64,000 bases of DNA from the NCBI GenBank assembly GCA_965202585.1, contig OZ241832.1, positions 35,898,001 through 35,962,000 of the forward strand, in the 5' to 3' direction. This document shows positions 1-64,000 of the stretch, one piece after another; within the stretch, counting starts at the first letter, position 1, and each line of letters begins with the position of its first letter. Under the pieces are notes generated by a model. It was not told where the DNA came from, did not search any database, and worked only from the letters and a program-made list of their open reading frames with translations. The DNA is from Thalia democratica. Its lineage: Eukaryota. Both the position numbers and the translations under genes were made by a program.

Positions 1-1297
1 TATGTAAGTGCATTGCTTCTTTGCTTTTAAAACGCATTTACCTATTGTTGTGCATTGGAACTAAACCTAGAAACTTTTTTAAAAAATCAAAGTCAGTAAA
101 AACACCTCTAATAATAATCTCAGATGAGCGATATTTATTGTACCAGTACTCTCAACTTAACAGATTGATTTAAGTTCTTATTTGATTTATGCTTCTTTAT
201 AATTTTCATAGATTTACTAAACACGACTTCTTTTTGTCATTGAAGAAATAAAGAAAAATATTTTACTACCTCCAAAATAAATTCATAAAAAAATTTTTAA
301 TTCTAAACAGTATCTTCTTTTTAGTAATTTTTTTGCTACTTTATAACTTGTCTTAACAGTTTTTTCTCATCAGTCTGTAGTTACTGAACTAACCATTTGC
401 TTTATTGAAACTAACTATAGCTATTTGTTTTTTTTTTGTTTTTCTCGCAATAACTCCTAACTAACGTTTTCTAATTTTTATAGCTTGTCTTATATTTCAT
501 ATTTACTCTTTAAATACGACATCTATATTGCAGAAAAAGAATTGCTATACTTTTCGATCAAAAGTTAAGTTTTTCTATTTTACTAATGGCTTAATAAACT
601 TTTTTATTTTGTTAAAAATGTTTAAGAAACGTAATTGTCCATTCATGCTGACTTATGATATTATTTTTGCTATATATTTAATTGACTGTTAATAAATTCG
701 TTAAATTTTTATTTTGTGACTTTATTTTAAAAAGGGTAGCCAAACATACATTCTAGTTTAAAAATTAAAAAAGTTCAAACTAAGTTAAACCTGCTTGAGA
801 CATTTAAAAGAAACTCAGGTAAACTTTTATTTCAAACACTTTAAACAATTCTTCGAATTCTCAGAACAGTTTTTATGATTGTAGTGTAGTTTACTAATTG
901 TAACTTTTTCTGGTCTACTTATACATTGTCTATTTTTTATACTGAATAAATGAAATAATAAGCAAATGATATTTTAGTTAGGTATCTGAGCTTCATTAAT
1001 TGCAAGCTTTTTGCACTTTTTTTTAAAGTGGAAACCATGTTAAAAGCTAATTAATTACTAATAAGGTTATTTGTTAGTGTATTAGAGCATTAATTATGTT
1101 AAAAAAGTACACAGTTAATTAAGACTTAAGTATATTTGTCAATGTATATTTTTCTCCAATAAGTATTTACTATTAAAATAGGCATTCTATGTGTGGCTAA
1201 ATATCATTAAAATTAATAAAGTGAACAAAAGTAAAATTTTCTTTAATGTGACTAAATCAAAAATCAAAAAAATATTCCAATGTCACTAAAACTAAAA

Positions 1298-1365
1298 CTG
1301 CGGCTCGCGAAGATTTTGGAAATTTGAAATTTGGCCCGCGAGCACCAACTGCCTGCCAACCCCTG
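1298..1365. mobile_element. Right end of a hAT-type non-autonomous element (relic)
   Basis: GC-rich island with cggctcgcg/ggcccgcg subterminal motifs, ending in ctgccaacccctg (reverse complement CAGGGGTTGGCAG, hAT-like TIR). Partner end not found. Confidence 0.45.
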
Positions 1366-2183
1366 CTCTAGACAATTAAAGGTGACTTGAGATAGTTTTT
1401 GGTCCTTCAGTATGCATTTTTGACTCAGAGAATGACTACCTTATGAATATTTCATGACTATAAGTATTAGAATATAGTGTTTTATTTGCAATCTAATTTT
1501 ACTCAAAAATTTTTAAATGCCTGTTATAAAATAGTTTATTGTTTAGTTTGAACTAGATTAGACTTATAAGGTTAAGAAACACTGCTTATAGACTATAGAA
1601 CTTATATCTTTTAACAAAGTATTTTTTTTTTGGCTTTTAAACTTGAACTTAAGGAACTTATATAATACTTTTAGTATTAAATCTCAAAAACTAGTTTGAA
1701 TTATAAAAAAAAAAAAACAGTAAAAACTATTTCTATCTTTGTTAAAGATCATTAAAATAAGATCAATTTGTAAAATAAATTTCATACCTCCATTTGACCT
1801 TAACTATCATTTACAAGAATGTTCAAGTATTACTATTAACTAATTTTTTTTAAATTTTCCCTAATTCAAGTAAATGCTTTTTATGGCTAAAAATAAACAA
1901 ACTGATTAATTTTTTTGAAAACTTTAAATATAGAACCTTAAACAATTTTAGAAATTAGTTTAGTTTTTATTTTACTCCAACATAAAAAAAAGAGTCTTAA
2001 AAATTGTACTAATAAAATATTTTAAGATAATGTAAACTTATCAGTTTAACTTGTTTAGTTTTGTAATAAGTTTTAAATTTTTAATTATTGTTACAGCTGC
2101 AAACTTCAACTTTCCGTTAACTACAAATTTGTTATTTATTTTATCTGAACTTAACTGATTGGATAAAATTACTAATACTAAGC

Positions 2184-4712
2184 ATGAACAATGGCCAACC
2201 AGTGAAACGGGAGTCTTGTCTCTTAGCATTCACATCATTCATCACAGCATCAAACCCTCACAACAAGTGTGGAAGTGACGGGCTGCCCCTCACTCCAAAG
2301 TCCACTATAGCTCTTGGCTATGGCCTTGAGCTTTGCAGCATAAAGCACAAAAACATTTGCCCTTACATTGACTTCAAGTGTGGTAAAGATGGAAGAATTT
2401 TTGCTGTGTCACAATATTTTACAACTTCACTGGCTGATTATATTGAAAGAAGAGTAAAGTTTAGTGAGGACAGGGCAGGTAGTGTCTGTTTGTTTTTAGC
2501 AAAGTCTATATTTGAAGGATTAGAGCATTTGAATTCTAAAAAATTAACTCATCAAGGTCTGTGCCCTAGTAAAGTTTTGGTTGATTGTAATGGGACTCCT
2601 AAATTGTTAAACTTTGGAATGCATCATATCACCGACTCAACAAAACTGATAGATTTTCCATTGTCTGAACCAAAATATTCTTCACCTATAAAAATTTTAC
2701 AAGAACACACCTCTCAAACAGAGACTAAATTTTACAGTCCTGATGTTTGGGCAACTTGTTTAATAATACTAGAAGTGTTCCATGGACAGTACCTTAGTTT
2801 TGGCTCTAGCATCGAAGAAACATTTGATAACATACTTAGTTTATGTCAGTTGGAATCCAGTTCTGAAGTTTTGAATAAAGTCATTACCTTTTTTCCAAAT
2901 CAAGTAAGACCTTTTGATGAAAACAACTTAATTGAAAACTCTCTAAAGCAAGTTCTGGAAAGTGGTTTAGTTATAGACCCTAAGCAACAGAACACTGCTA
3001 AATCAATGTTATATTTATTGAAATCCATAGAATTACCATTAGACAGTGTTCAAATGCAGTGTAACAAAAACGTTTTAGAAAATGAAGAACTTAATGGGTT
3101 GGATGATATGGATTGCAAAAGGGCTTGGCACTTATGGAATCTAGCTGGAGGAGATGTTTCAAATGTCTATTCTCTTCAAGCTGGCAATAAGACTGCCCCT
3201 ATCAACCGCTTGCCTTGTTACATGGCAAAAAATGGTGGTTTGCATGGCCAGGAAAGTACACCTGAAGCATTGTATGATCCAAAACCGACTGTACTGCCTC
3301 TAGAAACTCTTAGAAACCGCCTTAAAGTAACTCCTGAGAATTTAAATAGAATTTATCCACTGCTGTTAGAAGAGTTTGAGCAGCAAGAGATGGTTGAAAC
3401 TTCCAAGCTTCCATTGTTGATTAAAGAAAATGATTTTGACTACCAAGTTTACAGGATGGCTTTATGCAAACAAGTTCTCGAGTCTTATCCATATAAAAAG
3501 GATATTCTGTGGAAAACCAGCAAGATAGACATTCCACCAGCATACAGAGGAGAGCTGTGGAGTAAGCTGCTGGATGTAAAAGGAAACGAGGAAATTGAAG
3601 AGTTCTACTGCGACATTGACAAAGAAACACCCATAAAAGCAGACCATCAGCTGAGTGTGGACATTCCACGATGCCATTCTTACAACAAGATAATGTCTTC
3701 ACCTGCTGCCCACAGAAAATTAAAGCGGGTGCTCAAAGCATGGCTCAACACTCATCCAGAACTTACTTACTGGCAAGGTTTTGACTCCTTGTGTGCTGTT
3801 TTCCTCCACTGTAATTTTAATTATGAGGCAAGAGCTTACTTTTCCATTTGCAAGTTTATAAAAAAATACATGCATGGCTTGTTTAGAAAGAACAATAGTG
3901 ATGTTCTGCAGGAATACTTGGCTGTATTTTTCTTGCTGCTCTCATTTCATGATCCACATTTGTATTTACACCTCAAGAGTACAGACCCGCCCTTTGAACC
4001 AAACTTGTTTGCCGTTCCCTGGTTCCTAACTATGTTTGCCCACGTTTTTCCTCTTCACTCCATAGTTCATCTTTGGGACACTTTACTGCTTGGAAATGCT
4101 TCATTTCCACTTTGTGTGGGAGTTGCCATCTTGACTGAGCTGAGATCTCATTTGCTGCATGCTGACTTTAACGAATGCATACTTTTCTTTTCAGAGCTGC
4201 CTCAAATAGACATTGGTTCTGTCATGGAAAAGTCCATCAACTTGTTTTGCCAAACACCAAAAAGTGCCACTCACCGCAAGCACTCGCCTGAGCTACAGCG
4301 ACCTCAAGCAGAAAAACTGAGAGCCTCCCTGCCCAAAGTGGAAGAGCTGAAAGCAATGCACTGCTGTCAGATTTCGGGGGAAGAGCTCATAGACCTTTGC
4401 GGGTTGAAAAACTATCAAAAGAGCAGCGGGAGGCTGAAAAGCATCTTGGTGATTGACATCCGCCCCAAAGGGGACTTTCAGAGAGGTGCGGTGCCTGAGA
4501 GTCACAATGTTCCTTGGAAGGAGAACGTGAAGGTGCCCGCAAACGTTTTGCAGCAGAAAAAGTGGAGCCTGGTAGTGGTGGTAGGAAGGGGTGGTGAGGA
4601 GGATCAGATGTTTAGCAGGATGCTACTGGAAGTAGGCCTGCAGAAGGTTTGCGTTCTCAGGGGAGGAATTGAGAGTTTGAAACTGGTTGGGGTTTTGATA
4701 GTTCCCAGTTGA
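2184..4712 (+). CDS. TBCK: TBC domain-containing protein kinase-like protein (pseudokinase + TBC Rab-GAP + rhodanese-like domain), 842 aa, single exon
   Basis: Uninterrupted ORF. N-terminus CGSDGLPLTP matches the TBCK signature (C-G-S-x-G-L-P-L-T-P). Kinase fold is degenerate (HQGL for HRDL, NFG for DFG). TBC catalytic fingers are intact (LSVDIPR, YWQG), followed by FAVPWFLTMFAHVFPL. C-terminal rhodanese-like segment ILVIDIRPKGDFQRGAVPESHNVP. Confidence 0.97.
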   Translation: MNNGQPVKRESCLLAFTSFITASNPHNKCGSDGLPLTPKSTIALGYGLELCSIKHKNICPYIDFKCGKDGRIFAVSQYFTTSLADYIERRVKFSEDRAGSVCLFLAKSIFEGLEHLNSKKLTHQGLCPSKVLVDCNGTPKLLNFGMHHITDSTKLIDFPLSEPKYSSPIKILQEHTSQTETKFYSPDVWATCLIILEVFHGQYLSFGSSIEETFDNILSLCQLESSSEVLNKVITFFPNQVRPFDENNLIENSLKQVLESGLVIDPKQQNTAKSMLYLLKSIELPLDSVQMQCNKNVLENEELNGLDDMDCKRAWHLWNLAGGDVSNVYSLQAGNKTAPINRLPCYMAKNGGLHGQESTPEALYDPKPTVLPLETLRNRLKVTPENLNRIYPLLLEEFEQQEMVETSKLPLLIKENDFDYQVYRMALCKQVLESYPYKKDILWKTSKIDIPPAYRGELWSKLLDVKGNEEIEEFYCDIDKETPIKADHQLSVDIPRCHSYNKIMSSPAAHRKLKRVLKAWLNTHPELTYWQGFDSLCAVFLHCNFNYEARAYFSICKFIKKYMHGLFRKNNSDVLQEYLAVFFLLLSFHDPHLYLHLKSTDPPFEPNLFAVPWFLTMFAHVFPLHSIVHLWDTLLLGNASFPLCVGVAILTELRSHLLHADFNECILFFSELPQIDIGSVMEKSINLFCQTPKSATHRKHSPELQRPQAEKLRASLPKVEELKAMHCCQISGEELIDLCGLKNYQKSSGRLKSILVIDIRPKGDFQRGAVPESHNVPWKENVKVPANVLQQKKWSLVVVVGRGGEEDQMFSRMLLEVGLQKVCVLRGGIESLKLVGVLIVPS

Positions 4713-6699
4713 TAGTTGGTAAGTTTTGTTTCATTTGGCGTTTAGTTTGTTTTAAATTTTAAGTGCTATGTTTTAGTTATTTGAATCATAATGTTTTAGA
4801 ATAATGCTTTTATGGGTTTTTAATAATTTTATAAAGTTTGTTTTGAAGTATCATCGTGATCATAAGAACAACAATTTTTTATACTGAGTATTTTCATCTT
4901 TTTGAATTTAAAACAAGCATAAAATGCTTTTATTTGAAAAACTTCAATGTTTATACGGGTTTTTCTTAAATTCTATTTTATTAAAACTAAAGTTTTGAAT
5001 TATTTATATTTAAGGTTTGTAAGCTCATATTCATTCTTTTTTCTAACAGTTAAAAAGTTGTGCTGAAAACTAGTTATTGATATTTAAAGTTTGTCATTTG
5101 TGCATTTAGATGTTTTTTTATACTAAAGTTTAGGTAAAAAATATTAATTCTTTTGATTATTTGCTGCAGCAATTTTAAAAAAGCTACAAAAGTTGTTGTT
5201 TTCAAAAGTTTCACAATGTGCAATAATTTAATGATATATATGTTTTTTTCTTGTTGATAAAATATGTATGTAATTCATTTCACTGTTACTTTTTAAACTA
5301 TCAACATTTTTGGTTATAAAACTACTATACCAATTTGAATTTGCTTTAACGAATGAAATAAGAATTTTCAGTGTTTAAGGAAAATTGTTATTGTTTAAAA
5401 GATAAAACCTGATTTATTTAAATCACTGACATTGGTTCAATTTTTTCTGAGCTTAAGTAACAAAAGTTAATACAACTAAAGGACCATTAGTTTAGTATTT
5501 TGAAACAAAATTAGTCCTTTCTTAACAACTAAATTAAGTTTTTTTTTAGTTTTTACTTAATTTTTAATTTTAGTTAATAATTTGATTAGTAACAGAATTT
5601 TACACAAATAACAAATCTATAAGTTAAGTTTTAAACTGTTTTATGAATTGCTGTTAAGTATGATTAGCTTAAAAGTTTAAGAAAATGTTTAGTAAGTTAA
5701 ATGTGTTCTATGAAGTTGTTTGCAATTGTTGTTATGTTAGTAAAATTTTGCAATAAATATTTTTGTTTTCACTCAGTGCATTTTTTATTACTTACTTACT
5801 TAGACTTTGTTTTATTTTAAACAAAACATTTTCGATCTAAATAACATCGTAATGTTATATATTTTCAATGTACAGTTATTAGTTCTTCTATTTTATTTTA
5901 CGTATCACGTATTTTTTGGTTTGTGAACTGCACCCCTTAATTTTTACCAAAAAGTTAAAGAAAAAAACAATTTAGGTTTGTTTTTTCAATTAATAGTACA
6001 CTTTATATTGTTTGCACTATCCGGAAATAATAGTTAGTAAATTGATTTAGAAGTTTTGGGTTATGACCTAGGAGTATAGGTTAATTATTTTACATACTTT
6101 GATTTGAACAAATTACCTAATAATTTAATATGTTTATGTTAACATGTTTGGACTATCATTCAGGTATCTTATTTTCTATAAAAACTACTTTAATAACGTT
6201 CATAGAGTAGCTTTTAAACAAGTAGTAATATTTTATTACAACTTTAACAAATAAAGCTGTTTCAATTAAAAATGATAATAATTTTAATTACAAAGACAAC
6301 GACAATCCTAAATTGGAATTTTAAAGCCTGAAAAGTAAAAATAAATGACTACGATGAATAATTCAATAAAAAGTATAAATAATTAATGTTATAAAAATCA
6401 ATAAGTTAATTTAGCGTTATTGTTAAAATAAACAAAATAAAAAGTCATGTATAACCAAAGTTTATTATACTTACAAATGTTAACATTTTGAGTATAGTTT
6501 TAGATTTATATTATATTAATATATTCACATTTTACAGAAAAAAACACGTTGATACAGTTATATGTTGTATACAGTTTTAGACAAATGAAAATTACGAAAA
6601 TAGTTACTTTTAATAGTCAATTTTTTAAATTAAAAACCAACTACGTGAATTTGTTTATTTAGAAGTTACTTTTGAAATTTGTCAAAAATATCAATATCT

Positions 6700-7790
6700 T
6701 AATTTTTCCGCGTGATGAATATAAAGAGCTTGCCTTAATTTACATTGGAAATCAACCCTTGCAAGGTTTCACTTCTCAACGTCCTGGAGCTGTTTCCAGA
6801 GCTGGATGGATAAGCAAAGTCATTTACGCTGATAAGATAGTTTGCTATCAAAACAGAACTCGTTAAAAACTATTTTTGACACCACTTGTTTAAAAAAGTA
6901 CGTTTTCAATAAATCCTAGTCGCTGCTAGAGCTACAGTACAGTTGATCCAATACGGAATGCAGCAGTTTATGCAAAGATCAGTAAAAATTTCAGTTTCTT
7001 TAAACAATGGTGTCAAAAATTATTTTTAATTAGTTCTGTATTGATAGCAAAACTGTTTTATTAGCGTAAAATGACTTGGCTCGGCTGCAGTTGTAAGTTT
7101 TTAGAAATGTTTTCATTCATAACATTATGCAAATGAGGTAAATCGATTATACAGCAATATCAAAAACATTTATACTCTTATCTCAAACCCACCTTACCCA
7201 AAATTTTTAATTTACACCCTTATCTCTAACCAACCTTACCAAAAAGTTAAAAATTGAACCAAAAAAAAAAAAATTACTTAAAATAATATAAGTAAAATAT
7301 TGGTTAATTAGAAGCGACCTTAGACATGCAGCATTTTAAATACAAAATTACAAAAGTTCTGATAGGTTATGTGCAACCACTGCATTAAGTTCCATAAATC
7401 GCTATTTCTGGTATCTTGTTGAAGAATAAGTTTGATGATGATACAAATTGATCATTTCAAGCTAAGATATTTGATGCTTCAAATCATCAAATAAACAGAA
7501 TAAGCCCCACACATTAAGAAAAAATAATGAGTTACCTAAACATCCTGTTTGGTCTCATGAGAAGCGGCATTTAGCAGACTTTGTTGGAAGCAATTCCAAT
7601 TTTTTTTATCCTAGACTGCATTCATCCTTTTCTCATAAAACAGCAAGAACAATGGACTAGCGACAAAAATACTTAGATGCAAAATCAATAAGAAATTACA
7701 TGAGTGTTGTCAATGACACTGCCGATTTAGGTATTAAATTATCAAGGGAAATTTTGAAATGAAGACACGTTTCCACGAAAACACTTTTTC
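6700..7790 (+). mobile_element. Degenerate DNA transposase relic, probably hATm-like
   Basis: Broken frames encode PRDEYKELALIYIG..QRPGAVSRAGWISKVIYADKI (cf. recalled PRDDY..PGA.HHARWMAK.IY..KI), ALSSINRYFWYLVEE (cf. HLWYLSEE) and MSVVNDTADLGIKL (cf. VVND.AERGVKL). Multiple stops and frameshifts. Confidence 0.7.
6812..7080. repeat. Inverted repeat (~80 bp arms, ~100 bp spacer) inside the transposase relic
   Basis: 6812-6896 (gcaaagtcatttacgctgataag...gacaccacttgtttaaa) matches the reverse complement of ~6998-7080. Confidence 0.75.
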
Positions 7791-7844
7791 ACGAGATTAG
7801 AAAGTATACAAAATAAAAGAAAACAAGAAAAAATATAAAAAAAC

Positions 7845-8010
7845 GAAAAAAAAGTTATCGACCGAGCGTAAAGGTTAGAGGTAAATATAGATATTAAACA
7901 ATAAAATTAATATAAAAAATTAAAAGAAAATCAACTCGCGCAAAAGTGTCTTTGTGCAAAAATGTCCTTTCGTGCAAAAGTGTCCTTTCATGCATATTTG
8001 ACCTGTCTCC
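7845..8010. mobile_element. Right half of a TTGCAC/GTGCAA-array MITE (family of 22963-23569); further scraps at 8605-8680 and 8940-8975
   Basis: accgagcgtaaaggttagaggtaa plus tandem ~18 bp gtgcaaaa(a/g)tgtc units ending in tttgacctgtctcc; homologous to the right arm of the element at 22963-23569. Confidence 0.7.
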
Positions 8011-8400
8011 TCCGGGCTTAGACTATCAATTTTAAATAAAACTTAATTTTGCAGCTAAAACTAAATAAAAGGTAGGTTTTACTTTTCTAAGCAAAAGTAA
8101 TTATAAAACTACACAAGAAAGATCTACTAAAAAGTAAAGTTTGCGAAATAAATACTTTTATAATTTCATTTTAACTATGAAATAGGTTTTACAAAAACTA
8201 AATTTGTAAAACTTTTGATTTTCGATATAACAGCCTTTTCTATAATCTTTTATTTATTAAATATTTTAAAATTCTAACAATTCAACAAGTGCGTAACGCT
8301 AAGCAAAACATTCTTATGAAACACTTTTAAACTTACATATGCGTTATGATGTTTAAAAAAATAAGGAACAGAGTTCTCTACTTCAAGAAGTGAATAAAAC

Positions 8401-8496
8401 GTGGTGTATGACTCGATAACCAAAAGATTTTTTTCCGTAAACCAGGTCCTTAGACCAAACTTTTAGAGCGCTTTTTTATCACTGTTCAATAAACAA
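8401..8496 (+). repeat. Dispersed ~95 nt hairpin-forming repeat, copy 1 of 6
   Basis: gtggtgtatgactcgataacc...accaggtccttagaccaaac...aataaacaa. Other copies at ~12313, ~19231 (+) and ~41751, ~46639, ~47814 (-). Confidence 0.8.
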
Positions 8497-9846
8497 TAAA
8501 ATACAAATTGTTTTTTTTAAATATAATTAGTAAACAAAAACTCGCTCAATGAGGTCATAAGTACTCAAATTTAAATCTTACTTAAATATTATCTATCTTT
8601 AGTATCGTGCAAAATTGATGCCTTGCAAAAATGTCTTGGTGCAAAAATGTCCCTTCGTGCAAAAATGTCCCTTCGCACTTATTTGAAACCATTTTTCTGG
8701 TTAAAACACCGAATAAAATATATCTATGAACGGCGTAAAAAGATGCTTACTTTTTTCTTACAATAAGTCTTATTTAAACTAAAACTAACATCAAGGACTT
8801 GTTTATCATAAGATTAAAATGCCTTGGTGATGAATTTATATGGATTAGGGTCAGTTTTGCACGAAAGTATAAAAGTAGAAAAGTAATAGAAAACAAAAAT
8901 AACAAAAGTAAAAGAACATATAAGAAAAAAAGACAAACAAGTATAAGGATTAGGGGTAATATTGATAGTAAACAAAATTAAAGCAACTGTTAATATTAAC
9001 CTTTTTTTTATTATTTAAATAACTAAACTATAATAAAGTTTGTCTAACAGTGTTTTTAAAAATATAATTATTAATTTTAAAAACAGGGATGAGTTTAATA
9101 TACTTATCCTGGTGTTGAATAAATTAGATCTAGTGGTATAAACTTTTAAAAACAGAAAAGTTTACTTTTTTATTAAATACCTAGAAAATTTTAACTTATC
9201 ATGGTTTAATAACTTTAATGCTAACAGTTTCTAGTAAGTTTTAAACCAGTTCACTTTTGTAAAAAAAAATTAAAACTTCAACGATTAAAAATACTTTCAC
9301 TGCTGGCCAAACACAATTAAATGATGTATAACGTTTAAATTTTAAAAGTAAATATCTAACAAAGGTATAAAGCATGTCTTCAAGAGTCACCCATAGTTAA
9401 CCGACGATTCGTGCAAAAAGATGTAGTTGGTGCAGGTTTAATATTACATTTAAAATATATTACAGTTCAGTAGCACTAAATACTTTAAAGTTTTTTGTTT
9501 TAAATCTTATAACGCTTCTCACGAAAATAATATAAAAACAGTTTTATGTAAGGAGTTTAGTTGTCGAAAGCAATAAAAAACCGCTTTCAAAACAAACATC
9601 GTTTCTTTTCTTCGCACGACATAAAGCTGTGAACTCACATGTAAGTAATATAAGTACCTACTAATCATTAACAGTATTGAGTTCTGCAAACTCACGCCCT
9701 TAAGTCTTATTAAGCAAGGAAGCATGTTTACTATAAAAACATGCGGTATTGTAGTATCCGAAGCTTTACGTAAGAAATGAATTTACGGAAATGCGTATTA
9801 ATATAGTTTAGCAGATTTCTGTGCAAGCGTTCTGCTTTCAAACTGT

Positions 9847-9934
9847 ATGGTAAAAAAGTATTTCCGCTTTATCTTATTATATTGGTCTTTCTTATGGGCT
9901 GAAAACAAAAATGATAAATTTTACGTCGACTTGA
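9847..9934 (+). pseudogene. Orphan first (signal-peptide) exon of a BPI-like gene
   Basis: Nucleotide homology to exon 1 of A1 (attggtctttcttatgg, tacgtcga.tt.a|gtaaa) and a copy of the upstream gcccttaagtctt block at ~9697. Reads MVKKYFRFILLYWSFLWAENKNDKFYVDL with a phase-1 GT donor. No exons 2-6 of its own. Confidence 0.65.
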
Positions 9935-11269
9935 GTAAAGCAGGTTGTATTAAGTAAGAACAAAAAATCAGTAAAATAAGCAATTAGTAAAAGCAGTTGA
10001 AAAGTTTGTTTTTGAACTAGAACCTAGCTTTTTCTACAATATGATACATTTAAAGTTATAAATTTTAGGAAGCGTTAGTATTTGTGAATTTTAATGGCAA
10101 CTCTTTTATTTTAAGTTTAAAATACTGAAAAGTTAACATTCTGAGGAAAATTCAAACACAAAATATAAAGAAAAAAAATGTTTAAAAATAAACAATACTT
10201 ATGTTAGTTAAATGAAATAAGATATTTTTTGACCAATTAACACATATTGCTTACGAGCGAAATATTTTATACATTAAACTGTCAGTATTGTGATTAACAT
10301 AGTATTATAAGCAATAAATACTTTAACATTTATACAACTACTAGTCAAATTTTGGTCCCTAATAATAAAAAATGTTTAGTTTTTTCTAAAATCAAACCTT
10401 TTCTGCTTAGAATCAGTATTTATATATATATATTTAAAAAGTATATAAAAAAATAGTTAAACTGCTTTATCCAACACTTAATTAAGCTAAGTAAGTATAA
10501 GTAAACTTTTTTTTTGTAGTTAACGATAAAATAAAATAAGTTACAATGTTTTGCAAATAAATAAAACAAACTACATTGATTAACATCTTTGAAAAACGTT
10601 AATAATCGTTTTAATTAAGACAATAAAAACTCCGCTAAATTTATTTAATTAAAATATCTAAAAGTTTTACTACATAAAGTTTTTAATTCATAAGTTAACT
10701 AAAAAAACATTTCAAGTACTGTAGCTAAATTAGTTCTAAGAAAAATAATGAAAGTTTCAAAATTATGACTACTAGATTTTTTATTTGTATACACCTTTTC
10801 GGGAGTGAGTTTTACTATAAATGCATTTAAGCAAAATTCATTTTGCCAAAACAGTTTAAAAGTATTTATGACTTTAGGAGTGTGGTATAAAAACGCTTAG
10901 TATCGCTAAAAATTTATTCTAAAATAACTTGAGAAGTTTTGATGTGTAGCTGTTATTATAGCAGCATAGTTTAAACTTGTTTTTTGTTAACTAATATACA
11001 AAATTAAGTGTTTGTTTCTTGAGTTTGATAATTATTTTATAGAAGCATGTTTATACACTTTAAAACAAACCTTTTATATTTGTTTATAATATTTATATGT
11101 TTAAAATATTATGCAAGGACTGTAGTTTCTGGAATTAAACTACATGTTTTACGAAAACACAATTTTAATCGATAAGAGATATTTATTTAAGCGAGTAATA
11201 TTAGAAACATGTTACTAATCTGTTTAAACTCGGTTTTAAGTGTTAAAAAAAAATTTATCAAGTTTTAAA

Positions 11270-11472
11270 AATCTATGCCCTTAAGTCTTTTGGAGCAAGT
11301 AAAACTGTGTTTGATTGTAAAACAAGTGGTCTTTTAATTTCTGCTACTACGATATTACTTACGTAAAACATTAAATTTGTTAACGTACACCAAACAGCCT
11401 TTTTTTTGGCTTTTAGTATAAAAGAAAAACAATTAACTAATTTTGTCACAATTTATTCCCACATCTAGAAGT
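11270..11472 (+). promoter_or_regulatory. Conserved proximal upstream block of the A-type BPI-like genes, with candidate TATA box at 11417
   Basis: gccct(t/a)aagtcttttggagcaagtaaa(a/g)ctgtgt recurs upstream of A1, A2, A4 and A5, and in part upstream of A3 (-). TATAAAAG lies ~55 nt before the ATG in A1 (11417), A2 (18335) and A5 (42628). Confidence 0.55.
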
Positions 11473-14400
11473 ATGATAACTAAAGTATTTTTGCTTGTTT
11501 CTTGTTTAATTGGTCTTTCTTATGGACTTGAAGTGAAGGGTGATGAAGTTTACGTCGATTTTAGTAAATAAGTTTTAATTGTTCAAATATGTTAAATAGA
11601 TATAAATAACGAATATAAAGCTAATTGAAAGTAAAAGCTGAAAAAGTTATGAAAATTAGCTGTTTAAATATATAATCGGTATTTTTTTTTGTTGTCGTAA
11701 GTTTTTTATTAAGTTTTAAGTACTATCACATTGTAAACTTAAGTGCTAGTTTTATCTGAATATAATGAATATTGAAGTAATTGATTTTTTGTAGAAGAAC
11801 ACCCGGCCACAGCAAATGGAATAGTCAAAGAAGTGAAAAATTTAAAAATTGGCGATATTTCTGGTGATAAAAATGGATACAGCTATAAATTGACCAAGTG
11901 AATTGATTTAGATGTATCATTTATAATTAATACGTACTACAATAAAGTAGACATTAAATTAAGAAGGAAGGAAGTAAAAAACACTACCGTTTAACTATTA
12001 AATAAATAAACAAAAGTATATAGTTGTCATAACTAAGTAATACAAACGTAAAAATAAAAATAAAGTTATGAGCTGTATTGTTTTTATACAACATGTATAT
12101 GTGTCGTTTCAAATAATTTTGTATAAAAAAAAATATTTATTTAAACTTTTAATTCATTAAAAAAAATTTCCATATAACCAACTAAGAAACTATTAGTGGT
12201 TAAAGTGTGAAGTATATGAAGTTTTATTTTAGTTTGCTAAGAACTTAAGAAAAGTATTATAACTAAATTTTAACTTTACCTATTGTCCTGGACAAAACAT
12301 TAAACTGTATCCATAGTGTATGACGCAATAATCAAACGGTTTTTCGTACACCAGGTCCTTGGACTAAACTTATTGGTGCTTTATTTTTTGTCGTTCAATA
12401 AACAATATATACCAAAAAAAAAGAAAGTTTTATTTTTACAGTGTGAAGGTTAATTCATTTTTTGGGGACAAAATAAAAGTCAAACAAAATTCAGCAACTG
12501 ATTATCTTGCTCAGTTACAAAACGGTGAGGTTCATCTTTCTGGAAGTGTTAGAGTGTCAAAGAAAATTTCTGTTACAGTCGGGTAATACAATAAAAATTT
12601 TAAAGTTTAAATAAAAATTTCAAATATAAAATTTTAAACCTTCAAGTAAAATGAATTAAAAACTAAAATAAAAAAATCATAGTTTGGAGATAACAATTAA
12701 AATCTATGTTTTTTTTTTTATCTGTTAAGTTACTTAAAAAGTTGTCAAGAGTACTGTAATACATTGTGTGCTACATTTTATTTCAACCTAAGTTTTATCT
12801 TACTTTTGTAATTATAAACTAAGTAAAAGTTTATTTAAAAGTCATACTACTATAAAAACAAATGTAAAATGTTTCTTAAGCTATATTCACATTCATTTTT
12901 GGAAGTTCTAGTATTGTATTAATTAAGAGTATAAGTATTTTTTTCATAATATAAAAACTAAACTAAATTTTAAGATGCTGATAAAATCATTTTAATTTTC
13001 CTTAACTATTTGTAGTTATTTGTTAAGTATAAAACTTAAAAATTTTTATTCAACTTAGCTATTAACTTATTTTTTTATAGCTTACATTTTCAAACAGATC
13101 TTTAAAAGACTATTTGGTACAAGTAACCCTTAAAGAATAGTTTATTTTTTTTAAGTTGTTATGTACTAATTTTTAAAGTTTATTTGTAGGTAAGTTTTCT
13201 GTTTTAAAATTATTATACTCTTTTTTTAGAAGAACAAAATTTTAAATTTTTTATACAGTTTATAATATTTAAAATAATTCAAAAGTTTATGAAACGGAAA
13301 GCTTTTAAAAAGCATTTAATAAATGTACTGTTTCATTTATTAAAATTATTATTAAATTAAGTATATGTAGTTTTTTTTATCTATAATACTGTGTAAACAA
13401 ATCTTTGCAAATGTAACTGCATAATACTAAAAGGTATAAAAAATTTATTTTACAACTTATTGCATTAAGTTTGTTTTATTTATAAGATTCAGTAACTATT
13501 GATAAAAATATCAGATTTTGGAAATGGAAAAAGACTATATCCAAAACTATATCAGCCTCAGCAACTGCTAATGTGTATCTCAAGCGAGTTTATGTATCTC
13601 AAAATGTTAAAATTCAATTTGTTGGTGGTAAAATAAAGGTAGAGACGTTTTTTTAGACTTTTTTACCAAAACTTTTCGCATTTAGTTCTTAATTCAATAC
13701 AGATTTTATTATTTGAATAAATTCATTTGATGAAAAAACATTACATAACTTTAATATGAGTTAAAAAGACTTATAAAATAATTAAACAAACAACTTTTAA
13801 ATATAAAAGTCATCATATTGTCTTGTCAATGTTACACTAGTTGAAAAAAATGCTTAGTTTATGAACCTCTATGATTTATAACAAAATTTAAAGTATGTAT
13901 AAAACACATTTACACTTGAAACAAGCGCAAAAAAAAAGTAAGTTAAAAATGTATATGAATGATCTCTTTATTTTAGTGCGCTTAACCTACAAAAGACACA
14001 AAAAACGGCTAAGGATCTAAACCGTTAAGTAAAGACTTTTAATACTTTTTAAGACTGTTGAACTCAAAGGTAAAAAATGTAATTAAAACTATAACTAGTT
14101 CTATAAAGTTTTAACTTTATTTCAGACTCAGCCCGGTACCTGTTCAACTAAAATATATTCCCATAAGATAAATTTTGAAGCAAAAGACGCTTTCTCCAAA
14201 CTTATCGCTGGTATTACTAAGTTTCTTTCAAAATTGTTCAGCGGGAAAGTACGGGACTTCATGCAGAAAAAAGTGAGCTACTTTGAAATTAAATTAATTA
14301 AATCGTTAAGTTTTTTTAAGCTTCATTTTAAGATAAAATATACTTAAAGTAAGCTTTGTTTTTTAAGTGAAAATACAGAATGTTTTTTTTTAACTCTAAA

Positions 14401-14674
14401 CAAAATTACAAATTTGACTTATTACAACTATTTACTATAACACAGTATTCAACATTTAAAACAAGCGAAACTTGCTTTTTAATTTTACTGCTACACACTT
14501 TGATTTGTAAGTGTGTTGCCTATACAAACTAACAAGCAAGTTTTTAAAATTTTTATCATCACTGAAATAGTTCTGATTCTTTGTTATTATTCACAGCTGT
14601 GTTCTGCTATCGGAAAATCGTTAAGCAAGCTAGCAGTAGACATGGATATATTAAACGCGCTTGGTGGTCTATGA
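11473..14674 (+). CDS. Secreted single-domain BPI/LBP-like (TULIP) protein A1, 227 aa, cationic
   Basis: Exons 11473-11563, 11795-11897, 12442-12582, 13515-13638, 14126-14272, 14597-14674; all GT-AG, phases 1,2,2,0,0; total 684 nt, open. MITKVFLLVSCLIGLSYG|LEVKGDEVYVDFKEHPATANGIVKEVKNLKIGDISGDKNGYSYKLTNVKVNSFFGDKIKVKQNSATDYLAQLQNGEVHLSGSVRVSKKISVTVGFWKWKKTISKTISASATANVYLKRVYVSQNVKIQFVGGKIKTQPGTCSTKIYSHKINFEAKDAFSKLIAGITKFLSKLFSGKVRDFMQKKLCSAIGKSLSKLAVDMDILNALGGL. Signal peptide, L-K-I-x-D-I-S-G...Y-S-Y motif and the two Cys align with the BPI N-domain. Confidence 0.88.
12313..12405 (+). repeat. Dispersed hairpin repeat copy in intron 2 of A1
   Basis: agtgtatgacgc...tcgtacaccaggtccttggactaaac...aataaacaa. 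Confidence 0.7.
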
Positions 14675-15810
14675 TTCCGCTGGGAACAGTAGTCTCACAG
14701 GTAAAAACATTGTTTGGGTCATATACTCAAGCAAGTTTACTTTTTATTGTTTAAATGTCATCAGATTTGTGTAACAATGGTTTTAGTTTAGATGTTTGTC
14801 TTAACAAAAACATTTTTAAGAAATATTGTAGGTTATGTTGAAATGTAATTTATCTTAACATAATTCAAATTTTACTTATGAATAAAAATGTTTTATTTTT
14901 TAAATTTCCCTTTCATGTTCTTTTTGCTCAGTTTTACAAAGTGTTACTTTCTCGGTAATAAAATACTATTACTTTAGTATAACTTAAATTTTAGCTTTTG
15001 ATTGAGTTATTGCTAATTAGTTGTTTTAAATGCAGTAAAGTTTTTTAGATCGACCGTATCTGTTTTTGTTTAATACATCATATAAATGTGTGTTTGTTCA
15101 GTAACTTATATTTCTAGTTGTTGTATTTTTATCTATTCATCGTAATTAGTTTTACTTAATATTTCACTTAAGTTATCTCTGTCAAAACTACTCTATAAGT
15201 TTTAATTAAGTATAGAAGTAAGCAAATATTAAAATCAAAATTTTTAAATCACTTTTCATAAGTTTAAATACTGTACCTGTAATATATTATTCTCTAACGG
15301 ATGTTTTATTAAATACTTTCTAGTATATTTTGAACAATCTGATTGTTATTATGAGCTTAATACTATTTAGTTTATGGTTTTTCGTTTACTGATTAACTTT
15401 GAATAAATAATTTAATAATGTTAAAGCTTATTTATTAAACTAACATGTGTAGAAATAATGTTTAGAAATTCACAACTGAGTGAAACTCACTGATTTATTC
15501 TTTTTAAACTGGCAATCTGATAAATATAGTTCACGATTTTAACATACAACTTGATCTTTTTTCAAAGCCTTATTAGAGAAACAATGTTTAGTACAAAGCG
15601 GCTATAACTATTTGCAGAAAAAAGAAAACACATACAAATTTATAGTTGGTCAAAAAAGGGTAAAAACTCTAAAAAAAATGTTATAAGCTTAATGTAGGTT
15701 TTTTTATAAAACTCAGTTATTTAAGCTAACAAAGCTTTTTTTGCTTTACTGTCACAGGTTTAGCTGCTTTAGAAAAAAAAAATAACCAGAGTTATTATGT
15801 GAGTATAAAT

Positions 15811-16590
15811 TTGACATCTACCGGATCCGGATATATTTTAAAATTTAAGATCCTGTCGAATCAGGATCCTAAATTTTTTATATATGTATATATAAAGAAT
15901 AAAGTATCTAAAATATTAGGTTACTATAACTTTAAGAGGCAGCAGTTGTTCACCAAATTTTTTAAGTTTTTGCATAATTTTTTCATACTACTGTATATTA
16001 TTTTTCATCTTAATTCTGAACCAATCTAAAAATGAATTCATTTTGTAAAGTTAAAAGTAAAAAAATAAAAAATCTTGATGAACAATTGCTGCCTCTTAAA
16101 GTTATAGTAACAAAGTATTGAATGAGCTGTATTTTTTTGAGTTTTTATATAATTCAATATATTCAAATGAGAATAACATAGTTAAATTAAAATTGTAAAG
16201 ACCTTTAACAAGTTAAAAAACATTAAAATTTAAATATATGTTTTATATTTAAAAAATAAAATATTTTAAATTTATATAGAACTAAATTATAAAGTCAGAA
16301 GAAAAATCCAACCTGCAAGAAATTTAAATTAACAATTCACTATTTTTCTCTAATGGATTTATGTACCTAAATGTTTACAACAAATGATTGAACTAACTAA
16401 ACTTTAATTAATCTGTTTTGCTTGACTAGTTTTATATGTATTACATATTCAAAATGATAAAACTGAAAGAAGCTGATCGCGGAAAACAAAGTCTTTCCAA
16501 ACTAACTGGATCCGGATAAGGCCAAATCTCAGCTAAGATCCGACCAGATCCGGTTCCAAGCAAAAAATGGCCGGATACGGTAGATCACTA
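15811..16590. mobile_element. hAT-type MITE, older than the tandem duplication, with a nested small MITE
   Basis: Ends ttgacatctaccgg / cggtagatcacta; ccggatcc subterminal repeats; flanks gtataaat / gtgtaaat (8 bp TSD, one mismatch; perfect in the unit 2 copy). Confidence 0.75.
15920..16111. mobile_element. Small MITE with ~33 bp terminal inverted repeats
   Basis: gttactataactttaagaggcagcagttgttca at 15920 versus tgaacaattgctgcctcttaaagttatagtaac ending 16111; duplicated at 24544-24736. Confidence 0.75.
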
Positions 16591-18390
16591 GTGTAAATAT
16601 GATAAACGTAAAAATTTATTAAAACCAGTGTTTTAAGGAAAATAAAAACTTGTTGAAGAATTCATCAAAAGTATAAGCAACTTAGATTTAACAGTGTTTA
16701 ATGCGTTAATTATTATTATTAATCTATTTTAAGGCATTTTTTTTTGTATTTTATAAAAATTATTTTTGTAAATATATTGTTACTTAAAGATAAAAAAAAA
16801 AACACCAAAAACTAAATTAAAAAGAATAATCTAATAGACACACACTGAAAAGTTCTGAAGGTTTTTGTCATTTAAGAAGCAATCTACTTAGCTACACAAA
16901 ATCCTAACCCGAACAAACCAGCTCAAACATTATGTCAGTTTTTAAACCAGAAGCAGACTGCCAGGGTTAAAGTTTAAACCATTGTCCAAAAAACAAATAG
17001 TCGGGGTGCCTTAAGTTTAAAATACTGAAAAGTTAATATTCTGAGGAAAATTTAAACACAAAATATGAAGTAAAAAAAGTAAAATATTTGAAAATAAACA
17101 ATACTTATGTTAGTTAGATGAAATGCAATATTTTTTGACCAATTAACACATATTGCTTACGAGCGAAAAGTTTTATACATTAAACTGTCAGTATTGTGGT
17201 TAACACAGTATCATGAGCAATAACTATTTTAATATTTACACTACTTATAGTCTAATTTTGGTCCAAATAATAAAAAAAGTTTAGTTTTTTGTTAAACCAA
17301 ACATTTTCTGCTTAGAACCCGTGTTTGAATATATTTAAAAATATATATAAATAAAAATATTTAAACTGCTTTATCCAACACTTCATTAAGCTAAGTAAAT
17401 ATGAATATTTTTTTCTGTAGTTAACGATAAAATAAAACGAAACGAGTTAAAATGATTTGCAAGTTTATAAAAAAAACTACGTTGAGTAACTAAAGGCATC
17501 TTTAGAAAATATATTTTACCGTTTCTATTAAAACAATAAAAACTCCGACAAATTTATTATATATTCAAAATATCTAAAATTTTTACTACATAAAGCTTTT
17601 AATTCATAATATTAACTAAAAAAACGTTTCAAGTACTGTAGTTAAATTAGTTCTAAGTAAAATAATAAAAATTACGAAAATTATAGCTGTTAGATTTTCA
17701 TTTGTATACACCTTTTCGGGAGTGAGTTTTACTATAAATGCATTAAAGCAAAATTCATTTTGCCAAAACAGTTTAAAAATACTTATGACTTTAGGAGTGT
17801 GGTACAAAAACGCTTAGTATCGCTAAAAATTTATTCTAAAATAACTTGAGAAGTTTTGATGTATAACTGTTATTATAGCAGCATAGTTTAAACTTGTTTT
17901 TTGTTTACTAATATACAAAATTAAGTGTTTGTTTCTTGAGTTTGATAATTATTTTATAGAAACATGTTTATTCACTTCTAAACAAACCTTTTATATTTGT
18001 TTATAATGTTTATATGTTTAAAATATTATGCAAGGACTGTAGTTTCCGGAATTAAACTACATGTTTTACGAAAACACAGTTTTAATCGATAAGTGATATT
18101 TATTTAAGCGAGTAATATTAGAAACATGTTACTAATCTATTTAAACTCGGTTTTAAGTGTTAAAAATTTTTTTATCAAGTTTTAAAATTCTATGCCCTTA
18201 AGTCTTTTGGAGCAAGTAAAACTGTGTTTGATTGTAAAACATGTGGTCTTTTAATTTCCGCTACTACTATATTACTTACGTAAAACATTAAACTTGTTAA
18301 CGTACACCAAACAGCCTTTTTTTTTGGATTTTAGTATAAAAGAAAAACAATTAACTAATCTTGTCACAATTTATTCCCACATCTAGAAGT

Positions 18391-21300
18391 ATGATAACTA
18401 AAATATTTTTGCTTGTTTCTTGTTTAATTGGTCTTTCTTATGGACTTGAAGTGAAGGGTGATAAAGTTTACATCGATTTTAGTAAATAAGTTTTAATTAA
18501 ACAAATATATTAAATAAATATAAATAACGAATATAAAGCTAATTGAAAGTAAAAGCTGAAACAGTTACCAAAAGTAGCTGTTTAAATATATAATCGGTAT
18601 TTTTTTTTGTTGTGGTAAGTTTTTTATTAAGTTTTAAGTACTATTACATTGTAAACTTAAGTGCTAGTTTTATCTGAATGTAATGAATATTGAAGTAATT
18701 GATTTTTTGCAGAAGAACACCCGGCCACAGCAAATGGAATAATCAAAGAAGTGAAAAATTTAAAAATTGGCGATATTTCTGGTGATAAAAATGGATACAG
18801 CTATAAATTGACCAAGTGAATTGAGTTAGATGTAACATTTATAATTAATACGTACTACAATAAAGTAGACATTAAATTAAGAAGGAAGGAAGTAAAAAAC
18901 ACTACCGTTTAACTATTAAATAAATAAACAAAAGTATATAGTTGTCATAACTAAGTAATACAAACGTAAAAATAAAAATAAAGTTATGAGCTGTATTGTT
19001 TTTATACAACATGTATATGTGTCGTTTCTAATAATGTTGTATAAAAAAAATTTGTTATGTAAACTTTTAATTATTTAGAAAAAAATTCCACTTAACCAAT
19101 AAGAAACTATTAGTGTTTTAAGTGTGAAGTATATGAAGTTATATTTTAGTTTGCTAAGAACTTGAGAAAAGTATTATAACTAAATTTTACCTTTACCTAT
19201 TGTCCTTAACAAAACATTAAACTGTATCCATGGTGTATGACGCAATAATCAAACGGTTTTTCGTACACCAGGTCCTTGGACTAAACTTATAAGCGCTTTA
19301 TTTTTTGTCGTTCAATTAACAATATATACCAAAAAAAAAGAAAGTTTTATTTTTACAGTGTGAAGGTTAATTCATTTTTTGGGGACAAAATAAAAGTCAA
19401 ACAAAATTCAGCAACTGATTATCTTGCTCAGTTACAAAACGGTGAGGTTCATCTTTCTGGAAGTGTTAGAGTGTCAAAGAAAATTTCTGTTACAGTCGGG
19501 TAATACAATAAGAATTTTAAAGTTTAAATAAAAATTTCAAATATAAAATTTTAAACCTTCAAGTAAAATGAATTAATAACTAAAATAAAAAATCATAGTT
19601 TGGAAATAATAATTAAAATCTATGTTTTTTTTTCTATCTGTTAAGTTACTTACAAAGTTGTCAATAGTACTGTTATACATTGTGTGCTACATTTTATTTC
19701 AACCTAAGTTTTCTCTCACTTTTGTAATTGTAAACTAAGTAAAAGTTTATTTAAAAGTCATACTACTATTAAAACAAATGTAAAATGTTTCTTAAGCTAT
19801 ATCCACATTCATTTTTGGAAGTTCTAGTATTGTATTAATTTAGAGTTTAAGTATTTTTTTAATAATATAAAAACTAAACTAAATTTTAAGATGCTGATAA
19901 AAGCGTTTTAATTTTCGTTAACTTTTTGTAGTTATTTGTTAATTTAAAACTTAAAATTTTTATTCAACTTAGCTATTAACTTATTTTCTATAGCTTACAT
20001 TTTCAAACAGATCTTTAAAAGACTATTTGGGAAAAGTAACCCTTAAAGAATAGTTTATTTTTATTAAGTTGTTATGTACTAGTTTTTAAATTTTATTTGT
20101 AGGTAAGTTTTCTGTTTTAAAATTATTATACTCTTTTTTTAGAAGAACAAAATTTTAAATTTTTTATACAGTTTATAATATTTAAAATAACTCAAAAGTT
20201 TATGAAACGAAAAGCTTTAAAAAGCATTCAATAAATAGGACTGTTTCATTTATTAAAATTATTATTAAATTAAGTATATGTAATTTTTGTTATCTATAAT
20301 ACTGTGTAAACAAATCTTTCCAAATGTAACTGCATAATACTCAAAGATATAAAAAATTTGTTTTACAACTTATTGCATTAAGTTTGTTTTATATATAAGA
20401 TTCAGTAACTATTGATAAAAATATTAGATTTTGGAAATGGAAAAAGACTATATCCAAAACCATATCAGCCTCAGCAACTGCTAATGTGTACCTCAAGCGA
20501 GTTTATGTATCTCAAAATGTTAAAATTCAATTTGTTGGTGGTAAAATAAAGGTAGAGACATTTTTTAGACTTTTTTACCAAAACTTTACGCATTTAGTTC
20601 GTAATTCAATACAGATTTTATTATTTGAATAAATTCATTTGATGGAAAAATATTACATAACCTTAATATGAGTTAAAAAGACTTATAAAATACTTAAACA
20701 AACAACTTTTAAATATAAAAGTCATCATATTGTTTTGTCAATGTTACACTAAAAAAAAAATGCTTAGTTTATGAACCTCTATGATTTATAAAAAAATTTA
20801 AAGTATGTATAAAACACATTTAAACTTGAGATAAGCGCAAAAAAAAAGTAAGTTAAAAATGTATATGAATAATGCCATTATTTATAGTGCGCTTTATTAA
20901 CCTACAAAAAAGACAAAAAACGGCTAAGGATCTGAACCATTAAGTAAAGACTTATAACACTTTTTAAGACTGTTGAACTCAAAGGTAAAAAATGTAATTA
21001 AAACTATAACTAGTTGTATAATATTTTAACTTTATTTCAGACTCAGCCCAGTACCTGTTCAACTAAAATATATTCCCATAAAATAAATTTTGAAGCAAAA
21101 GACGCTTTCTCTAAACTCATCGCTGGTATTACTAAGTTTCTTTCAAAGTTGTTTAGCGGGAAAGTACGGGACTTCATGCAGAAAAAAGTGAGCTCCTTTG
21201 AAATTAACTTAATTAAATCGTAAATTTTTTTTTAGCTTCATTTTAAAATAAAATATATTTAAAGTAAGTTTTGTTTTTTAAGTGAAAATACAGAATGTTT

Positions 21301-21588
21301 TTTTTAACTCTAAACAAAATTACAAATTTGACTTTTTACAACTATTTACTATAACACAGTATTCAACATTTAAAACAAGCGAAACTTGCTTTTTAATTTT
21401 ACTGCTACACACTTTGATTTGTAAGTGTGTTGCCTATACAAATTTTTAAGCAAGTTTTTAAAATTTTTATCATCATTGAAATAGTTCTGACTATTTATTA
21501 TTATTCACAGCTGTGTTCTGCTATCGGAAAATCGTTAAGCAAGCTAGCAGTAGACATGGATATATTAAACGCGCTTGGTGGTCTATGA
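18391..21588 (+). CDS. Secreted single-domain BPI/LBP-like protein A2, 227 aa, cationic
   Basis: Exons 18391-18481, 18713-18815, 19359-19499, 20428-20551, 21041-21187, 21511-21588; GT-AG, open. By hand 12 of 684 nt differ from A1 (5 replacements: V5I, E25K, V28I, V>I in exon 2, G>S in exon 5; 7 silent). Confidence 0.88.
19231..19322 (+). repeat. Dispersed hairpin repeat copy in intron 2 of A2
   Basis: tggtgtatga...tcgtacacca stem followed by ggtccttggact. Confidence 0.7.
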
Positions 21589-22425
21589 TTCCGCTGGGAA
21601 CAGTAGTCTCACAGGTAAAAACATTGTTTTGGGTCATATACTCAAGCATGTTTACTTTTTACTGTTTAAATGTCATCAGATTTGTGTAACAATGGTTTTT
21701 AGTTTAGATATTTGACTTGACAAAAACATTTTTAAGAAATATTGTAGGTTATGTTGAAATGTAATTTATCTTAACATAATTCAATTTTTCACTTATGAAT
21801 AAAAATGATTTTTTTTTAATTTCCTTTTCATGTTCTTTTTGCTCAGTATTACAAAGTGTTACTTTCTCGGTAATAAAATACTATTACTTTAGTATAACTT
21901 AAATTTTAGCTTTTGATTGAGTTATTGCTAATTAGTTGTTTTAAATGCAGTAAAGTTTTATAGATCGACCGTATCTGTTTTTGTTTAATACATTATATAA
22001 GTGTGTGTGTTCAGTAATTTATATTTCTAATTGTTGTATTTTTATCTATTCATCGTAATTAGTTTTACTTAATATTTCACTTAAGTTATATCTGTCAAAA
22101 CTACTCTATAAGTTTTAATTAAGTATAGAAGTAAGCAATTATTAAAGTCAAAATTTTTAAATCACTTTTAGAACCCATTATAGATTTCTTTTTATTTAGC
22201 TTTAAAATACAAAAAAAAAACATAAAATATATAATCGAAATTAATAAAAATATTATTTTATTAGCTTTATTGAAGACAAAGTATCTTGTTTTTAATAAAA
22301 ACGGAAGTTTGAATACTTTACTTATAATAAAATCTGAATAACTGTTACAAAGAATAATATAAAAATAATAAGTCAACTGTCGGTTTTTAATTTTACACAA
22401 TTTTAGCAAGAAGCTACTATACTAA

Positions 22426-23741
22426 TAAGGGTGGGCAATGTACGGCCCGCGAGTGAAAATGACCGGCTTGCAAAGGTCAATATTACAAAATTTTTTTGAA
22501 ACTTTGAACCATAATTTTATAAAAAAAAAACTGTAAGAATTTGACTTTAGAAAACATATTTAAAAATTGAATTTAGATTATTTATAGTGATAAAAACACC
22601 ATTTTGTCGTAGCATTTTGTTTTGTTCAAAACAAGTGGTAGTATCTCTATTTATACTGAATTAAATATCGTCAATAAATATGAAATAAAATATAATTAGT
22701 ATAATAATCCAGCACAAAGATGCCAAAGATAGATGATTTCGAAAACTTAATAAAAAGTTATAAGTTTTAGCTTAAAATATTACACTCAAGTAATTTTTAG
22801 TAATCGAATTTTTGTATTTATAAAATTAGTATTAGTATGTTCAAGGGTAATAACAAACATAGATTTCTAAATACTTAATAAAAATTAATTTAAAATAACA
22901 TATTTGATAGTTATTTCTGAAAAAATTGATTTGAAATAGTGTTCTACTAGATCTATAAATTAGAGAACGGGTCAAAATTGCACGAAGACAAAACTGCATG
23001 AGGTTACTAAATTACACGAGGGGACTAAATTGCACGAGAAAAGATTGCACGAAGCCAAATTTGCACGAGGGCACAAAATTGCACGAAGACAATTTTGCAC
23101 CAAGGGTCAATTTTGCTAGAGTTACATTTTTGCACGAGAGTAAAAGTAGATCATAAAAAAAAAACTAAAATATAAATTTAAAAATAAAATAAATAAATAA
23201 AGCTACTGACCGAGGGTAAGGGTTAGGGGTAACAGTGATAGTAAAAATAAAATAAAATAAAATAACTAATGAAATGATTATTAAAAAATAAAGGTTAAAA
23301 GAAAAAAATTAATAAAAAAAAGCTACCGACAGAGGGTAAGGGTTAGGGGTAACAGTGATAGTAAAAAGAAAAAAACTAAACTAAAATAAAGCTAATTATA
23401 AAAAAACAACTCCTGCAAAAATGTCTCCGTGCAGAATTGTCTGCTCGTGCAAAAGTGTCTTTGTGCAGAAGTGACCCTAAGTGCAAAAGTGTCTTTGTGC
23501 AATTTTATCCCCTCGTGCAAAAGTATATGCGTGCAATTTTGTACACATGTGCAAGTTTGACAGCTGCCCATAAAATTTTTATCCTACCGGATCCAAACTT
23601 TTTTTTCTAGAGTTCTGACCGGATCTTGTTTAAAAACTAGTACCCGGTTGGATCCGTATAATATTTTCAAGTCAGGATCCGGGTCTAAAAAAACATTATC
23701 CGGTCATAATTCCTTCCGATCAAAAATGTTGCCCACCCCTA
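22426..23741. mobile_element. hAT-type MITE inside a ~1.7 kb insertion specific to unit 2
   Basis: TIRs taagggtgggcaa (22426) / ttgcccaccccta (23741). tactatac occurs at 22415-22422 and 23742-23749 (probable 8 bp TSD, offset by 3 nt on the left). Unit 1 is empty at this site (~15256). Confidence 0.7.
22963..23569. mobile_element. MITE with inverted arrays of ~18 bp TTGCAC units and a duplicated gggtaagggttaggggtaacagtgatag core, nested in the hAT MITE
   Basis: Left arm has about nine aaattgcacga-type units, right arm the inverse gtgcaaaa/gtgcaatt units. Termini gagaacgggtcaaaattgcac / gtgcaagtttgacagctgcc. The core is repeated at ~23205 and ~23325. Confidence 0.8.
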
Positions 23742-24435
23742 TACTATACAAAGCATAAAAAAAAAATTGTTTACAAACTTTTCTTGGATCAAAGTAACGA
23801 GTTTTACAACCCTGGTCTTTGGACCTTATAAACATACTGTCTGAGCTGGTTCATTCAGACTTGGATAGTATCAAGGCATAAAATTCATAAGTTTAAATAC
23901 TGATCGTTTAATATATTATTCTCAAACGGATGTTTTATTAAATACTTTCTAGTATATTTTGAACAATCTGTTTGTTATTATGAGCTTAATACTATTTAGT
24001 TTATGGTTTTTCGTTTACTAATTAACTTTGAATAAATAGTTTAATAATGTTTAAGCTTATTTATTAAACTAACATGTGTAGAAATAATGTTTAGAAATTC
24101 ACAACTGAGTGAAACTCACTGAGTTATTCTTTTTAAACTGGCAATCTGATAAATATAGTTCACGATTTTAACATACAACTTGATTTTTTTCAAAGTCTTA
24201 TTCGAGAAACAATGTTTAGTACAAAGCGGCTATAATTATTTGCAGAAAAAAAAACACATACAAATTTATAGTTGGTCAAAAAAGGGTAAAAACTCTAAAA
24301 AAATGGTATAAGCTTAATGTAGGTTTTTTTATAAAACTCAGTTATTTAAGCTAACAAAGCTTTTTTTGCTTTACTGTCACAGGTTTAGCTGCTTTAGAAA
24401 AAAAAAATAACCAGAGTAATTATGTGAGTATAAAT

Positions 24436-25216
24436 TTGACATCTACCGGATCCGGATATTTTTAAAATTTAAGATCCTGTCGAATCAGGATCCTAAATTT
24501 TTTATATATGTATATATAATGAATAAAGTATCTAAAATATTAGGTTACTATAACTTTAAGAGGCAGCAGTTGTTCACCAAATTTTTTAAGTATTTGCATA
24601 ATTTATTCATACTACTGTGTATTATTTTTCATCTAAATTCTGAACCAATCTAAAAATGAATTCATTTTGTAAAATTAAAAGTAAAAAAATAAAAAAATCT
24701 TGTTGAACAATTGCTGCCTCTTAAAGTTATAGTAACAAAATATTAAATGAGCTGTATTTGTTGAGTTTTTATATCATTCAACATATTTAAATGAGAATAA
24801 CATAGTTAAATTAAAAATGTAAAGACCTTTAACAAGTTGAAAAACATTAAAACTTAGATATAAGTTTTATATTATAAAAATAAAATATTTTAAATTTATA
24901 TAGAACTAAATTATAAAGTCAGAAAAAAAATCCAACCTGCAAGAAATTTTAAAATAACGATTCACTATTTTTACTCTAATGGATTTATGTACCTGTATGT
25001 TTACAACAAATCATTGAACTAACTAAACTTTAATTAATCTGTTTCGCTTGACTAGTTTTATATGTATTACATATTCAAAATGATAAAACTGAAAGAAGCT
25101 GATCACGGAAAACAAAGTCTTTCCAAACTAACTAGATCCGGATAAGGCCAAATCTCAGCTAAGATCCGACCAGATCCAGATCCAAGCAAAAAATGGCCGG
25201 ATACGGTAGATCACTA
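24436..25216. mobile_element. hAT-type MITE (unit 2 copy of 15811-16590)
   Basis: Perfect 8 bp TSD gtataaat at 24428-24435 and 25217-25224; right TIR cggtagatcacta. Confidence 0.8.
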
Positions 25217-25518
25217 GTATAAATATATTAAACGCAAAAATATATTAAAACCAGTGTTTTAAGGAAAATAAAAACTTGTTGAAGAATTCATCAAAAGTAT
25301 AAGCAATTTAGATTTAACAGTGTTAAATGCAGTAATTATTACTATTAATCTATTTTAAAGCATTTTTTTTGTATTTTACAAAAATTATTTTTGTAAGTTA
25401 CTTAAAGAACTTAAAAAACACCTAAAACCAGAATAAAAAGAATAATCCAATAGACACACACTGAAAATTTCTGATATATTTTGTCATTTAAGAAGCAATC
25501 TACTTAGCTACACAAAAT

Positions 25519-26817
25519 TAGTGATGTACCGGACCCGGATCCGGACTTTTTTTTCAAATTAGAATCCGGCCGGAACCGGATCCGGACTATTTTTTCAAAT
25601 TAGAATCCGGCCGGATCCGGATATCAGACAAAAATGGCAATATCCGGCCGTACCCGGACCGGGATAGTGAGTCCGGTACATCACTAGTATAAACTAGCCT
25701 GAGTCAGAATGAGGTTTTTAAAAACTTTAAAAAAAACTTTAATCTAATAATAAGTAGAACAGCTAGTCACAGGTTGACAATTTGGTAGTAAAGTTGATGG
25801 TACACTTAACTTATTAGTACTACCCATCATTATTAAATCCTAACTTATTTAATTAATATCTAACAAATACTAAATTCTAACTGAGACTACTTTATATAAT
25901 CAGACACGACAGTTTTGAGTGATAAATCTTTTATATAAAACACAACAAGAAATACTAGCATAAACAAAGTAATTAATTACTTTGGTAACACTTTAAAAAC
26001 TGAAAGCTATTTAAATCGATATCAAAAGACTTAACACAATAAACTAAAAATTAAATAAAACTTTCAGTAGAAAAGAAACTGTAAATTTTTTAAAAACTAT
26101 TAATCTATAAACCTGGCTTAAATATTTAAACAACTAAACACCAGTTGAAATAATCACTTTTAAAACAAAACACTACTTACAATAAGCATTCACAAAAAAG
26201 TTCAAGATATTTTGTTGCTTCAAGCTGCACACCAAGCTAACTAACTGCTTACATATAAACTGCCTGTCATGTTCTGATGTTTTGTTGCTTCAGCATTTAG
26301 TTTGAACATTTCGTCATATGATTCTCATTGGCTCGTATATTCAACCATATTAACTCTAAATATTCTCTGAGCTCAACTTTAAACAATAAATAATGCAAGT
26401 AATCATTCAAAAGTTTTCAATTTTACAACATATGTAAAGAGTTGCATTTCTGAAATGTTTATTTCATAATTTAAATGTAAACAAATGTAAATTAGTCACG
26501 TGTACAAAATGAGCCAATCACGGTAGGTGTTTAATTTTAACTGACGAAAATGACTCTTATTAATTTACTCAGGGTTTGTTTTTGAAAAAATACTTTTCAG
26601 TATGCTCTTTTTTACTAACTAGATCCGGGTCCGGATTTTATTTCAAATTAGAATCCGGCCGGAACCGGATCCGGACTTTTTTTTCAAATTAGAATCCGGC
26701 CGGAACCGGATCCGGACTTTTTTTTTCAAATTAGAATCCGGCCGGATCCGGATATCAGACAAAAATGGCAATATCCGGCCGGACCCGGACCCGGATAGTG
26801 AGTCCGGTACATCACTA
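25519..26817. mobile_element. Young hAT-type non-autonomous element, 1299 bp, with an extra internal right end
   Basis: Perfect TIR TAGTGATGTACCGGA / TCCGGTACATCACTA; perfect 8 bp TSD cacaaaat (25511-25518, 26818-26825); empty site in unit 1 at ~16894; ~36 bp ccggatccggac..tttcaaattagaatccggccgg tandem units. Confidence 0.93.
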
Positions 26818-27954
26818 CACAAAATACTAAACCGAACGAACCACCTCAAACATTATGTCAGTTTTTAAACCCGAAGCAGACTGCCAGGGTCAAAGTTTAA
26901 ACCATTGTCCAAAAATCAAATAGTCGGGGTGGTAAAACACGATATTTTGATACCAGAAGGTTTTTATAAACAAAAATTTGCCTATTTTTATGCTTTTTAA
27001 ATGAGCGACGTACTAAACTTGCGTAATATAAAAGAAAACCTTTTAATTACAATATTTAATTTCTGTTTTAAGTTTCGTACTTAAAGATCATTTTTTTTAG
27101 ATAAAATAACTTCCGCGCGAAACAAATAACGAATATTTTTATTATTTTCAATTTTTTTTTTTCCGTTCAACTACTTCATTTTTTTTTTAAAGTTTAACTC
27201 AGTGATTTTAAAACATTAATTCTAATAGTTAATTTTATGTGCTTGAAATAAGATAAGTACTTTTTATGCAAATATTTGAAGTACAAACTAGTAAAATTGA
27301 TTAAAACAATAAAATAATCATTGCTTGTACACATAAAATACTGAAAACATAAAGTGATTTATGGGAAACAATGAAAACAACGTTTGATTTTAAAACTTTA
27401 CTGTACCTAAAATAAACAAAAACAAAAAACATAACAAAAAGCTAATGTGTTTTTTTTTTACATTGAGAAACCAGTTGAAGTGTCTAAATACGGTTTCAAT
27501 TAAAGTTTGAAGTTGCTTTCTATCTTAATGATTAAAAAAAAAATTTCCCTTTTAATTTTTATACTTTAAAGAACTTCTTAGATAACTATAAAACTTTAAA
27601 CTTAAATTGAGTGACTAATAACTCTCGATTAGATTTTTTTAATTGCATTATTTTTTAAAATTAAAACTTTTTTTCGAACAAATTAGATGATTATTCTTTT
27701 TAAAATAATTAGTTATGTACAAAATAGAGTACTGATATTTTTTTACTAAGTCTTTTAAAACTTTAAATTATATCTTGGGTGTAAAGGCACAGTGCAAATT
27801 ACATTCTTTCATAGTAAAAACGAAGAGTTTTCAAAAGCTATACAAAAATTGTTTTAGTTGATTTTCTAAAAAACTAAATTTATCTTTTTTTTTTTAATCG
27901 TTTCTTACCTGAAAGATCAATAAATGTAATTTTTATTTTACAACTTCAGAAAAA

Positions 27955-28110
27955 TCGGTGCACGACTGTTCAAATTCGGACAATTCAAATTCCGACAGTT
28001 TAAATTGAATAATATATAATAATTTTATAGTTGTGGGCCTTGAATTATATATTTTTTTAATTTCAATTGTCTGAATTTTAATCGTCCAAGTTTGAATTGC
28101 ATTGTAACCC
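27955..28110. repeat. Small palindromic MITE-like relic with ttcaaatt(c/t)ggac units
   Basis: ttcaaattcggacaattcaaattccgacag on the left; inverse aattgtctgaatttt..gtccaagtttgaa on the right. Confidence 0.45.
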
Positions 28111-28659
28111 TGAAAAATGGGTTTTTCTCTACTTAAAAATAAAATCAAAGCTTTAACAAATAACAAATGCAAAGTTTGGATTAACTTTTTTTATTAGTTA
28201 ATCTTAGTAACTTATGATAAACTATTTTAAATACATCTTGTAACATTTAGCAGTAAGTAATTTATTTTAGTAAATTGTTTCACTATTTAAATATTTAAGT
28301 TTATTTTCGTTTGTTTAATGTTTTAGCATCTTTTACTTATTCATAGTTTAATATTAAATATCCTTAAACTTTTAAGCATCTTAAAAGTAAAATTCATTCT
28401 CATAATGCTAACTTAGAACTATTCATAATAAAAAGTGAGAAATTTTTTGTAAGTACTTAGATAGTGTTACGTTACAAACCACTTACTAAACATACTTATG
28501 TTGTTTGTTTGTTCAAAATACGTACAATGATTAAATTGTTGTTGTACAAGTATAAATGTTTATAACAAAATATGTTTAAGTTTATTACGTTAAAAAATGA
28601 TGTGCTAAAAATGTGAACACTAAGATTTTTTTAGTGTTAAACTATAGCTTATAGAGGAA

Positions 28660-31600
28660 TCATATACCAAGTGCGTTTAATATATCCATATCTACTGCTA
28701 ACTTGCTTAACGAATCTCCAATAGCAGAACATATCTGTGAATAATTAGTAAGTTATAAGAGTTTCTAAGGTGGTAAAAAAGTTTTAGTTTAATTAAGTTG
28801 TAAATATAAACTTAACCCAAAGCTACTAATTTCTAATAAAAATAGCACTATAATTATACGCTAACTTAAACTACAAAAAAAAATCTTTTTTAGAAATTTA
28901 TGGATAAGTGGCGCTGTTACTAGAAATTGTACATAGTATGTTCGTCAAATTACACTTTTTATAGTTATAATCAGTTTAACTAACAATATTTGTAAATAAT
29001 TAATTTTATTGGTTTACTTAGAGTCATTAAAAGTGCAAAGGTTTTGTTTTGTCATTCAAATAAAAAAATAAGATTTTTAACACCTATTTAAAAAAAGCTA
29101 AATATATTTTTGGTTGAGTATTAACTAACTTTGCTTTTCTTATATTAAAAATATCTACTTTCCTTATATTAAAAAACTAACTTCGCCTTGCATGTAATCC
29201 CGTATTCTTTTACTAAACAACTTTGAAGCAATGTTGGAAATACCAGCGATAATCTTAGAAAACAAGCCTGATGCTTTGAAATTTACTTTATGGTAATTTA
29301 TGTTAGTTGAACAGGTTCCCGGTAGAGTCTGAATTTTCTTTAGTTTAGTTACAGCTAAAGTACTATGTATTTTCTTTTTAATATTACTTTATCTACCATT
29401 TGAAAAATGTTTAGCAGTCTTATGAAAGTATTCTAAAACTTTTATTTAAAAGCTCGGTGAACTATATTTTTAGTCATTATTTGCATTAGTTTTTACTGTT
29501 AAAGAAAAATTTTGGTTTTTCTTAAATAATTCTTAATTAACTTTTTTTTCAAACAAATCACGTGTTTATTAATACACAATAAAGTTATTAAAACGATAAT
29601 TTTTTTATTAAGGTTTAGAATAATTTAAATTAAGTTAGTTATAATACTGGTTAAGGTTAAAAAGCTGTTGGACTTATGTTTTAAAAGATATTTAATATTT
29701 TGTTAATAGCGTAATTATTTTTTTCTAAATTGAGTTTTTTATGTAAAATTAAATACTAAGATATATAATTAAAAATGTTTCAAAAAGAAACGATTACAAA
29801 AATATTATGTAAAACCTGATAAAAGAAAACTTGTTTATACCTTTATTTTATTACCAATAAATTGAAGTTTGAGATTTTGAGACACATAAACTTGCTTGAG
29901 ATACATATTAGCAGTTGCTGACGCCGATATAGTTCTGGATATAGTCCTTTTCCATTTCCAAAATCTAATATTTTAAACCAAATTCATTGTATGCATTACA
30001 TGCACCTATAAGTAAAACTAACTTTTAATGGTAGAAGTTGTAAAAGTATTTTTGTTTCACTTTTTTTTCAGAACTATATATATAGACTTACAATTCTTTG
30101 TTTACACTAACAATAGATAAAAAACAAAAGTAAAGTGTAACTAAAAAGATTATGTTGTAAATCAAAATAATTCTACTTATCGAAATTTTTAAAAGCTTGG
30201 CTTTTTAATCTTTTTTCAATGATAAACTAACGAAAAACTTAACGAGCTTGTTTTTTATCCTAAATAAGTTTTTATCTATTCTAAAATTAAAAAACCTGAA
30301 AATAAATTACCAAACTTTATACTTAACATATCAAATAAAACAGCATTGTATTTGATAGGTTTATTGTATAAAAAAAAGGTATTGATCAATAAAAAAGTTA
30401 AAACATTTAGGCTAAACAAACTTTAAGTAAAAAACCTAACAAGTCTAAAATTTATATAAGTTTAAAATAAATGTAAAGATTTACCAAAAAACCGATACCA
30501 AAGTTTTTTACAATTCATTTAATTAAACTTAGTTTTTTTCAAAATGTTTATACTCAAAAATAATAGAACATAAAAGTTACCAAAAATCATTGTGGATATA
30601 CTTTAAGGTTTAACTTCTAATGTCTTTCTAAGTAAAATTTACAGAAATATGAGAAAATTTAGATTTGAATAAATGCTACACAAAAATATATTGCAATGCT
30701 TTTTGAAACATTTTTAGAAAATTTTTTTTTTTTGAAATATACCTTAGTTTTATCTCCTAAATACAACTTTTATGATTAGGTTTTACACTATATCGTTCAA
30801 GTATTTTAAGTACTAATTTCATTTAAATTTAAATTGTATTACCCGACTGTAACTGAAATTTTCTTTGACACTCTAACACTTCCAGAAAGGTAAACCTCAC
30901 CGTTTTGTAACTGAGCGAGATAATCAATTGCTGAATTCTGTTTAACTTTTATTTTGTCTGCATCAAATGAATTCACTTTTATACTGTAAAATTAAAGTTC
31001 TTTAGAAATATTTCTAAATTTTAGATAGAGCAATTCTGTTTATTTTATAGTATACTGAAGATAGCCGTTTATATTTTGATATGTATACGTTTTTTTCGCA
31101 TTTATTTTAATTAGTTTATTTTACGCACAAACCATTTAAGTTATTAGATTTGTAATTTACTCCATTGTTAGAAAGTTTAGTTCATAAAAATTAAACTTAA
31201 TAAAGCAAGAAAACATCAACAAAAGTGATCAGTGTCGAAATTAAACGTTCATGCGCCGTTGTACAAGCTCAAAATGTTAATAGCAATTTTTTTTCATACT
31301 ACTTAAAACGTTGCGCAGCAGTTAAACAAGGCTGAAGTTACTGATCATAACGCCATACCAGCAAATTGTCTGATGATTTAAGTTTTATGATCCAAACTTT
31401 TTGTTACAAGATTTTAATATATACTTATAATAGATACAAATAAATAATTTACTTGGTCAAGGAAAAGCTTATTCCATTTTTACTATCAGAAATAGGGCTA
31501 ATTTTTAAGGCTTTTACTTCTTTGATTATTTCATTTGCTGTGTCTGGATGCTCTTCTACAAAAACAAAAAAATATTATAGTTTAAATAATTTAAAGAACA

Positions 31601-31864
31601 AGTTATATAAGTAGAGTCTAATAACAATTTAAGTTTAGTAAACAACTAACTTAAATTATTTTAAAACACCAAAGTTTTTGTATAACAACAAAAGTTAGCC
31701 AGTTACTTATGATAGTTGTTATAACCTTTTAGGTTTACTTGATAGTATTATCATTTAATCAAAACTTATTTACTAAAATCGACGTAAACTTCATCACCCT
31801 TCACTTCAAGTCCATAAGAAAGACCAATGAAACAAGTTGCAAGCAAAAGTATTTTAGTTACCAT
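28660..31864 (-). CDS. Secreted single-domain BPI/LBP-like protein A3, 226 aa
   Basis: Minus-strand exons 31864-31774, 31555-31453, 30983-30843, 29964-29841, 29328-29182, 28734-28660; GT-AG, open. MVTKILLLATCFIGLSYGLEVKGDEVYVDFKEHPDTANEIIKEVKALKISPISDSKNGISFSLTNIKVNSFDADKIKVKQNSAIDYLAQLQNGEVYLSGSVRVSKKISVTVGFWKWKRTISRTISASATANMYLKQVYVSQNLKLQFIGNKIKTLPGTCSTNINYHKVNFKASGLFSKIIAGISNIASKLFSKRIRDYMQGEICSAIGDSLSKLAVDMDILNALGI. Confidence 0.88.
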
Positions 31865-34699
31865 ACTTCTAGACGTAGAAATACTTGTAATTCAAATAAG
31901 AAAAATATTTTCTTATATACTAAAGGCTGAAAAAAAAGAATTTGTAATTAACTATAACTGTTTGGTTTACCTAAGGAATTTAGCTGCCGAAACTAAAAAA
32001 CTACATAGTTTTACTTGCTCAAAAAGACTTAAGGGCATGAAGTTATAGACCATAATAAGTATTTAAGTACTTAAAGTCGAATTAAAAACCTTAGTAACAT
32101 GTTTTTTAATATTTTTGTGTCGTGAATACCTCTTATTCAGCAAAAAAGGTTGCGTTTGTAAACAATGTGGTATTTTAGTTTCGGAAACCACATTCTTTAC
32201 ATTAAATTGTTTAACATAATTGTTTGAGACAAGCGTGATTGAAATATACTATACTGTTTTATTAATGTATTATCTAAGAATAAATTTTTTTAAAATCATA
32301 TCAATGTTTTTGTTAGTAAATTGCATAACAATAAAGTATATGTTGCTAGTTGATTTAAACTAAAGATCCTTAAATAATTTTTTAAACATTTTTTTACAAT
32401 ACAAAGTTTTTCTTTAGCTTTTTCAAGCTTTTGATAATTTTAGACAATTTTGATTTACTGAGTTTCATGAAGAAGAATGTACACTAGTGGTTTATCGGAT
32501 CTAGTAGATCACTGGTATAGATATAACAAACGCAAAAATTTATTAAACCCTGTATTTTAAAGAGAACAAAAAGTTGTTGGAGAAGTCATCAAGTATATTA
32601 GCAGAAAAATTAAGTTTTTAGCTATATTAAGTGTGTTAGTTATTGTTTCAATCTACCTTAAAGCATTTTTTGTATTCTAAAAAAAATTTCGTAAGTATAT
32701 AGTTACTTAAAGTACTTAAATAATACATAAACCTGTAAAAATACCTTTTAATCTACATTTTTTGATAAATAAGCTTAACATTTTAAGCAAAAAAAATTTA
32801 AAAAATTTATCAAGTTCTACTTAAAAGCAAACAAACTTGTTCATTTGAGCAATATTTTAAACTTAATTCAAATTCCAAAATAAATTTCATACGAACTTGA
32901 TAGTAATTATTATAACCGAAGAAAGTATTTAAAACTGGCAACATTTTCTGTAACAGTAAAGAACAACATAATGTTAACAAATCTCAAATAACTTGAATAC
33001 TTGTTGATTTATTAAAATTAACATATTGAAAATAATTTCATATCTTCAAATTAAGATTATATAGAATTTCTCTTCAGTAAGAAAATAAGCAAGTAACTTT
33101 TAAAAATATTAAGTAATAAATTTGTAACCTAAGCTCTATTTTATTAATACTTTTACTTTAACTTGTAGTATAAACTAGAGCTTTTTGATTAAATCTAGTA
33201 CCAAGATATATTTAAATTTTACACCCCTATTTAGGTTATTTTTGTAATTAAAATAATTAAGATGTTATTAATTACCTAATGTTTTTACTTTACAAATTCT
33301 CAATTCGGTTAAAAGAACATATAAAGCTAAATGTTTGCTTTTCCAAAATTAGTTTTAAGAATGTTATATAAATTTATCTGCAAAAAATGTCCACCTTGAT
33401 TAGTAAGTTTTTTGCAAAAGTTGTCCTTTTAAATCATTATATTTTCAATTGTGTTTAAAGTTGATGTTTGAAGCCTTTTTGGACATAAATTATCATACTT
33501 CATAATTTTTTAAGCAATGTATAAGTTTTAAAGTTTTTTTCAAATTTGTTTAATAATATATAATGTTCGAAACAAAACTATTTTCACAAGTAAATTTTTG
33601 AGAAATACTTTTTTTTTGTTATAACGACACAACTTACTTTATTTATTGTACTATATATTACTTATGTTTTTTTTATTTTAAAGAAAGTAGTTGAGTTGAT
33701 ACTTCGTTTTAAGCAAACTAATTATGACATGTTATAATTAAATCGGTGTATTTCAAGAGCTTCTAAAGTACTTTAAAAACTTTTGGTTTTTATATTTAGT
33801 AATCGAAAAAGTGTTTTTATTGTATATTGTAAATACTTAACTAATAAGAATAATTATACATAATCAATATAAAATAATTATACATAATCAATATAAAATA
33901 ATTGTTTTTCTACTAAATACTAACTTTTTATTCTGCATAGAATAATTTCCAATATACAAAAAAAAAACACCTAAATTAGTGATAATCACGCCTCCAACGC
34001 TAACAATAAAATATCGGATATCAAAACTCAACCTGAGTTATGGATCACTTACTCCAGCTAGATACTTTTTAGTAATCGGTTTAAGCATACATCTATTTTG
34101 ATAAAATTTAGTAAACCAAAATTTTTTTTAATAAAAAAAGCTAATAAAGATAAAGAAAAACTTTGTATTGTTAAAAATTGTTTGAAAAAATAATTCAAGG
34201 ATCTTTATTATAAATAAACTAGTAACATATATTTTATTGGTATGCCGTTTACTAACAAAACATTGATATGATTTTAAAAAGTTTTATTCTTAGAAAATAC
34301 ATTAATAAAACAGTATGGTGTATTTCAATCACGCTTGTCTCACACAATTATTTTAAAAATAAAATGTAAAGAATTTGGTTGCCGAAACTAAAGTACCACA
34401 TGTTTTACAAACACAACCTTTTTTGCTGAATAAGAGGCATTCACGACACGAATGTATTAAAAAACATGTTACTAAGGTTTTTAATTCGACTTTAAGCACT
34501 AAAATACTTATTATGGTATATAATTTCATTTGCCCTAAAGTCTTTTGGAGCAAGTAAAACTGTGTGGTTTTTTAGTTTCGGCAGCTAAGTTCCTTAGGTA
34601 AACTAAACAGCTATAATTAATCACACTTTTTTTTCCAGCTTATAGTATATTATAAAATACTTTTTAATTTGTATTACAAGTATTTCTAAGTCTAGAAGT

Positions 34700-35729
34700 A
34701 TGTTAACTAAAATATTTTTGCTTGTTTCTTGTTTAATCGGTTTTACTTGTGGACTTGAAGTAAAGGGTGATGTAGTTTACGTCGGTTTTAGTAAATAAGT
34801 TTTAAAAAAGTTATTATATTTTTAAGTAAATATAAAAAGTTATAACAACTATCAAAAGTGTTTGGCAAATTTTTGTAGTTAAACTAAAACATTGATATTT
34901 AAAATAATAGAAGTTATCTGTTCGCTAAACTTAAATTGTTACTAGATTCTACAATTCAACGAACAACTTTAACTAATCAAAAAAAATAATTAACTTTTTG
35001 TTTTTGTAGAAGAACATCCAGACACAGCAAATGAAATAATCAAAGAAGTAAAAGGTTTAAAGATCATCAACGATTCTTTTTATAAACATCATAAAGGAAT
35101 GAGCTTTTCATTGACCAAGTAAATAATTTTTTTGTATCTATTGTAAGTACTTACTTAAATAACAGAAAGTTTTGATCATAACACTTAAATCATCAGACAA
35201 TTTGCTGGTATGGTGGTATGATCAGTAACTTCAGCCTTGTTTAACTGCTGCGCAACGTTTTAAGTAGTATGAAAAAAACTTGCCATTAACATTTTGAGCT
35301 TGTATCACGGCACATGAAAGTTTAATTTCGACTCTGATATTTTTCGCTGATGTTTTATTTTTTAAACAAAATTAATAAAAACTAAACTTAATAAAGAAAG
35401 AAAAAAATTCTAACAATGGAGTAAATAATAAAACTAATAGCTTAAATAATTTGTACGTCAAAAACTAATAAAAATAAGTGCAAAAAAAAAAGTATACATA
35501 TCAAAATATAAATGGTCATCTTTAGTATACAATAAAATAAACAGAATATATTAAAAGTTTAGATTTTTTTTTAAATCAATTTTTACAGTGTGAAGGTGAA
35601 TTCATTTAATGCGGACAAAATAAAAGTTAAACAGAATTCAGCAGCTGATTATCTCGCTCAGTTACAAAACGGTGAGGTTCATCTTTCTGGAAGTGTTAGA
35701 TTGTCAAAGAAAATTTCACTTACAGTCGG
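34700..35729 (+). pseudogene. 3'-truncated BPI-like copy A4 (exons 1-3 only, frames intact)
   Basis: Exons 34700-34790, 35010-35118 (+6 nt, IINDSFYKHHKGMSFS) and 35589-35729. Homology to A3 intron 3 stops near 35830; no exon 4-6 homologue found before gene B. Confidence 0.8.
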
Positions 35730-36934
35730 GTAAAACAGTTTAAATTCAAATAAAATTAGTAATTAAAATACTTAAATAATATAGTGTAAAACCTAAGCCA
35801 TAAAAGTTGTATTTAGGAGATGAAAGCGTGGAAATTCTTATAAAATTGTTACATAAAAAATGAACTGTCTTATTAAATTAACTTTTCAACCTAATTAAAT
35901 TTTTAATTATTAATTCGATTTTACATTTACATTTAATTTATTTTAATATATTTAAATAGAAATATGGTAAATGAAAATTTTCATAATAAACAATATTTCA
36001 AAGACAATTAAAAACAGTTGGATATGTCTAAAAATTTAACAATAAATTTTACAATTTAGCTACATTTAGTACAGTAAATATTATCTTGTATCTATTTTAA
36101 ATCATATTTTTGTTTGTTAAAGAAGCTTAGCTTAAAATCTTAAAGTACTGATAGTTTCCGAAATAAACCTAGAAATAACAGAATCTGGTTATTAGAGTAT
36201 GTTTTATCCATAACTTTCAATAATAGTATAAAACTCAAAATCATTATTCAAATACTAATTCCGCATATAACAAACATTAGCGCCAAGTTAGCCGTAGAAC
36301 TAAGACAACTGTAATTTTAAGTTATTAATCTTGTTGTGTAAAATAAATCGTTATATGACAGAATTTTATCTAGAAAGTAGTTAGCTAAAAGTACTCGTTA
36401 ATAATTTTACGTCATAAAATTAAATGAGAAAAGTAAAATAACTCATTTTTAAAGTACGTTAAAGATTAATTTCAATTAGTCGAGTTGTATGTCCGAACAG
36501 AAGTAATAAAAGTTTTGCAAGTTACAAAATTAAATATTTTTTGGTAATTTAACAATACTTTTAATTTCTTTTTTAATTAAAAATTCCATAACGTTTTATA
36601 TTTAACAAATATATGTTTTTATATTTAGGTAGACGTACTATTTATTATTTGTCTAAAACTTCTACTAACGATGAAAACATTCTGTGTTTTTTAAATTATT
36701 AATAAATATTGAGTTAAACATGTTTATTATAAAAAAAATCGAATAAAAAGCCATACAATAAGAATTCATACATTATAAATGCTTTGAAATAATATTGTTT
36801 TAGTTTTACACTATACTAAGCTTTTAAAATGAAAATACAAAAAAAAAACGATACGATAGATATGAGTATGAGTTACTATAAAATAAAAACAACACAACAA
36901 AGTTTCATTATATAAACTCAATTTGTTTTATTCT

Positions 36935-39900
36935 TCACATAAGTTGTGCCATCACCTCGTTCAAGTTTATGCTGTCCAGAGCTTTTTGTATTATTGGCCT
37001 TACTGTTGGACAAATCTGTTTAAAATATTAGAGACATATAAAAAAGTATGATTGCAGAATACGAAACCAAAATAGCTACTTATTGTAAATAGGGCAAAAA
37101 TGTGAAGATAACTTTACATAGTTTAGTTGCGTGCTTTTAGTTACTAGACAAAAGCAAAACAGTGATGATTGTCTTTTAATGAAAAAAAAACAGAAGTAAA
37201 ATTTTATACTATAACTCTTTACTTAAGTTTTTGTAAACTGGCTTAAAATAGATAATCACATAATTAAGTTTGTGAAACAGTAAAAAACAGACATACAAAA
37301 AATACTTTCTTTTTTTATTAGAAGCTTGTGAAACTATCTTTTAAACCTTAACTTTGTAGATATCCACGAATTTTACGTTTCAATTTACTTAAAAGCAGTT
37401 TTAAAATGAATAAAAGACAGAAATAAAATTCCAAATACTAAACAAGACGTTTTAAATCTTAAAATCTTAAACAACTGCTGCATTAACTATCACGGCTGCA
37501 TTCAAACGAAAGAGCGAAAAACGTTTCGACAAATTTCTCAAATACGAACTGCTCCAACAAACCTTTTCGCTTGCCAACTTCTTAATCACTCCTTTAAAGC
37601 TCGCCTTGACATATTGCCCAATGACAGCGATGAGGTTGCCCCAGAAGTTTTTACCTTGTATTTCGTAGTTTATGTTGCCCACCCTGCTCACACATGCTCC
37701 TACTTCAGCCTTTGAAAAATTAAACAGTTTGTTTAACGTTTGTTAACGAACATGCTTTTTTTACGTTTGTAACGATTTCAGTTTCTAAGGTGCTTAAAAC
37801 GCTGTTTTTATAAGAAGTTTTGATGTCAAATTCTGTAAATTTAAACTTCATCATAATTATTTATTATGACAGTTGTATACATTTTCTAATTTAAATTTAC
37901 TGACAACAACTATTAAGATTGTCAATAAAACTATTAGCATTTATAATATTTATAAAACATTTTAGCATCAAGCTTAAGTAATGACTACACTTAATTGAGC
38001 TTTAATGATGTTTTTATTCGCTAGTCGCTGTAAGTATTAAATAATATTACTTTCAATAGATGTTTTTAGTAAAAATTTATTTTCTTTTTAACGTAGACCA
38101 AAGAACTCCTGAAAAAACAAAGCATTTTTAATTCCTTGTTATTTATATTTCAATTAAAAGTAAACAGCTTTTTACTTTTATTAGGCAGAGAATAGTTGTT
38201 TAAAATAAAGATTCATGAACTAAAAACATTATTTTGACTCTTGTTTAAGGGCTTATAATATTCTAAACAGTGTTAACTTAATTAAATTTTCACTTTTAAT
38301 ATGTCCTACGTTTTGGTTTATTGATTTTTTAGTCAATAAAAGAAGTTTTAAAATTGTTTTGTGTTGTTAAAAGTCATCAAATAAAAACTTTAGCGTCTGT
38401 TTAGAACTTATACTTGTGATTATAAATAAAGTCTAACCATGGGTTTTCTGTATGCTTCACGATTTATATTCATATTTAAAGTTGGTTTTAATTAATAGTA
38501 GTTAAGTATATGAAGCGAACGTACCAACAAAATTATTTTTTTAATCAATCTTATTAGTAAAACGATCTTAATGTATGATAACATTTGCTTGTTTTGAACT
38601 AAACAGCTAAATATTTTTATAATCGTTTTTTAAGCGAAAAAATTAGAAAAATGACTTAAGTAAGCGCTTCAAGGTACTATAACTATGAAAAAATTAGTAA
38701 ACTACCTGTATATGTTTTTGATTTTAGCTGTATATTGAACCTAAAAAAACTATAACTGCAAAATATGTTTATAGTTTTAAGAACTAACTTTGGCTTTATG
38801 ACAAAACTGTAATTAGAATTTATTTTATCAAACTTAAGTAACATATAAATATTTTTAAGTTTATTTAAACTTATATTTGCTATTTTATAAACTTTTTAAA
38901 ATAGTTTGTTTTACAACTTATTAGCTGAAATAACTTTTGTATTCATACCTAAACAAAAATGGCTTATAGATCCTTTTCTTTTGATATTAATTTGTAATTT
39001 ATACTGAAGTTTAACAAAACCATACAAAGTGACACGCTAAGATGTTCAACTCAAATTACCAATGTTTCTAGTAAATTTTAAGTAATTTTTGATCTATGAC
39101 AAATAAATAACTTTTAAACTGTTTATATTATAAGATAATGCGCTTCAAGAGTCTTACACTTTCTTTTAAAGCAGTTTTAGTTATTATGAAGTAACGATTT
39201 CTACGTACTTTTTAATATATTAAATAATGTAAGGTATCCTTCTTACGCTACGAAAAAACTAACCACTAGCTGGCCGTCTACTTCGTTGATTTTGATAGCT
39301 TGGGAAAATTCCAAATCAGAAAGGCTAGCTTTAACATGAACGCTTGCATCCACTGTTTTTGTAAAAAACCAAATCCTACGAAAAAAGTTAAAAAAATGTG
39401 ATTCTTATTTTTTTTTAATTTTTTAGTTTTGATTCCAAATTCAGTAATATATTTCAGGAAAGTTTAAAAATATACATTATCATTAGTAAAAAATTCTGCT
39501 AACTTTCAAATGGTAGATAGACAGTTTTACTAAATTAATTACAAGTAAGTTTGAAGCGTGCTAAGTTTAATTACAATTTAACAGAGTATTATTGTTTGAA
39601 AAGGTCAGCTTGTTCCATTTGGGTAACTTAACAACACGGTAGCAAGTTTGCTAATTTTGTTCTACTGAAGTTAATTTAAAAAAAAAATCAATAGTAGTAG
39701 ATAAATAATTAGATGAGTTTTACAAACTTACTTAATTTCTTTCACTGCCGTAACATCAGCTTCAATGCTCGCAGACAAGCCGTCGAGATCAACCCTGAAA
39801 ATATTGCCTCCGCTAGCAACCAGCTTCGCCGATCCGACATTGAAGCCCGTCACTTTGATGCTGAAAAGTTACGTCATAAAAGCTTTACTACCATCTTCAT

Positions 39901-40836
39901 TTAACCAAACAGTTTTAACTTCAAATAGGTTACAGTGATTTTAAAAAACTATAAGCTAGATTTTGTTCTAGTATTGGAGTCCATATGTTTTAGAATTCTT
40001 TTACAGAAATATTTTAAAAGTATAGGGCCTATTCTATGTTAAATGCCCAATGATTTATTATAATTAAAGGCCTCTCGATTTTAAAAGTATTCTAGATTAA
40101 AAGTTTAGGAAGGTTTAGTAATTACTAGTAATTTAAATTTAATATAACCTGAATAGAAGACTTAAAAATTGGTGTTGTTTGTGCAAAATCAGTAACAAGC
40201 TCTGAATTTTTGTCATAAAAGTAATACTTAAAATTACTTTCGTTTCTAAAACTACTAAAAACATAATGCAATTGTTTAGAAGTGAAACCTTCACCTCGGT
40301 CTTATTTGAGCTTTTGCTATCGAAAACTGTAACCAATAAGTTAACAGTGTAAATAAAGAAGTAAATAAACAAAATCAGTTTAACCTGAATAGAGGGTGAA
40401 AGAATAAGTTCACTTATATTCTTAAAAACCTTTAAAATAATACGTACATCTTCTAGCCTGTATTCCAGCATAAAAATAACAACCAAATATAATTTTTGTC
40501 CTCACTTTTTAATGTACACTTTTATGCCACTAAATTCTTCTGAGATATCATCGAGATTGATATTTTTTACCACTTGTTCCAACTCTTCAGCAGAATTGCT
40601 TCCCACTAAAAAACAAACAAGAACTTCCTTCAAACTGACATTAACTTTCTATCTAGTTTTAAGTTATATTATACATTGTACATTAGATATTCAAAACAAA
40701 AATTTATAGTTGAGGTACTTTTTTTATTGCACGTTTATAAGTTTACAATCAGCTTACAAAGTTCAAACGAGTTTTCCGTAGGCTGTGAGTTTGCGCATAT
40801 AAGGAAAAAAGTCAAAACAACAATTGACAGCTTCAT
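36935..40836 (-). CDS. Divergent secreted single-domain BPI/LBP-like protein B, 215 aa, slightly acidic
   Basis: Minus-strand exons 40836-40758, 40605-40506, 39860-39732, 39375-39264, 37709-37563, 37015-36935; GT-AG, phases 1,2,2,0,0; exons 3-5 are 129/112/147 nt, exactly as in A5. MKLSIVVLTFFLICANSQPTENSFELLGSNSAEELEQVVKNINLDDISEEFSGIKVYIKNIKVTGFNVGSAKLVASGGNIFRVDLDGLSASIEADVTAVKEIKIWFFTKTVDASVHVKASLSDLEFSQAIKINEVDGQLVAEVGACVSRVGNINYEIQGKNFWGNLIAVIGQYVKASFKGVIKKLASEKICPTVRPIIQKALDSINLNEVMAQLM. Confidence 0.85.
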
Positions 40837-41750
40837 TTTGATCTTATAAACTTTATACGATCAGTGCAAGTAAGATTGGTGATAATTTTGAGTTTCCACA
40901 CTATTTATACGTAATTTTTTCCATGTAGAAGCCTAGTTTGCTAAAGCCTTAGGGCGATTTGTACGGTAATCTCTTTGTGGCAAAGTGTATCGTAATGTTT
41001 TTGAGCTGCATTTTAAGCATCTATCAATCAAATCACTTGCGAATTTAAGCTGTTCATATTTAATGTTTGTTTTAAATCTACCAAAATAACAATTTTATTT
41101 TAAATTAAGTAAAAAAACCATACTTAGATAACTAGATATTACTGTGCTTTAAAACATAGTTTTTGAAAGCAGATTAGTACAAGCAGCTTTGTAAAAGTAG
41201 AAACATAAAAGAAAATTTTACTTGAACAAAATATCAATTTTAATTTTCTTAAACCTTTTTAAATAGACAAAAAAGTAAAATTTTTAATTGGGCTCCTTAA
41301 AAGTAAGAAAGACCTCAAAAAGTTTTTATTTCTTCTTATTCTTTAAGTTTGGTATATTTTCAAACCTTGAACAGTGCTTTTTTTAGAAAACCAATAAATA
41401 AAAACTCTTAATTCTTATGAAAGCCTAAGTTTTACTTGTTTTATTTATTTTACTACCAAATGTACGTAGGAAAAACTAAAAGTAAAATATAATAAAAGTT
41501 ATTTATTCTGATAACTGTATTTGTTTTCTATAAAAATGTGGATGATTATTATATTCTGCAGTCTTTTATTGATTTTAAAAATTCAAATGAAGTTATACAG
41601 TTATTTGAATTTACTAAAAATTATTGCTTAAATTACTGTAAAGTAAAAAGCTTGTTTAAGTAATAATAAAATTGCAAATTATTTTTTCTAGTCTTTCCCA
41701 CCGAAACCAGGTAACCAACAGAGTAGTTAATTTGCACTTTTATACATCAT

Positions 41751-41836
41751 TTATTGAACGACAAAAACACTCAAAAAGCTTGGTCCAAGGACCTGGTGCA
41801 CGAAAAAAACCTTTCGGTTATCGAGTCATGCACCAG
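41751..41836 (-). repeat. Dispersed hairpin repeat copy between the divergent genes B and A5
   Basis: Reverse complement reads tggtgcatga-ctcgat-aaccgaaaggtt-tttt-tcgtgcacca-ggtccttggacc. Confidence 0.75.
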
Positions 41837-42349
41837 AACAGTTTAACGTCATGTCCAGGACTACTTATTATTATGTGAATGAAGAAATTAAATAATTTTT
41901 CTACTAAAAAACACAAAAGAATGTTATAAAACTTTTATAAACTTATTCTTGGTAACTTTAACATTAATAAATTTGTCTAAAATAGACAAGGTTAAACTTT
42001 TCAATTTCAAAAAGTATTAAAACGAGGTATACAACATTTTGCACAGTACTTACTTTATTTAACTAACGTAAGATTATCTGCATTAAACTAATAACACAAC
42101 TCCACGGAGTTATGAAACTATAAGTACTACAAAGAGTAAAAGATAAAGAAAATGTAGATGTGTATTTTCTATGCTATCATAAGTAAATATAAAAAACAAT
42201 TAACTAATAACTATGACAATATATACAAGTTTAGTTTGCAGATTACTAATTTACATACTTTTAATATTAATACTACATTAATAGAAACAGTTTGATATAT
42301 TCTATTTGTACTTTTTAAGTAAAACATGTTAAAAGAATTTATGTAAGGA

Positions 42350-42681
42350 ATGTAGTTGCCGAAACTAAAATACCACATGTTTTACAAACACACAACATTA
42401 TTTTCTGAATAAGAATTAGTGACACGATTTTTATTAATATATGTTACTGAGGTTTTTAAATCGTCTTAAAGTGTGTAAATACTTAATCATGGTCTATTAT
42501 TTCATGCCCTTAAGTCTTTTGGAGCAAGTAAAGCTGTGTGGTTTTCAGTTTCGGCGACTACTTTCTTTGCATGAAACATGAATTTATACTTGTGTTTATT
42601 AAACATATTTTTTTAGTTAGATTTTAGTATAAAAGACAAACAGTTTATAAAACTTACACAAGTATTCCTACATCTAGAAGT
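42350..42681 (+). promoter_or_regulatory. A5 upstream region with paired inverted GAAACT(A/G)AAA motifs and candidate TATA box
   Basis: gaaactaaaa at 42361; ttttcagtttc (= GAAACTGAAAA on -) at 42542; TATAAAAG at 42628. Same motif pair upstream of A3 (31989, 32173) and A4 (34384, 34570). Confidence 0.45.
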
Positions 42682-45425
42682 ATGATAACTAAAGTATTTT
42701 TGCTTGTTTCTTTTTTAATTGGTCTTTCTTATGGACTTGAAGTGAAGGGAGATGAAGTTTACGTCGATTTTAGTAAATAAGTTTTTATTAAATAACTATA
42801 ATTTTGAGTTAAAGCAAAATTTATAACAATTATCAAGTTTAACTTGTTAAACTATTTTTGTAAAATTATAGCTTAGTATTTTAAGCTTTTGAAACTATAG
42901 AAATAATTTGTTTGTTAAAAGTAAAGTGTAATGTTTCCTTAAAATAAAATAAAATCTGACTTTAAAGATATTTGCACTGATGTTTATTTAAAATATTTTT
43001 GTAGAAGAACATCCAGAAACAGCAAACGAAATAATCAAAGAAGTAAAAGGTTTAAAAATCAGTAATACTTATGGGAAAGAAAAGGGAATAAGCTATTCAT
43101 TGACCAAGTAAATGAATTAGTTTGTATCTATAATAAGTATTTGCTAAAAAATCAATATTGAAGGTAAACAAATACAATAAAAATGGAAATGTATATAAAA
43201 ACTTATAGATAACTTATTTGTATTTCAAAGTATAAGGAATTAAACTCAAGAAAAACAAGCTCGAAAAAATTAAATTAAAAGTCGAGCTAATATATAATTT
43301 TTGAAACTTTTTTATTTTTACTAAGATCTGTGTCGTTTTTAATTATTATTATGATAAATTTTCAAAAAATTAATTTACTATGAGCTTAGCTTCTAAAAAC
43401 TTGTTTCACAAACTAACCTACTAAGAAACTGTTACTATTAAAATTTTCAAAAATTTGTAATTTTAGTTTGTGTATTGTACGAATTAAAAAGAGCTACTAT
43501 ATTTAAGTTTAGAAATGTTTTTTAAAAACTTTATTTTTACAGTGTGAAAGTGAATTCATTTAATGCAGACAAAATAAGAGTCAAACAGAATTCAGCAACT
43601 GATTATCTCGCTCAGTTACAAAACGGTGAGGTTCACCTTTCTGGAAGTGTTAGATTGTCAAAGAAAATTAAGTTTGTTTAATCAATCGGTACTAAAATAT
43701 ACTTTACTTTTGTTTAGGATAATATAATAATGTTAATTTAAGTATACTAATAAATGGTATCAACAATTTTTATACACTATAAAATACTAATCAGATTATA
43801 TAATAACGAGTTTAATCTTAAAGGTATTTCATTCATACCTGTTAATTTTTTGAATTTTTTTTCAGCTTTTAAGTATCTTTAACAACCTTTCCAAACTAAA
43901 GATTACTAAGTTTTTAAAACTGTTACTTATGCAGAACTTCTGTAAGTCATACTACTAACAACAACTTTTATCCAAATCGAAGTCAACTTTAGTAACTTGA
44001 ATATTGCATTGTTTAATAAAACAAACATGTTTTAATTAAAATAACAACCAAACTGTAAATAAAAGTTTGTAAATATAACTGCAAAACTTTTAAAACATAA
44101 AACATAAGCAAACTTTTATATAAATTTAAAATTTAAACGTCTTTTTTTACGTATGAGGTACAGTAATACTACAAATAATTATTTTAGTAAAATATTAAAG
44201 GTTTTTATTCTGGTCAAAAACTATATCGGCCTCAGCAACTGCTAATGTGTATCTCAAGCGAGTTTATGTGTCTCAAAATCTCAAACTTCAATTTCTCGGT
44301 GGTAAAATAAAGGTAGAGAAACAAATTTAGTTCTTTTTATTTTAAGATTATTGTTTAACCCTTGATTCTTTACTAAAATAAGATTTTGTACTTTACCAGA
44401 AACTTATTCGTGAAACAAAGGTTTAGATAATTTATAAAACATAAGTATAATATAATTGTGAAATTATAATTTAGGCGTATATATAGTTATAAATATATGA
44501 TATATCTATATAAAACTACATCAAAAAGCATGTTCTTAATTTTAAGTTTGATTTGTCGGTTTATACGATTTTTTTTTTATTAAAAAAAAAAATTAAATAG
44601 GAAACATTTAATCAATTCATTTGAAGTAAGATTGGTAAATAAAGAAAAAACTTCTCATTAGTCTAATTACTACAAATACTTAGATTTGAAGTTTTTCGTT
44701 TTGAGACTGTTAATGTTTTAACGATAAATAAAAATATTTTTCAAAAAGAAAGTTTAGCTAAAACTTTTACTAAAAAAATTTCAGACTCAACCGGGAACCT
44801 GTACAACTAGAATATATTACCATAAAGTAAATTTCAAAGCATCAGGATTTTTTTCTAAGATTATCGCTGCTATTGCCAACATTGCTTCAAAGTTGTTTAG
44901 TAAGAAAATACGGGATTTCATGCAAAGCAAAGTTAGTTTTTTAAGTTATCCCTTTGACAAGTATGTTTACAATTTTTGTCTTAAATAAGTTATTCAAAGT
45001 TTGTTTAAAAAAACCTTTCCATTTTAATCTGCTCTAGATAAAATCACAAACTTAACTTAGTAAAGTTATTGAAAAAGTTGAAGTAATTTCAATATTGATT
45101 ACAAAGTCTAATTTGACTACATACTTGACTAAGATTCTGTTTAGTTTATTTTCCAAGAGCTCTACTCTAGAACTAGTAAAATAAATCCTTAACTTTTCCT
45201 AAGTTAATTTTGCTTATATTTATTACAACATTCTATTACAACTAATGGTTTCAAAAACTTTTTTTAATTTACGATTAACTGAAAAACTAAGTTATTTCAC
45301 ATTTTTTCCTTATTAGAAACTCTTTTAATTTTTTATATCATTCACAGATGTGTTCTGCTATCGGAAAATCGTTAAGCAAGTTAGCAGTAGATATGGATAT
45401 ATTAAACGCGCTTGGTGGTATATGA
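42682..45425 (+). CDS. Secreted single-domain BPI/LBP-like protein A5, 219 aa, cationic, short-hairpin form
   Basis: Exons 42682-42772, 43005-43107, 43543-43671, 44201-44312, 44785-44931, 45348-45425; GT-AG (exon 4 acceptor AAG), open. Tip reads SGSVRLSKKIK|FLFWSKTISAS; exon 5 TQPGTCTTRIYYHKVNFKASGFFSKIIAAIANIASKLFSKKIRDFMQSK. Confidence 0.85.
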
Positions 45426-46638
45426 TTCCGCTGAAAACTATGTAGTTTTATAAAAGAAGAATGTTCTTTAGTTCATATTTTTTAGTAAGAGCAAAACTTT
45501 TGACAAAATTTACTTTTTCAAATTCTAAATATAAGTAGAGTAGACTTTTATATTAATAATTCTAACTGGTGTGTTTATTTTGATCAAACGAATAAAGTAG
45601 TCGTATTTAAAAAGTTTTGTGTTGTTTTATAATTTAAAACTAAAAAAGTACTTACAATACATTGTTCTCTCTTTTTAGAAATGAAAATAATTTTTACAAA
45701 ATAAGTACTTTGAGCATTTATGTTTGAGTTTATTTCAGTATTTGAATGATAAATGAGTAAAAACATGTTGAAGATGCTACAATAACAAACTATTATATGC
45801 TTTTGTGTTCATACAATAAAAACCACCTGTCATTACTTATTACTATTAAGTACCTTTGAAAATAATTTTCAAGATTGAATAAAACAAACTTGTTAAAACT
45901 TTTATTTGTAAGTCTGAGTAGGCTTTTTTAATACGAACTCGAGTATATTGACTTGTTATAATCTCCCATAATAAAATAGTAAAAACTGTTGCTTTCAGAT
46001 TATTATTTTTCTTAAACAAAAAGTTTCAATAAATTTATATTCATCCACCACACAATTATATTTATAAAGAAGCAAGACGTAAAAACATGTTTTAAATGAG
46101 CAATATATTATTGTCTTTCAAAAAATAAAATATTACTAATTTTATATATATATATATTATGTTTTATATATAATCAGAAGCTTGAGCAAAAGGATTAAAT
46201 ATTGTTTGTTTTTTATAGCAAATGAATTAAAAACTAAGTAGAATTACATAACTTAAAAAACAATACAAACTTAATTGAAATTGCTCACATCTTAAAACCG
46301 AACCAACGCCAAGTAGATAATATGAACTTATTAAAACAATTTAACAGTGACCATAAAGTAAATATACTCATAAACCATATGTTAGTAACCTTCTGATACA
46401 ACCTACTTATAATTTACATATTCGGTTTGGATTTAAGCAAAATACCCATCAGTTTAACCTTGAAAGTACCTTTTAAGATGCGTTTGGTTTTAAATTCCTT
46501 AGTTTACTATCCAAATAAGGATAATTAAACCTTGGTAATAAAAGTCTTTCTAGCAGAAATATTTACGTTTTGAAATTGTATTAGAATTTTATTATACCTT
46601 AGGTGAAAATATATCTAAGTGCTCTATGAATGACTATA

Positions 46639-46730
46639 TTGTTTATCAAACGATAAAAACAGCGCTCAAAAAGTTTGGTCTAAGGACCTGGTGTACAAAG
46701 GAACCTTTCGGTTATCGAGTCGTACACCAC
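46639..46730 (-). repeat. Dispersed hairpin repeat copy
   Basis: Reverse complement gtggtgtacgactcgataaccgaaaggttcctttgtacaccaggtccttagaccaaac...; visually the closest match to the copy at 8401. Confidence 0.8.
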
Positions 46731-47813
46731 ATGCTTATAAAAATTTGTACTAGCTATCAAATTAAATTTTTTGTCATTTAAGCATTTAAATCTTTAGTAA
46801 TAAAACAATCACTTAAACGAAATGAAAGAAAAATAATAAACGAAAATTAACTGAATTTTGTGTATAAAATGTGTTTAAAAACATGTTTAGTAATATAAGA
46901 ACTAAAAAATAGATATAACTTTAAATCAACTTATAAAAGGAGATAAACAATACTAATAGCAAACATTTGAATACTTGAATGATAGGTTACAACCTCTTAA
47001 AGAAAGTAAAAATTTAATACGCTAAAACGTCTTTACGCTAAATTTTATCAGTATTTTGTGATAAAAGTGTTGTTTTTTATCTTATTTAATATTTTAAACT
47101 GAACAGTGAAAATAATTTCATAATCGAACAGATAAATAAACTATTGCATATTTTTTAACAACTTTAAGAAAGTGAATAATATCATAACTGAACTTTTATA
47201 AATGAAATAAAAAAGACAAGTAATGTTAAATTTATGCTTCTAATAAGAAAACAAAAAAAAAAACAATAATAATATTAACAACAACAAATTTCCTTCTGCT
47301 TAAAATTTACTTTTTTATATTTTGAATACTTGTCTAAGTCTAAAATTGTAATATAACAAGGCTATTTTTTTTCTTATAGACTATACTTACTATATTTATT
47401 TTATTAGTTTTATTTTTCTGATAAAACACAACAAGCCGCATATTTGACTAAAAAATTTTAATCAAAATTTAAACATAATGAATTCTTTTTTAAGAATGTT
47501 TTTTCTTACGTGAAATATAAATTGTTTTTAACACTTTAAAATTCAAAGTTTCTATATATTCTGACCAAAAAAGATTACTATATGTATATTATTACATTTG
47601 AATATCTTATATACTGTTTACTTTTATATTTACAACTATTTTTCTATGTCAACAATGTTATTATATTTTTTTAAACGTTTTTAAATGGATAAGTATTAAT
47701 TTAGTTTTATTAATAACTAAAAAAACTTTGTTAAGTAAGAGCTAGAAATAAACTTTTTTGATTTCAAAGATAGTAAAAAGTTTTTTGAAGAACAACGAAA
47801 TAAAAAAATTAAA

Positions 47814-47885
47814 TGCTCAAGAAAACGTTTGGTCTAAGGATCTTGATTTCCGAAAAGATTTCTCGGTAATCAAGTCGTACACCAC
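47814..47885 (-). repeat. Dispersed hairpin repeat copy (diverged)
   Basis: Reverse complement gtggtgtacgacttgattaccgag...aagatccttagaccaaac. Confidence 0.65.
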
Positions 47886-48545
47886 GTTGGTATTTTCTTG
47901 TATACGTATTTTTTTATGTATAAATAAGTCATCTGCAAAGTCAAGCATTGTAAGTTACAATAGTTGTTGTGTATAGTTATAAACAATAACAGTCTCAAGA
48001 CTTTACCTTGTGGCGCACTTTCATCAATGTTTTTACAAGTTGAGTCATACATTTCAAAAATAAAAACTTATTTCTTTTGGTTAAGTATGATTCAAAACTT
48101 TTCCTTATTTTTTAAACTACTATTCCTCTATCCACTCAACCAAAAGCTTTAGTTATCTAATAGAATCGCAAATATCACTTTACCCTTGTCAGTCGACAGA
48201 GCATTTTAATTAAACTCAGACATTGAAAAAATGATAGAGAGATTTTTGTTAATCCGAATGTATAACTATTTAGAACATAGCACTTTAAAAATAACAATAA
48301 AGAAATAGATATTCAACTATGTTTTAAAGTACGCACTTTTATATAATTTTGTAAGTCTATTTTATAAACTTTGTATCTTATTCATTACATATATTTCCTC
48401 AAAGACCTTTGAACAACATATGTTTATGTTTCAATGATTTTTATAAACTTTTGGCCATCCAAGGTTTGATTTTTGCATATAAATAAATCAACGCTCATAA
48501 AATTAGCAGAAGACAAGGTGCGTAAAATCTTTTTATTTATCAAAA

Positions 48546-48616
48546 TACCCTACAGAGATTTCAACTCGGATCACATGATTCAGAGTTCTGTTTAGTTAAT
48601 ATTACGTCATGGAACC
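48546..48616 (-). pseudogene. Decayed tRNA-Gln(CUG) copy or tRNA-derived SINE head
   Basis: Reverse complement GGTTCCATGACGTAATATTAACTAAACAGAACTCTGAATCATGTGATCCGAGTTGAAATCTCTGTAGG aligns with the recalled metazoan tRNA-Gln-CTG (GGTTCCATGGTGTAATGG...ACTCTGAATCC..GATCCGAGTTCAAATCTC). Acceptor and D stems are broken. Confidence 0.7.
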
Positions 48617-50089
48617 AGTAACAACTCTATAAACTAAAAAATTTTTCAACTATATATTTATTTTTACTAACCGGTTTAATGAATTAATAGTCTAATTTGT
48701 TTATTTAAAGTTTTTTAAAGTAAGTAACACATAAAATGTTTAAAAATTATATTCTAAAGTCTTTTCATAGGGCAAAAAACATAAAAAGAATGTATTTTTT
48801 TAAGAAATGTAGCTTAATTAAGATTTAGAACTTGACAGTTTGATACAACCATAAATTTAAATTTAACTCTCGTCTGTAATTACAAGCAATGAATACTGAA
48901 AATTTAATAAAGTCAAAACAGGCGGTAATGGTATTATTTTAATAAACTTCTTTAAATATTGTTTTCCAGAAAAATCCATGCTATTTAAAGTTTGCGTTTC
49001 GAACAACACAAAGTTTATAAGGAACGACTTATGAGTTATTTTGCAACTGTTTTGGTTGACGCTTTTAGTTCTTTCACAACTTTTTACTAAAAGCACGAAG
49101 TATAGTCAGCTGTGTATGACTATCATGTTGAGAATTTGAATCTAAGCAAAACTTTTCACTTGAATAAAATACAATTAATTGTTTAAGAATGACTGGCGAT
49201 TTTTTCTTTAAGCTTTTGCTAGGAACTAAGTAACCTTATTTAGTTGAAAAAGTGTTATATTTCAAAATATTCCGCTAAAACAATTTAAAATAGGAATTTT
49301 TTTTTTACTTTTTGGGTCTGCTTAAACACCTTTCTTGTTGTCTTATTTTTTTTAAATTAGCTTATATTTTCAACAAAACAGTGATGACCATAAAAAACAG
49401 CTAAACAAATGGAATTTTTTTATCAGCGCTTGAGACTGATGTAAGCAAAAACTTAACTGTCGCAATGGGTCATCAAATACAGGAGTCATAAAATATATTT
49501 CATCAGTTTAACACAAGGAACGAGCGAAGACGTTAGTCTCCTGTAAAAAAAGAGCATCAAGCTGGCTGCGTACACGTTTGCCGCGAAGTGCTTCAGTTGC
49601 AAGGTTCATTGAACTTTTTCAGAATTTGCATAAAATTTTCAACAAAGGTTTGAATTATCAGAGTCAAAAATAAAATGCATTTGGTTCTAGGCAACAACAC
49701 TGTACACTGGTTGTTATCTCGCCTAAAAGTTGTAGCCTGAAATTCACACTATATATGTTAAGTTGCGCCTAGTCACTCGGTTCTAATTTTATAACCGCAT
49801 TGCCATAAATAACGGCTGAGATTTATAGTGTGTACAGTTGTTTTAGAAAAAGATAGAAAACAGTTGAAATCAGATTCTATAGACAAAACTCTTTACAATA
49901 AAGTAGAGCAACTAGGTGAAGTTCCTTTGCTTGATCACATTAAGGTAAACTGTAGTTTTTCTTCATATAATCTTCTGCTTTGTATTTTTTGATCAAAAAA
50001 AAAGCATCCTTAAATATTTTGATTCCGGACTGCCTGAACAAACAGCCTGTTTGGTGGTTCGAACCGTAGAAAGGATCATCTTGGCACTT

Positions 50090-50780
50090 TTGCAGCATTT
50101 AAGTTTTACCTCAGAACCTCTATTAACACCAGGTGGTAAGGATCCAATATCAAACTTGAATAAAGGTATGGCAATTTACCAAAACAGCTGCTGTTGCAAA
50201 ATAAGCTATATTGGATTAACAACAATACATCTAAGGAAAAGGATAAAAGAGCATGTACAAAGAGTGTGGAGATTTTTTGCTTTTCAGATAAGAAAGATGA
50301 TATACCGGTCAAGATTTTTAATGCATCTAAACGTTCACCTATTGCAAAACATTTAGTTAGTAATTCAACATGTGCAAACAGCTATAAACTAAACAAATTT
50401 AAAACTAACAAATCTTGTAGTAATGTCTTCAATTTGATTAAATTAGAAGCTATTTGTATTTTGTTAAGGAAACCTATTTTATGAAAGCGAAAAGATTTTG
50501 ACTAAACTGCTTTTTTTATTTTTTTAATATGTAGTTAATAAGTGTTGTTTTCATTTTATTTACGTTTAGTTTTACTGTAAATTAATTATAACGTAAGTAA
50601 ATTTAAATTATTTCAATTGTTACTAATTTTTTTTGTCATTTATTATTATTTCTCTCTTGATTACTTTATAGGTACTATTATATAAGTTTATAAAGTCTTA
50701 TCTCTTATTAGTTTTGTACTCAACTGATGAGATTTGTTCGAAATATATCTAGTTTTATTGAAATTGTGTGTCTTGTATAT
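50090..50780 (+). mobile_element. Penelope-like retroelement 3' relic (GIY-YIG endonuclease, frameshifted) with a hammerhead-like core in the tail
   Basis: SEPLLTPGGKDPISNLNKGMAIYQNSCCCKISYIGLTTIHLRKRIKEH, then in another frame SPIAKHL...LIKLEAICILLRKP. ctgatgag-atttgttc-gaaa at 50724-50743. Confidence 0.85.
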
Positions 50781-51889
50781 CTTACTGGTCACTTATGTTC
50801 CAATATTTCATTTTTAAGTTTGAAAATTATATTATAACCAAAAATTTTTACTAGTTTCTCAACTTATGTTACCAATAATTCAGAAAGTTTCAATTCGATA
50901 TTTATTAACATTAAAAATACTTAACAAACTCTGGTTTGTTTAAATAAAAACTTAAATTAAACAAGTAGTTGATTAATACAAAACTTTGCATTATAATAGG
51001 GTTGCCTTAGGTGTTCTGAATTACTTCTAGGTTTTTAAAAGTATAAGTGTTTTGTCCAATTTTTGTATACAAGTAGTGTTAAGGTAAAAACCTAATCAAT
51101 AATGTAAAAATACTAAAAAGACATTGCAATGCTACTTAAATACGTTTAACAAAATCTAAATAATACAAAAAAAAAAATTATATAACAGATTTTTCGTATG
51201 TAAACCATGTTTAATGATTTTACATGTAAAAACTGTTTGAAATTCCAGGCTTTTTGCCTAAACTGTCAAATTCCAGGATTTATGGGGACCCTGTCATAAG
51301 TGCAGAAATCCAGAATTTGGTTCGGATAAATAATCTGCAAAATTTATTTTTTTGGTTTGTATGCATATCTTATGATTCAAAAAACAAACCAGTGTAATGA
51401 TTAACATCAATTAAACGCATAGAGTGTCCACCTTGTTTTTTCCAAGTTGATCTTGTTTTGTATAGTTTCATTTGACTATCAGACAATTGTAATCGCTTAA
51501 ATAATAAATTAATTTTTGAGATATAAACGATCAAAGTCTGTGTACTCAACAGGTTCTTTATGGAAGACGCAAAATAGACTATTTTACTAAAAATCTATAT
51601 TCTCCTTCATTTTATAACCAATCTTCTACAAATTTTCACAGATATTTTATTATTAATGTTTAATTTGATTGAATGCAGGAGAAAAACAAAAATAAAACCA
51701 CCTATTTTTTAAATTCTAACAATTGCAACATTTAAAGTCTTTTACACTATAATAAGAATGTTTCTTGAAAATTTAAGGTCTCTTGCTCAAAAGATGAAGT
51801 GTAACGAAGTCGATTCTCGATTTCGTTGTTTTAAACTTTTCCGCCAGTTGGCGCTATAGTCAACCGAGATTGTGTACTTATTTCTTGAT

Positions 51890-52140
51890 AAAGTTAAGAA
51901 ATTGCTCATTAGCCTTTAGCTCGCGCACTATGCGCAGCTCTATTTTATTGTTCTTTATTTATGTTTATTTTGTATTATGTTTATTATTACGCTCAGTTAA
52001 GCCATAAGACCGTGCGAGAGGCACACTAATTGATTATAAGAGCTTTTTTATTATTTCATTTTATAAGATCTTGGTGTTTATTGCATTATTGTATTATAAT
52101 GAGCTTAGTTCAGCCATAAGATCGTGCAAGAAGCACATAA
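51890..52140. repeat. Imperfect ~100 bp direct repeat
   Basis: agccataagaccgtgcgagaggcacac (~52000) and agccataagatcgtgcaagaagcacat (~52112), preceded by a related gctcattagcc..gcgcac segment. Confidence 0.5.
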
Positions 52141-53473
52141 CAATTTAAGACTCTGAGTTACTAGCAAGACCTATTTTCGTATTTAAGATTGTAACATTCA
52201 GAAATTTTAAGAACACTATTAGGAACATTTTAATTTGTAGAATTTGGTGTTAACTTGTTGTGTTTATATTCGCAGTTTTATTCTACTGATAAATTGTCTG
52301 CTTTGTCATTCCACTTTCTAGTTATCATATTAATATCACATATTCAATAAACTCACTTCATCAAAGAAATTATTTGTTTTATCTATATTACATACTTTTT
52401 AATTACTAAGTTAAACCTAATGAGTAAGGAAATTTAGTAAAAGCCTTAAGAGCTAAACGCATAAAAAATAAAAGCACAAAAAAGGGACTTACCCCAATTA
52501 AAGGTAGTTCCTACCACAGGCCCTTTAGGACTACAGAAGGAGTAGATAGTTTTTAGGGAATTTTTAAAAACTTGACAATGAACAAATCGCGGTCCATACG
52601 TTCGTATTAATTTCTTTTACAAAAGCATCTATATCTTTAAAACTAATAATATTTTTTTATTCTATAAAAACTGACCTATAGCTTATACTTTTAGTTTTAA
52701 TGTAATAACCGATTTAAATTTAGTAAAAAAAATTTGGACCCACCCCTATGCCCCTAACTATTATCTATCGTTAACTTAACTGTGATGTTTAATGGTTCAA
52801 AATATTTAATATCTGTAATGGTTTTAAAATCATAATATCATACTGAAAACTATGAATATAATTTACCTGTTTATTAACTTCTGACATAAAAACACCAAAA
52901 AAATAAAGACAACATTTTAAAATGATTATTATAAGCATAGAAAGTGAGTAAATATGTAATTTTTTTAAAACTACTTATTATATAACAAAAAATGTTTATT
53001 GAAAAGAAGTGTTTTCGTGTATTAACCTTTATATTCTAAAAAATAAACACAGTCCCTACAAATTCATCATCATAAAACAGGAATGAGAAAATATTGAGTT
53101 CGTTTTAAAAGTCTGAAAAGCACTGTGAAACATATGTTGTAATTTATACCACAATTTAAAGTAGATAGTAGTTAGCGTGAAAAATTGAACACACAAACTT
53201 TAAAATATTAATGTCTTCATCTCAATTTATACACTCTGTTGTTTAATCAAACTTATTTTATTTATAAATTTAAAAACTAAAAATTACTAGATGAAAACAG
53301 TTGTTAGCAATTTTTTAAACAAAAACTTAAAATAAAAGAAAGCTGTTAAACTTTGTAAATTATCAAAAACTTTCAACAAACCAAAAAGCGCGCAAGCCTC
53401 CCAGAACGAAGCTTTTGCGGTTGAAAAACAACAAAAAATTTAAAAAAAACACAAAAAAACAACTTTTCCGCCA

Positions 53474-56400
53474 TCAGACGACGACGGACGACTCCGCGGC
53501 GGGGGAATCCCCATCTTCCTTTCCGCGCTCCTCCTTTTCGCTGGTCTTCTTGGGTTCCCGGATGTAGAGCGGGGACTTCCCGCTCGCCACCACCTCCTCG
53601 TCGACGCACACTCCGATGATGTCGCTGCCGGGAACGTCGTACATCGAGTCGAGCAGCAGTCGCTCCTGCGTGTGACGTCATAATGGTAAAAACTTAATAC
53701 GATGCAAATAGGCTTATTAATTGGGTAGGTCTTTTTGTGGGAACTATTTTATGGGTAGAATTGCTGCAATCAAATCTGCCCATAACTTAATGTGACGTCA
53801 TAATTATAAAAACCTAATGTGAAGATGCAAATAGGCTTATTAATTAAGCACTTAATGTTTGTGACGTCATGATAACGTTGTTACCTACGAGGCGAAGAGG
53901 AAACATAAAGCTGCCTGGAGTTAATAATGTTCGTTGAATTTTAAGGGGCATTATTACGCGTCATCATTTTGAAAAAAAACTATCAACTCAATATAAACTA
54001 AAACAAACCGGATTTTTGATAAAAAGTATATATTAGCTATTAGTTGGTAAGAAAACGATGAAAATTGTTAGAAAACGTAAGGAAATGTAAGAGTTTTACC
54101 TTAGGTACGAATTGTTTCTTATATTCAAGGTGTGTATTCTATTTGTGTCCCAAGTGCATCGCAATTAAGTAATTTATTTGATTTTTTGTAAGACAACCAA
54201 ACTAAAAACTCGCTAGATCAACAATTCAGCGTTGCAACTGTTATAAGCTAAAAAGAATAGTTTCTGAACTAACACAAAAAACTAGTTTATAAATTAGGCA
54301 AAAAAAAAGTTTATAAATTAAGCTTACAAGATATGAGTTGTTCAAGTAAAGTTTGCAATAAGGTGAATAATTTTGATTGACAATTTGGCTTAAACACTAA
54401 TAAGTTAATGAAAAATAAATACTAGAAGTAAATATAATTACAACATTTATCATTTTTCAAGTAAAAGTTTCATTTAAGTTAAAGCAAAAACTAGTGCCAA
54501 AGTTCTAAAAAACTTTTATTCGAATGAACCTGTAGATAAATATATGAAAGTTATGTACATAAAGATTATAGTTATCAAAAACATAATGCTCAATATGCAT
54601 GAGCAAACTTTAAGGTACATGTTTCGAAATCTTATATTAAACAAACTGTTAAACAAAATAAAACTATGTTCGATAGTACTGTTTTATATGGATCGAGTAG
54701 AATACATTGTTCAAGAATAAAAATCATGACCGTTTACCACAGTTCTTAGCTATTTAAATATTTATTGTAATACATGTATGCATTATCTATTGTATTCTAG
54801 GACACTAAACTTGAACAACTGAATTTTATTTATACTTTGCACTATTTTATCAACAATTATTACATAGCAAACAAAATAATCAAATAATAGATTATATAAT
54901 ATTAAAACAATTAACAAAAACTAATTACAAAATTAAACCATTTGAAATCTAAATCAAACAAAACATAATTCAACAACATCAATTTAAAAAAACTGGAGAA
55001 GGAAAAACATACATTAAACTTAATAACTACACTTAAAACAATAATGCATAAAAATAACCTACTAAGTAAACAAATAAAAAAAAAATTACCGAGCTCTATT
55101 TGTTTGCACAGTTCTGGTTTTCGTAACAATTAAAAACTACCAAAAGCTTAAAAAGCGTGACTAAAACTTTAAATTATTTTACACAGGGTTCGTGCGCGAA
55201 TTTTTTTTCATTTAGCCTGACTGGGACCAATTTAGCCTGACATTTTTTCAAAGTAAGGAAAATCCCCTAAAGAAGTCATTTTAGATATTGGGGGGTCTTG
55301 ATTAGTACTATTGTAGTTTCCGAATTCAACTAGCTTTCTCTCAAAAATGTTTAGAACTTTAAAAATCTGCAAAAAACAACTCATAGCTTAGTTACAACTC
55401 AATAAAATAAGACTAAATTGTGAAAAAAGTGATTGACTCCCCCCTCCCCCCTTAACATAGCAAATTCAGTGATAAGTTTTAAATTAACTGTTAAATCGAA
55501 TCTATTACTAGTGTAAAAAATTTAATATATATTACTAAACACAATTGATAAATTTAATTAAACACTAAGTAAAAACATTATAACCAGAAGATTTATAATA
55601 AAATGACGTGCATTGTCATGTTTTACTAAAACTTAAAATGAAACGCTTACACGAGTATTAAAACTCAAACAAACAGCTAAGTTGTTGAACAAAACTAAAA
55701 TGTTTAAACTGTATTTTTTTATGAATTTTCATAATTATGACAAATATAATCTACTCAAAACAAAATAATGAAGACTCTTAAATATTTATTAAAGATTCAA
55801 CAAAAGGTTTTAAGCATTTATTATTACAAATACTGACTGATTTTGTCTTTAATAACTAAATCATTATTTAGAAATAAATTCACATCTCAATTTGATCTTA
55901 AAAAGACTTCTGAGTTTTTTTTAATCAAAAATTTTGAAGCATTTGAACTGAGAAAAACTGAGATTCTCAAATTTTTAAATAAAAAAACTGATTTAGCCTG
56001 ACGTTTTTCAACTTTTTTCAAAAAAACTGATTTAGCCTGACTTAGCCTGATTTAGCCTGACGCGCACGAACCCTGTTTACATTTTTCCTCACTTTAAATA
56101 CTATTACACATTAAACTGTTACGGTTCTGCTATGGACAAATGTTTGCAGCTTTGATTTGAGACATGATTGCTCATTTCCTTTATAAATTAAAAATAAATG
56201 CTTCTCCACACGTTTTAAAACATTCTATTTCATTGTTTTCTTAAATTTTGCCGATGTTAACCCAATACAGCTATTTTCAAAACAAGCTTAAATTGGTATA
56301 CAACCATACTTTCGTCAAACTTTGGTGTTGAGTCTTTACCGTTAGGTGTTGCTATCGGGTTAGGAGTAAATAATTCCTGTGGATTTAGTCGCAAACACTT

Positions 56401-59400
56401 GTCTAACGCCTTTTATCCAGAAGTGCCGATTTATTGCCGAATAAACTGTTTATATGACAACCTTGGAATTAATTGATTTGTTACTTAATACTTGATTATT
56501 TTATTTGCTATGAAGCTGTTGATAAGCATAGCGCGAAGTATATACAGTTGTGTATTTTACACAGGGTCGCCAAAAGTTTAACAAAAAACTTTTCAAAGCT
56601 TTATAAATTTTTTCCATAATTTTAAAATAAAAGTTTTTTTGTTTACTTTTAGTATTAAATTCAGTAAAGGTAAAAAACTGTATTAAATAGTATAAAGTAA
56701 TTGAAAAGATACTGTATGCTACCTTAAGTGTGTTTTATAACAAATAGAAAAATTAAACAATACAATCAAGAAATTTATGACAGATTTTTTGAATCTAACC
56801 AAAATTTCATTATTTTACATGTAAATTTTTTTTCTAAATTTTCCAAATCCCATATTTTTTTTTGAATAAATTGTCAAAATTTAGGTTTTCCAGGATTCCA
56901 GGTTTTTTAGCAACCCTTTTTGTATATGGTTTAAATGTATAAACAAAACTTTTGGTTTTGTGGTAAAATCACATTGCATGTGAAAATTAAACATTTAAAA
57001 TTTTAAAACTTGTATTTACAAACTAAAAAACCAATACATGTGATGGGCGTTACTTTAAATTTTTTATTTATATCTATGTTTACTTTCCAAAACTATTGAG
57101 TAAAGTTTAACAACATTTTTTACACCGAGTACGTCAGCTGTAATTTAAATAAGTTTCCTTCTTCACAATATTAACCTTAACTATTCAACAAAAAAAATAA
57201 CCAACAAACCATTATAGATCTCAACCCCCTGGCTCCAGTTCTCCTTTCCAACGCGAGTTTGGCGATTTGCTTGAGTGCACACGGAGTTATTGCCAAATCT
57301 GCATTGTCCATGTGGAAGAGGGACTGCAAGTTTAAATTGTAAACGTTTAAGAGATAACATTTTTAATGGAGTTGATCTTAGTTAAACATGTCACATTGTT
57401 AACACATATAAAAAACATTACAAGACTAAAAACTTTTTTTCATTCGTTTAAACTTACAATAAATTAATTTTTAGCTACAACTTGCGTAATTTCAACTTAG
57501 CTTATTTCATAGTTAAGTAAAACTACAGATGTTTATTCTTCAATTGCAATTGATAATTAATATACATAAAGTCTTACGTTTGAAGAAATAAATTAGTCTT
57601 TGAAATATTACAAAAAGATCTTTCTTCATAAAAATAAATTTACAACATCCGGCATAGGGTATACAATATTTTGTACTAATTGAACACACATTGCACTTAT
57701 CAAGCGTTTACTAATATTAACAAAAAAAACTTTATGGTTTCAAAAATGCAGACTTTAATAAGTGTATTATTCTACCAAATTTAAATTCTGTACATTTTTG
57801 ATTTAACCAGCATATTGCTTTTATGTAATCTAATGACTTTAAAAAACGATCTTAAATTTTTTCTGGAAAACATTATACTGCATATTCGTTTATCTTATAA
57901 CTTATTTGATTTATTTAATCACAATTTGTTAAAGTCAAAAAAAAAAACTTTATAATATAGAATGTTACGAGTTAAAACCTATTGCTTTCCTGGTCTAACT
58001 AAACAACTAAAAAACAAACGGTTAATATTTTCAGCAGCAAAAACACTTAACGCTGCGTTTGAACTTAAACCCGGTTGAAAAAATTTGGTCGAGCAACAGC
58101 AAGGAAGGCTTCCTATTGGTCGAAACAGTTACGTAAGGAGCGAGTGACGCATGAGAAGCTCACATCATATGCTAGACTTTTGAACATTTCAACGCGCTTG
58201 CTAATCAGTAAAAACAAGTTGGAAGCTTTGTGTGAAAATTTAAACCATTGTGAATGTTGAGTGCAATCAGCTTAAAACAAGTTATTGCAATGATAATCAA
58301 AAAACAACAATTTGAAACTTTACTGAAGTTATTTAGAGAAATGCAAAAACCAATAAACTATACTGTGTAAAACTGAAAACACAAATGTAAATTAAATAAC
58401 ATTGGTTTGTATGGTTTAATATTAAAGTAAAAAGCGACAGATAAAAATACTTTACATAATATTTTGAGGTAAAACACGTCTGTAAGAACGTGACAACACT
58501 CATATTTGTTATACTTTTGTAGATATATATATATTTAAACAAATATGTATTGGTACCAAACGTGTTAACATATTCCAGCAATCAAATAAACAAAGTAACT
58601 TGTTTAATTATACATATATAAAAACTAATTTAATCAACTACTTTTTTTTTAAGAATTTTAAAAAACGTAAAATGTGAAGTACAAACAAATATAACGAAAG
58701 AAACAGTAACTTGAAAAGCATAAAGCTAAAACAGTATTATAAAAGAAATTAATAGTATATAACATGACAAACTTGGAACTGGGGCACGATGGCGTTCTTG
58801 GGTTCGACCAGTATCTGCACGAGGTGGTCGGTGTCGAGGCTGTGCAGCGGCACGATGATGGGAATCCTACCCACGAACTCCGGAATCATTCCGAACGACA
58901 CCAAGTCGCTGTTGAATGTTCGTCGTTGTTTAAACTCGTTTTGTTATTTTTAAAAGCTCATGCAGTTTTAAAAAAGACAAATGTTTTTTGCTTCAGCGTT
59001 TGTGAGTTTTACTGCATTTAGTTTGGAAAAATAGCTCGTTGGAAAAATACAGGAGTATATAAATATAGTGTATAAAACTGTTGACATAATTGTAAGTTAA
59101 ACGACGTTGGTTTGCATAGTTTACTAATAAAACAAAAAGTAAAAAAATATAAAAAATATTGATTTTGAAATTGTTATTCATCGTTACTGCATTTACTTAA
59201 AATCTCATTTTATAACTTTTGCATAAAGTTTTAAAAAGACAAGTCTTTTTGTGCGTTGGATTTTGTGAATAACCACAAAACAACTTAGAAAAGTAAGTGT
59301 AATAACCCACAAAATTTTAGCTTTATAAAAGTGTATACCATCAATGTATTAAAGCTTGTGTTAAAATTATCAACTGTAAAAAAAATGTTTTTTACATTGA

Positions 59401-62400
59401 AAACTCACTCATAAAACTTAAACATTTTGATATAAATAGTCTTATTTCCACATACTAATATGTTCTATTAAAGGAAAGAACATAGAAGAAAAGTTATTTA
59501 CAAAAAAAAAGGAGTTATAACATTATTATTTATTTAATTATTTCTATACTTTTACACATTTCATAGTATGTATCAACAAACTGAATACAATATCAATTGA
59601 CAGTTTGCTTTTGCAACAAGAAAACCATGATAATCAATGAGGAATGGCAGTAAACAAGCACACCCACCATAAACCAATTCGCCATCCAATAGTTTTTAAT
59701 GTTTACCAAGCAAATATTCAAAACTATTACTAAATAATAATGACTGTTGTTTTATGTATACATCAATTTTTAAATGCACAAATTTGCTTTATAATTAAAA
59801 TATTTGCTTCTAATTGAATTGCCGACAATGCAGTCTAAAAATATACACTCATATAAATAAAAAAATCAAAATATTTCAATCTTCTTGGAAAACATGCGTC
59901 AAGAATTTATAATGATTTGCTATAATTGTTCAGCAGACCACATTTACATATCGAATTATTGATGTTAAATATAATTAAACTCACATACATTTACCTAACA
60001 GTAAAAAATGTTTTATAATATATTGTTTTAACAATTATTTTCGTATGGTTTGGTTATAATAACTGAAGTGAATCAAAACTTACAAGTTTGTTGTTTTTTT
60101 TTTTAATAAAAAAAAACTTAAATAAAACTTAATGTTTTGATAAATAAAAAAAAAATAAACTTTTCACATCATTAGGCTTTTAACAGGAAGTAATGTCACA
60201 AACAGCTCAATTTGTTGTCATATGTAATTATTTAACTACCTTAAACACAACTACTAGCTTAAAATTTTTATATTTGTAAACCAGCGTATTTAATTATTCT
60301 GTATTTTAATGGTAACACGTTATAAAACTCTATTTAGTACAACAAATGTCTTCAACTGATCAAAAAATAACAATATTTTAAAACAACCGCAATTTTTAAC
60401 ATTTTTATTTAGTCACACCAAAACACGACGAAAAATAAAAGCAAATTTAAAGCGAAACAATCAAACCTGGAGTCGCCAAACTTGAACTGAATCATACTAA
60501 GGCCATGGGGGGTAAAACACTTTTTTTTTACAAAAATTAACTTTGGCTTTAATATGAAAAACTTAAGTACAAACTACAAGCCAGTTTTTATAGAATTCAA
60601 AAATATCTGCTTTATAGTTTATTACATCTTTTACAGTTTTAGTTGTTAAAAGTTTTATTTAATTTTTAGTTTATTATTTTGAGTCTTTTGAAATAGATAA
60701 AAATAGCTGTCAATTTATATTGAAAAAGTGTTTATAATTGTAATTTATAATTTTGTATATGCTAGTATTTCTTGTTGTGTTTTATATAAAAGATTCATCA
60801 CTCTAAACTGTCTTGTCTGATTATATAAAGTAGTCTAAAACAGAATTTAGTATTTATTAGATAGTAACTAAACAAGGTAGGATTTAATAATGATAGGTAG
60901 TACTAATAAGTTAAGTGTACCTACAAACTTTTAAGATATTTTATTTTTTGTAAAAATTTTCCGATACAAACGTATAGACCGAAAATTTTTCGGGGTCAAT
61001 TTTCTCGAAAAATTTAAAAATCACTAACAATCAATCTCCCCTTTATTTTTCAAGCAATCTTTTTCAAATTTTCAGGAAATGTTCCTTATATTAAAAGAAA
61101 AAAACTTTACTCATGAATTTTAATAATTTTTTTAATTTTTACTAAATAAAATTTTGAAGTCCAAAGTAACGTTTTTTGATATTTTCTAAAGATTAGACTG
61201 TAAAAATTTGAAGAAGATTGCTTGAAAAATGTAGGAGGAGATAGATTATAAATAAAATAGTCTTTCCCTTCCTATTATGCGGCCCGACTTTGACTGGTCA
61301 TATCTCAAAAAACAATTTTTTAAAACAATAAAAAGCATCTTGAAGCCTAGAAACAACTCTATAAAATAAGATCAACTTGTAAAAAACATGGCCTACCCCC
61401 CTATGGCGTTTTAACTCAACAAAAACCTAAAAGTGAATTTAAAACTGCATCAAACTTCAATTTCGTGCGAACTCAACATGACTGCATGAAAACCTGATAA
61501 CACTAAAACCGAGTGTGAACCTGGAGTCGGTGATCTTGAGCAAATCGTCTTTCTCCCTGTTCTCCCTCAACGCCACCTTTAGGGGCTCCTCGTTCATCTG
61601 CTGCATGTCCCCGGTGAAGTTGAAGCCGATGCCGCCGTTCGACGCGGCTCGCTGCTTGCCCGCCGCAGCTTTGTCGCTCAAGTGCGTGAATCCCAGCGTC
61701 TGAATTATTTTTTGTTTGCAAAATGAAAAGCGTTACGTGGACCGTTATAAAATGTGTTTGACGACAACACGGTTTCAGTTAAAACATAAAAAAAAAATTT
61801 GTATGGTACTTTTTAGTTAAAGAAATTTGAAGAAACAATTTAAACATCAAAATATCATTTACTCAAGAAGCTTGCCTTGCATTTTTCCAAACAATTAACT
61901 CTCAGGTATTCCAACGCAAAATAAATATTTCTCACCGCTTTACAACAACAAAAGTTCAAAAGCTTTAAAACAAAACTGAGCTTCTCCGGTTTAATTCAAT
62001 TTTAGTAACCATGTAAGGAAAAAACGAACTTTCTCGTTGACCCTCCTCGATATGAACTTGTCGAGGCCGTTGAAGGCGCCTGAAGCGATGAACAGGATGT
62101 TGGAGGTGTCGATCGCCACCGTCTCCACCCGCATCTTCCGCGAGCTCCTCTCGGGCACGTTCACCACCGTCCCTTCCAGCATCTTCAGCAGTCCCTGTCG
62201 GTAAAACATTAGCGTTTAAGAAGCTAGCCTTGCGTTTTTCCACACAGTAATCGTTTTTGAGCAAGTTGCTTTGGATGAGCAAGACTTTTTCATTGTTTTT
62301 AGGCTTTTGAAAAAGAATTGTTCAGTTTTAAACTTAACAGACTGACAAAGAAAATAAAAAGCAAAAGAAACAGGGTTGCCACTCGTTTTTTCAAAATTTT

Positions 62401-63406
62401 TTCCAGGTTTTTAAAAGTACACATTTTTGGGTCTATTTTTAGTTTAAAAATAAGGTTAGAAACTGTGTTAAATAGCATAAAAACATTGAAAAGATACCCT
62501 GTTCGAATGAGTTTTTATGAGTGAGACTTGTTATCTGTTGCTTTTAGGATTAAAAAACAAGTTCTCAAACAGACTGACAAAGAGGATCAAAAGGTTGGTA
62601 CACTTGAAAAATTTTCTACGCAATTTTAAATGCACCAAAACAGTTTCATAAGTAACAAGCGCAAATATTCTGCGACAATTCACTCACCTGCTGCACTCCC
62701 TCACCACCGACGTCCCGCAGCATGTTCTTCTCCGAAACGCTGCTTATCTTGTCGACCTCGTCCAAAAATATTATGCCTGTTCGCATTGAAAATAAAAGGT
62801 TCCAGCTTTTAAAGAATACTTTTTTGTTGCTTTTTAAAGGCTTTTTTAAGTTTACAATAAAAAACTGAACGCTTAGCTATGGTTATATAGGAACAGTAAA
62901 AGTGTTAAATTATTTTATTAAAAGAACTAAATTGGACAACGACACATATATAATACAGCATAACTTTATTTATTAAGTATCTATTGATATAAAACAATAC
63001 TAAACTAAAAATACTTAGAAAGTATAAATTTAAAGAAAAACACAATCAAAGCTTGTATAAATTTATAACAAAACAGTATGAATTATTTTTCTTTTAATAA
63101 AATTGAATAACTACCTTACTTATAAAAGATAGTTATTCCCTAAGATTTAATTGATACCGTTAAGAAATTAAAATATTTTAGTGAACATAAAATTTTTACT
63201 ATTAAAAAAAAAGCTAAATCAAAGTTAACTTAACTATAAACCTTGCTGGGTTTTTTCAACGTTTCCGTTGGAGTCTTGCAGCAGCTTGGCGACGACCGAC
63301 TCGATGTCCTCGCCAACGTACCCAGCCTGCGTGAGCGTCGTGCAGTCGCATATGGCGAACGGAACGTTCAGGCACCTTGCCAGCGTTTGCGCCAACAACG
63401 TCTTGC
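53474..63406 (-). CDS. CLPX: Mitochondrial ATP-dependent Clp protease ATPase subunit ClpX, C-terminal 7 exons (5' part outside the window)
   Basis: Exons 63406-63242, 62776-62688, 62194-62030, 61699-61521, 58908-58773, 57323-57210, 53665-53474 splice in frame with GT-AG. Walker A tail [10 protein letters not shown], pore-1 GYVG, Walker [55 protein letters not shown]; stop at 53474-53476. Confidence 0.97.
53671..53875. repeat. Short tandem repeat carrying 3x TGACGTCA and 2x ATGCAAAT, abutting the acceptor of the last CLPX exon
   Basis: TGACGTCA at 53673, 53793 and 53862; gatgcaaataggcttattaatt at ~53701 and ~53824. Confidence 0.75.
55060..55130 (-). mobile_element. Second Penelope-like C-terminal scrap
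   Basis: Minus strand encodes [10 protein letters not shown], the same terminal motif as ILLRKP at ~50455-50478. Confidence 0.45.
55184..56075. mobile_element. 892 bp non-autonomous DNA transposon in a CLPX intron
   Basis: Perfect 15 bp TIR CAGGGTTCGTGCGCG / CGCGCACGAACCCTG; tttagcctga subterminal repeats (2 left, 4 right); flanking direct repeat tttaca (6 bp). Confidence 0.88.
56563..56918. mobile_element. Probable small hAT-type MITE relic
   Basis: cagggtcgcca... / ...tagcaaccct ends with ttccagg subterminal motifs; similar ends at ~50998-51292 and ~62371. Confidence 0.4.
60500..61412. mobile_element. Probable palindromic MITE
   Basis: gccatggggggta (~60502) versus tacccccctatggc (~61395-61408); internal inverted pair at ~61030-61070 and ~61205-61245. 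Confidence 0.4.
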
Positions 63407-64000
63407 CTGCAAGTTAACAACGAGTCGCTACAGCTAGTGTCATAGTTGGAGCAAATTTTGTGACGCAGTTTCAAAAACGGTTGCATGGCGATTGAAATTA
63501 TCAAAAAACTAATTTTTATAAGAAAATATAAAGTGGAAATAATTAATTTGAAACTAAAAATAAAATTTGAATTGTATTAGAAGATTTAACTAGTAGAATT
63601 ATAATGCATTTTTTTTTATTAAAAGATAGAGTTTCTAATCACTAAAAATATCCATATTTTAGTAAGTTTAAATTTGTTTTTAGCTTTATCTCAAAAGCCT
63701 ATTTTAAATTAGAAGAAAAAAGATTAAAAAGTTCAATTAAGAAAGATAATGATGGAAAAAAAAGAATATCTAAGTTTACAAGATAGTTCACAACCACTAA
63801 AACATATAATAACTTGAACTTTTCTTTTGTTTATAGGTTTAATTAAATTGCACACATGTGTTAACGACTGCAGCAAGCAATCACCAGTATTAAAATTTCG
63901 TTTGCAAAACTTCTTTCCAAAAAATTTAGCCGTAAAATCAATAACTCGTAACAAGTATTACTTAAAATACAAAATATGGATTATGCTTTTTTTTTTAAGT

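Follow-up and report, generated by a model that had tools for sequence, protein, structure and literature searches.

Proteins with a single barrel of the BPI fold are already familiar: short PLUNCs and latherin occur in the airways and skin of vertebrates, and Takeout, JHBP, and Der p 7 in arthropods. In BPI itself, the N-terminal domain binds LPS, and opsonic activity is lost without the C-terminal domain (PMC8187252). The drug fragments rBPI21 and rBPI23, which correspond to residues 1-193 and 1-199 of human BPI, are bactericidal (PMC8187252). The invertebrate BPIs studied to date are two-barrel proteins; in the case of oyster Cg-BPI2, a recombinant N-domain is sufficient both for LPS binding and for killing of Gram-negative bacteria (PMC10672452). 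Here we describe a new branch of this well-known family, an expressed tandem cluster in a marine animal, Thalia democratica. A BPI/LBP-type N-barrel alone appears to be the normal product of the genes of this expanding cluster.

Gene organization and expression

The window is the 64,000-nucleotide stretch of DNA that was analysed. Between positions 9845 and 45425, self-comparison and splice-aware modelling recovered the gene copies that the initial annotation had described: five complete genes of six exons each (A1, A2, A3, A5, and the divergent B), a copy truncated after its third exon (A4), and a decayed, orphan first exon (Table 1). Reading frames are intact in all five complete genes, which have intron phases 1, 2, 2, 0, 0 in common, and every intron is GT..AG. 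Protein identity among the A genes is 76-98%, versus 19-25% between B and the A genes. The splice sites and frames of A4 exons 1-3 are also intact, and no motif of exons 4-6 was found in 35730-36935, i.e., up to the 3' end of B. In the relic exon, the Met and the end of the signal peptide now lie in different frames.

Table 1. Features of the gene cluster, in coordinates of the window
Feature	Coordinates	Strand	Exons	Basis or remark
Relic of exon 1 (orphan pseudo-exon)	9845..9953	+		75-78% identity to exon 1 of A1/A2
Recent tandem duplication with A1 and A2	10111..25518	.		blastn self-comparison
Gene A1, 227 aa	11473..14674	+	11473-11563, 11795-11897, 12442-12582, 13515-13638, 14126-14272, 14597-14674	model and RNA contigs
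Gene A2, 227 aa	18391..21588	+	18391-18481, 18713-18815, 19359-19499, 20428-20551, 21041-21187, 21511-21588	model; 98% identity to A1
Gene A3, 226 aa	28660..31864	-	31864-31774, 31555-31453, 30983-30843, 29964-29841, 29328-29182, 28734-28660	model
A4, truncated copy, exons 1-3 only	34700..35729	+	34700-34790, 35010-35118, 35589-35729	
Gene B, 215 aa, acidic paralog	36935..40836	-	40836-40758, 40605-40506, 39860-39732, 39375-39264, 37709-37563, 37015-36935	model and related transcript L007
Spacer, 1.85 kb, separating B and A5, a head-to-head pair with divergent transcription	40837..42681	.		gene models
Gene A5, 219 aa, short-hairpin form	42682..45425	+	42682-42772, 43005-43107, 43543-43671, 44201-44312, 44785-44931, 45348-45425	model and related transcript L001

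The cluster genes are transcribed and spliced as modelled. Two A1 RNA contigs (X4 and X7) contain the exact joint 14272->14597 (GT..AG, intron 5), and their loose end before 14124 corresponds to the end of exon 4, in support of intron 4. Depth in the intron is zero, and the RNA contigs were drawn from two runs. Related marine transcripts with 77-93% DNA identity support all five introns of A5 and all five of B. Specifically, L001 (protein P0002, 86% identity to A5; P0005, 89%) breaks, to the base, at each of the A5 junctions and L007 (protein P0011, 83% identity to B) at each of the B junctions, and both use the same stop codon as the corresponding gene. The junctions that had been predicted to occur in transcripts were thus found for A1 (introns 4 and 5), A5, and B.

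It had also been proposed that the transcripts do not splice onward into a second barrel, and the RNA agrees. The A1 contigs continue past the stop codon (14672-14674; AATAAA at 14881) into the 3'UTR, and they contain no joint or loose end leading from the exon 5 donor or from exon 6 to further exons. After the stop, the 3'UTR extends for 211 nt in L001 and 360 nt in L007, the latter colinear with the genome down to 36604. Seven relatives known from transcripts have C-termini that differ in position by a few residues at most, and no match to PF02886 was obtained for any family protein tested by Pfam. The cluster proteins have no central sheet, proline-rich linker, or second barrel.

Protein family and predicted fold

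The proteins, about 200 aa long when mature, constitute a lineage-restricted family with one predicted TULIP barrel, which is of the BPI/LBP N-type. The suggested Pfam check placed transcript-derived relatives of both the A and B types above the cut-off of 28.8 bits for PF01273, the LBP/BPI/CETP N-terminal domain (P0002, 42.8; P0005, 41.0; P0006, 39.7; P0011, 38.4; P0007, 29.3). The matches span profile positions 5-11 to 167-168 of 168. Because single exons of the window gave no Pfam match, membership of the window's own proteins in PF01273 rests on these relatives, which share 80-89% identity with A1, A5, and B. Five family proteins had no match at E<=10 to PF06585 (Takeout/JHBP) or PF16984 (group 7 mite allergens), and a sequence profile search of the PDB returned only a weak match to LBP (E 0.054).

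An AF2 model built on a 33-row alignment drawn solely from this gene family reached pLDDT 86.4 and pTM 0.79, versus pLDDT 36.9 with a 5-row alignment. In the model, a short helix (16-27) precedes a long twisted antiparallel sheet (strands 34-146) and a long helix (151-191) that bears the second Cys. Foldseek ranked BPI (1EWF) first (E 1.9e-9, probability 1.00), followed by LBP and CETP, with residues 37-219 of the human BPI precursor aligned to residues 7-191 of 201 in the model. The VIA Z scores were 15.7 for LBP, 15.2 for BPI, 12.7 for CETP, 11.2 for latherin, 11.0 for BPIFA1, 10.8 for Der f 7, and 9.8 for JHBP. A shape search of the ESM Atlas identified a two-domain BPI (TM 0.73). Language-model neighbours are exclusively TULIP families, the nearest clusters being Grp7 allergen, JHBP, latherin-like, and takeout. 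Overall, the claim of a one-barrel TULIP/BPI N-domain is supported by the model, whose best matches are LBP/BPI N-barrels (Z 15-16, Foldseek E ~1e-9).

The proteins are probably secreted via an N-terminal hydrophobic leader of 17-18 residues, in which, as assessed by eye and by hydropathy, the 10-residue hydropathy mean is 2.6-3.2 and small residues occupy positions -3 and -1. Each mature protein has exactly two Cys, both invariant in 14 sequences and 45 residues apart, as compared with 40 in BPI (Cys135-Cys175). In a weak HMM alignment, the first aligns with a Cys of LBP and the second is about four residues off. The initial annotation placed the stop right after the second-Cys helix, and every ORF does end about 10 residues past this long C-terminal helix. 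The (K/N)I-x-D-(I/Y)-S-G motif that it named is only loosely kept (KIGDISG in A1, NLDDISE in B, KISNTYG in A5).

The mature A-type proteins are strongly basic (pI/net charge 9.85/+19 in A1, 9.92/+21 in A2, 9.57/+11 in A3, and 9.84/+17 in A5), whereas B is acidic (5.16/-4). Most of the A-type charge is in the segments encoded by exons 3-5, including a hairpin at the exon 3/4 junction that occurs in a long and a short form. The acidic B indicates that proteins of this fold need not have a cationic surface of the LPS type, which counts against reading the proteins as LPS effectors.

Duplication and selection

The family multiplies by tandem and segmental duplication, with loss of copies. Via a 6.9-kb tandem duplication, the unit at 10111-16902 is repeated at 17011-25518 with ~94% identity, and the second unit has a 1.7-kb insert (22169-23884). 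The head-to-head order of B and A5 recurs on another contig, C10, as A6/B3. The two spacers are 80-83% identical, about as predicted from the age of the duplication. A6 is intact. B3 is a pseudogene: its codon 4 is a stop and its reading frame is shifted. The cluster genes are under purifying selection, with dN/dS across copies of 0.15-0.73 (<1) and, for A1 and A2, dN/dS of 0.20 at dS 0.048. The birth-and-death evolution initially proposed fits the recent tandem duplication, the truncated A4, the relic exon, the pseudogene elsewhere, and the dN/dS values. About 20 matches were found among 5.8 billion proteins, all of them from marine samples. The family is highly restricted at the sequence level, and a useful annotation anywhere is therefore unlikely.

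Possible functions

We favour, with modest confidence, the interpretation that these single-barrel, BPI N-type proteins are secreted, LPS- or lipid-binding, soluble antimicrobial effectors, with B serving another ligand or role. The immune role is proposed by analogy with BPI. Probable ligands of the A-type proteins (net +11 to +21) are anionic amphipathic lipids, e.g., lipid A of LPS; the apolar pocket would hold the acyl chains and the lysine-rich surface the phosphates. At a body surface, the A-type proteins may thus serve, in soluble form, to attack microbes or to neutralise endotoxin. The opsonic and transfer functions supplied by the second barrel in BPI and LBP would be absent, and the acidic B type could put this fold to use with a different ligand or in a different role.

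Three other interpretations were weighed. We consider it possible, but on the unlikely side, that fold and secretion are as described and there is no immune role. The proteins would then transport small hydrophobic molecules (a hormone, pheromone, carotenoid, or dietary lipid), or they would be surface-active components of mucus. Models for this mode of action are Takeout/JHBP, the locust beta-carotene-binding protein, latherin, and BPIFA1. A carrier or surfactant role, not a bactericidal one, is seen in many TULIPs with one barrel (Takeout, JHBP, latherin, BPIFA1). Such proteins are among the structural matches (Z 7.5-11) and make up the nearest language-model clusters, B has no cationic surface, and TULIP reviews assign such roles to one-barrel forms (PMC5507252). 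However, both sequence and structure are clearly nearer to the BPI/LBP N-barrel than to those of any carrier family, the Takeout/JHBP and group 7 allergen profiles were unmatched at the threshold given above, and the lysine charge of the A types is very high and concentrated in the exon 3-5 segments, like that of the LPS-binding half of BPI. The chance that these are ordinary two-domain BPI/LBP genes with a missed second half, or non-functional debris, is negligible. The exon-wise genome search for a C-terminal domain was insensitive, so absence by that search alone means little. Yet RNA crosses the stop codon into the 3'UTR, nothing leads onward from exon 6 or from the donor of exon 5, the seven relatives share nearly the same end, and L001 and L007 have 3'UTRs of the lengths given above. 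In addition, all five frames are intact and dN/dS is <1. For practical purposes, the read-through RNA, 3'UTRs, and dN/dS refute this interpretation.

It is very unlikely that A and B proteins act as a pair, either as a non-covalent "split BPI" or with B masking A until release. The recurrence of the head-to-head A5/B arrangement as A6/B3, the opposite charges of the two types, and the presence of A-type and B-type transcripts in one metatranscriptome sample are consistent with such a pair, and TULIP domains often dimerise (PMC5507252). Arguing against it, B3 is a pseudogene while its partner A6 is intact, B is an N-type and not a C-type barrel, and neither A nor B has the residues of the central sheet by which the barrels of BPI are connected. 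Further, spacer conservation does not exceed that expected from the age of the duplication, and the window has four to five A genes per one B. Also improbable, in our view, is the wider proposal of a co-released A/B functional pair encoded head-to-head, whether a split BPI or a system in which B masks or directs A. In a milder version, the A types would be nature's counterpart of rBPI21 and would keep the bacteria on the surface of a marine planktonic animal in check.

Returning to the favoured interpretation, if A-type proteins bind LPS and kill bacteria, nature would have reached the same minimal effector as rBPI21/23. The family would then be a source of N-barrel scaffolds that are diverse and stable by nature, and a way into the question of how planktonic animals deal with the microbes on their surfaces. 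Were the A/B pair real, it would represent a modular build of a BPI-like defence molecule; we know of no such paired build from vertebrates.

Comparison with known systems

A top structural match is the N-barrel of human BPI (Foldseek E 1.9e-9, Z 15.2), although sequence identity is only 18-20%. The likeness extends to the succession of structural elements (a short helix, then the long sheet, then the long helix), perhaps to the two-Cys pattern, and, for the A types, to the strongly cationic character. The natural C-terminus of the cluster proteins is within a few residues of the ends of rBPI21 and rBPI23 (PMC8187252); one barrel is the natural gene product here, whereas the drug fragments are engineered cut-down proteins. 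LBP (the best VIA match of the AF2 model, Z 15.7), CETP, PLTP, and the invertebrate BPIs (oyster Cg-BPI/Cg-BPI2 and squid EsBPI2/4) are in the same Pfam family, PF01273. To the first barrel these add a central sheet, a linker, and a second barrel (PF02886), all of which are missing from the cluster proteins.

Takeout/JHBP, Der p 7, and Der f 7, which are secreted, are also one-barrel TULIPs of ~200 aa. However, Takeout/JHBP and the group 7 allergens rank below BPI/LBP structurally (Z 7.5-10.8), and their disulfide patterns differ from that of the cluster proteins. The short PLUNCs (BPIFA1, latherin, BSP30), which are secreted, are likewise one-barrel BPI-fold proteins from rapidly evolving tandem clusters. 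They are less similar in structure (Z 8-11 and 7-11% identity, versus Z 15.2-15.7 and 15-19% for the LBP/BPI N-barrels) and have no sequence-level link to the cluster proteins beyond the common Pfam family. Of the initial suggestion of a short-PLUNC/BPIFA counterpart, the one-barrel architecture therefore stands, but structural comparison places the fold nearer to the BPI/LBP N-barrel and the grouping with BPIFA is not retained. Because the second barrel is more likely to have been lost, or to be absent, independently, the relationship between this cluster and the short PLUNCs is one of analogy, not orthology.

Gene models and array layout

The genome that holds the window comprises 802 Mb, and the locus (C8:35898001-35962000) is very AT-rich, with 22-29% GC across the gene cluster. 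A bacterial-style ORF listing returned short pieces only, among them a 45-47-aa piece found five times and a signal-peptide-like piece found twice; the initial annotation had remarked that the cluster is nearly invisible to the ORF track. Self-comparison of the window revealed a 4-kb stretch that recurs at 95% and three copies with greater divergence, of which one is inverted. From conserved pieces read with GT/AG borders, gene A1 was modeled as six exons encoding 227 aa. For A2, A3, and A5, a search through all splice combinations at the homologous pieces recovered the structure of A1. A sixth, much more diverged locus on the minus strand, gene B, shares the six exons and the intron phases (1,2,2,0,0) of the A genes. 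The frames and splice sites of exons 1-3 are intact in copy A4, and no exons 4-6 were found downstream of it. A decayed exon 1 copy also is present (see the table). Self-comparison and splice modeling together bear out the earlier tally of five complete genes, a truncated copy, and an orphan exon, as well as the placement of the cluster.

Mature A proteins have a predicted pI of 9.6-9.9 and a net charge of +11 to +21; for mature B the values are 5.2 and -4. The charge of the A proteins lies mainly in the segments encoded by exons 3, 4, and 5 (+3/4, +7/9, and +5/8, respectively), and in B the exon 5 segment alone is positive. All 14 full-length sequences share two invariant Cys residues. The hairpin that joins the two longest strands falls at the exon 3/4 junction and occurs in two lengths. 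The long form (exons of 141 and 124 nt; A1-A4 and the transcript-derived protein P0006) gains eight residues, including extra lysines, via shifted splice sites; the short form (129 and 112 nt) is found in A5, B, the remaining transcripts, and A6, a further family gene on contig C10. The hairpin of BPI/LBP that would correspond to it is part of the cationic LPS-binding tip.

Family membership and predicted fold

Single exons of A1 gave no Pfam match, being too short. Transcript-derived relatives of both A and B type, 80-89% identical to A1, A5, and B, matched PF01273 (LBP/BPI/CETP N-terminal domain), the family proposed in the initial annotation, above its curated cut-off and over essentially the whole 168-position profile, and no other Pfam family scored comparably in them. 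Language-model neighbors were all TULIP proteins (group 7 allergen, JHBP, latherin-like PF01273, takeout, and two-domain BPI). A sequence profile search of the PDB gave a weak LBP match with one family alignment and nothing with another. About twenty family matches were found in 5.8 billion proteins, every one of them from a marine metatranscriptome or marine assembly; no related loci were found among metagenome contigs, and Rfam had no match in the window.

AlphaFold reached a pLDDT of only 36.9 on five near-identical sequences. With a 33-row alignment of A-type and B-type transcripts, and exon translations of A1, A3, B, a diverged copy on contig C10, and a B copy on contig C7, the mature A-type model reached a pLDDT of 86.4 and a pTM of 0.79. 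It consists of a short hairpin, a helix (16-27), long antiparallel strands (34-146), and a single long helix (151-191). A TULIP barrel is thus predicted, as proposed, with the N-barrel of BPI/LBP as its best match: Foldseek placed BPI, CETP, and LBP at the top against the PDB (E 1e-9 to 1e-7), followed by Der f 7, JHBP, SPLUNC1, and Takeout, and the top 26 matches among reviewed UniProt models were all (26 of 26) N-barrels of two-barrel proteins. VIA-align ranked LBP (15.7) and BPI (15.2) above CETP (12.7), latherin (11.2), BPIFA1 (11.0), Der f 7 (10.8), and JHBP (9.8).

Residues 7-191 of the model aligned with residues 37-219 of the human BPI precursor. After subtraction of the 31-residue BPI leader (487-aa precursor versus 456-aa mature chain), the model ends at about residue 198 of mature BPI. 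Because barrel N of BPI spans residues 10-193 in the crystal structure papers, the family proteins are predicted to comprise a complete single barrel and to lack the central sheet.

Transcripts and protein ends

Exon 3 alone, searched against 1.84 billion representative proteins, matched P0002, a 225-aa protein from a marine metatranscriptome. Its contig (L001) aligns with each exon of A5 in turn (86-93% identity; 73% in the 3'UTR). All breaks in the alignment coincide exactly with modeled exon borders, and L001 shares the A5 stop codon, beyond which it carries 211 nt of UTR. Bases 1-227 of L001 duplicate bases 234-456 in inverted orientation, which most likely reflects an assembly hairpin artifact rather than biology. 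A profile search recovered P0011 (215 aa, 83% identical to B) from the same sample as P0002; its contig (L007) is interrupted at each of the five junctions of B and stays colinear with the genome for ~330 nt beyond the B stop.

Near-identical RNA is present in marine metatranscriptomes, and RNA contigs from this animal or one nearly identical to it were mapped on A1 over 14110-14880. The predicted intron 5 joint (14272->14597, GT..AG) was seen in two RNA runs. Both have a loose end before 14124, the final 30 bases of A1 exon 4, show zero depth in the intron, and pass the stop (14672-14674) into the 3'UTR. An AATAAA lies at 14881. Over this interval, the RNA contigs showed no onward joint or loose end from the exon 5 donor or exon 6, and the one-barrel proposal therefore withstood the transcript test for onward splicing into a second barrel. 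The seven transcript-derived relatives have C-termini within a few residues of one another; given these common ends and the A1 RNA that reads past the stop, the proteins are truly short.

One contig of run X4 (673 nt) covers 14625-14880 with six other letters and one gap and runs ~416 nt past 14880. It may derive from A2 or from an allele, and it could represent an isoform with a longer 3'UTR or, alternatively, an overlapping transcript.

Evolution and other genomic copies

A1 and A2 lie within a 6.9-kb tandem duplication of ~94% identity, and pairwise dN/dS among family genes is 0.15-0.73. The second duplication unit alone carries a 1.7-kb insert (22169-23884) that includes tandem repeats of 16-34 bp (22969-23104 and 23414-23554). 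On C10 (25528500-25538499), intact A6 (219 aa, 94% identical to A5) stands head-to-head with B3, mirroring the B/A5 pair of the window; B3, seen in part within the 10 kb examined, is a pseudogene: codon 4 is a stop, and the frame of exon 1 is shifted. B2 on C7 is intact, with identities of 68% to B and 90% to transcript P0021, and C10 carries a diverged A-like gene.

An exon-wise genome search, too insensitive for family counts or for deciding whether the genome has a canonical two-barrel BPI, gave two weak PF01273 exons, both on C1, and no match to PF02886 (second-barrel domain). The two exons (single-exon E 3.6e-5 and 6.7e-4) represent a third, more LBP-like gene type, and ORFs downstream of them gave no PF02886 match.

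Other features of the window and nearby contigs

Coordinates are collected in the table. The TBCK-like ORF is apparently intronless in intron-rich surroundings; among Atlas clusters, those of nematode and arthropod TBCK lie nearest to it. Taxon probes for the arthropod cuticle domain PF00379 and the tunicate-type GH6 domain PF01341 were both negative. A 71-aa piece of the ClpX-like protein weakly matches AAA_2 (23.7 bits versus a cut-off of 27). The 41-bp-unit arrays may be mobile element ends. The ~95-bp repeat has one copy in A1 intron 2 and the rest in flanking DNA. On C1, a GC-rich block (~2400-3800 of stretch L006) that lies in very AT-rich surroundings and has long ORFs overlapping in multiple frames may be a mobile element or foreign insert.

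Coordinates of additional features in the window and on contig C1
Feature	Position	Strand	Remarks
Decayed exon 1 copy	window 9845-9953		Frame broken
Third-type PF01273 exon	C1:77302530; 6531-6662 of L005	+	One of the two C1 exons
Third-type PF01273 exon	C1:77319273; 8273-8407 of L006	-	The other C1 exon
TBCK-like protein	window 2184-4712	+	842-aa uninterrupted ORF; protein kinase, RabGAP-TBC, rhodanese domains
ClpX-like AAA+ ATPase exons	window ~61400-63500	-	ClpX assignment by eye from the sequence
Two arrays of 41-bp GC-rich unit (CCGGATCCGG...)	window 25529-25622, 26625-26753		94% matched, ~1 kb apart
~95-bp interspersed repeat	window 12316-12409, 8404-8498, 41741-41861 (-), 46635-46727 (-)		78% identity; self-comparison

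Function and relation to known families

The analysis establishes the family, fold, architecture, expression, and mode of evolution of these genes, and function is inferred. By analogy with BPI, whose N-domain alone is active, the cationic A types would most likely be soluble antimicrobial or neutralizing effectors that bind LPS or other anionic lipids. The isolated BPI N-domain binds LPS, kills bacteria, and neutralizes endotoxin, and the C-domain adds opsonization (PMC8187252); the N-domain of oyster Cg-BPI2 behaves like that of BPI (PMC10672452). The main rival to this effector role is a carrier or surfactant function, as in Takeout, JHBP, latherin, and BPIFA1 (PMC5507252), which would suit the acidic B type no less well. 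The proposal of a working A/B pair is weakened by the dead B3 beside intact A6; a complex prediction for mature A (P0005) and mature B (P0011) yielded no verdict (score 0.00, run without controls) and speaks neither for nor against binding.

One-barrel BPI-fold proteins are an already known kind: the AlphaFold DB holds short PF01273-only entries from other invertebrates, and the ESM Atlas holds unnamed ~200-aa clusters with the shape of this family. We found no literature on a natural, expressed, clustered N-barrel-only BPI/LBP-type family in a marine invertebrate, which, with incomplete coverage, is weak evidence of novelty. The initial annotation saw a counterpart of the short-PLUNC locus; this is a fair analogy and not a relationship of descent. 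The end point of the family model adjoins the ends of rBPI21 and rBPI23 (residues 1-193 and 1-199; PMC8187252), which were engineered from human BPI.

Follow-up and report, generated by a model that had tools for sequence, protein, structure and literature searches.

A predicted cluster of cationic BPI-like genes in Thalia democratica in which one sublineage has a tip hairpin probably extended by four residues on each strand

The window analysed here, a 64,000-nucleotide stretch of Thalia democratica contig OZ241832.1, harbours related six-exon genes whose third and fourth exons come in two lengths, 12 nt apart in each exon. Intron 3 splits, at its apex, a β-hairpin equivalent to the tip of BPI, the bactericidal/permeability-increasing protein. 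How did this hairpin come to differ equally on its two sides, and what could the difference mean for the proteins that carry it?

Models of A1, A2, A3, A5 and B were built from the sequence, with six coding exons, GT-AG introns, open frames and identical intron phases across the five genes. The long gene A1 (11473..14674, + strand, 227 aa) comprises exons 11473-11563, 11795-11897, 12442-12582, 13515-13638, 14126-14272 and 14597-14674, all of its introns obeying GT-AG and its frame remaining open; exon 3 is 141 nt long and exon 4 is 124 nt. The same lengths are found in A2 (18391..21588, + strand; exon 3 19359-19499, exon 4 20428-20551), a recent tandem copy of A1 (dS 0.05), and in A3 (28660..31864, − strand, 226 aa; exon 3 30843-30983, exon 4 29841-29964). 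A4 (34700..35729, + strand) is a truncated inverted copy of A3 restricted to exons 1-3 (34700-34790, 35010-35118 of 109 nt and 35589-35729 of 141 nt); it is devoid of exons 4-6 and its similarity to A3 stops about 96 nt into intron 3. Two genes are short, with 129 nt in exon 3 and 112 nt in exon 4: A5 (42682..45425, + strand, 219 aa; exons 43543-43671 and 44201-44312) and the distant acidic paralogue B (36935..40836, − strand, 215 aa; exons 39732-39860 and 39264-39375). The tip reads SKKIK|FLFWSKTIS in A5, where reading through the exon 3 donor (AA|GTTTGT) would lead to a TAA at 43679-43681, and VKEIK|IWFFTKTV in B. These models agree with the exon lengths given in the preliminary description, and the tip peptides it quoted were all found in place, save that of A3, which reads FWKWKRTISRTIS. 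Genome-wide, A-type exon 3 is present in six copies (four long, two short) and A-type exon 4 in five (three long, two short), including A6, an unlinked short copy; no 141/112 or 129/124 combination was found among them. B2, on chromosome C10, was considered as an intermediate owing to its odd tip and rejected; it is a pseudogene whose exon 1 contains a stop, whose exon 3 measures 132 nt and which lacks exon 5.

Both types of exon 3/4 junction occur as predicted in cDNA contigs that lack introns and come from a marine relative with ~90% identity; of these, L012 is long and L013, L014, L016 and L017 are short. The exon borders of A1 agree with L012, the junction homologous to that of A5 is present in all four short cDNAs, and cDNAs of ~1.1 kb contain the complete ORF. 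Between the long and short cDNAs of the relative, exons 1, 2 and 6 are 100% identical, which could reflect an assembly chimera. Marine RNA contigs, which are metatranscriptomes of relatives and paralogues and not the sequenced species' own expression, display exon-only coverage, several junctions and the long-form end GG|ATTTTGG. They include the A5 junctions e1/e2, e4/e5 and e5/e6, and A5's own 43671|44201 joint of exons 3 and 4 was absent from the RNA contig matches listed. A KTIS-KTIS pattern scan of metagenome contigs for long or hybrid cDNAs gave at least 120 matches, all attributable to chance among those listed.

To which family do these proteins belong? Single exons of the window, too short to score, have no match in Pfam. 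At the protein level, scores against PF01273 all exceed its gathering cut-off of 28.8 bits: 42.8 bits for the A5-like P0001, 33.4 for a B-like protein and 36-38 for distant homologues. A phmmer search of one protein against the PDB returned noise only; a profile search matched BPI (1EWF) at E 2.8e-6 with a residue-level alignment. The fold predicted by AlphaFold2 is a BPI-type barrel, in which long twisted antiparallel strands surround a long C-terminal helix. The best Foldseek match in the PDB is again 1EWF (9.7e-9), followed by 1BP1, CETP and LBP, and BPI-domain proteins are also the top matches in AFDB. A word-index protein search found 12 family members. Two cysteines are invariant in all members; in the profile alignment the first aligns with C135 of BPI and the second lies four positions from C175, the two residues that form the conserved disulfide of BPI. 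By the profile scores and fold matches, the assignment to a BPI-like family, first made from sequence alone, is supported. So is the position proposed for the tip: the profile alignment pairs ...SKKIK|tetrad... with GKWKAQK/RFLKMSG of BPI and puts the intron 3 junction at K95/R96-F97, within residues 86-102, the polycationic tip of BPI and LBP implicated in LPS binding (PMC4620459), whose place is taken by a Lys/Trp-rich hairpin.

The N-terminal domain of human BPI (1BP1, 1EWF; bactericidal as rBPI21/23) and LBP (4M4D) have the same Pfam domain and the same fold as the proteins described here. BPI is likewise cationic, with a pI of ~10 compared with about 9.8 for the A-type proteins (range 9.6-9.9, net charge +11 to +21); the pI of B is 5.2, and B-type proteins and distant homologues are acidic. 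BPI and LBP differ in being two-domain “boomerangs”, whereas the present proteins consist of one ~200-residue domain with no C-terminal barrel or central sheet. Indeed, only PF01273 was found, PF02886 of the C-terminal barrel was not, and the genes stop after exon 6 at 215-227 aa. The window appears to hold a lineage-specific gene cluster for secreted proteins of ~200 residues that consist of one LBP/BPI/CETP N-terminal (TULIP) domain apiece. The A-type members would have LPS and other anionic lipids as ligands and would behave like BPI's bactericidal N-terminal fragment.

Single-domain TULIP proteins, of which SPLUNC1, latherin and takeout are examples, often serve as lipid carriers or surfactants and not as bactericidal proteins. 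It is conceivable, if rather unlikely, that the cluster encodes general lipid carriers or surfactants of this type or of the group 7 allergen type, with a hairpin that makes no LPS contact. The single-domain organisation is the same, Foldseek and Atlas neighbours include takeout, JHBP, Der f 7, SPLUNC1 and latherin, and the acidity of the B-type proteins and distant homologues would suit such a role. SPLUNC1 (BPIFA1, a short PLUNC) and latherin are also secreted single-domain proteins of BPI fold from tandem, fast-evolving clusters, and the Atlas neighbourhood includes a “latherin-like” cluster. However, they match far less closely in fold (E about 3e-4 versus 1e-8 for BPI), and the likeness is at the level of fold; PLUNCs are not known to be strongly cationic hairpin-tip proteins. 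The arthropod takeout/JHBP proteins and mite group 7 allergens, with a single TULIP barrel of similar size, are neighbours at the level of fold and in language-model space, but PF06585 and PF16984 gave no match even at E 10, so the proteins described here are not members of these families. The sequence profiles select PF01273 and BPI instead, and the carrier reading is also opposed by the strong positive charge of the A-type proteins and by their Trp/Lys tip, placed where BPI and LBP have their polycationic one.

The hairpin itself was modelled with AlphaFold2 on two proxies, the long P0013 (80% identical to A1, with an identical hairpin sequence) and the short P0012 (89% identical to A5). In models built on a 10-row alignment already containing the 4+4 gaps, the long form has strands 85-113 and 116-148 with a turn at W114-K115, and the short form has strands 85-109 and 112-140 with a turn at L110-F111 (pLDDT 72-82 at the tip, 78 for the model). 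The eight extra residues are thus predicted to fall within one hairpin, four per strand, with the aromatic tetrad, a four-residue motif, staying at the turn, in line with what had been anticipated from exon lengths. According to these models, the sublineage of A1, A2, A3 and the fragment A4 carries a hairpin of the LPS/lipid-contacting type that is eight residues longer than in the short forms. A hairpin would form with the eight residues on either side; all that their 4+4 division achieves is to hold the tetrad at the apex, and since the gains are equal on both strands, FW(K/R)W is kept at the turn. By profile alignment, the tip hairpin of BPI is shorter still, by two residues compared with the short form and by ten compared with the long form.

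The tetrad would be carried on a two-stranded ribbon four residue pairs longer, an extension of ~13 Å as estimated from standard strand geometry rather than from the models. Its residue pattern suggests that the added stretch presents hydrophobic residues and lysine (V, V, I, F, W, K) on one face and polar residues (S, T, K, G) on the other. The hairpins of anti-LPS factor, tachyplesin and arenicin, Trp/Lys-rich amphipathic two-stranded ribbons that face anionic lipid (PMC10672452), offer a working analogy only: they are disulfide-clamped and occur either as free peptides or within another fold, whereas the present hairpin grows out of a TULIP barrel and itself contains no cysteine. The preliminary description regarded FWKWKK as a new tip, which is not the case. 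Short forms already have FWRW, VWRW, ILWWKK and ILFWKK, and exon 4 of a short FWRW cDNA begins ATTTTGGAGATGG, one base different from the long form; the motif is inherited, the novelty lying in its projection alone. Among six short genes the tetrad is different in each, between invariant flanking strands. The tips of A-type proteins are rich in K, R and W, and those of B-type proteins are hydrophobic, on an acidic protein.

How were the two 12-nt gains made? In exon 4 of A1, a 12-nt tandem duplication (AAGACTATATCC / AAAACTATATCA, 13531..13554, + strand) would have turned KTIS into KTIS-KTIS. Its units are identical at 10/12 positions in A1, A3 and the cDNA of the relative, and an equally good repeat was obtained in 25/20000 shuffles (p about 0.001), which upholds the tandem duplication described earlier; as far as the sequence can tell, it is the only demonstrable duplication of the two gains. 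At the end of exon 3 (12569..12582, + strand), A1 has TCTGTTACAGTCGG in place of the AA of short forms; the exon is 12 nt longer on balance, and K would have been replaced by SVTVG. As a duplicate of nearby exon sequence, its best internal match is 8/12, which is the level expected by chance, and the alignment of the 5′ end of the A5/A6 intron to it, as expected of an exonised intron, is not convincing. No homology between long and short genes is detectable across the tip and intron 3, so in exon 3 an insertion, a shifted donor and a replacement are indistinguishable. Two separate indels were first proposed; that of exon 4 is demonstrated, and that of exon 3 is one candidate among these three.

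We lean against, but regard as a serious alternative, the view that exon 3 grew by a shift of the splice donor or by replacement of the tip together with intron 3, a former intron or foreign sequence thereby becoming coding. The alignable sequence of long and short genes ends at position 127 of exon 3 and resumes at the KTIS codons of exon 4, with nothing alignable in between, yet the other introns of A3 still match those of A5/A6. Intron 3 measures 878-932 nt in the long genes and 529-533 nt in the short ones, and the inserted 12 nt have no significant source within the exon. Against this, the 5′ end of the A5/A6 intron bears no convincing resemblance to the inserted sequence, intron 3 of the long genes does not belong to a dispersed repeat, and the long module may descend from an FWRW-type short gene absent from this genome. 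A transposon origin of the long-form intron 3 was likewise considered and rejected, no dispersed copies being found.

Which length came first is better constrained. The short length is shared by A5, A6, B, B3, P0005, P0017, P0018, P0006 and P0010. The short form was previously taken as ancestral because B shares it; this polarity is confirmed on a broader basis, since it is common to A5, the unlinked A6, B-type genes and distant acidic homologues. That the long form is ancestral and 12 + 12 nt were lost by A5 and B is hardly credible: only the symmetry of the difference recommends it. It would require many identical parallel double deletions to account for the short length in A6, B, B3, three B-like cDNAs and two distant acidic homologues, a length that BPI nearly has as well, and the KTIS repeat has the signature of a fresh duplication.

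A short ancestor leaves the question of how many times the long form arose. A1, A2 and P0013 share an identical insert, and nine differences were counted inside it, six synonymous and three conservative (K>R twice, V>L once). A3 is a mosaic: its intron 3 is colinear with that of A1 (66% over 1237 columns), and its introns 2, 4 and 5 match A5/A6; dS is 0.127 between A3 and A5 and 0.352 between A1 and A3. When the hairpin columns are left out, the long genes form no clade in the tree (AU test borderline, p 0.062). As their monophyly is not recovered in this way, a single origin rests on insert identity and intron 3. These patterns suggest a separate genealogy for the long tip and intron 3 within genes that gene conversion has made mosaic. 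Overall, we consider it probable that the locus is a cationic BPI-like cluster in which the tip hairpin of one sublineage was extended by four residues on each strand, the long module tracing back to one origin in a short gene of the FW(R/K)W type. According to the cDNAs, this module would predate the split from the ~90%-identical marine relative, and it would have persisted beside short forms while flanking exons were exchanged among paralogues.

In BPI and LBP, the N-terminal tip hairpin is the part most implicated in first contact with LPS. In the proteins described here, hairpin length would tune the reach of the aromatic-cationic tip into the target layer. Neutral drift of loop length at a tolerant tip, with long and short proteins doing the same job, strikes us as improbable. 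The tip is indeed the most variable part of the family, as the six tetrads of the six short genes illustrate, and gene C, on another chromosome, has no tetrad altogether (exons of 129/100 nt). On the other hand, the 24 inserted nucleotides are conserved in A1/A2, A3, A4 and the relative at dS 0.3-0.46, changes inside them are mostly synonymous, and two taxa keep both forms despite homogenised flanks. More speculatively, and we hold this to be doubtful as well, long and short hairpins may be two functional modules that selection maintains together: the tip with intron 3 would resist the gene conversion that homogenises the remainder of the paralogues within each species and would persist across species, the short forms varying the tetrad to explore specificity and the long ones keeping it frozen, and hairpin length would act as a ruler for the depth of the apex through different outer layers of bacteria, smooth or rough LPS for instance.

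The long and short genes provide matched natural proteins that differ mainly in hairpin length (+4/+4), with the apex motif kept on a one-domain scaffold, and with this pair the role of tip reach can be put to a direct test. The locus is also a clean case of a functional element that is split by an intron at its apex, altered at both exon edges and inherited as a unit in mosaic paralogues.

The lengthened tip hairpin encoded by some genes of a new single-domain BPI-like cluster is a genuine variant of the BPI tip hairpin, derived and of single origin. The cluster lies in AT-rich eukaryotic DNA (G+C about 25% in the window; genome size 802 Mb), where self-comparison and tblastn revealed a family of six-exon genes, modelled with canonical GT-AG introns, the same intron phases throughout and open frames. 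A1 (11473-14674, forward strand), A2 (18391-21588, forward) and A3 (28660-31864, reverse) have exons 3 and 4 of 141 and 124 nt; A4 (34700-35729, forward) consists of exons 1-3 only, with a 141-nt exon 3; A5 (42682-45425, forward) and the divergent gene B (36935-40836, reverse) have 129 and 112 nt. These are the lengths given in the preliminary description, and the peptides it quoted were found where it placed them, except in A3, which reads FWKWKRTISRTIS. A1 and A2 form a recent 6.9-kb tandem pair (dS 0.05). A4 duplicates part of A3 in inverted orientation, its likeness to A3 stopping about 96 nt into intron 3. The A2 repeat unit carries about 1.7 kb (22169-23884) absent from the A1 unit: up to exon 6 the A1/A2 repeat spacing is about 6915 nt, and downstream of it about 8625 nt. 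Outside the genes, a 187-nt inverted repeat pair (25794-25980 and 60740-60926; 90% identity, 35 kb apart) is probably a dispersed repeat.

The encoded proteins belong to the LBP/BPI/CETP N-terminal family and fold. Single exons, too short for Pfam, received no assignment; full-length relatives exceed the PF01273 gathering cut-off, with no other Pfam match. A PDB profile search, with a query built from ten family members, matched human BPI (1EWF, E 2.8e-6; 1BP1, 1.1e-5), then CETP and LBP. The best PDB fold matches of the AlphaFold2 models (mean pLDDT 78) were BPI (9.7e-9), CETP and LBP, followed by the single-domain TULIP proteins takeout, JHBP, Der f 7 and SPLUNC1, and matches in the AlphaFold DB were likewise led by BPI-domain proteins. 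Unlike BPI and LBP proper, the window proteins do not have the two-domain architecture, because their genes stop after one domain: they are “half-BPI” proteins. Two cysteines are invariant, their positions matching or lying close to those of BPI C135 and C175, and each protein has an N-terminal hydrophobic leader, a putative signal peptide for secretion. A-type proteins are strongly cationic (pI 9.6-9.9, net charge +11 to +21); B-type proteins and the distant homologues are acidic (pI 4.7-5.5).

The profile alignment pairs the family segment SKKIK|tetrad|K-TIS, the tetrad being the aromatic four-residue motif at the turn, with BPI G89-KWKAQK-(two-residue gap)-RFLKMSG102, and therefore places intron 3 at BPI R96/F97. 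This is inside residues 86-102, the polycationic region of the N-terminal tip most implicated in LPS binding (PMC4620459), as the preliminary description had stated. We modelled two proteins of a marine relative as proxies, from a ten-row alignment: long-form P0013 (residues 7-232), 80% identical to A1 and fully identical through the hairpin, and short-form P0012. With pLDDT of 72-82 at the tip, the short form is predicted to have strands 85-109 and 112-140 with a turn at L110-F111, and the long form strands 85-113 and 116-148 with a turn at W114-K115. Thus, the extra residues are predicted to lie in one and the same hairpin, lengthened by exactly four residues per strand, in line with the single longer hairpin first suggested. 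In both models the turn falls on tetrad positions 2-3 (ILFW or FWKW). Eight residues added anywhere near the apex would still make a hairpin, the turn simply moving; it is the 4+4 split that keeps the apex occupied by the aromatic tetrad. An intermediate with the gain on one side only, structurally conceivable, would displace the tetrad by two residues, into one of the strands.

Each modelled splice junction is the sole in-frame option; at the A5 exon 3 donor (AA|GTTTGT), read-through reaches TAA three codons on. In two marine metatranscriptome runs the A5 region has exon-only coverage, with the exon 1/2, 4/5 and 5/6 junctions present; the long-form junction GG|ATTTTGGAAATGG is present as a loose end, and A5's own 43671|44201 joint is not among the joints listed for these runs. 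Stronger evidence than these runs comes from intron-less cDNA contigs of JGI marine metatranscriptomes, which encode full-length relatives with 88-92% DNA identity to the window exons. One (L012, encoding P0013) has the long exon 3/4 junction and four (L013, L014, L016 and L017, encoding P0001, P0012, P0014 and P0015) the short one, all exactly at the predicted exon borders. Both mRNA forms therefore exist in relatives. Bases 1-456 of L012, L013 and L014 (sample 3300018893) contain a 228-nt inverted duplication of each contig's own 5′ end, probably an assembly artefact.

The long form is derived, since the short length is common to A5, the unlinked A6, B, B3 (a B-type gene on a third chromosome), three B-like cDNAs and the distant acidic homologues P0006 and P0010, and the BPI hairpin is shorter still; the short form was rightly taken as ancestral. 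Contrary to the preliminary interpretation, the FWKWKK tip is not new: short forms already carry the motif (FWRW, VWRW, ILWWKK, ILFWKK), and exon 4 of the FWRW short cDNA opens with ATTTTGGAGATGG, one base different from the long form's ATTTTGGAAATGG. From these similarities, the long form resembles a short gene of the FW(R/K)W type in which K became SVTVG and KTIS was duplicated. The exon 4 gain is indeed the tandem duplication originally described: its two 12-nt units agree at 10/12 positions in A1, A3 and a relative's cDNA, and when that exon end was shuffled 20000 times, an equally good repeat arose in only 25 cases. The 12-nt gain in exon 3 did not match the A5/A6 intron convincingly, and neither a significant internal source nor a repeat family was found for it. 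In A3, both duplication units (29925-29948, reverse strand) carry the same A>G (AGG.../AGA..., where A1 has AAG/AAA), giving RTIS-RTIS; either K>R arose twice in parallel, or a small conversion copied it from one unit to the other.

Genome-wide, A-type exon 3 occurs in six copies (four long, two short) and exon 4 in five (three long, two short); no mixed 141/112 or 129/124 gene was found among them, nor any mixed form among the relatives' cDNAs. A6 (L009, G000:C10:25527500-25537000), on another chromosome, is an intact short-form gene (exons 91/103/129/112/147/78; tip ILWWKK; donor AA|GTATGT). With B2 it makes a second head-to-head A/B pair; B2 is a pseudogene: its fourth codon is a TGA stop, exon 2 is cut, exon 3 measures 132 nt and no exon 5 was found at that locus. 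Gene C (L011, G000:C10:23522000-23531999, reverse strand) is divergent, A-like and seemingly intact, with exons 3 and 4 of 129 and 100 nt and a tip, TKEIG|SKTYSAS, without the aromatic tetrad; an acceptor 23 nt upstream looks stronger but would break the frame.

The genes have a mosaic history. Once the hairpin columns are taken out of the alignment, the long genes no longer form a group, with a borderline AU p of 0.062. The synonymous distances (dS 0.127 for A3-A5, 0.313 for A1-A5, 0.352 for A1-A3, and only 0.08-0.11 between the relative's long and short cDNAs) are at odds with a simple long-versus-short tree. The A3 segment from exon 3 through intron 3 to exon 4 is colinear with that of A1 (66% over 1237 columns), and A3 and A5 show no similarity from position 127 of exon 3 up to the KTIS codons. 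Because this segment follows A1 while A3 introns 2, 4 and 5 are like those of A5/A6 rather than those of A1, the tip-plus-intron-3 module has its own genealogy, persisting while its flanks were exchanged or homogenised among paralogues. The relative's contigs call for caution, as its long and short cDNAs (L012, L013, L014) match at 100% in exons 1, 2 and 6; this may reflect assembly chimeras, a recent conversion event or that organism's use of alternative exon cassettes. The A3 mosaic, however, lies in genomic DNA. Exons 2 and 5 of A1/A2 (11795-11897, 14126-14272; 18713-18815, 21041-21187) are only 72-78% identical to all other A-type copies, against 86-98% for exons 1, 3, 4 and 6, which suggests that these two exons either diverged strongly in place or came from a foreign donor. 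Inside the insert the lineages show nine differences, six of them synonymous and three conservative (K>R twice, V>L once). The long apex is frozen, whereas in six short genes the tetrad is different each time, although the strands on either side of it do not vary.

Altogether, the preliminary description was right in what it described; its interpretation calls for correction on the points raised above, among them the novelty of the tip motif, the origin of the exon 3 gain and what the 4+4 balance achieves. Since residues paired across the predicted turn fall into two faces (F, W, V, K, V, I, I, K and G, K, T, T, S, S, K, T), the added ribbon would be amphipathic, and by standard strand geometry the long hairpin would reach about 13 Angstrom further. 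The cationic-aromatic tip may bind LPS or anionic lipids, and long and short forms may have diverged in function. The long- and short-hairpin genes offer a neat natural experiment on the BPI tip.
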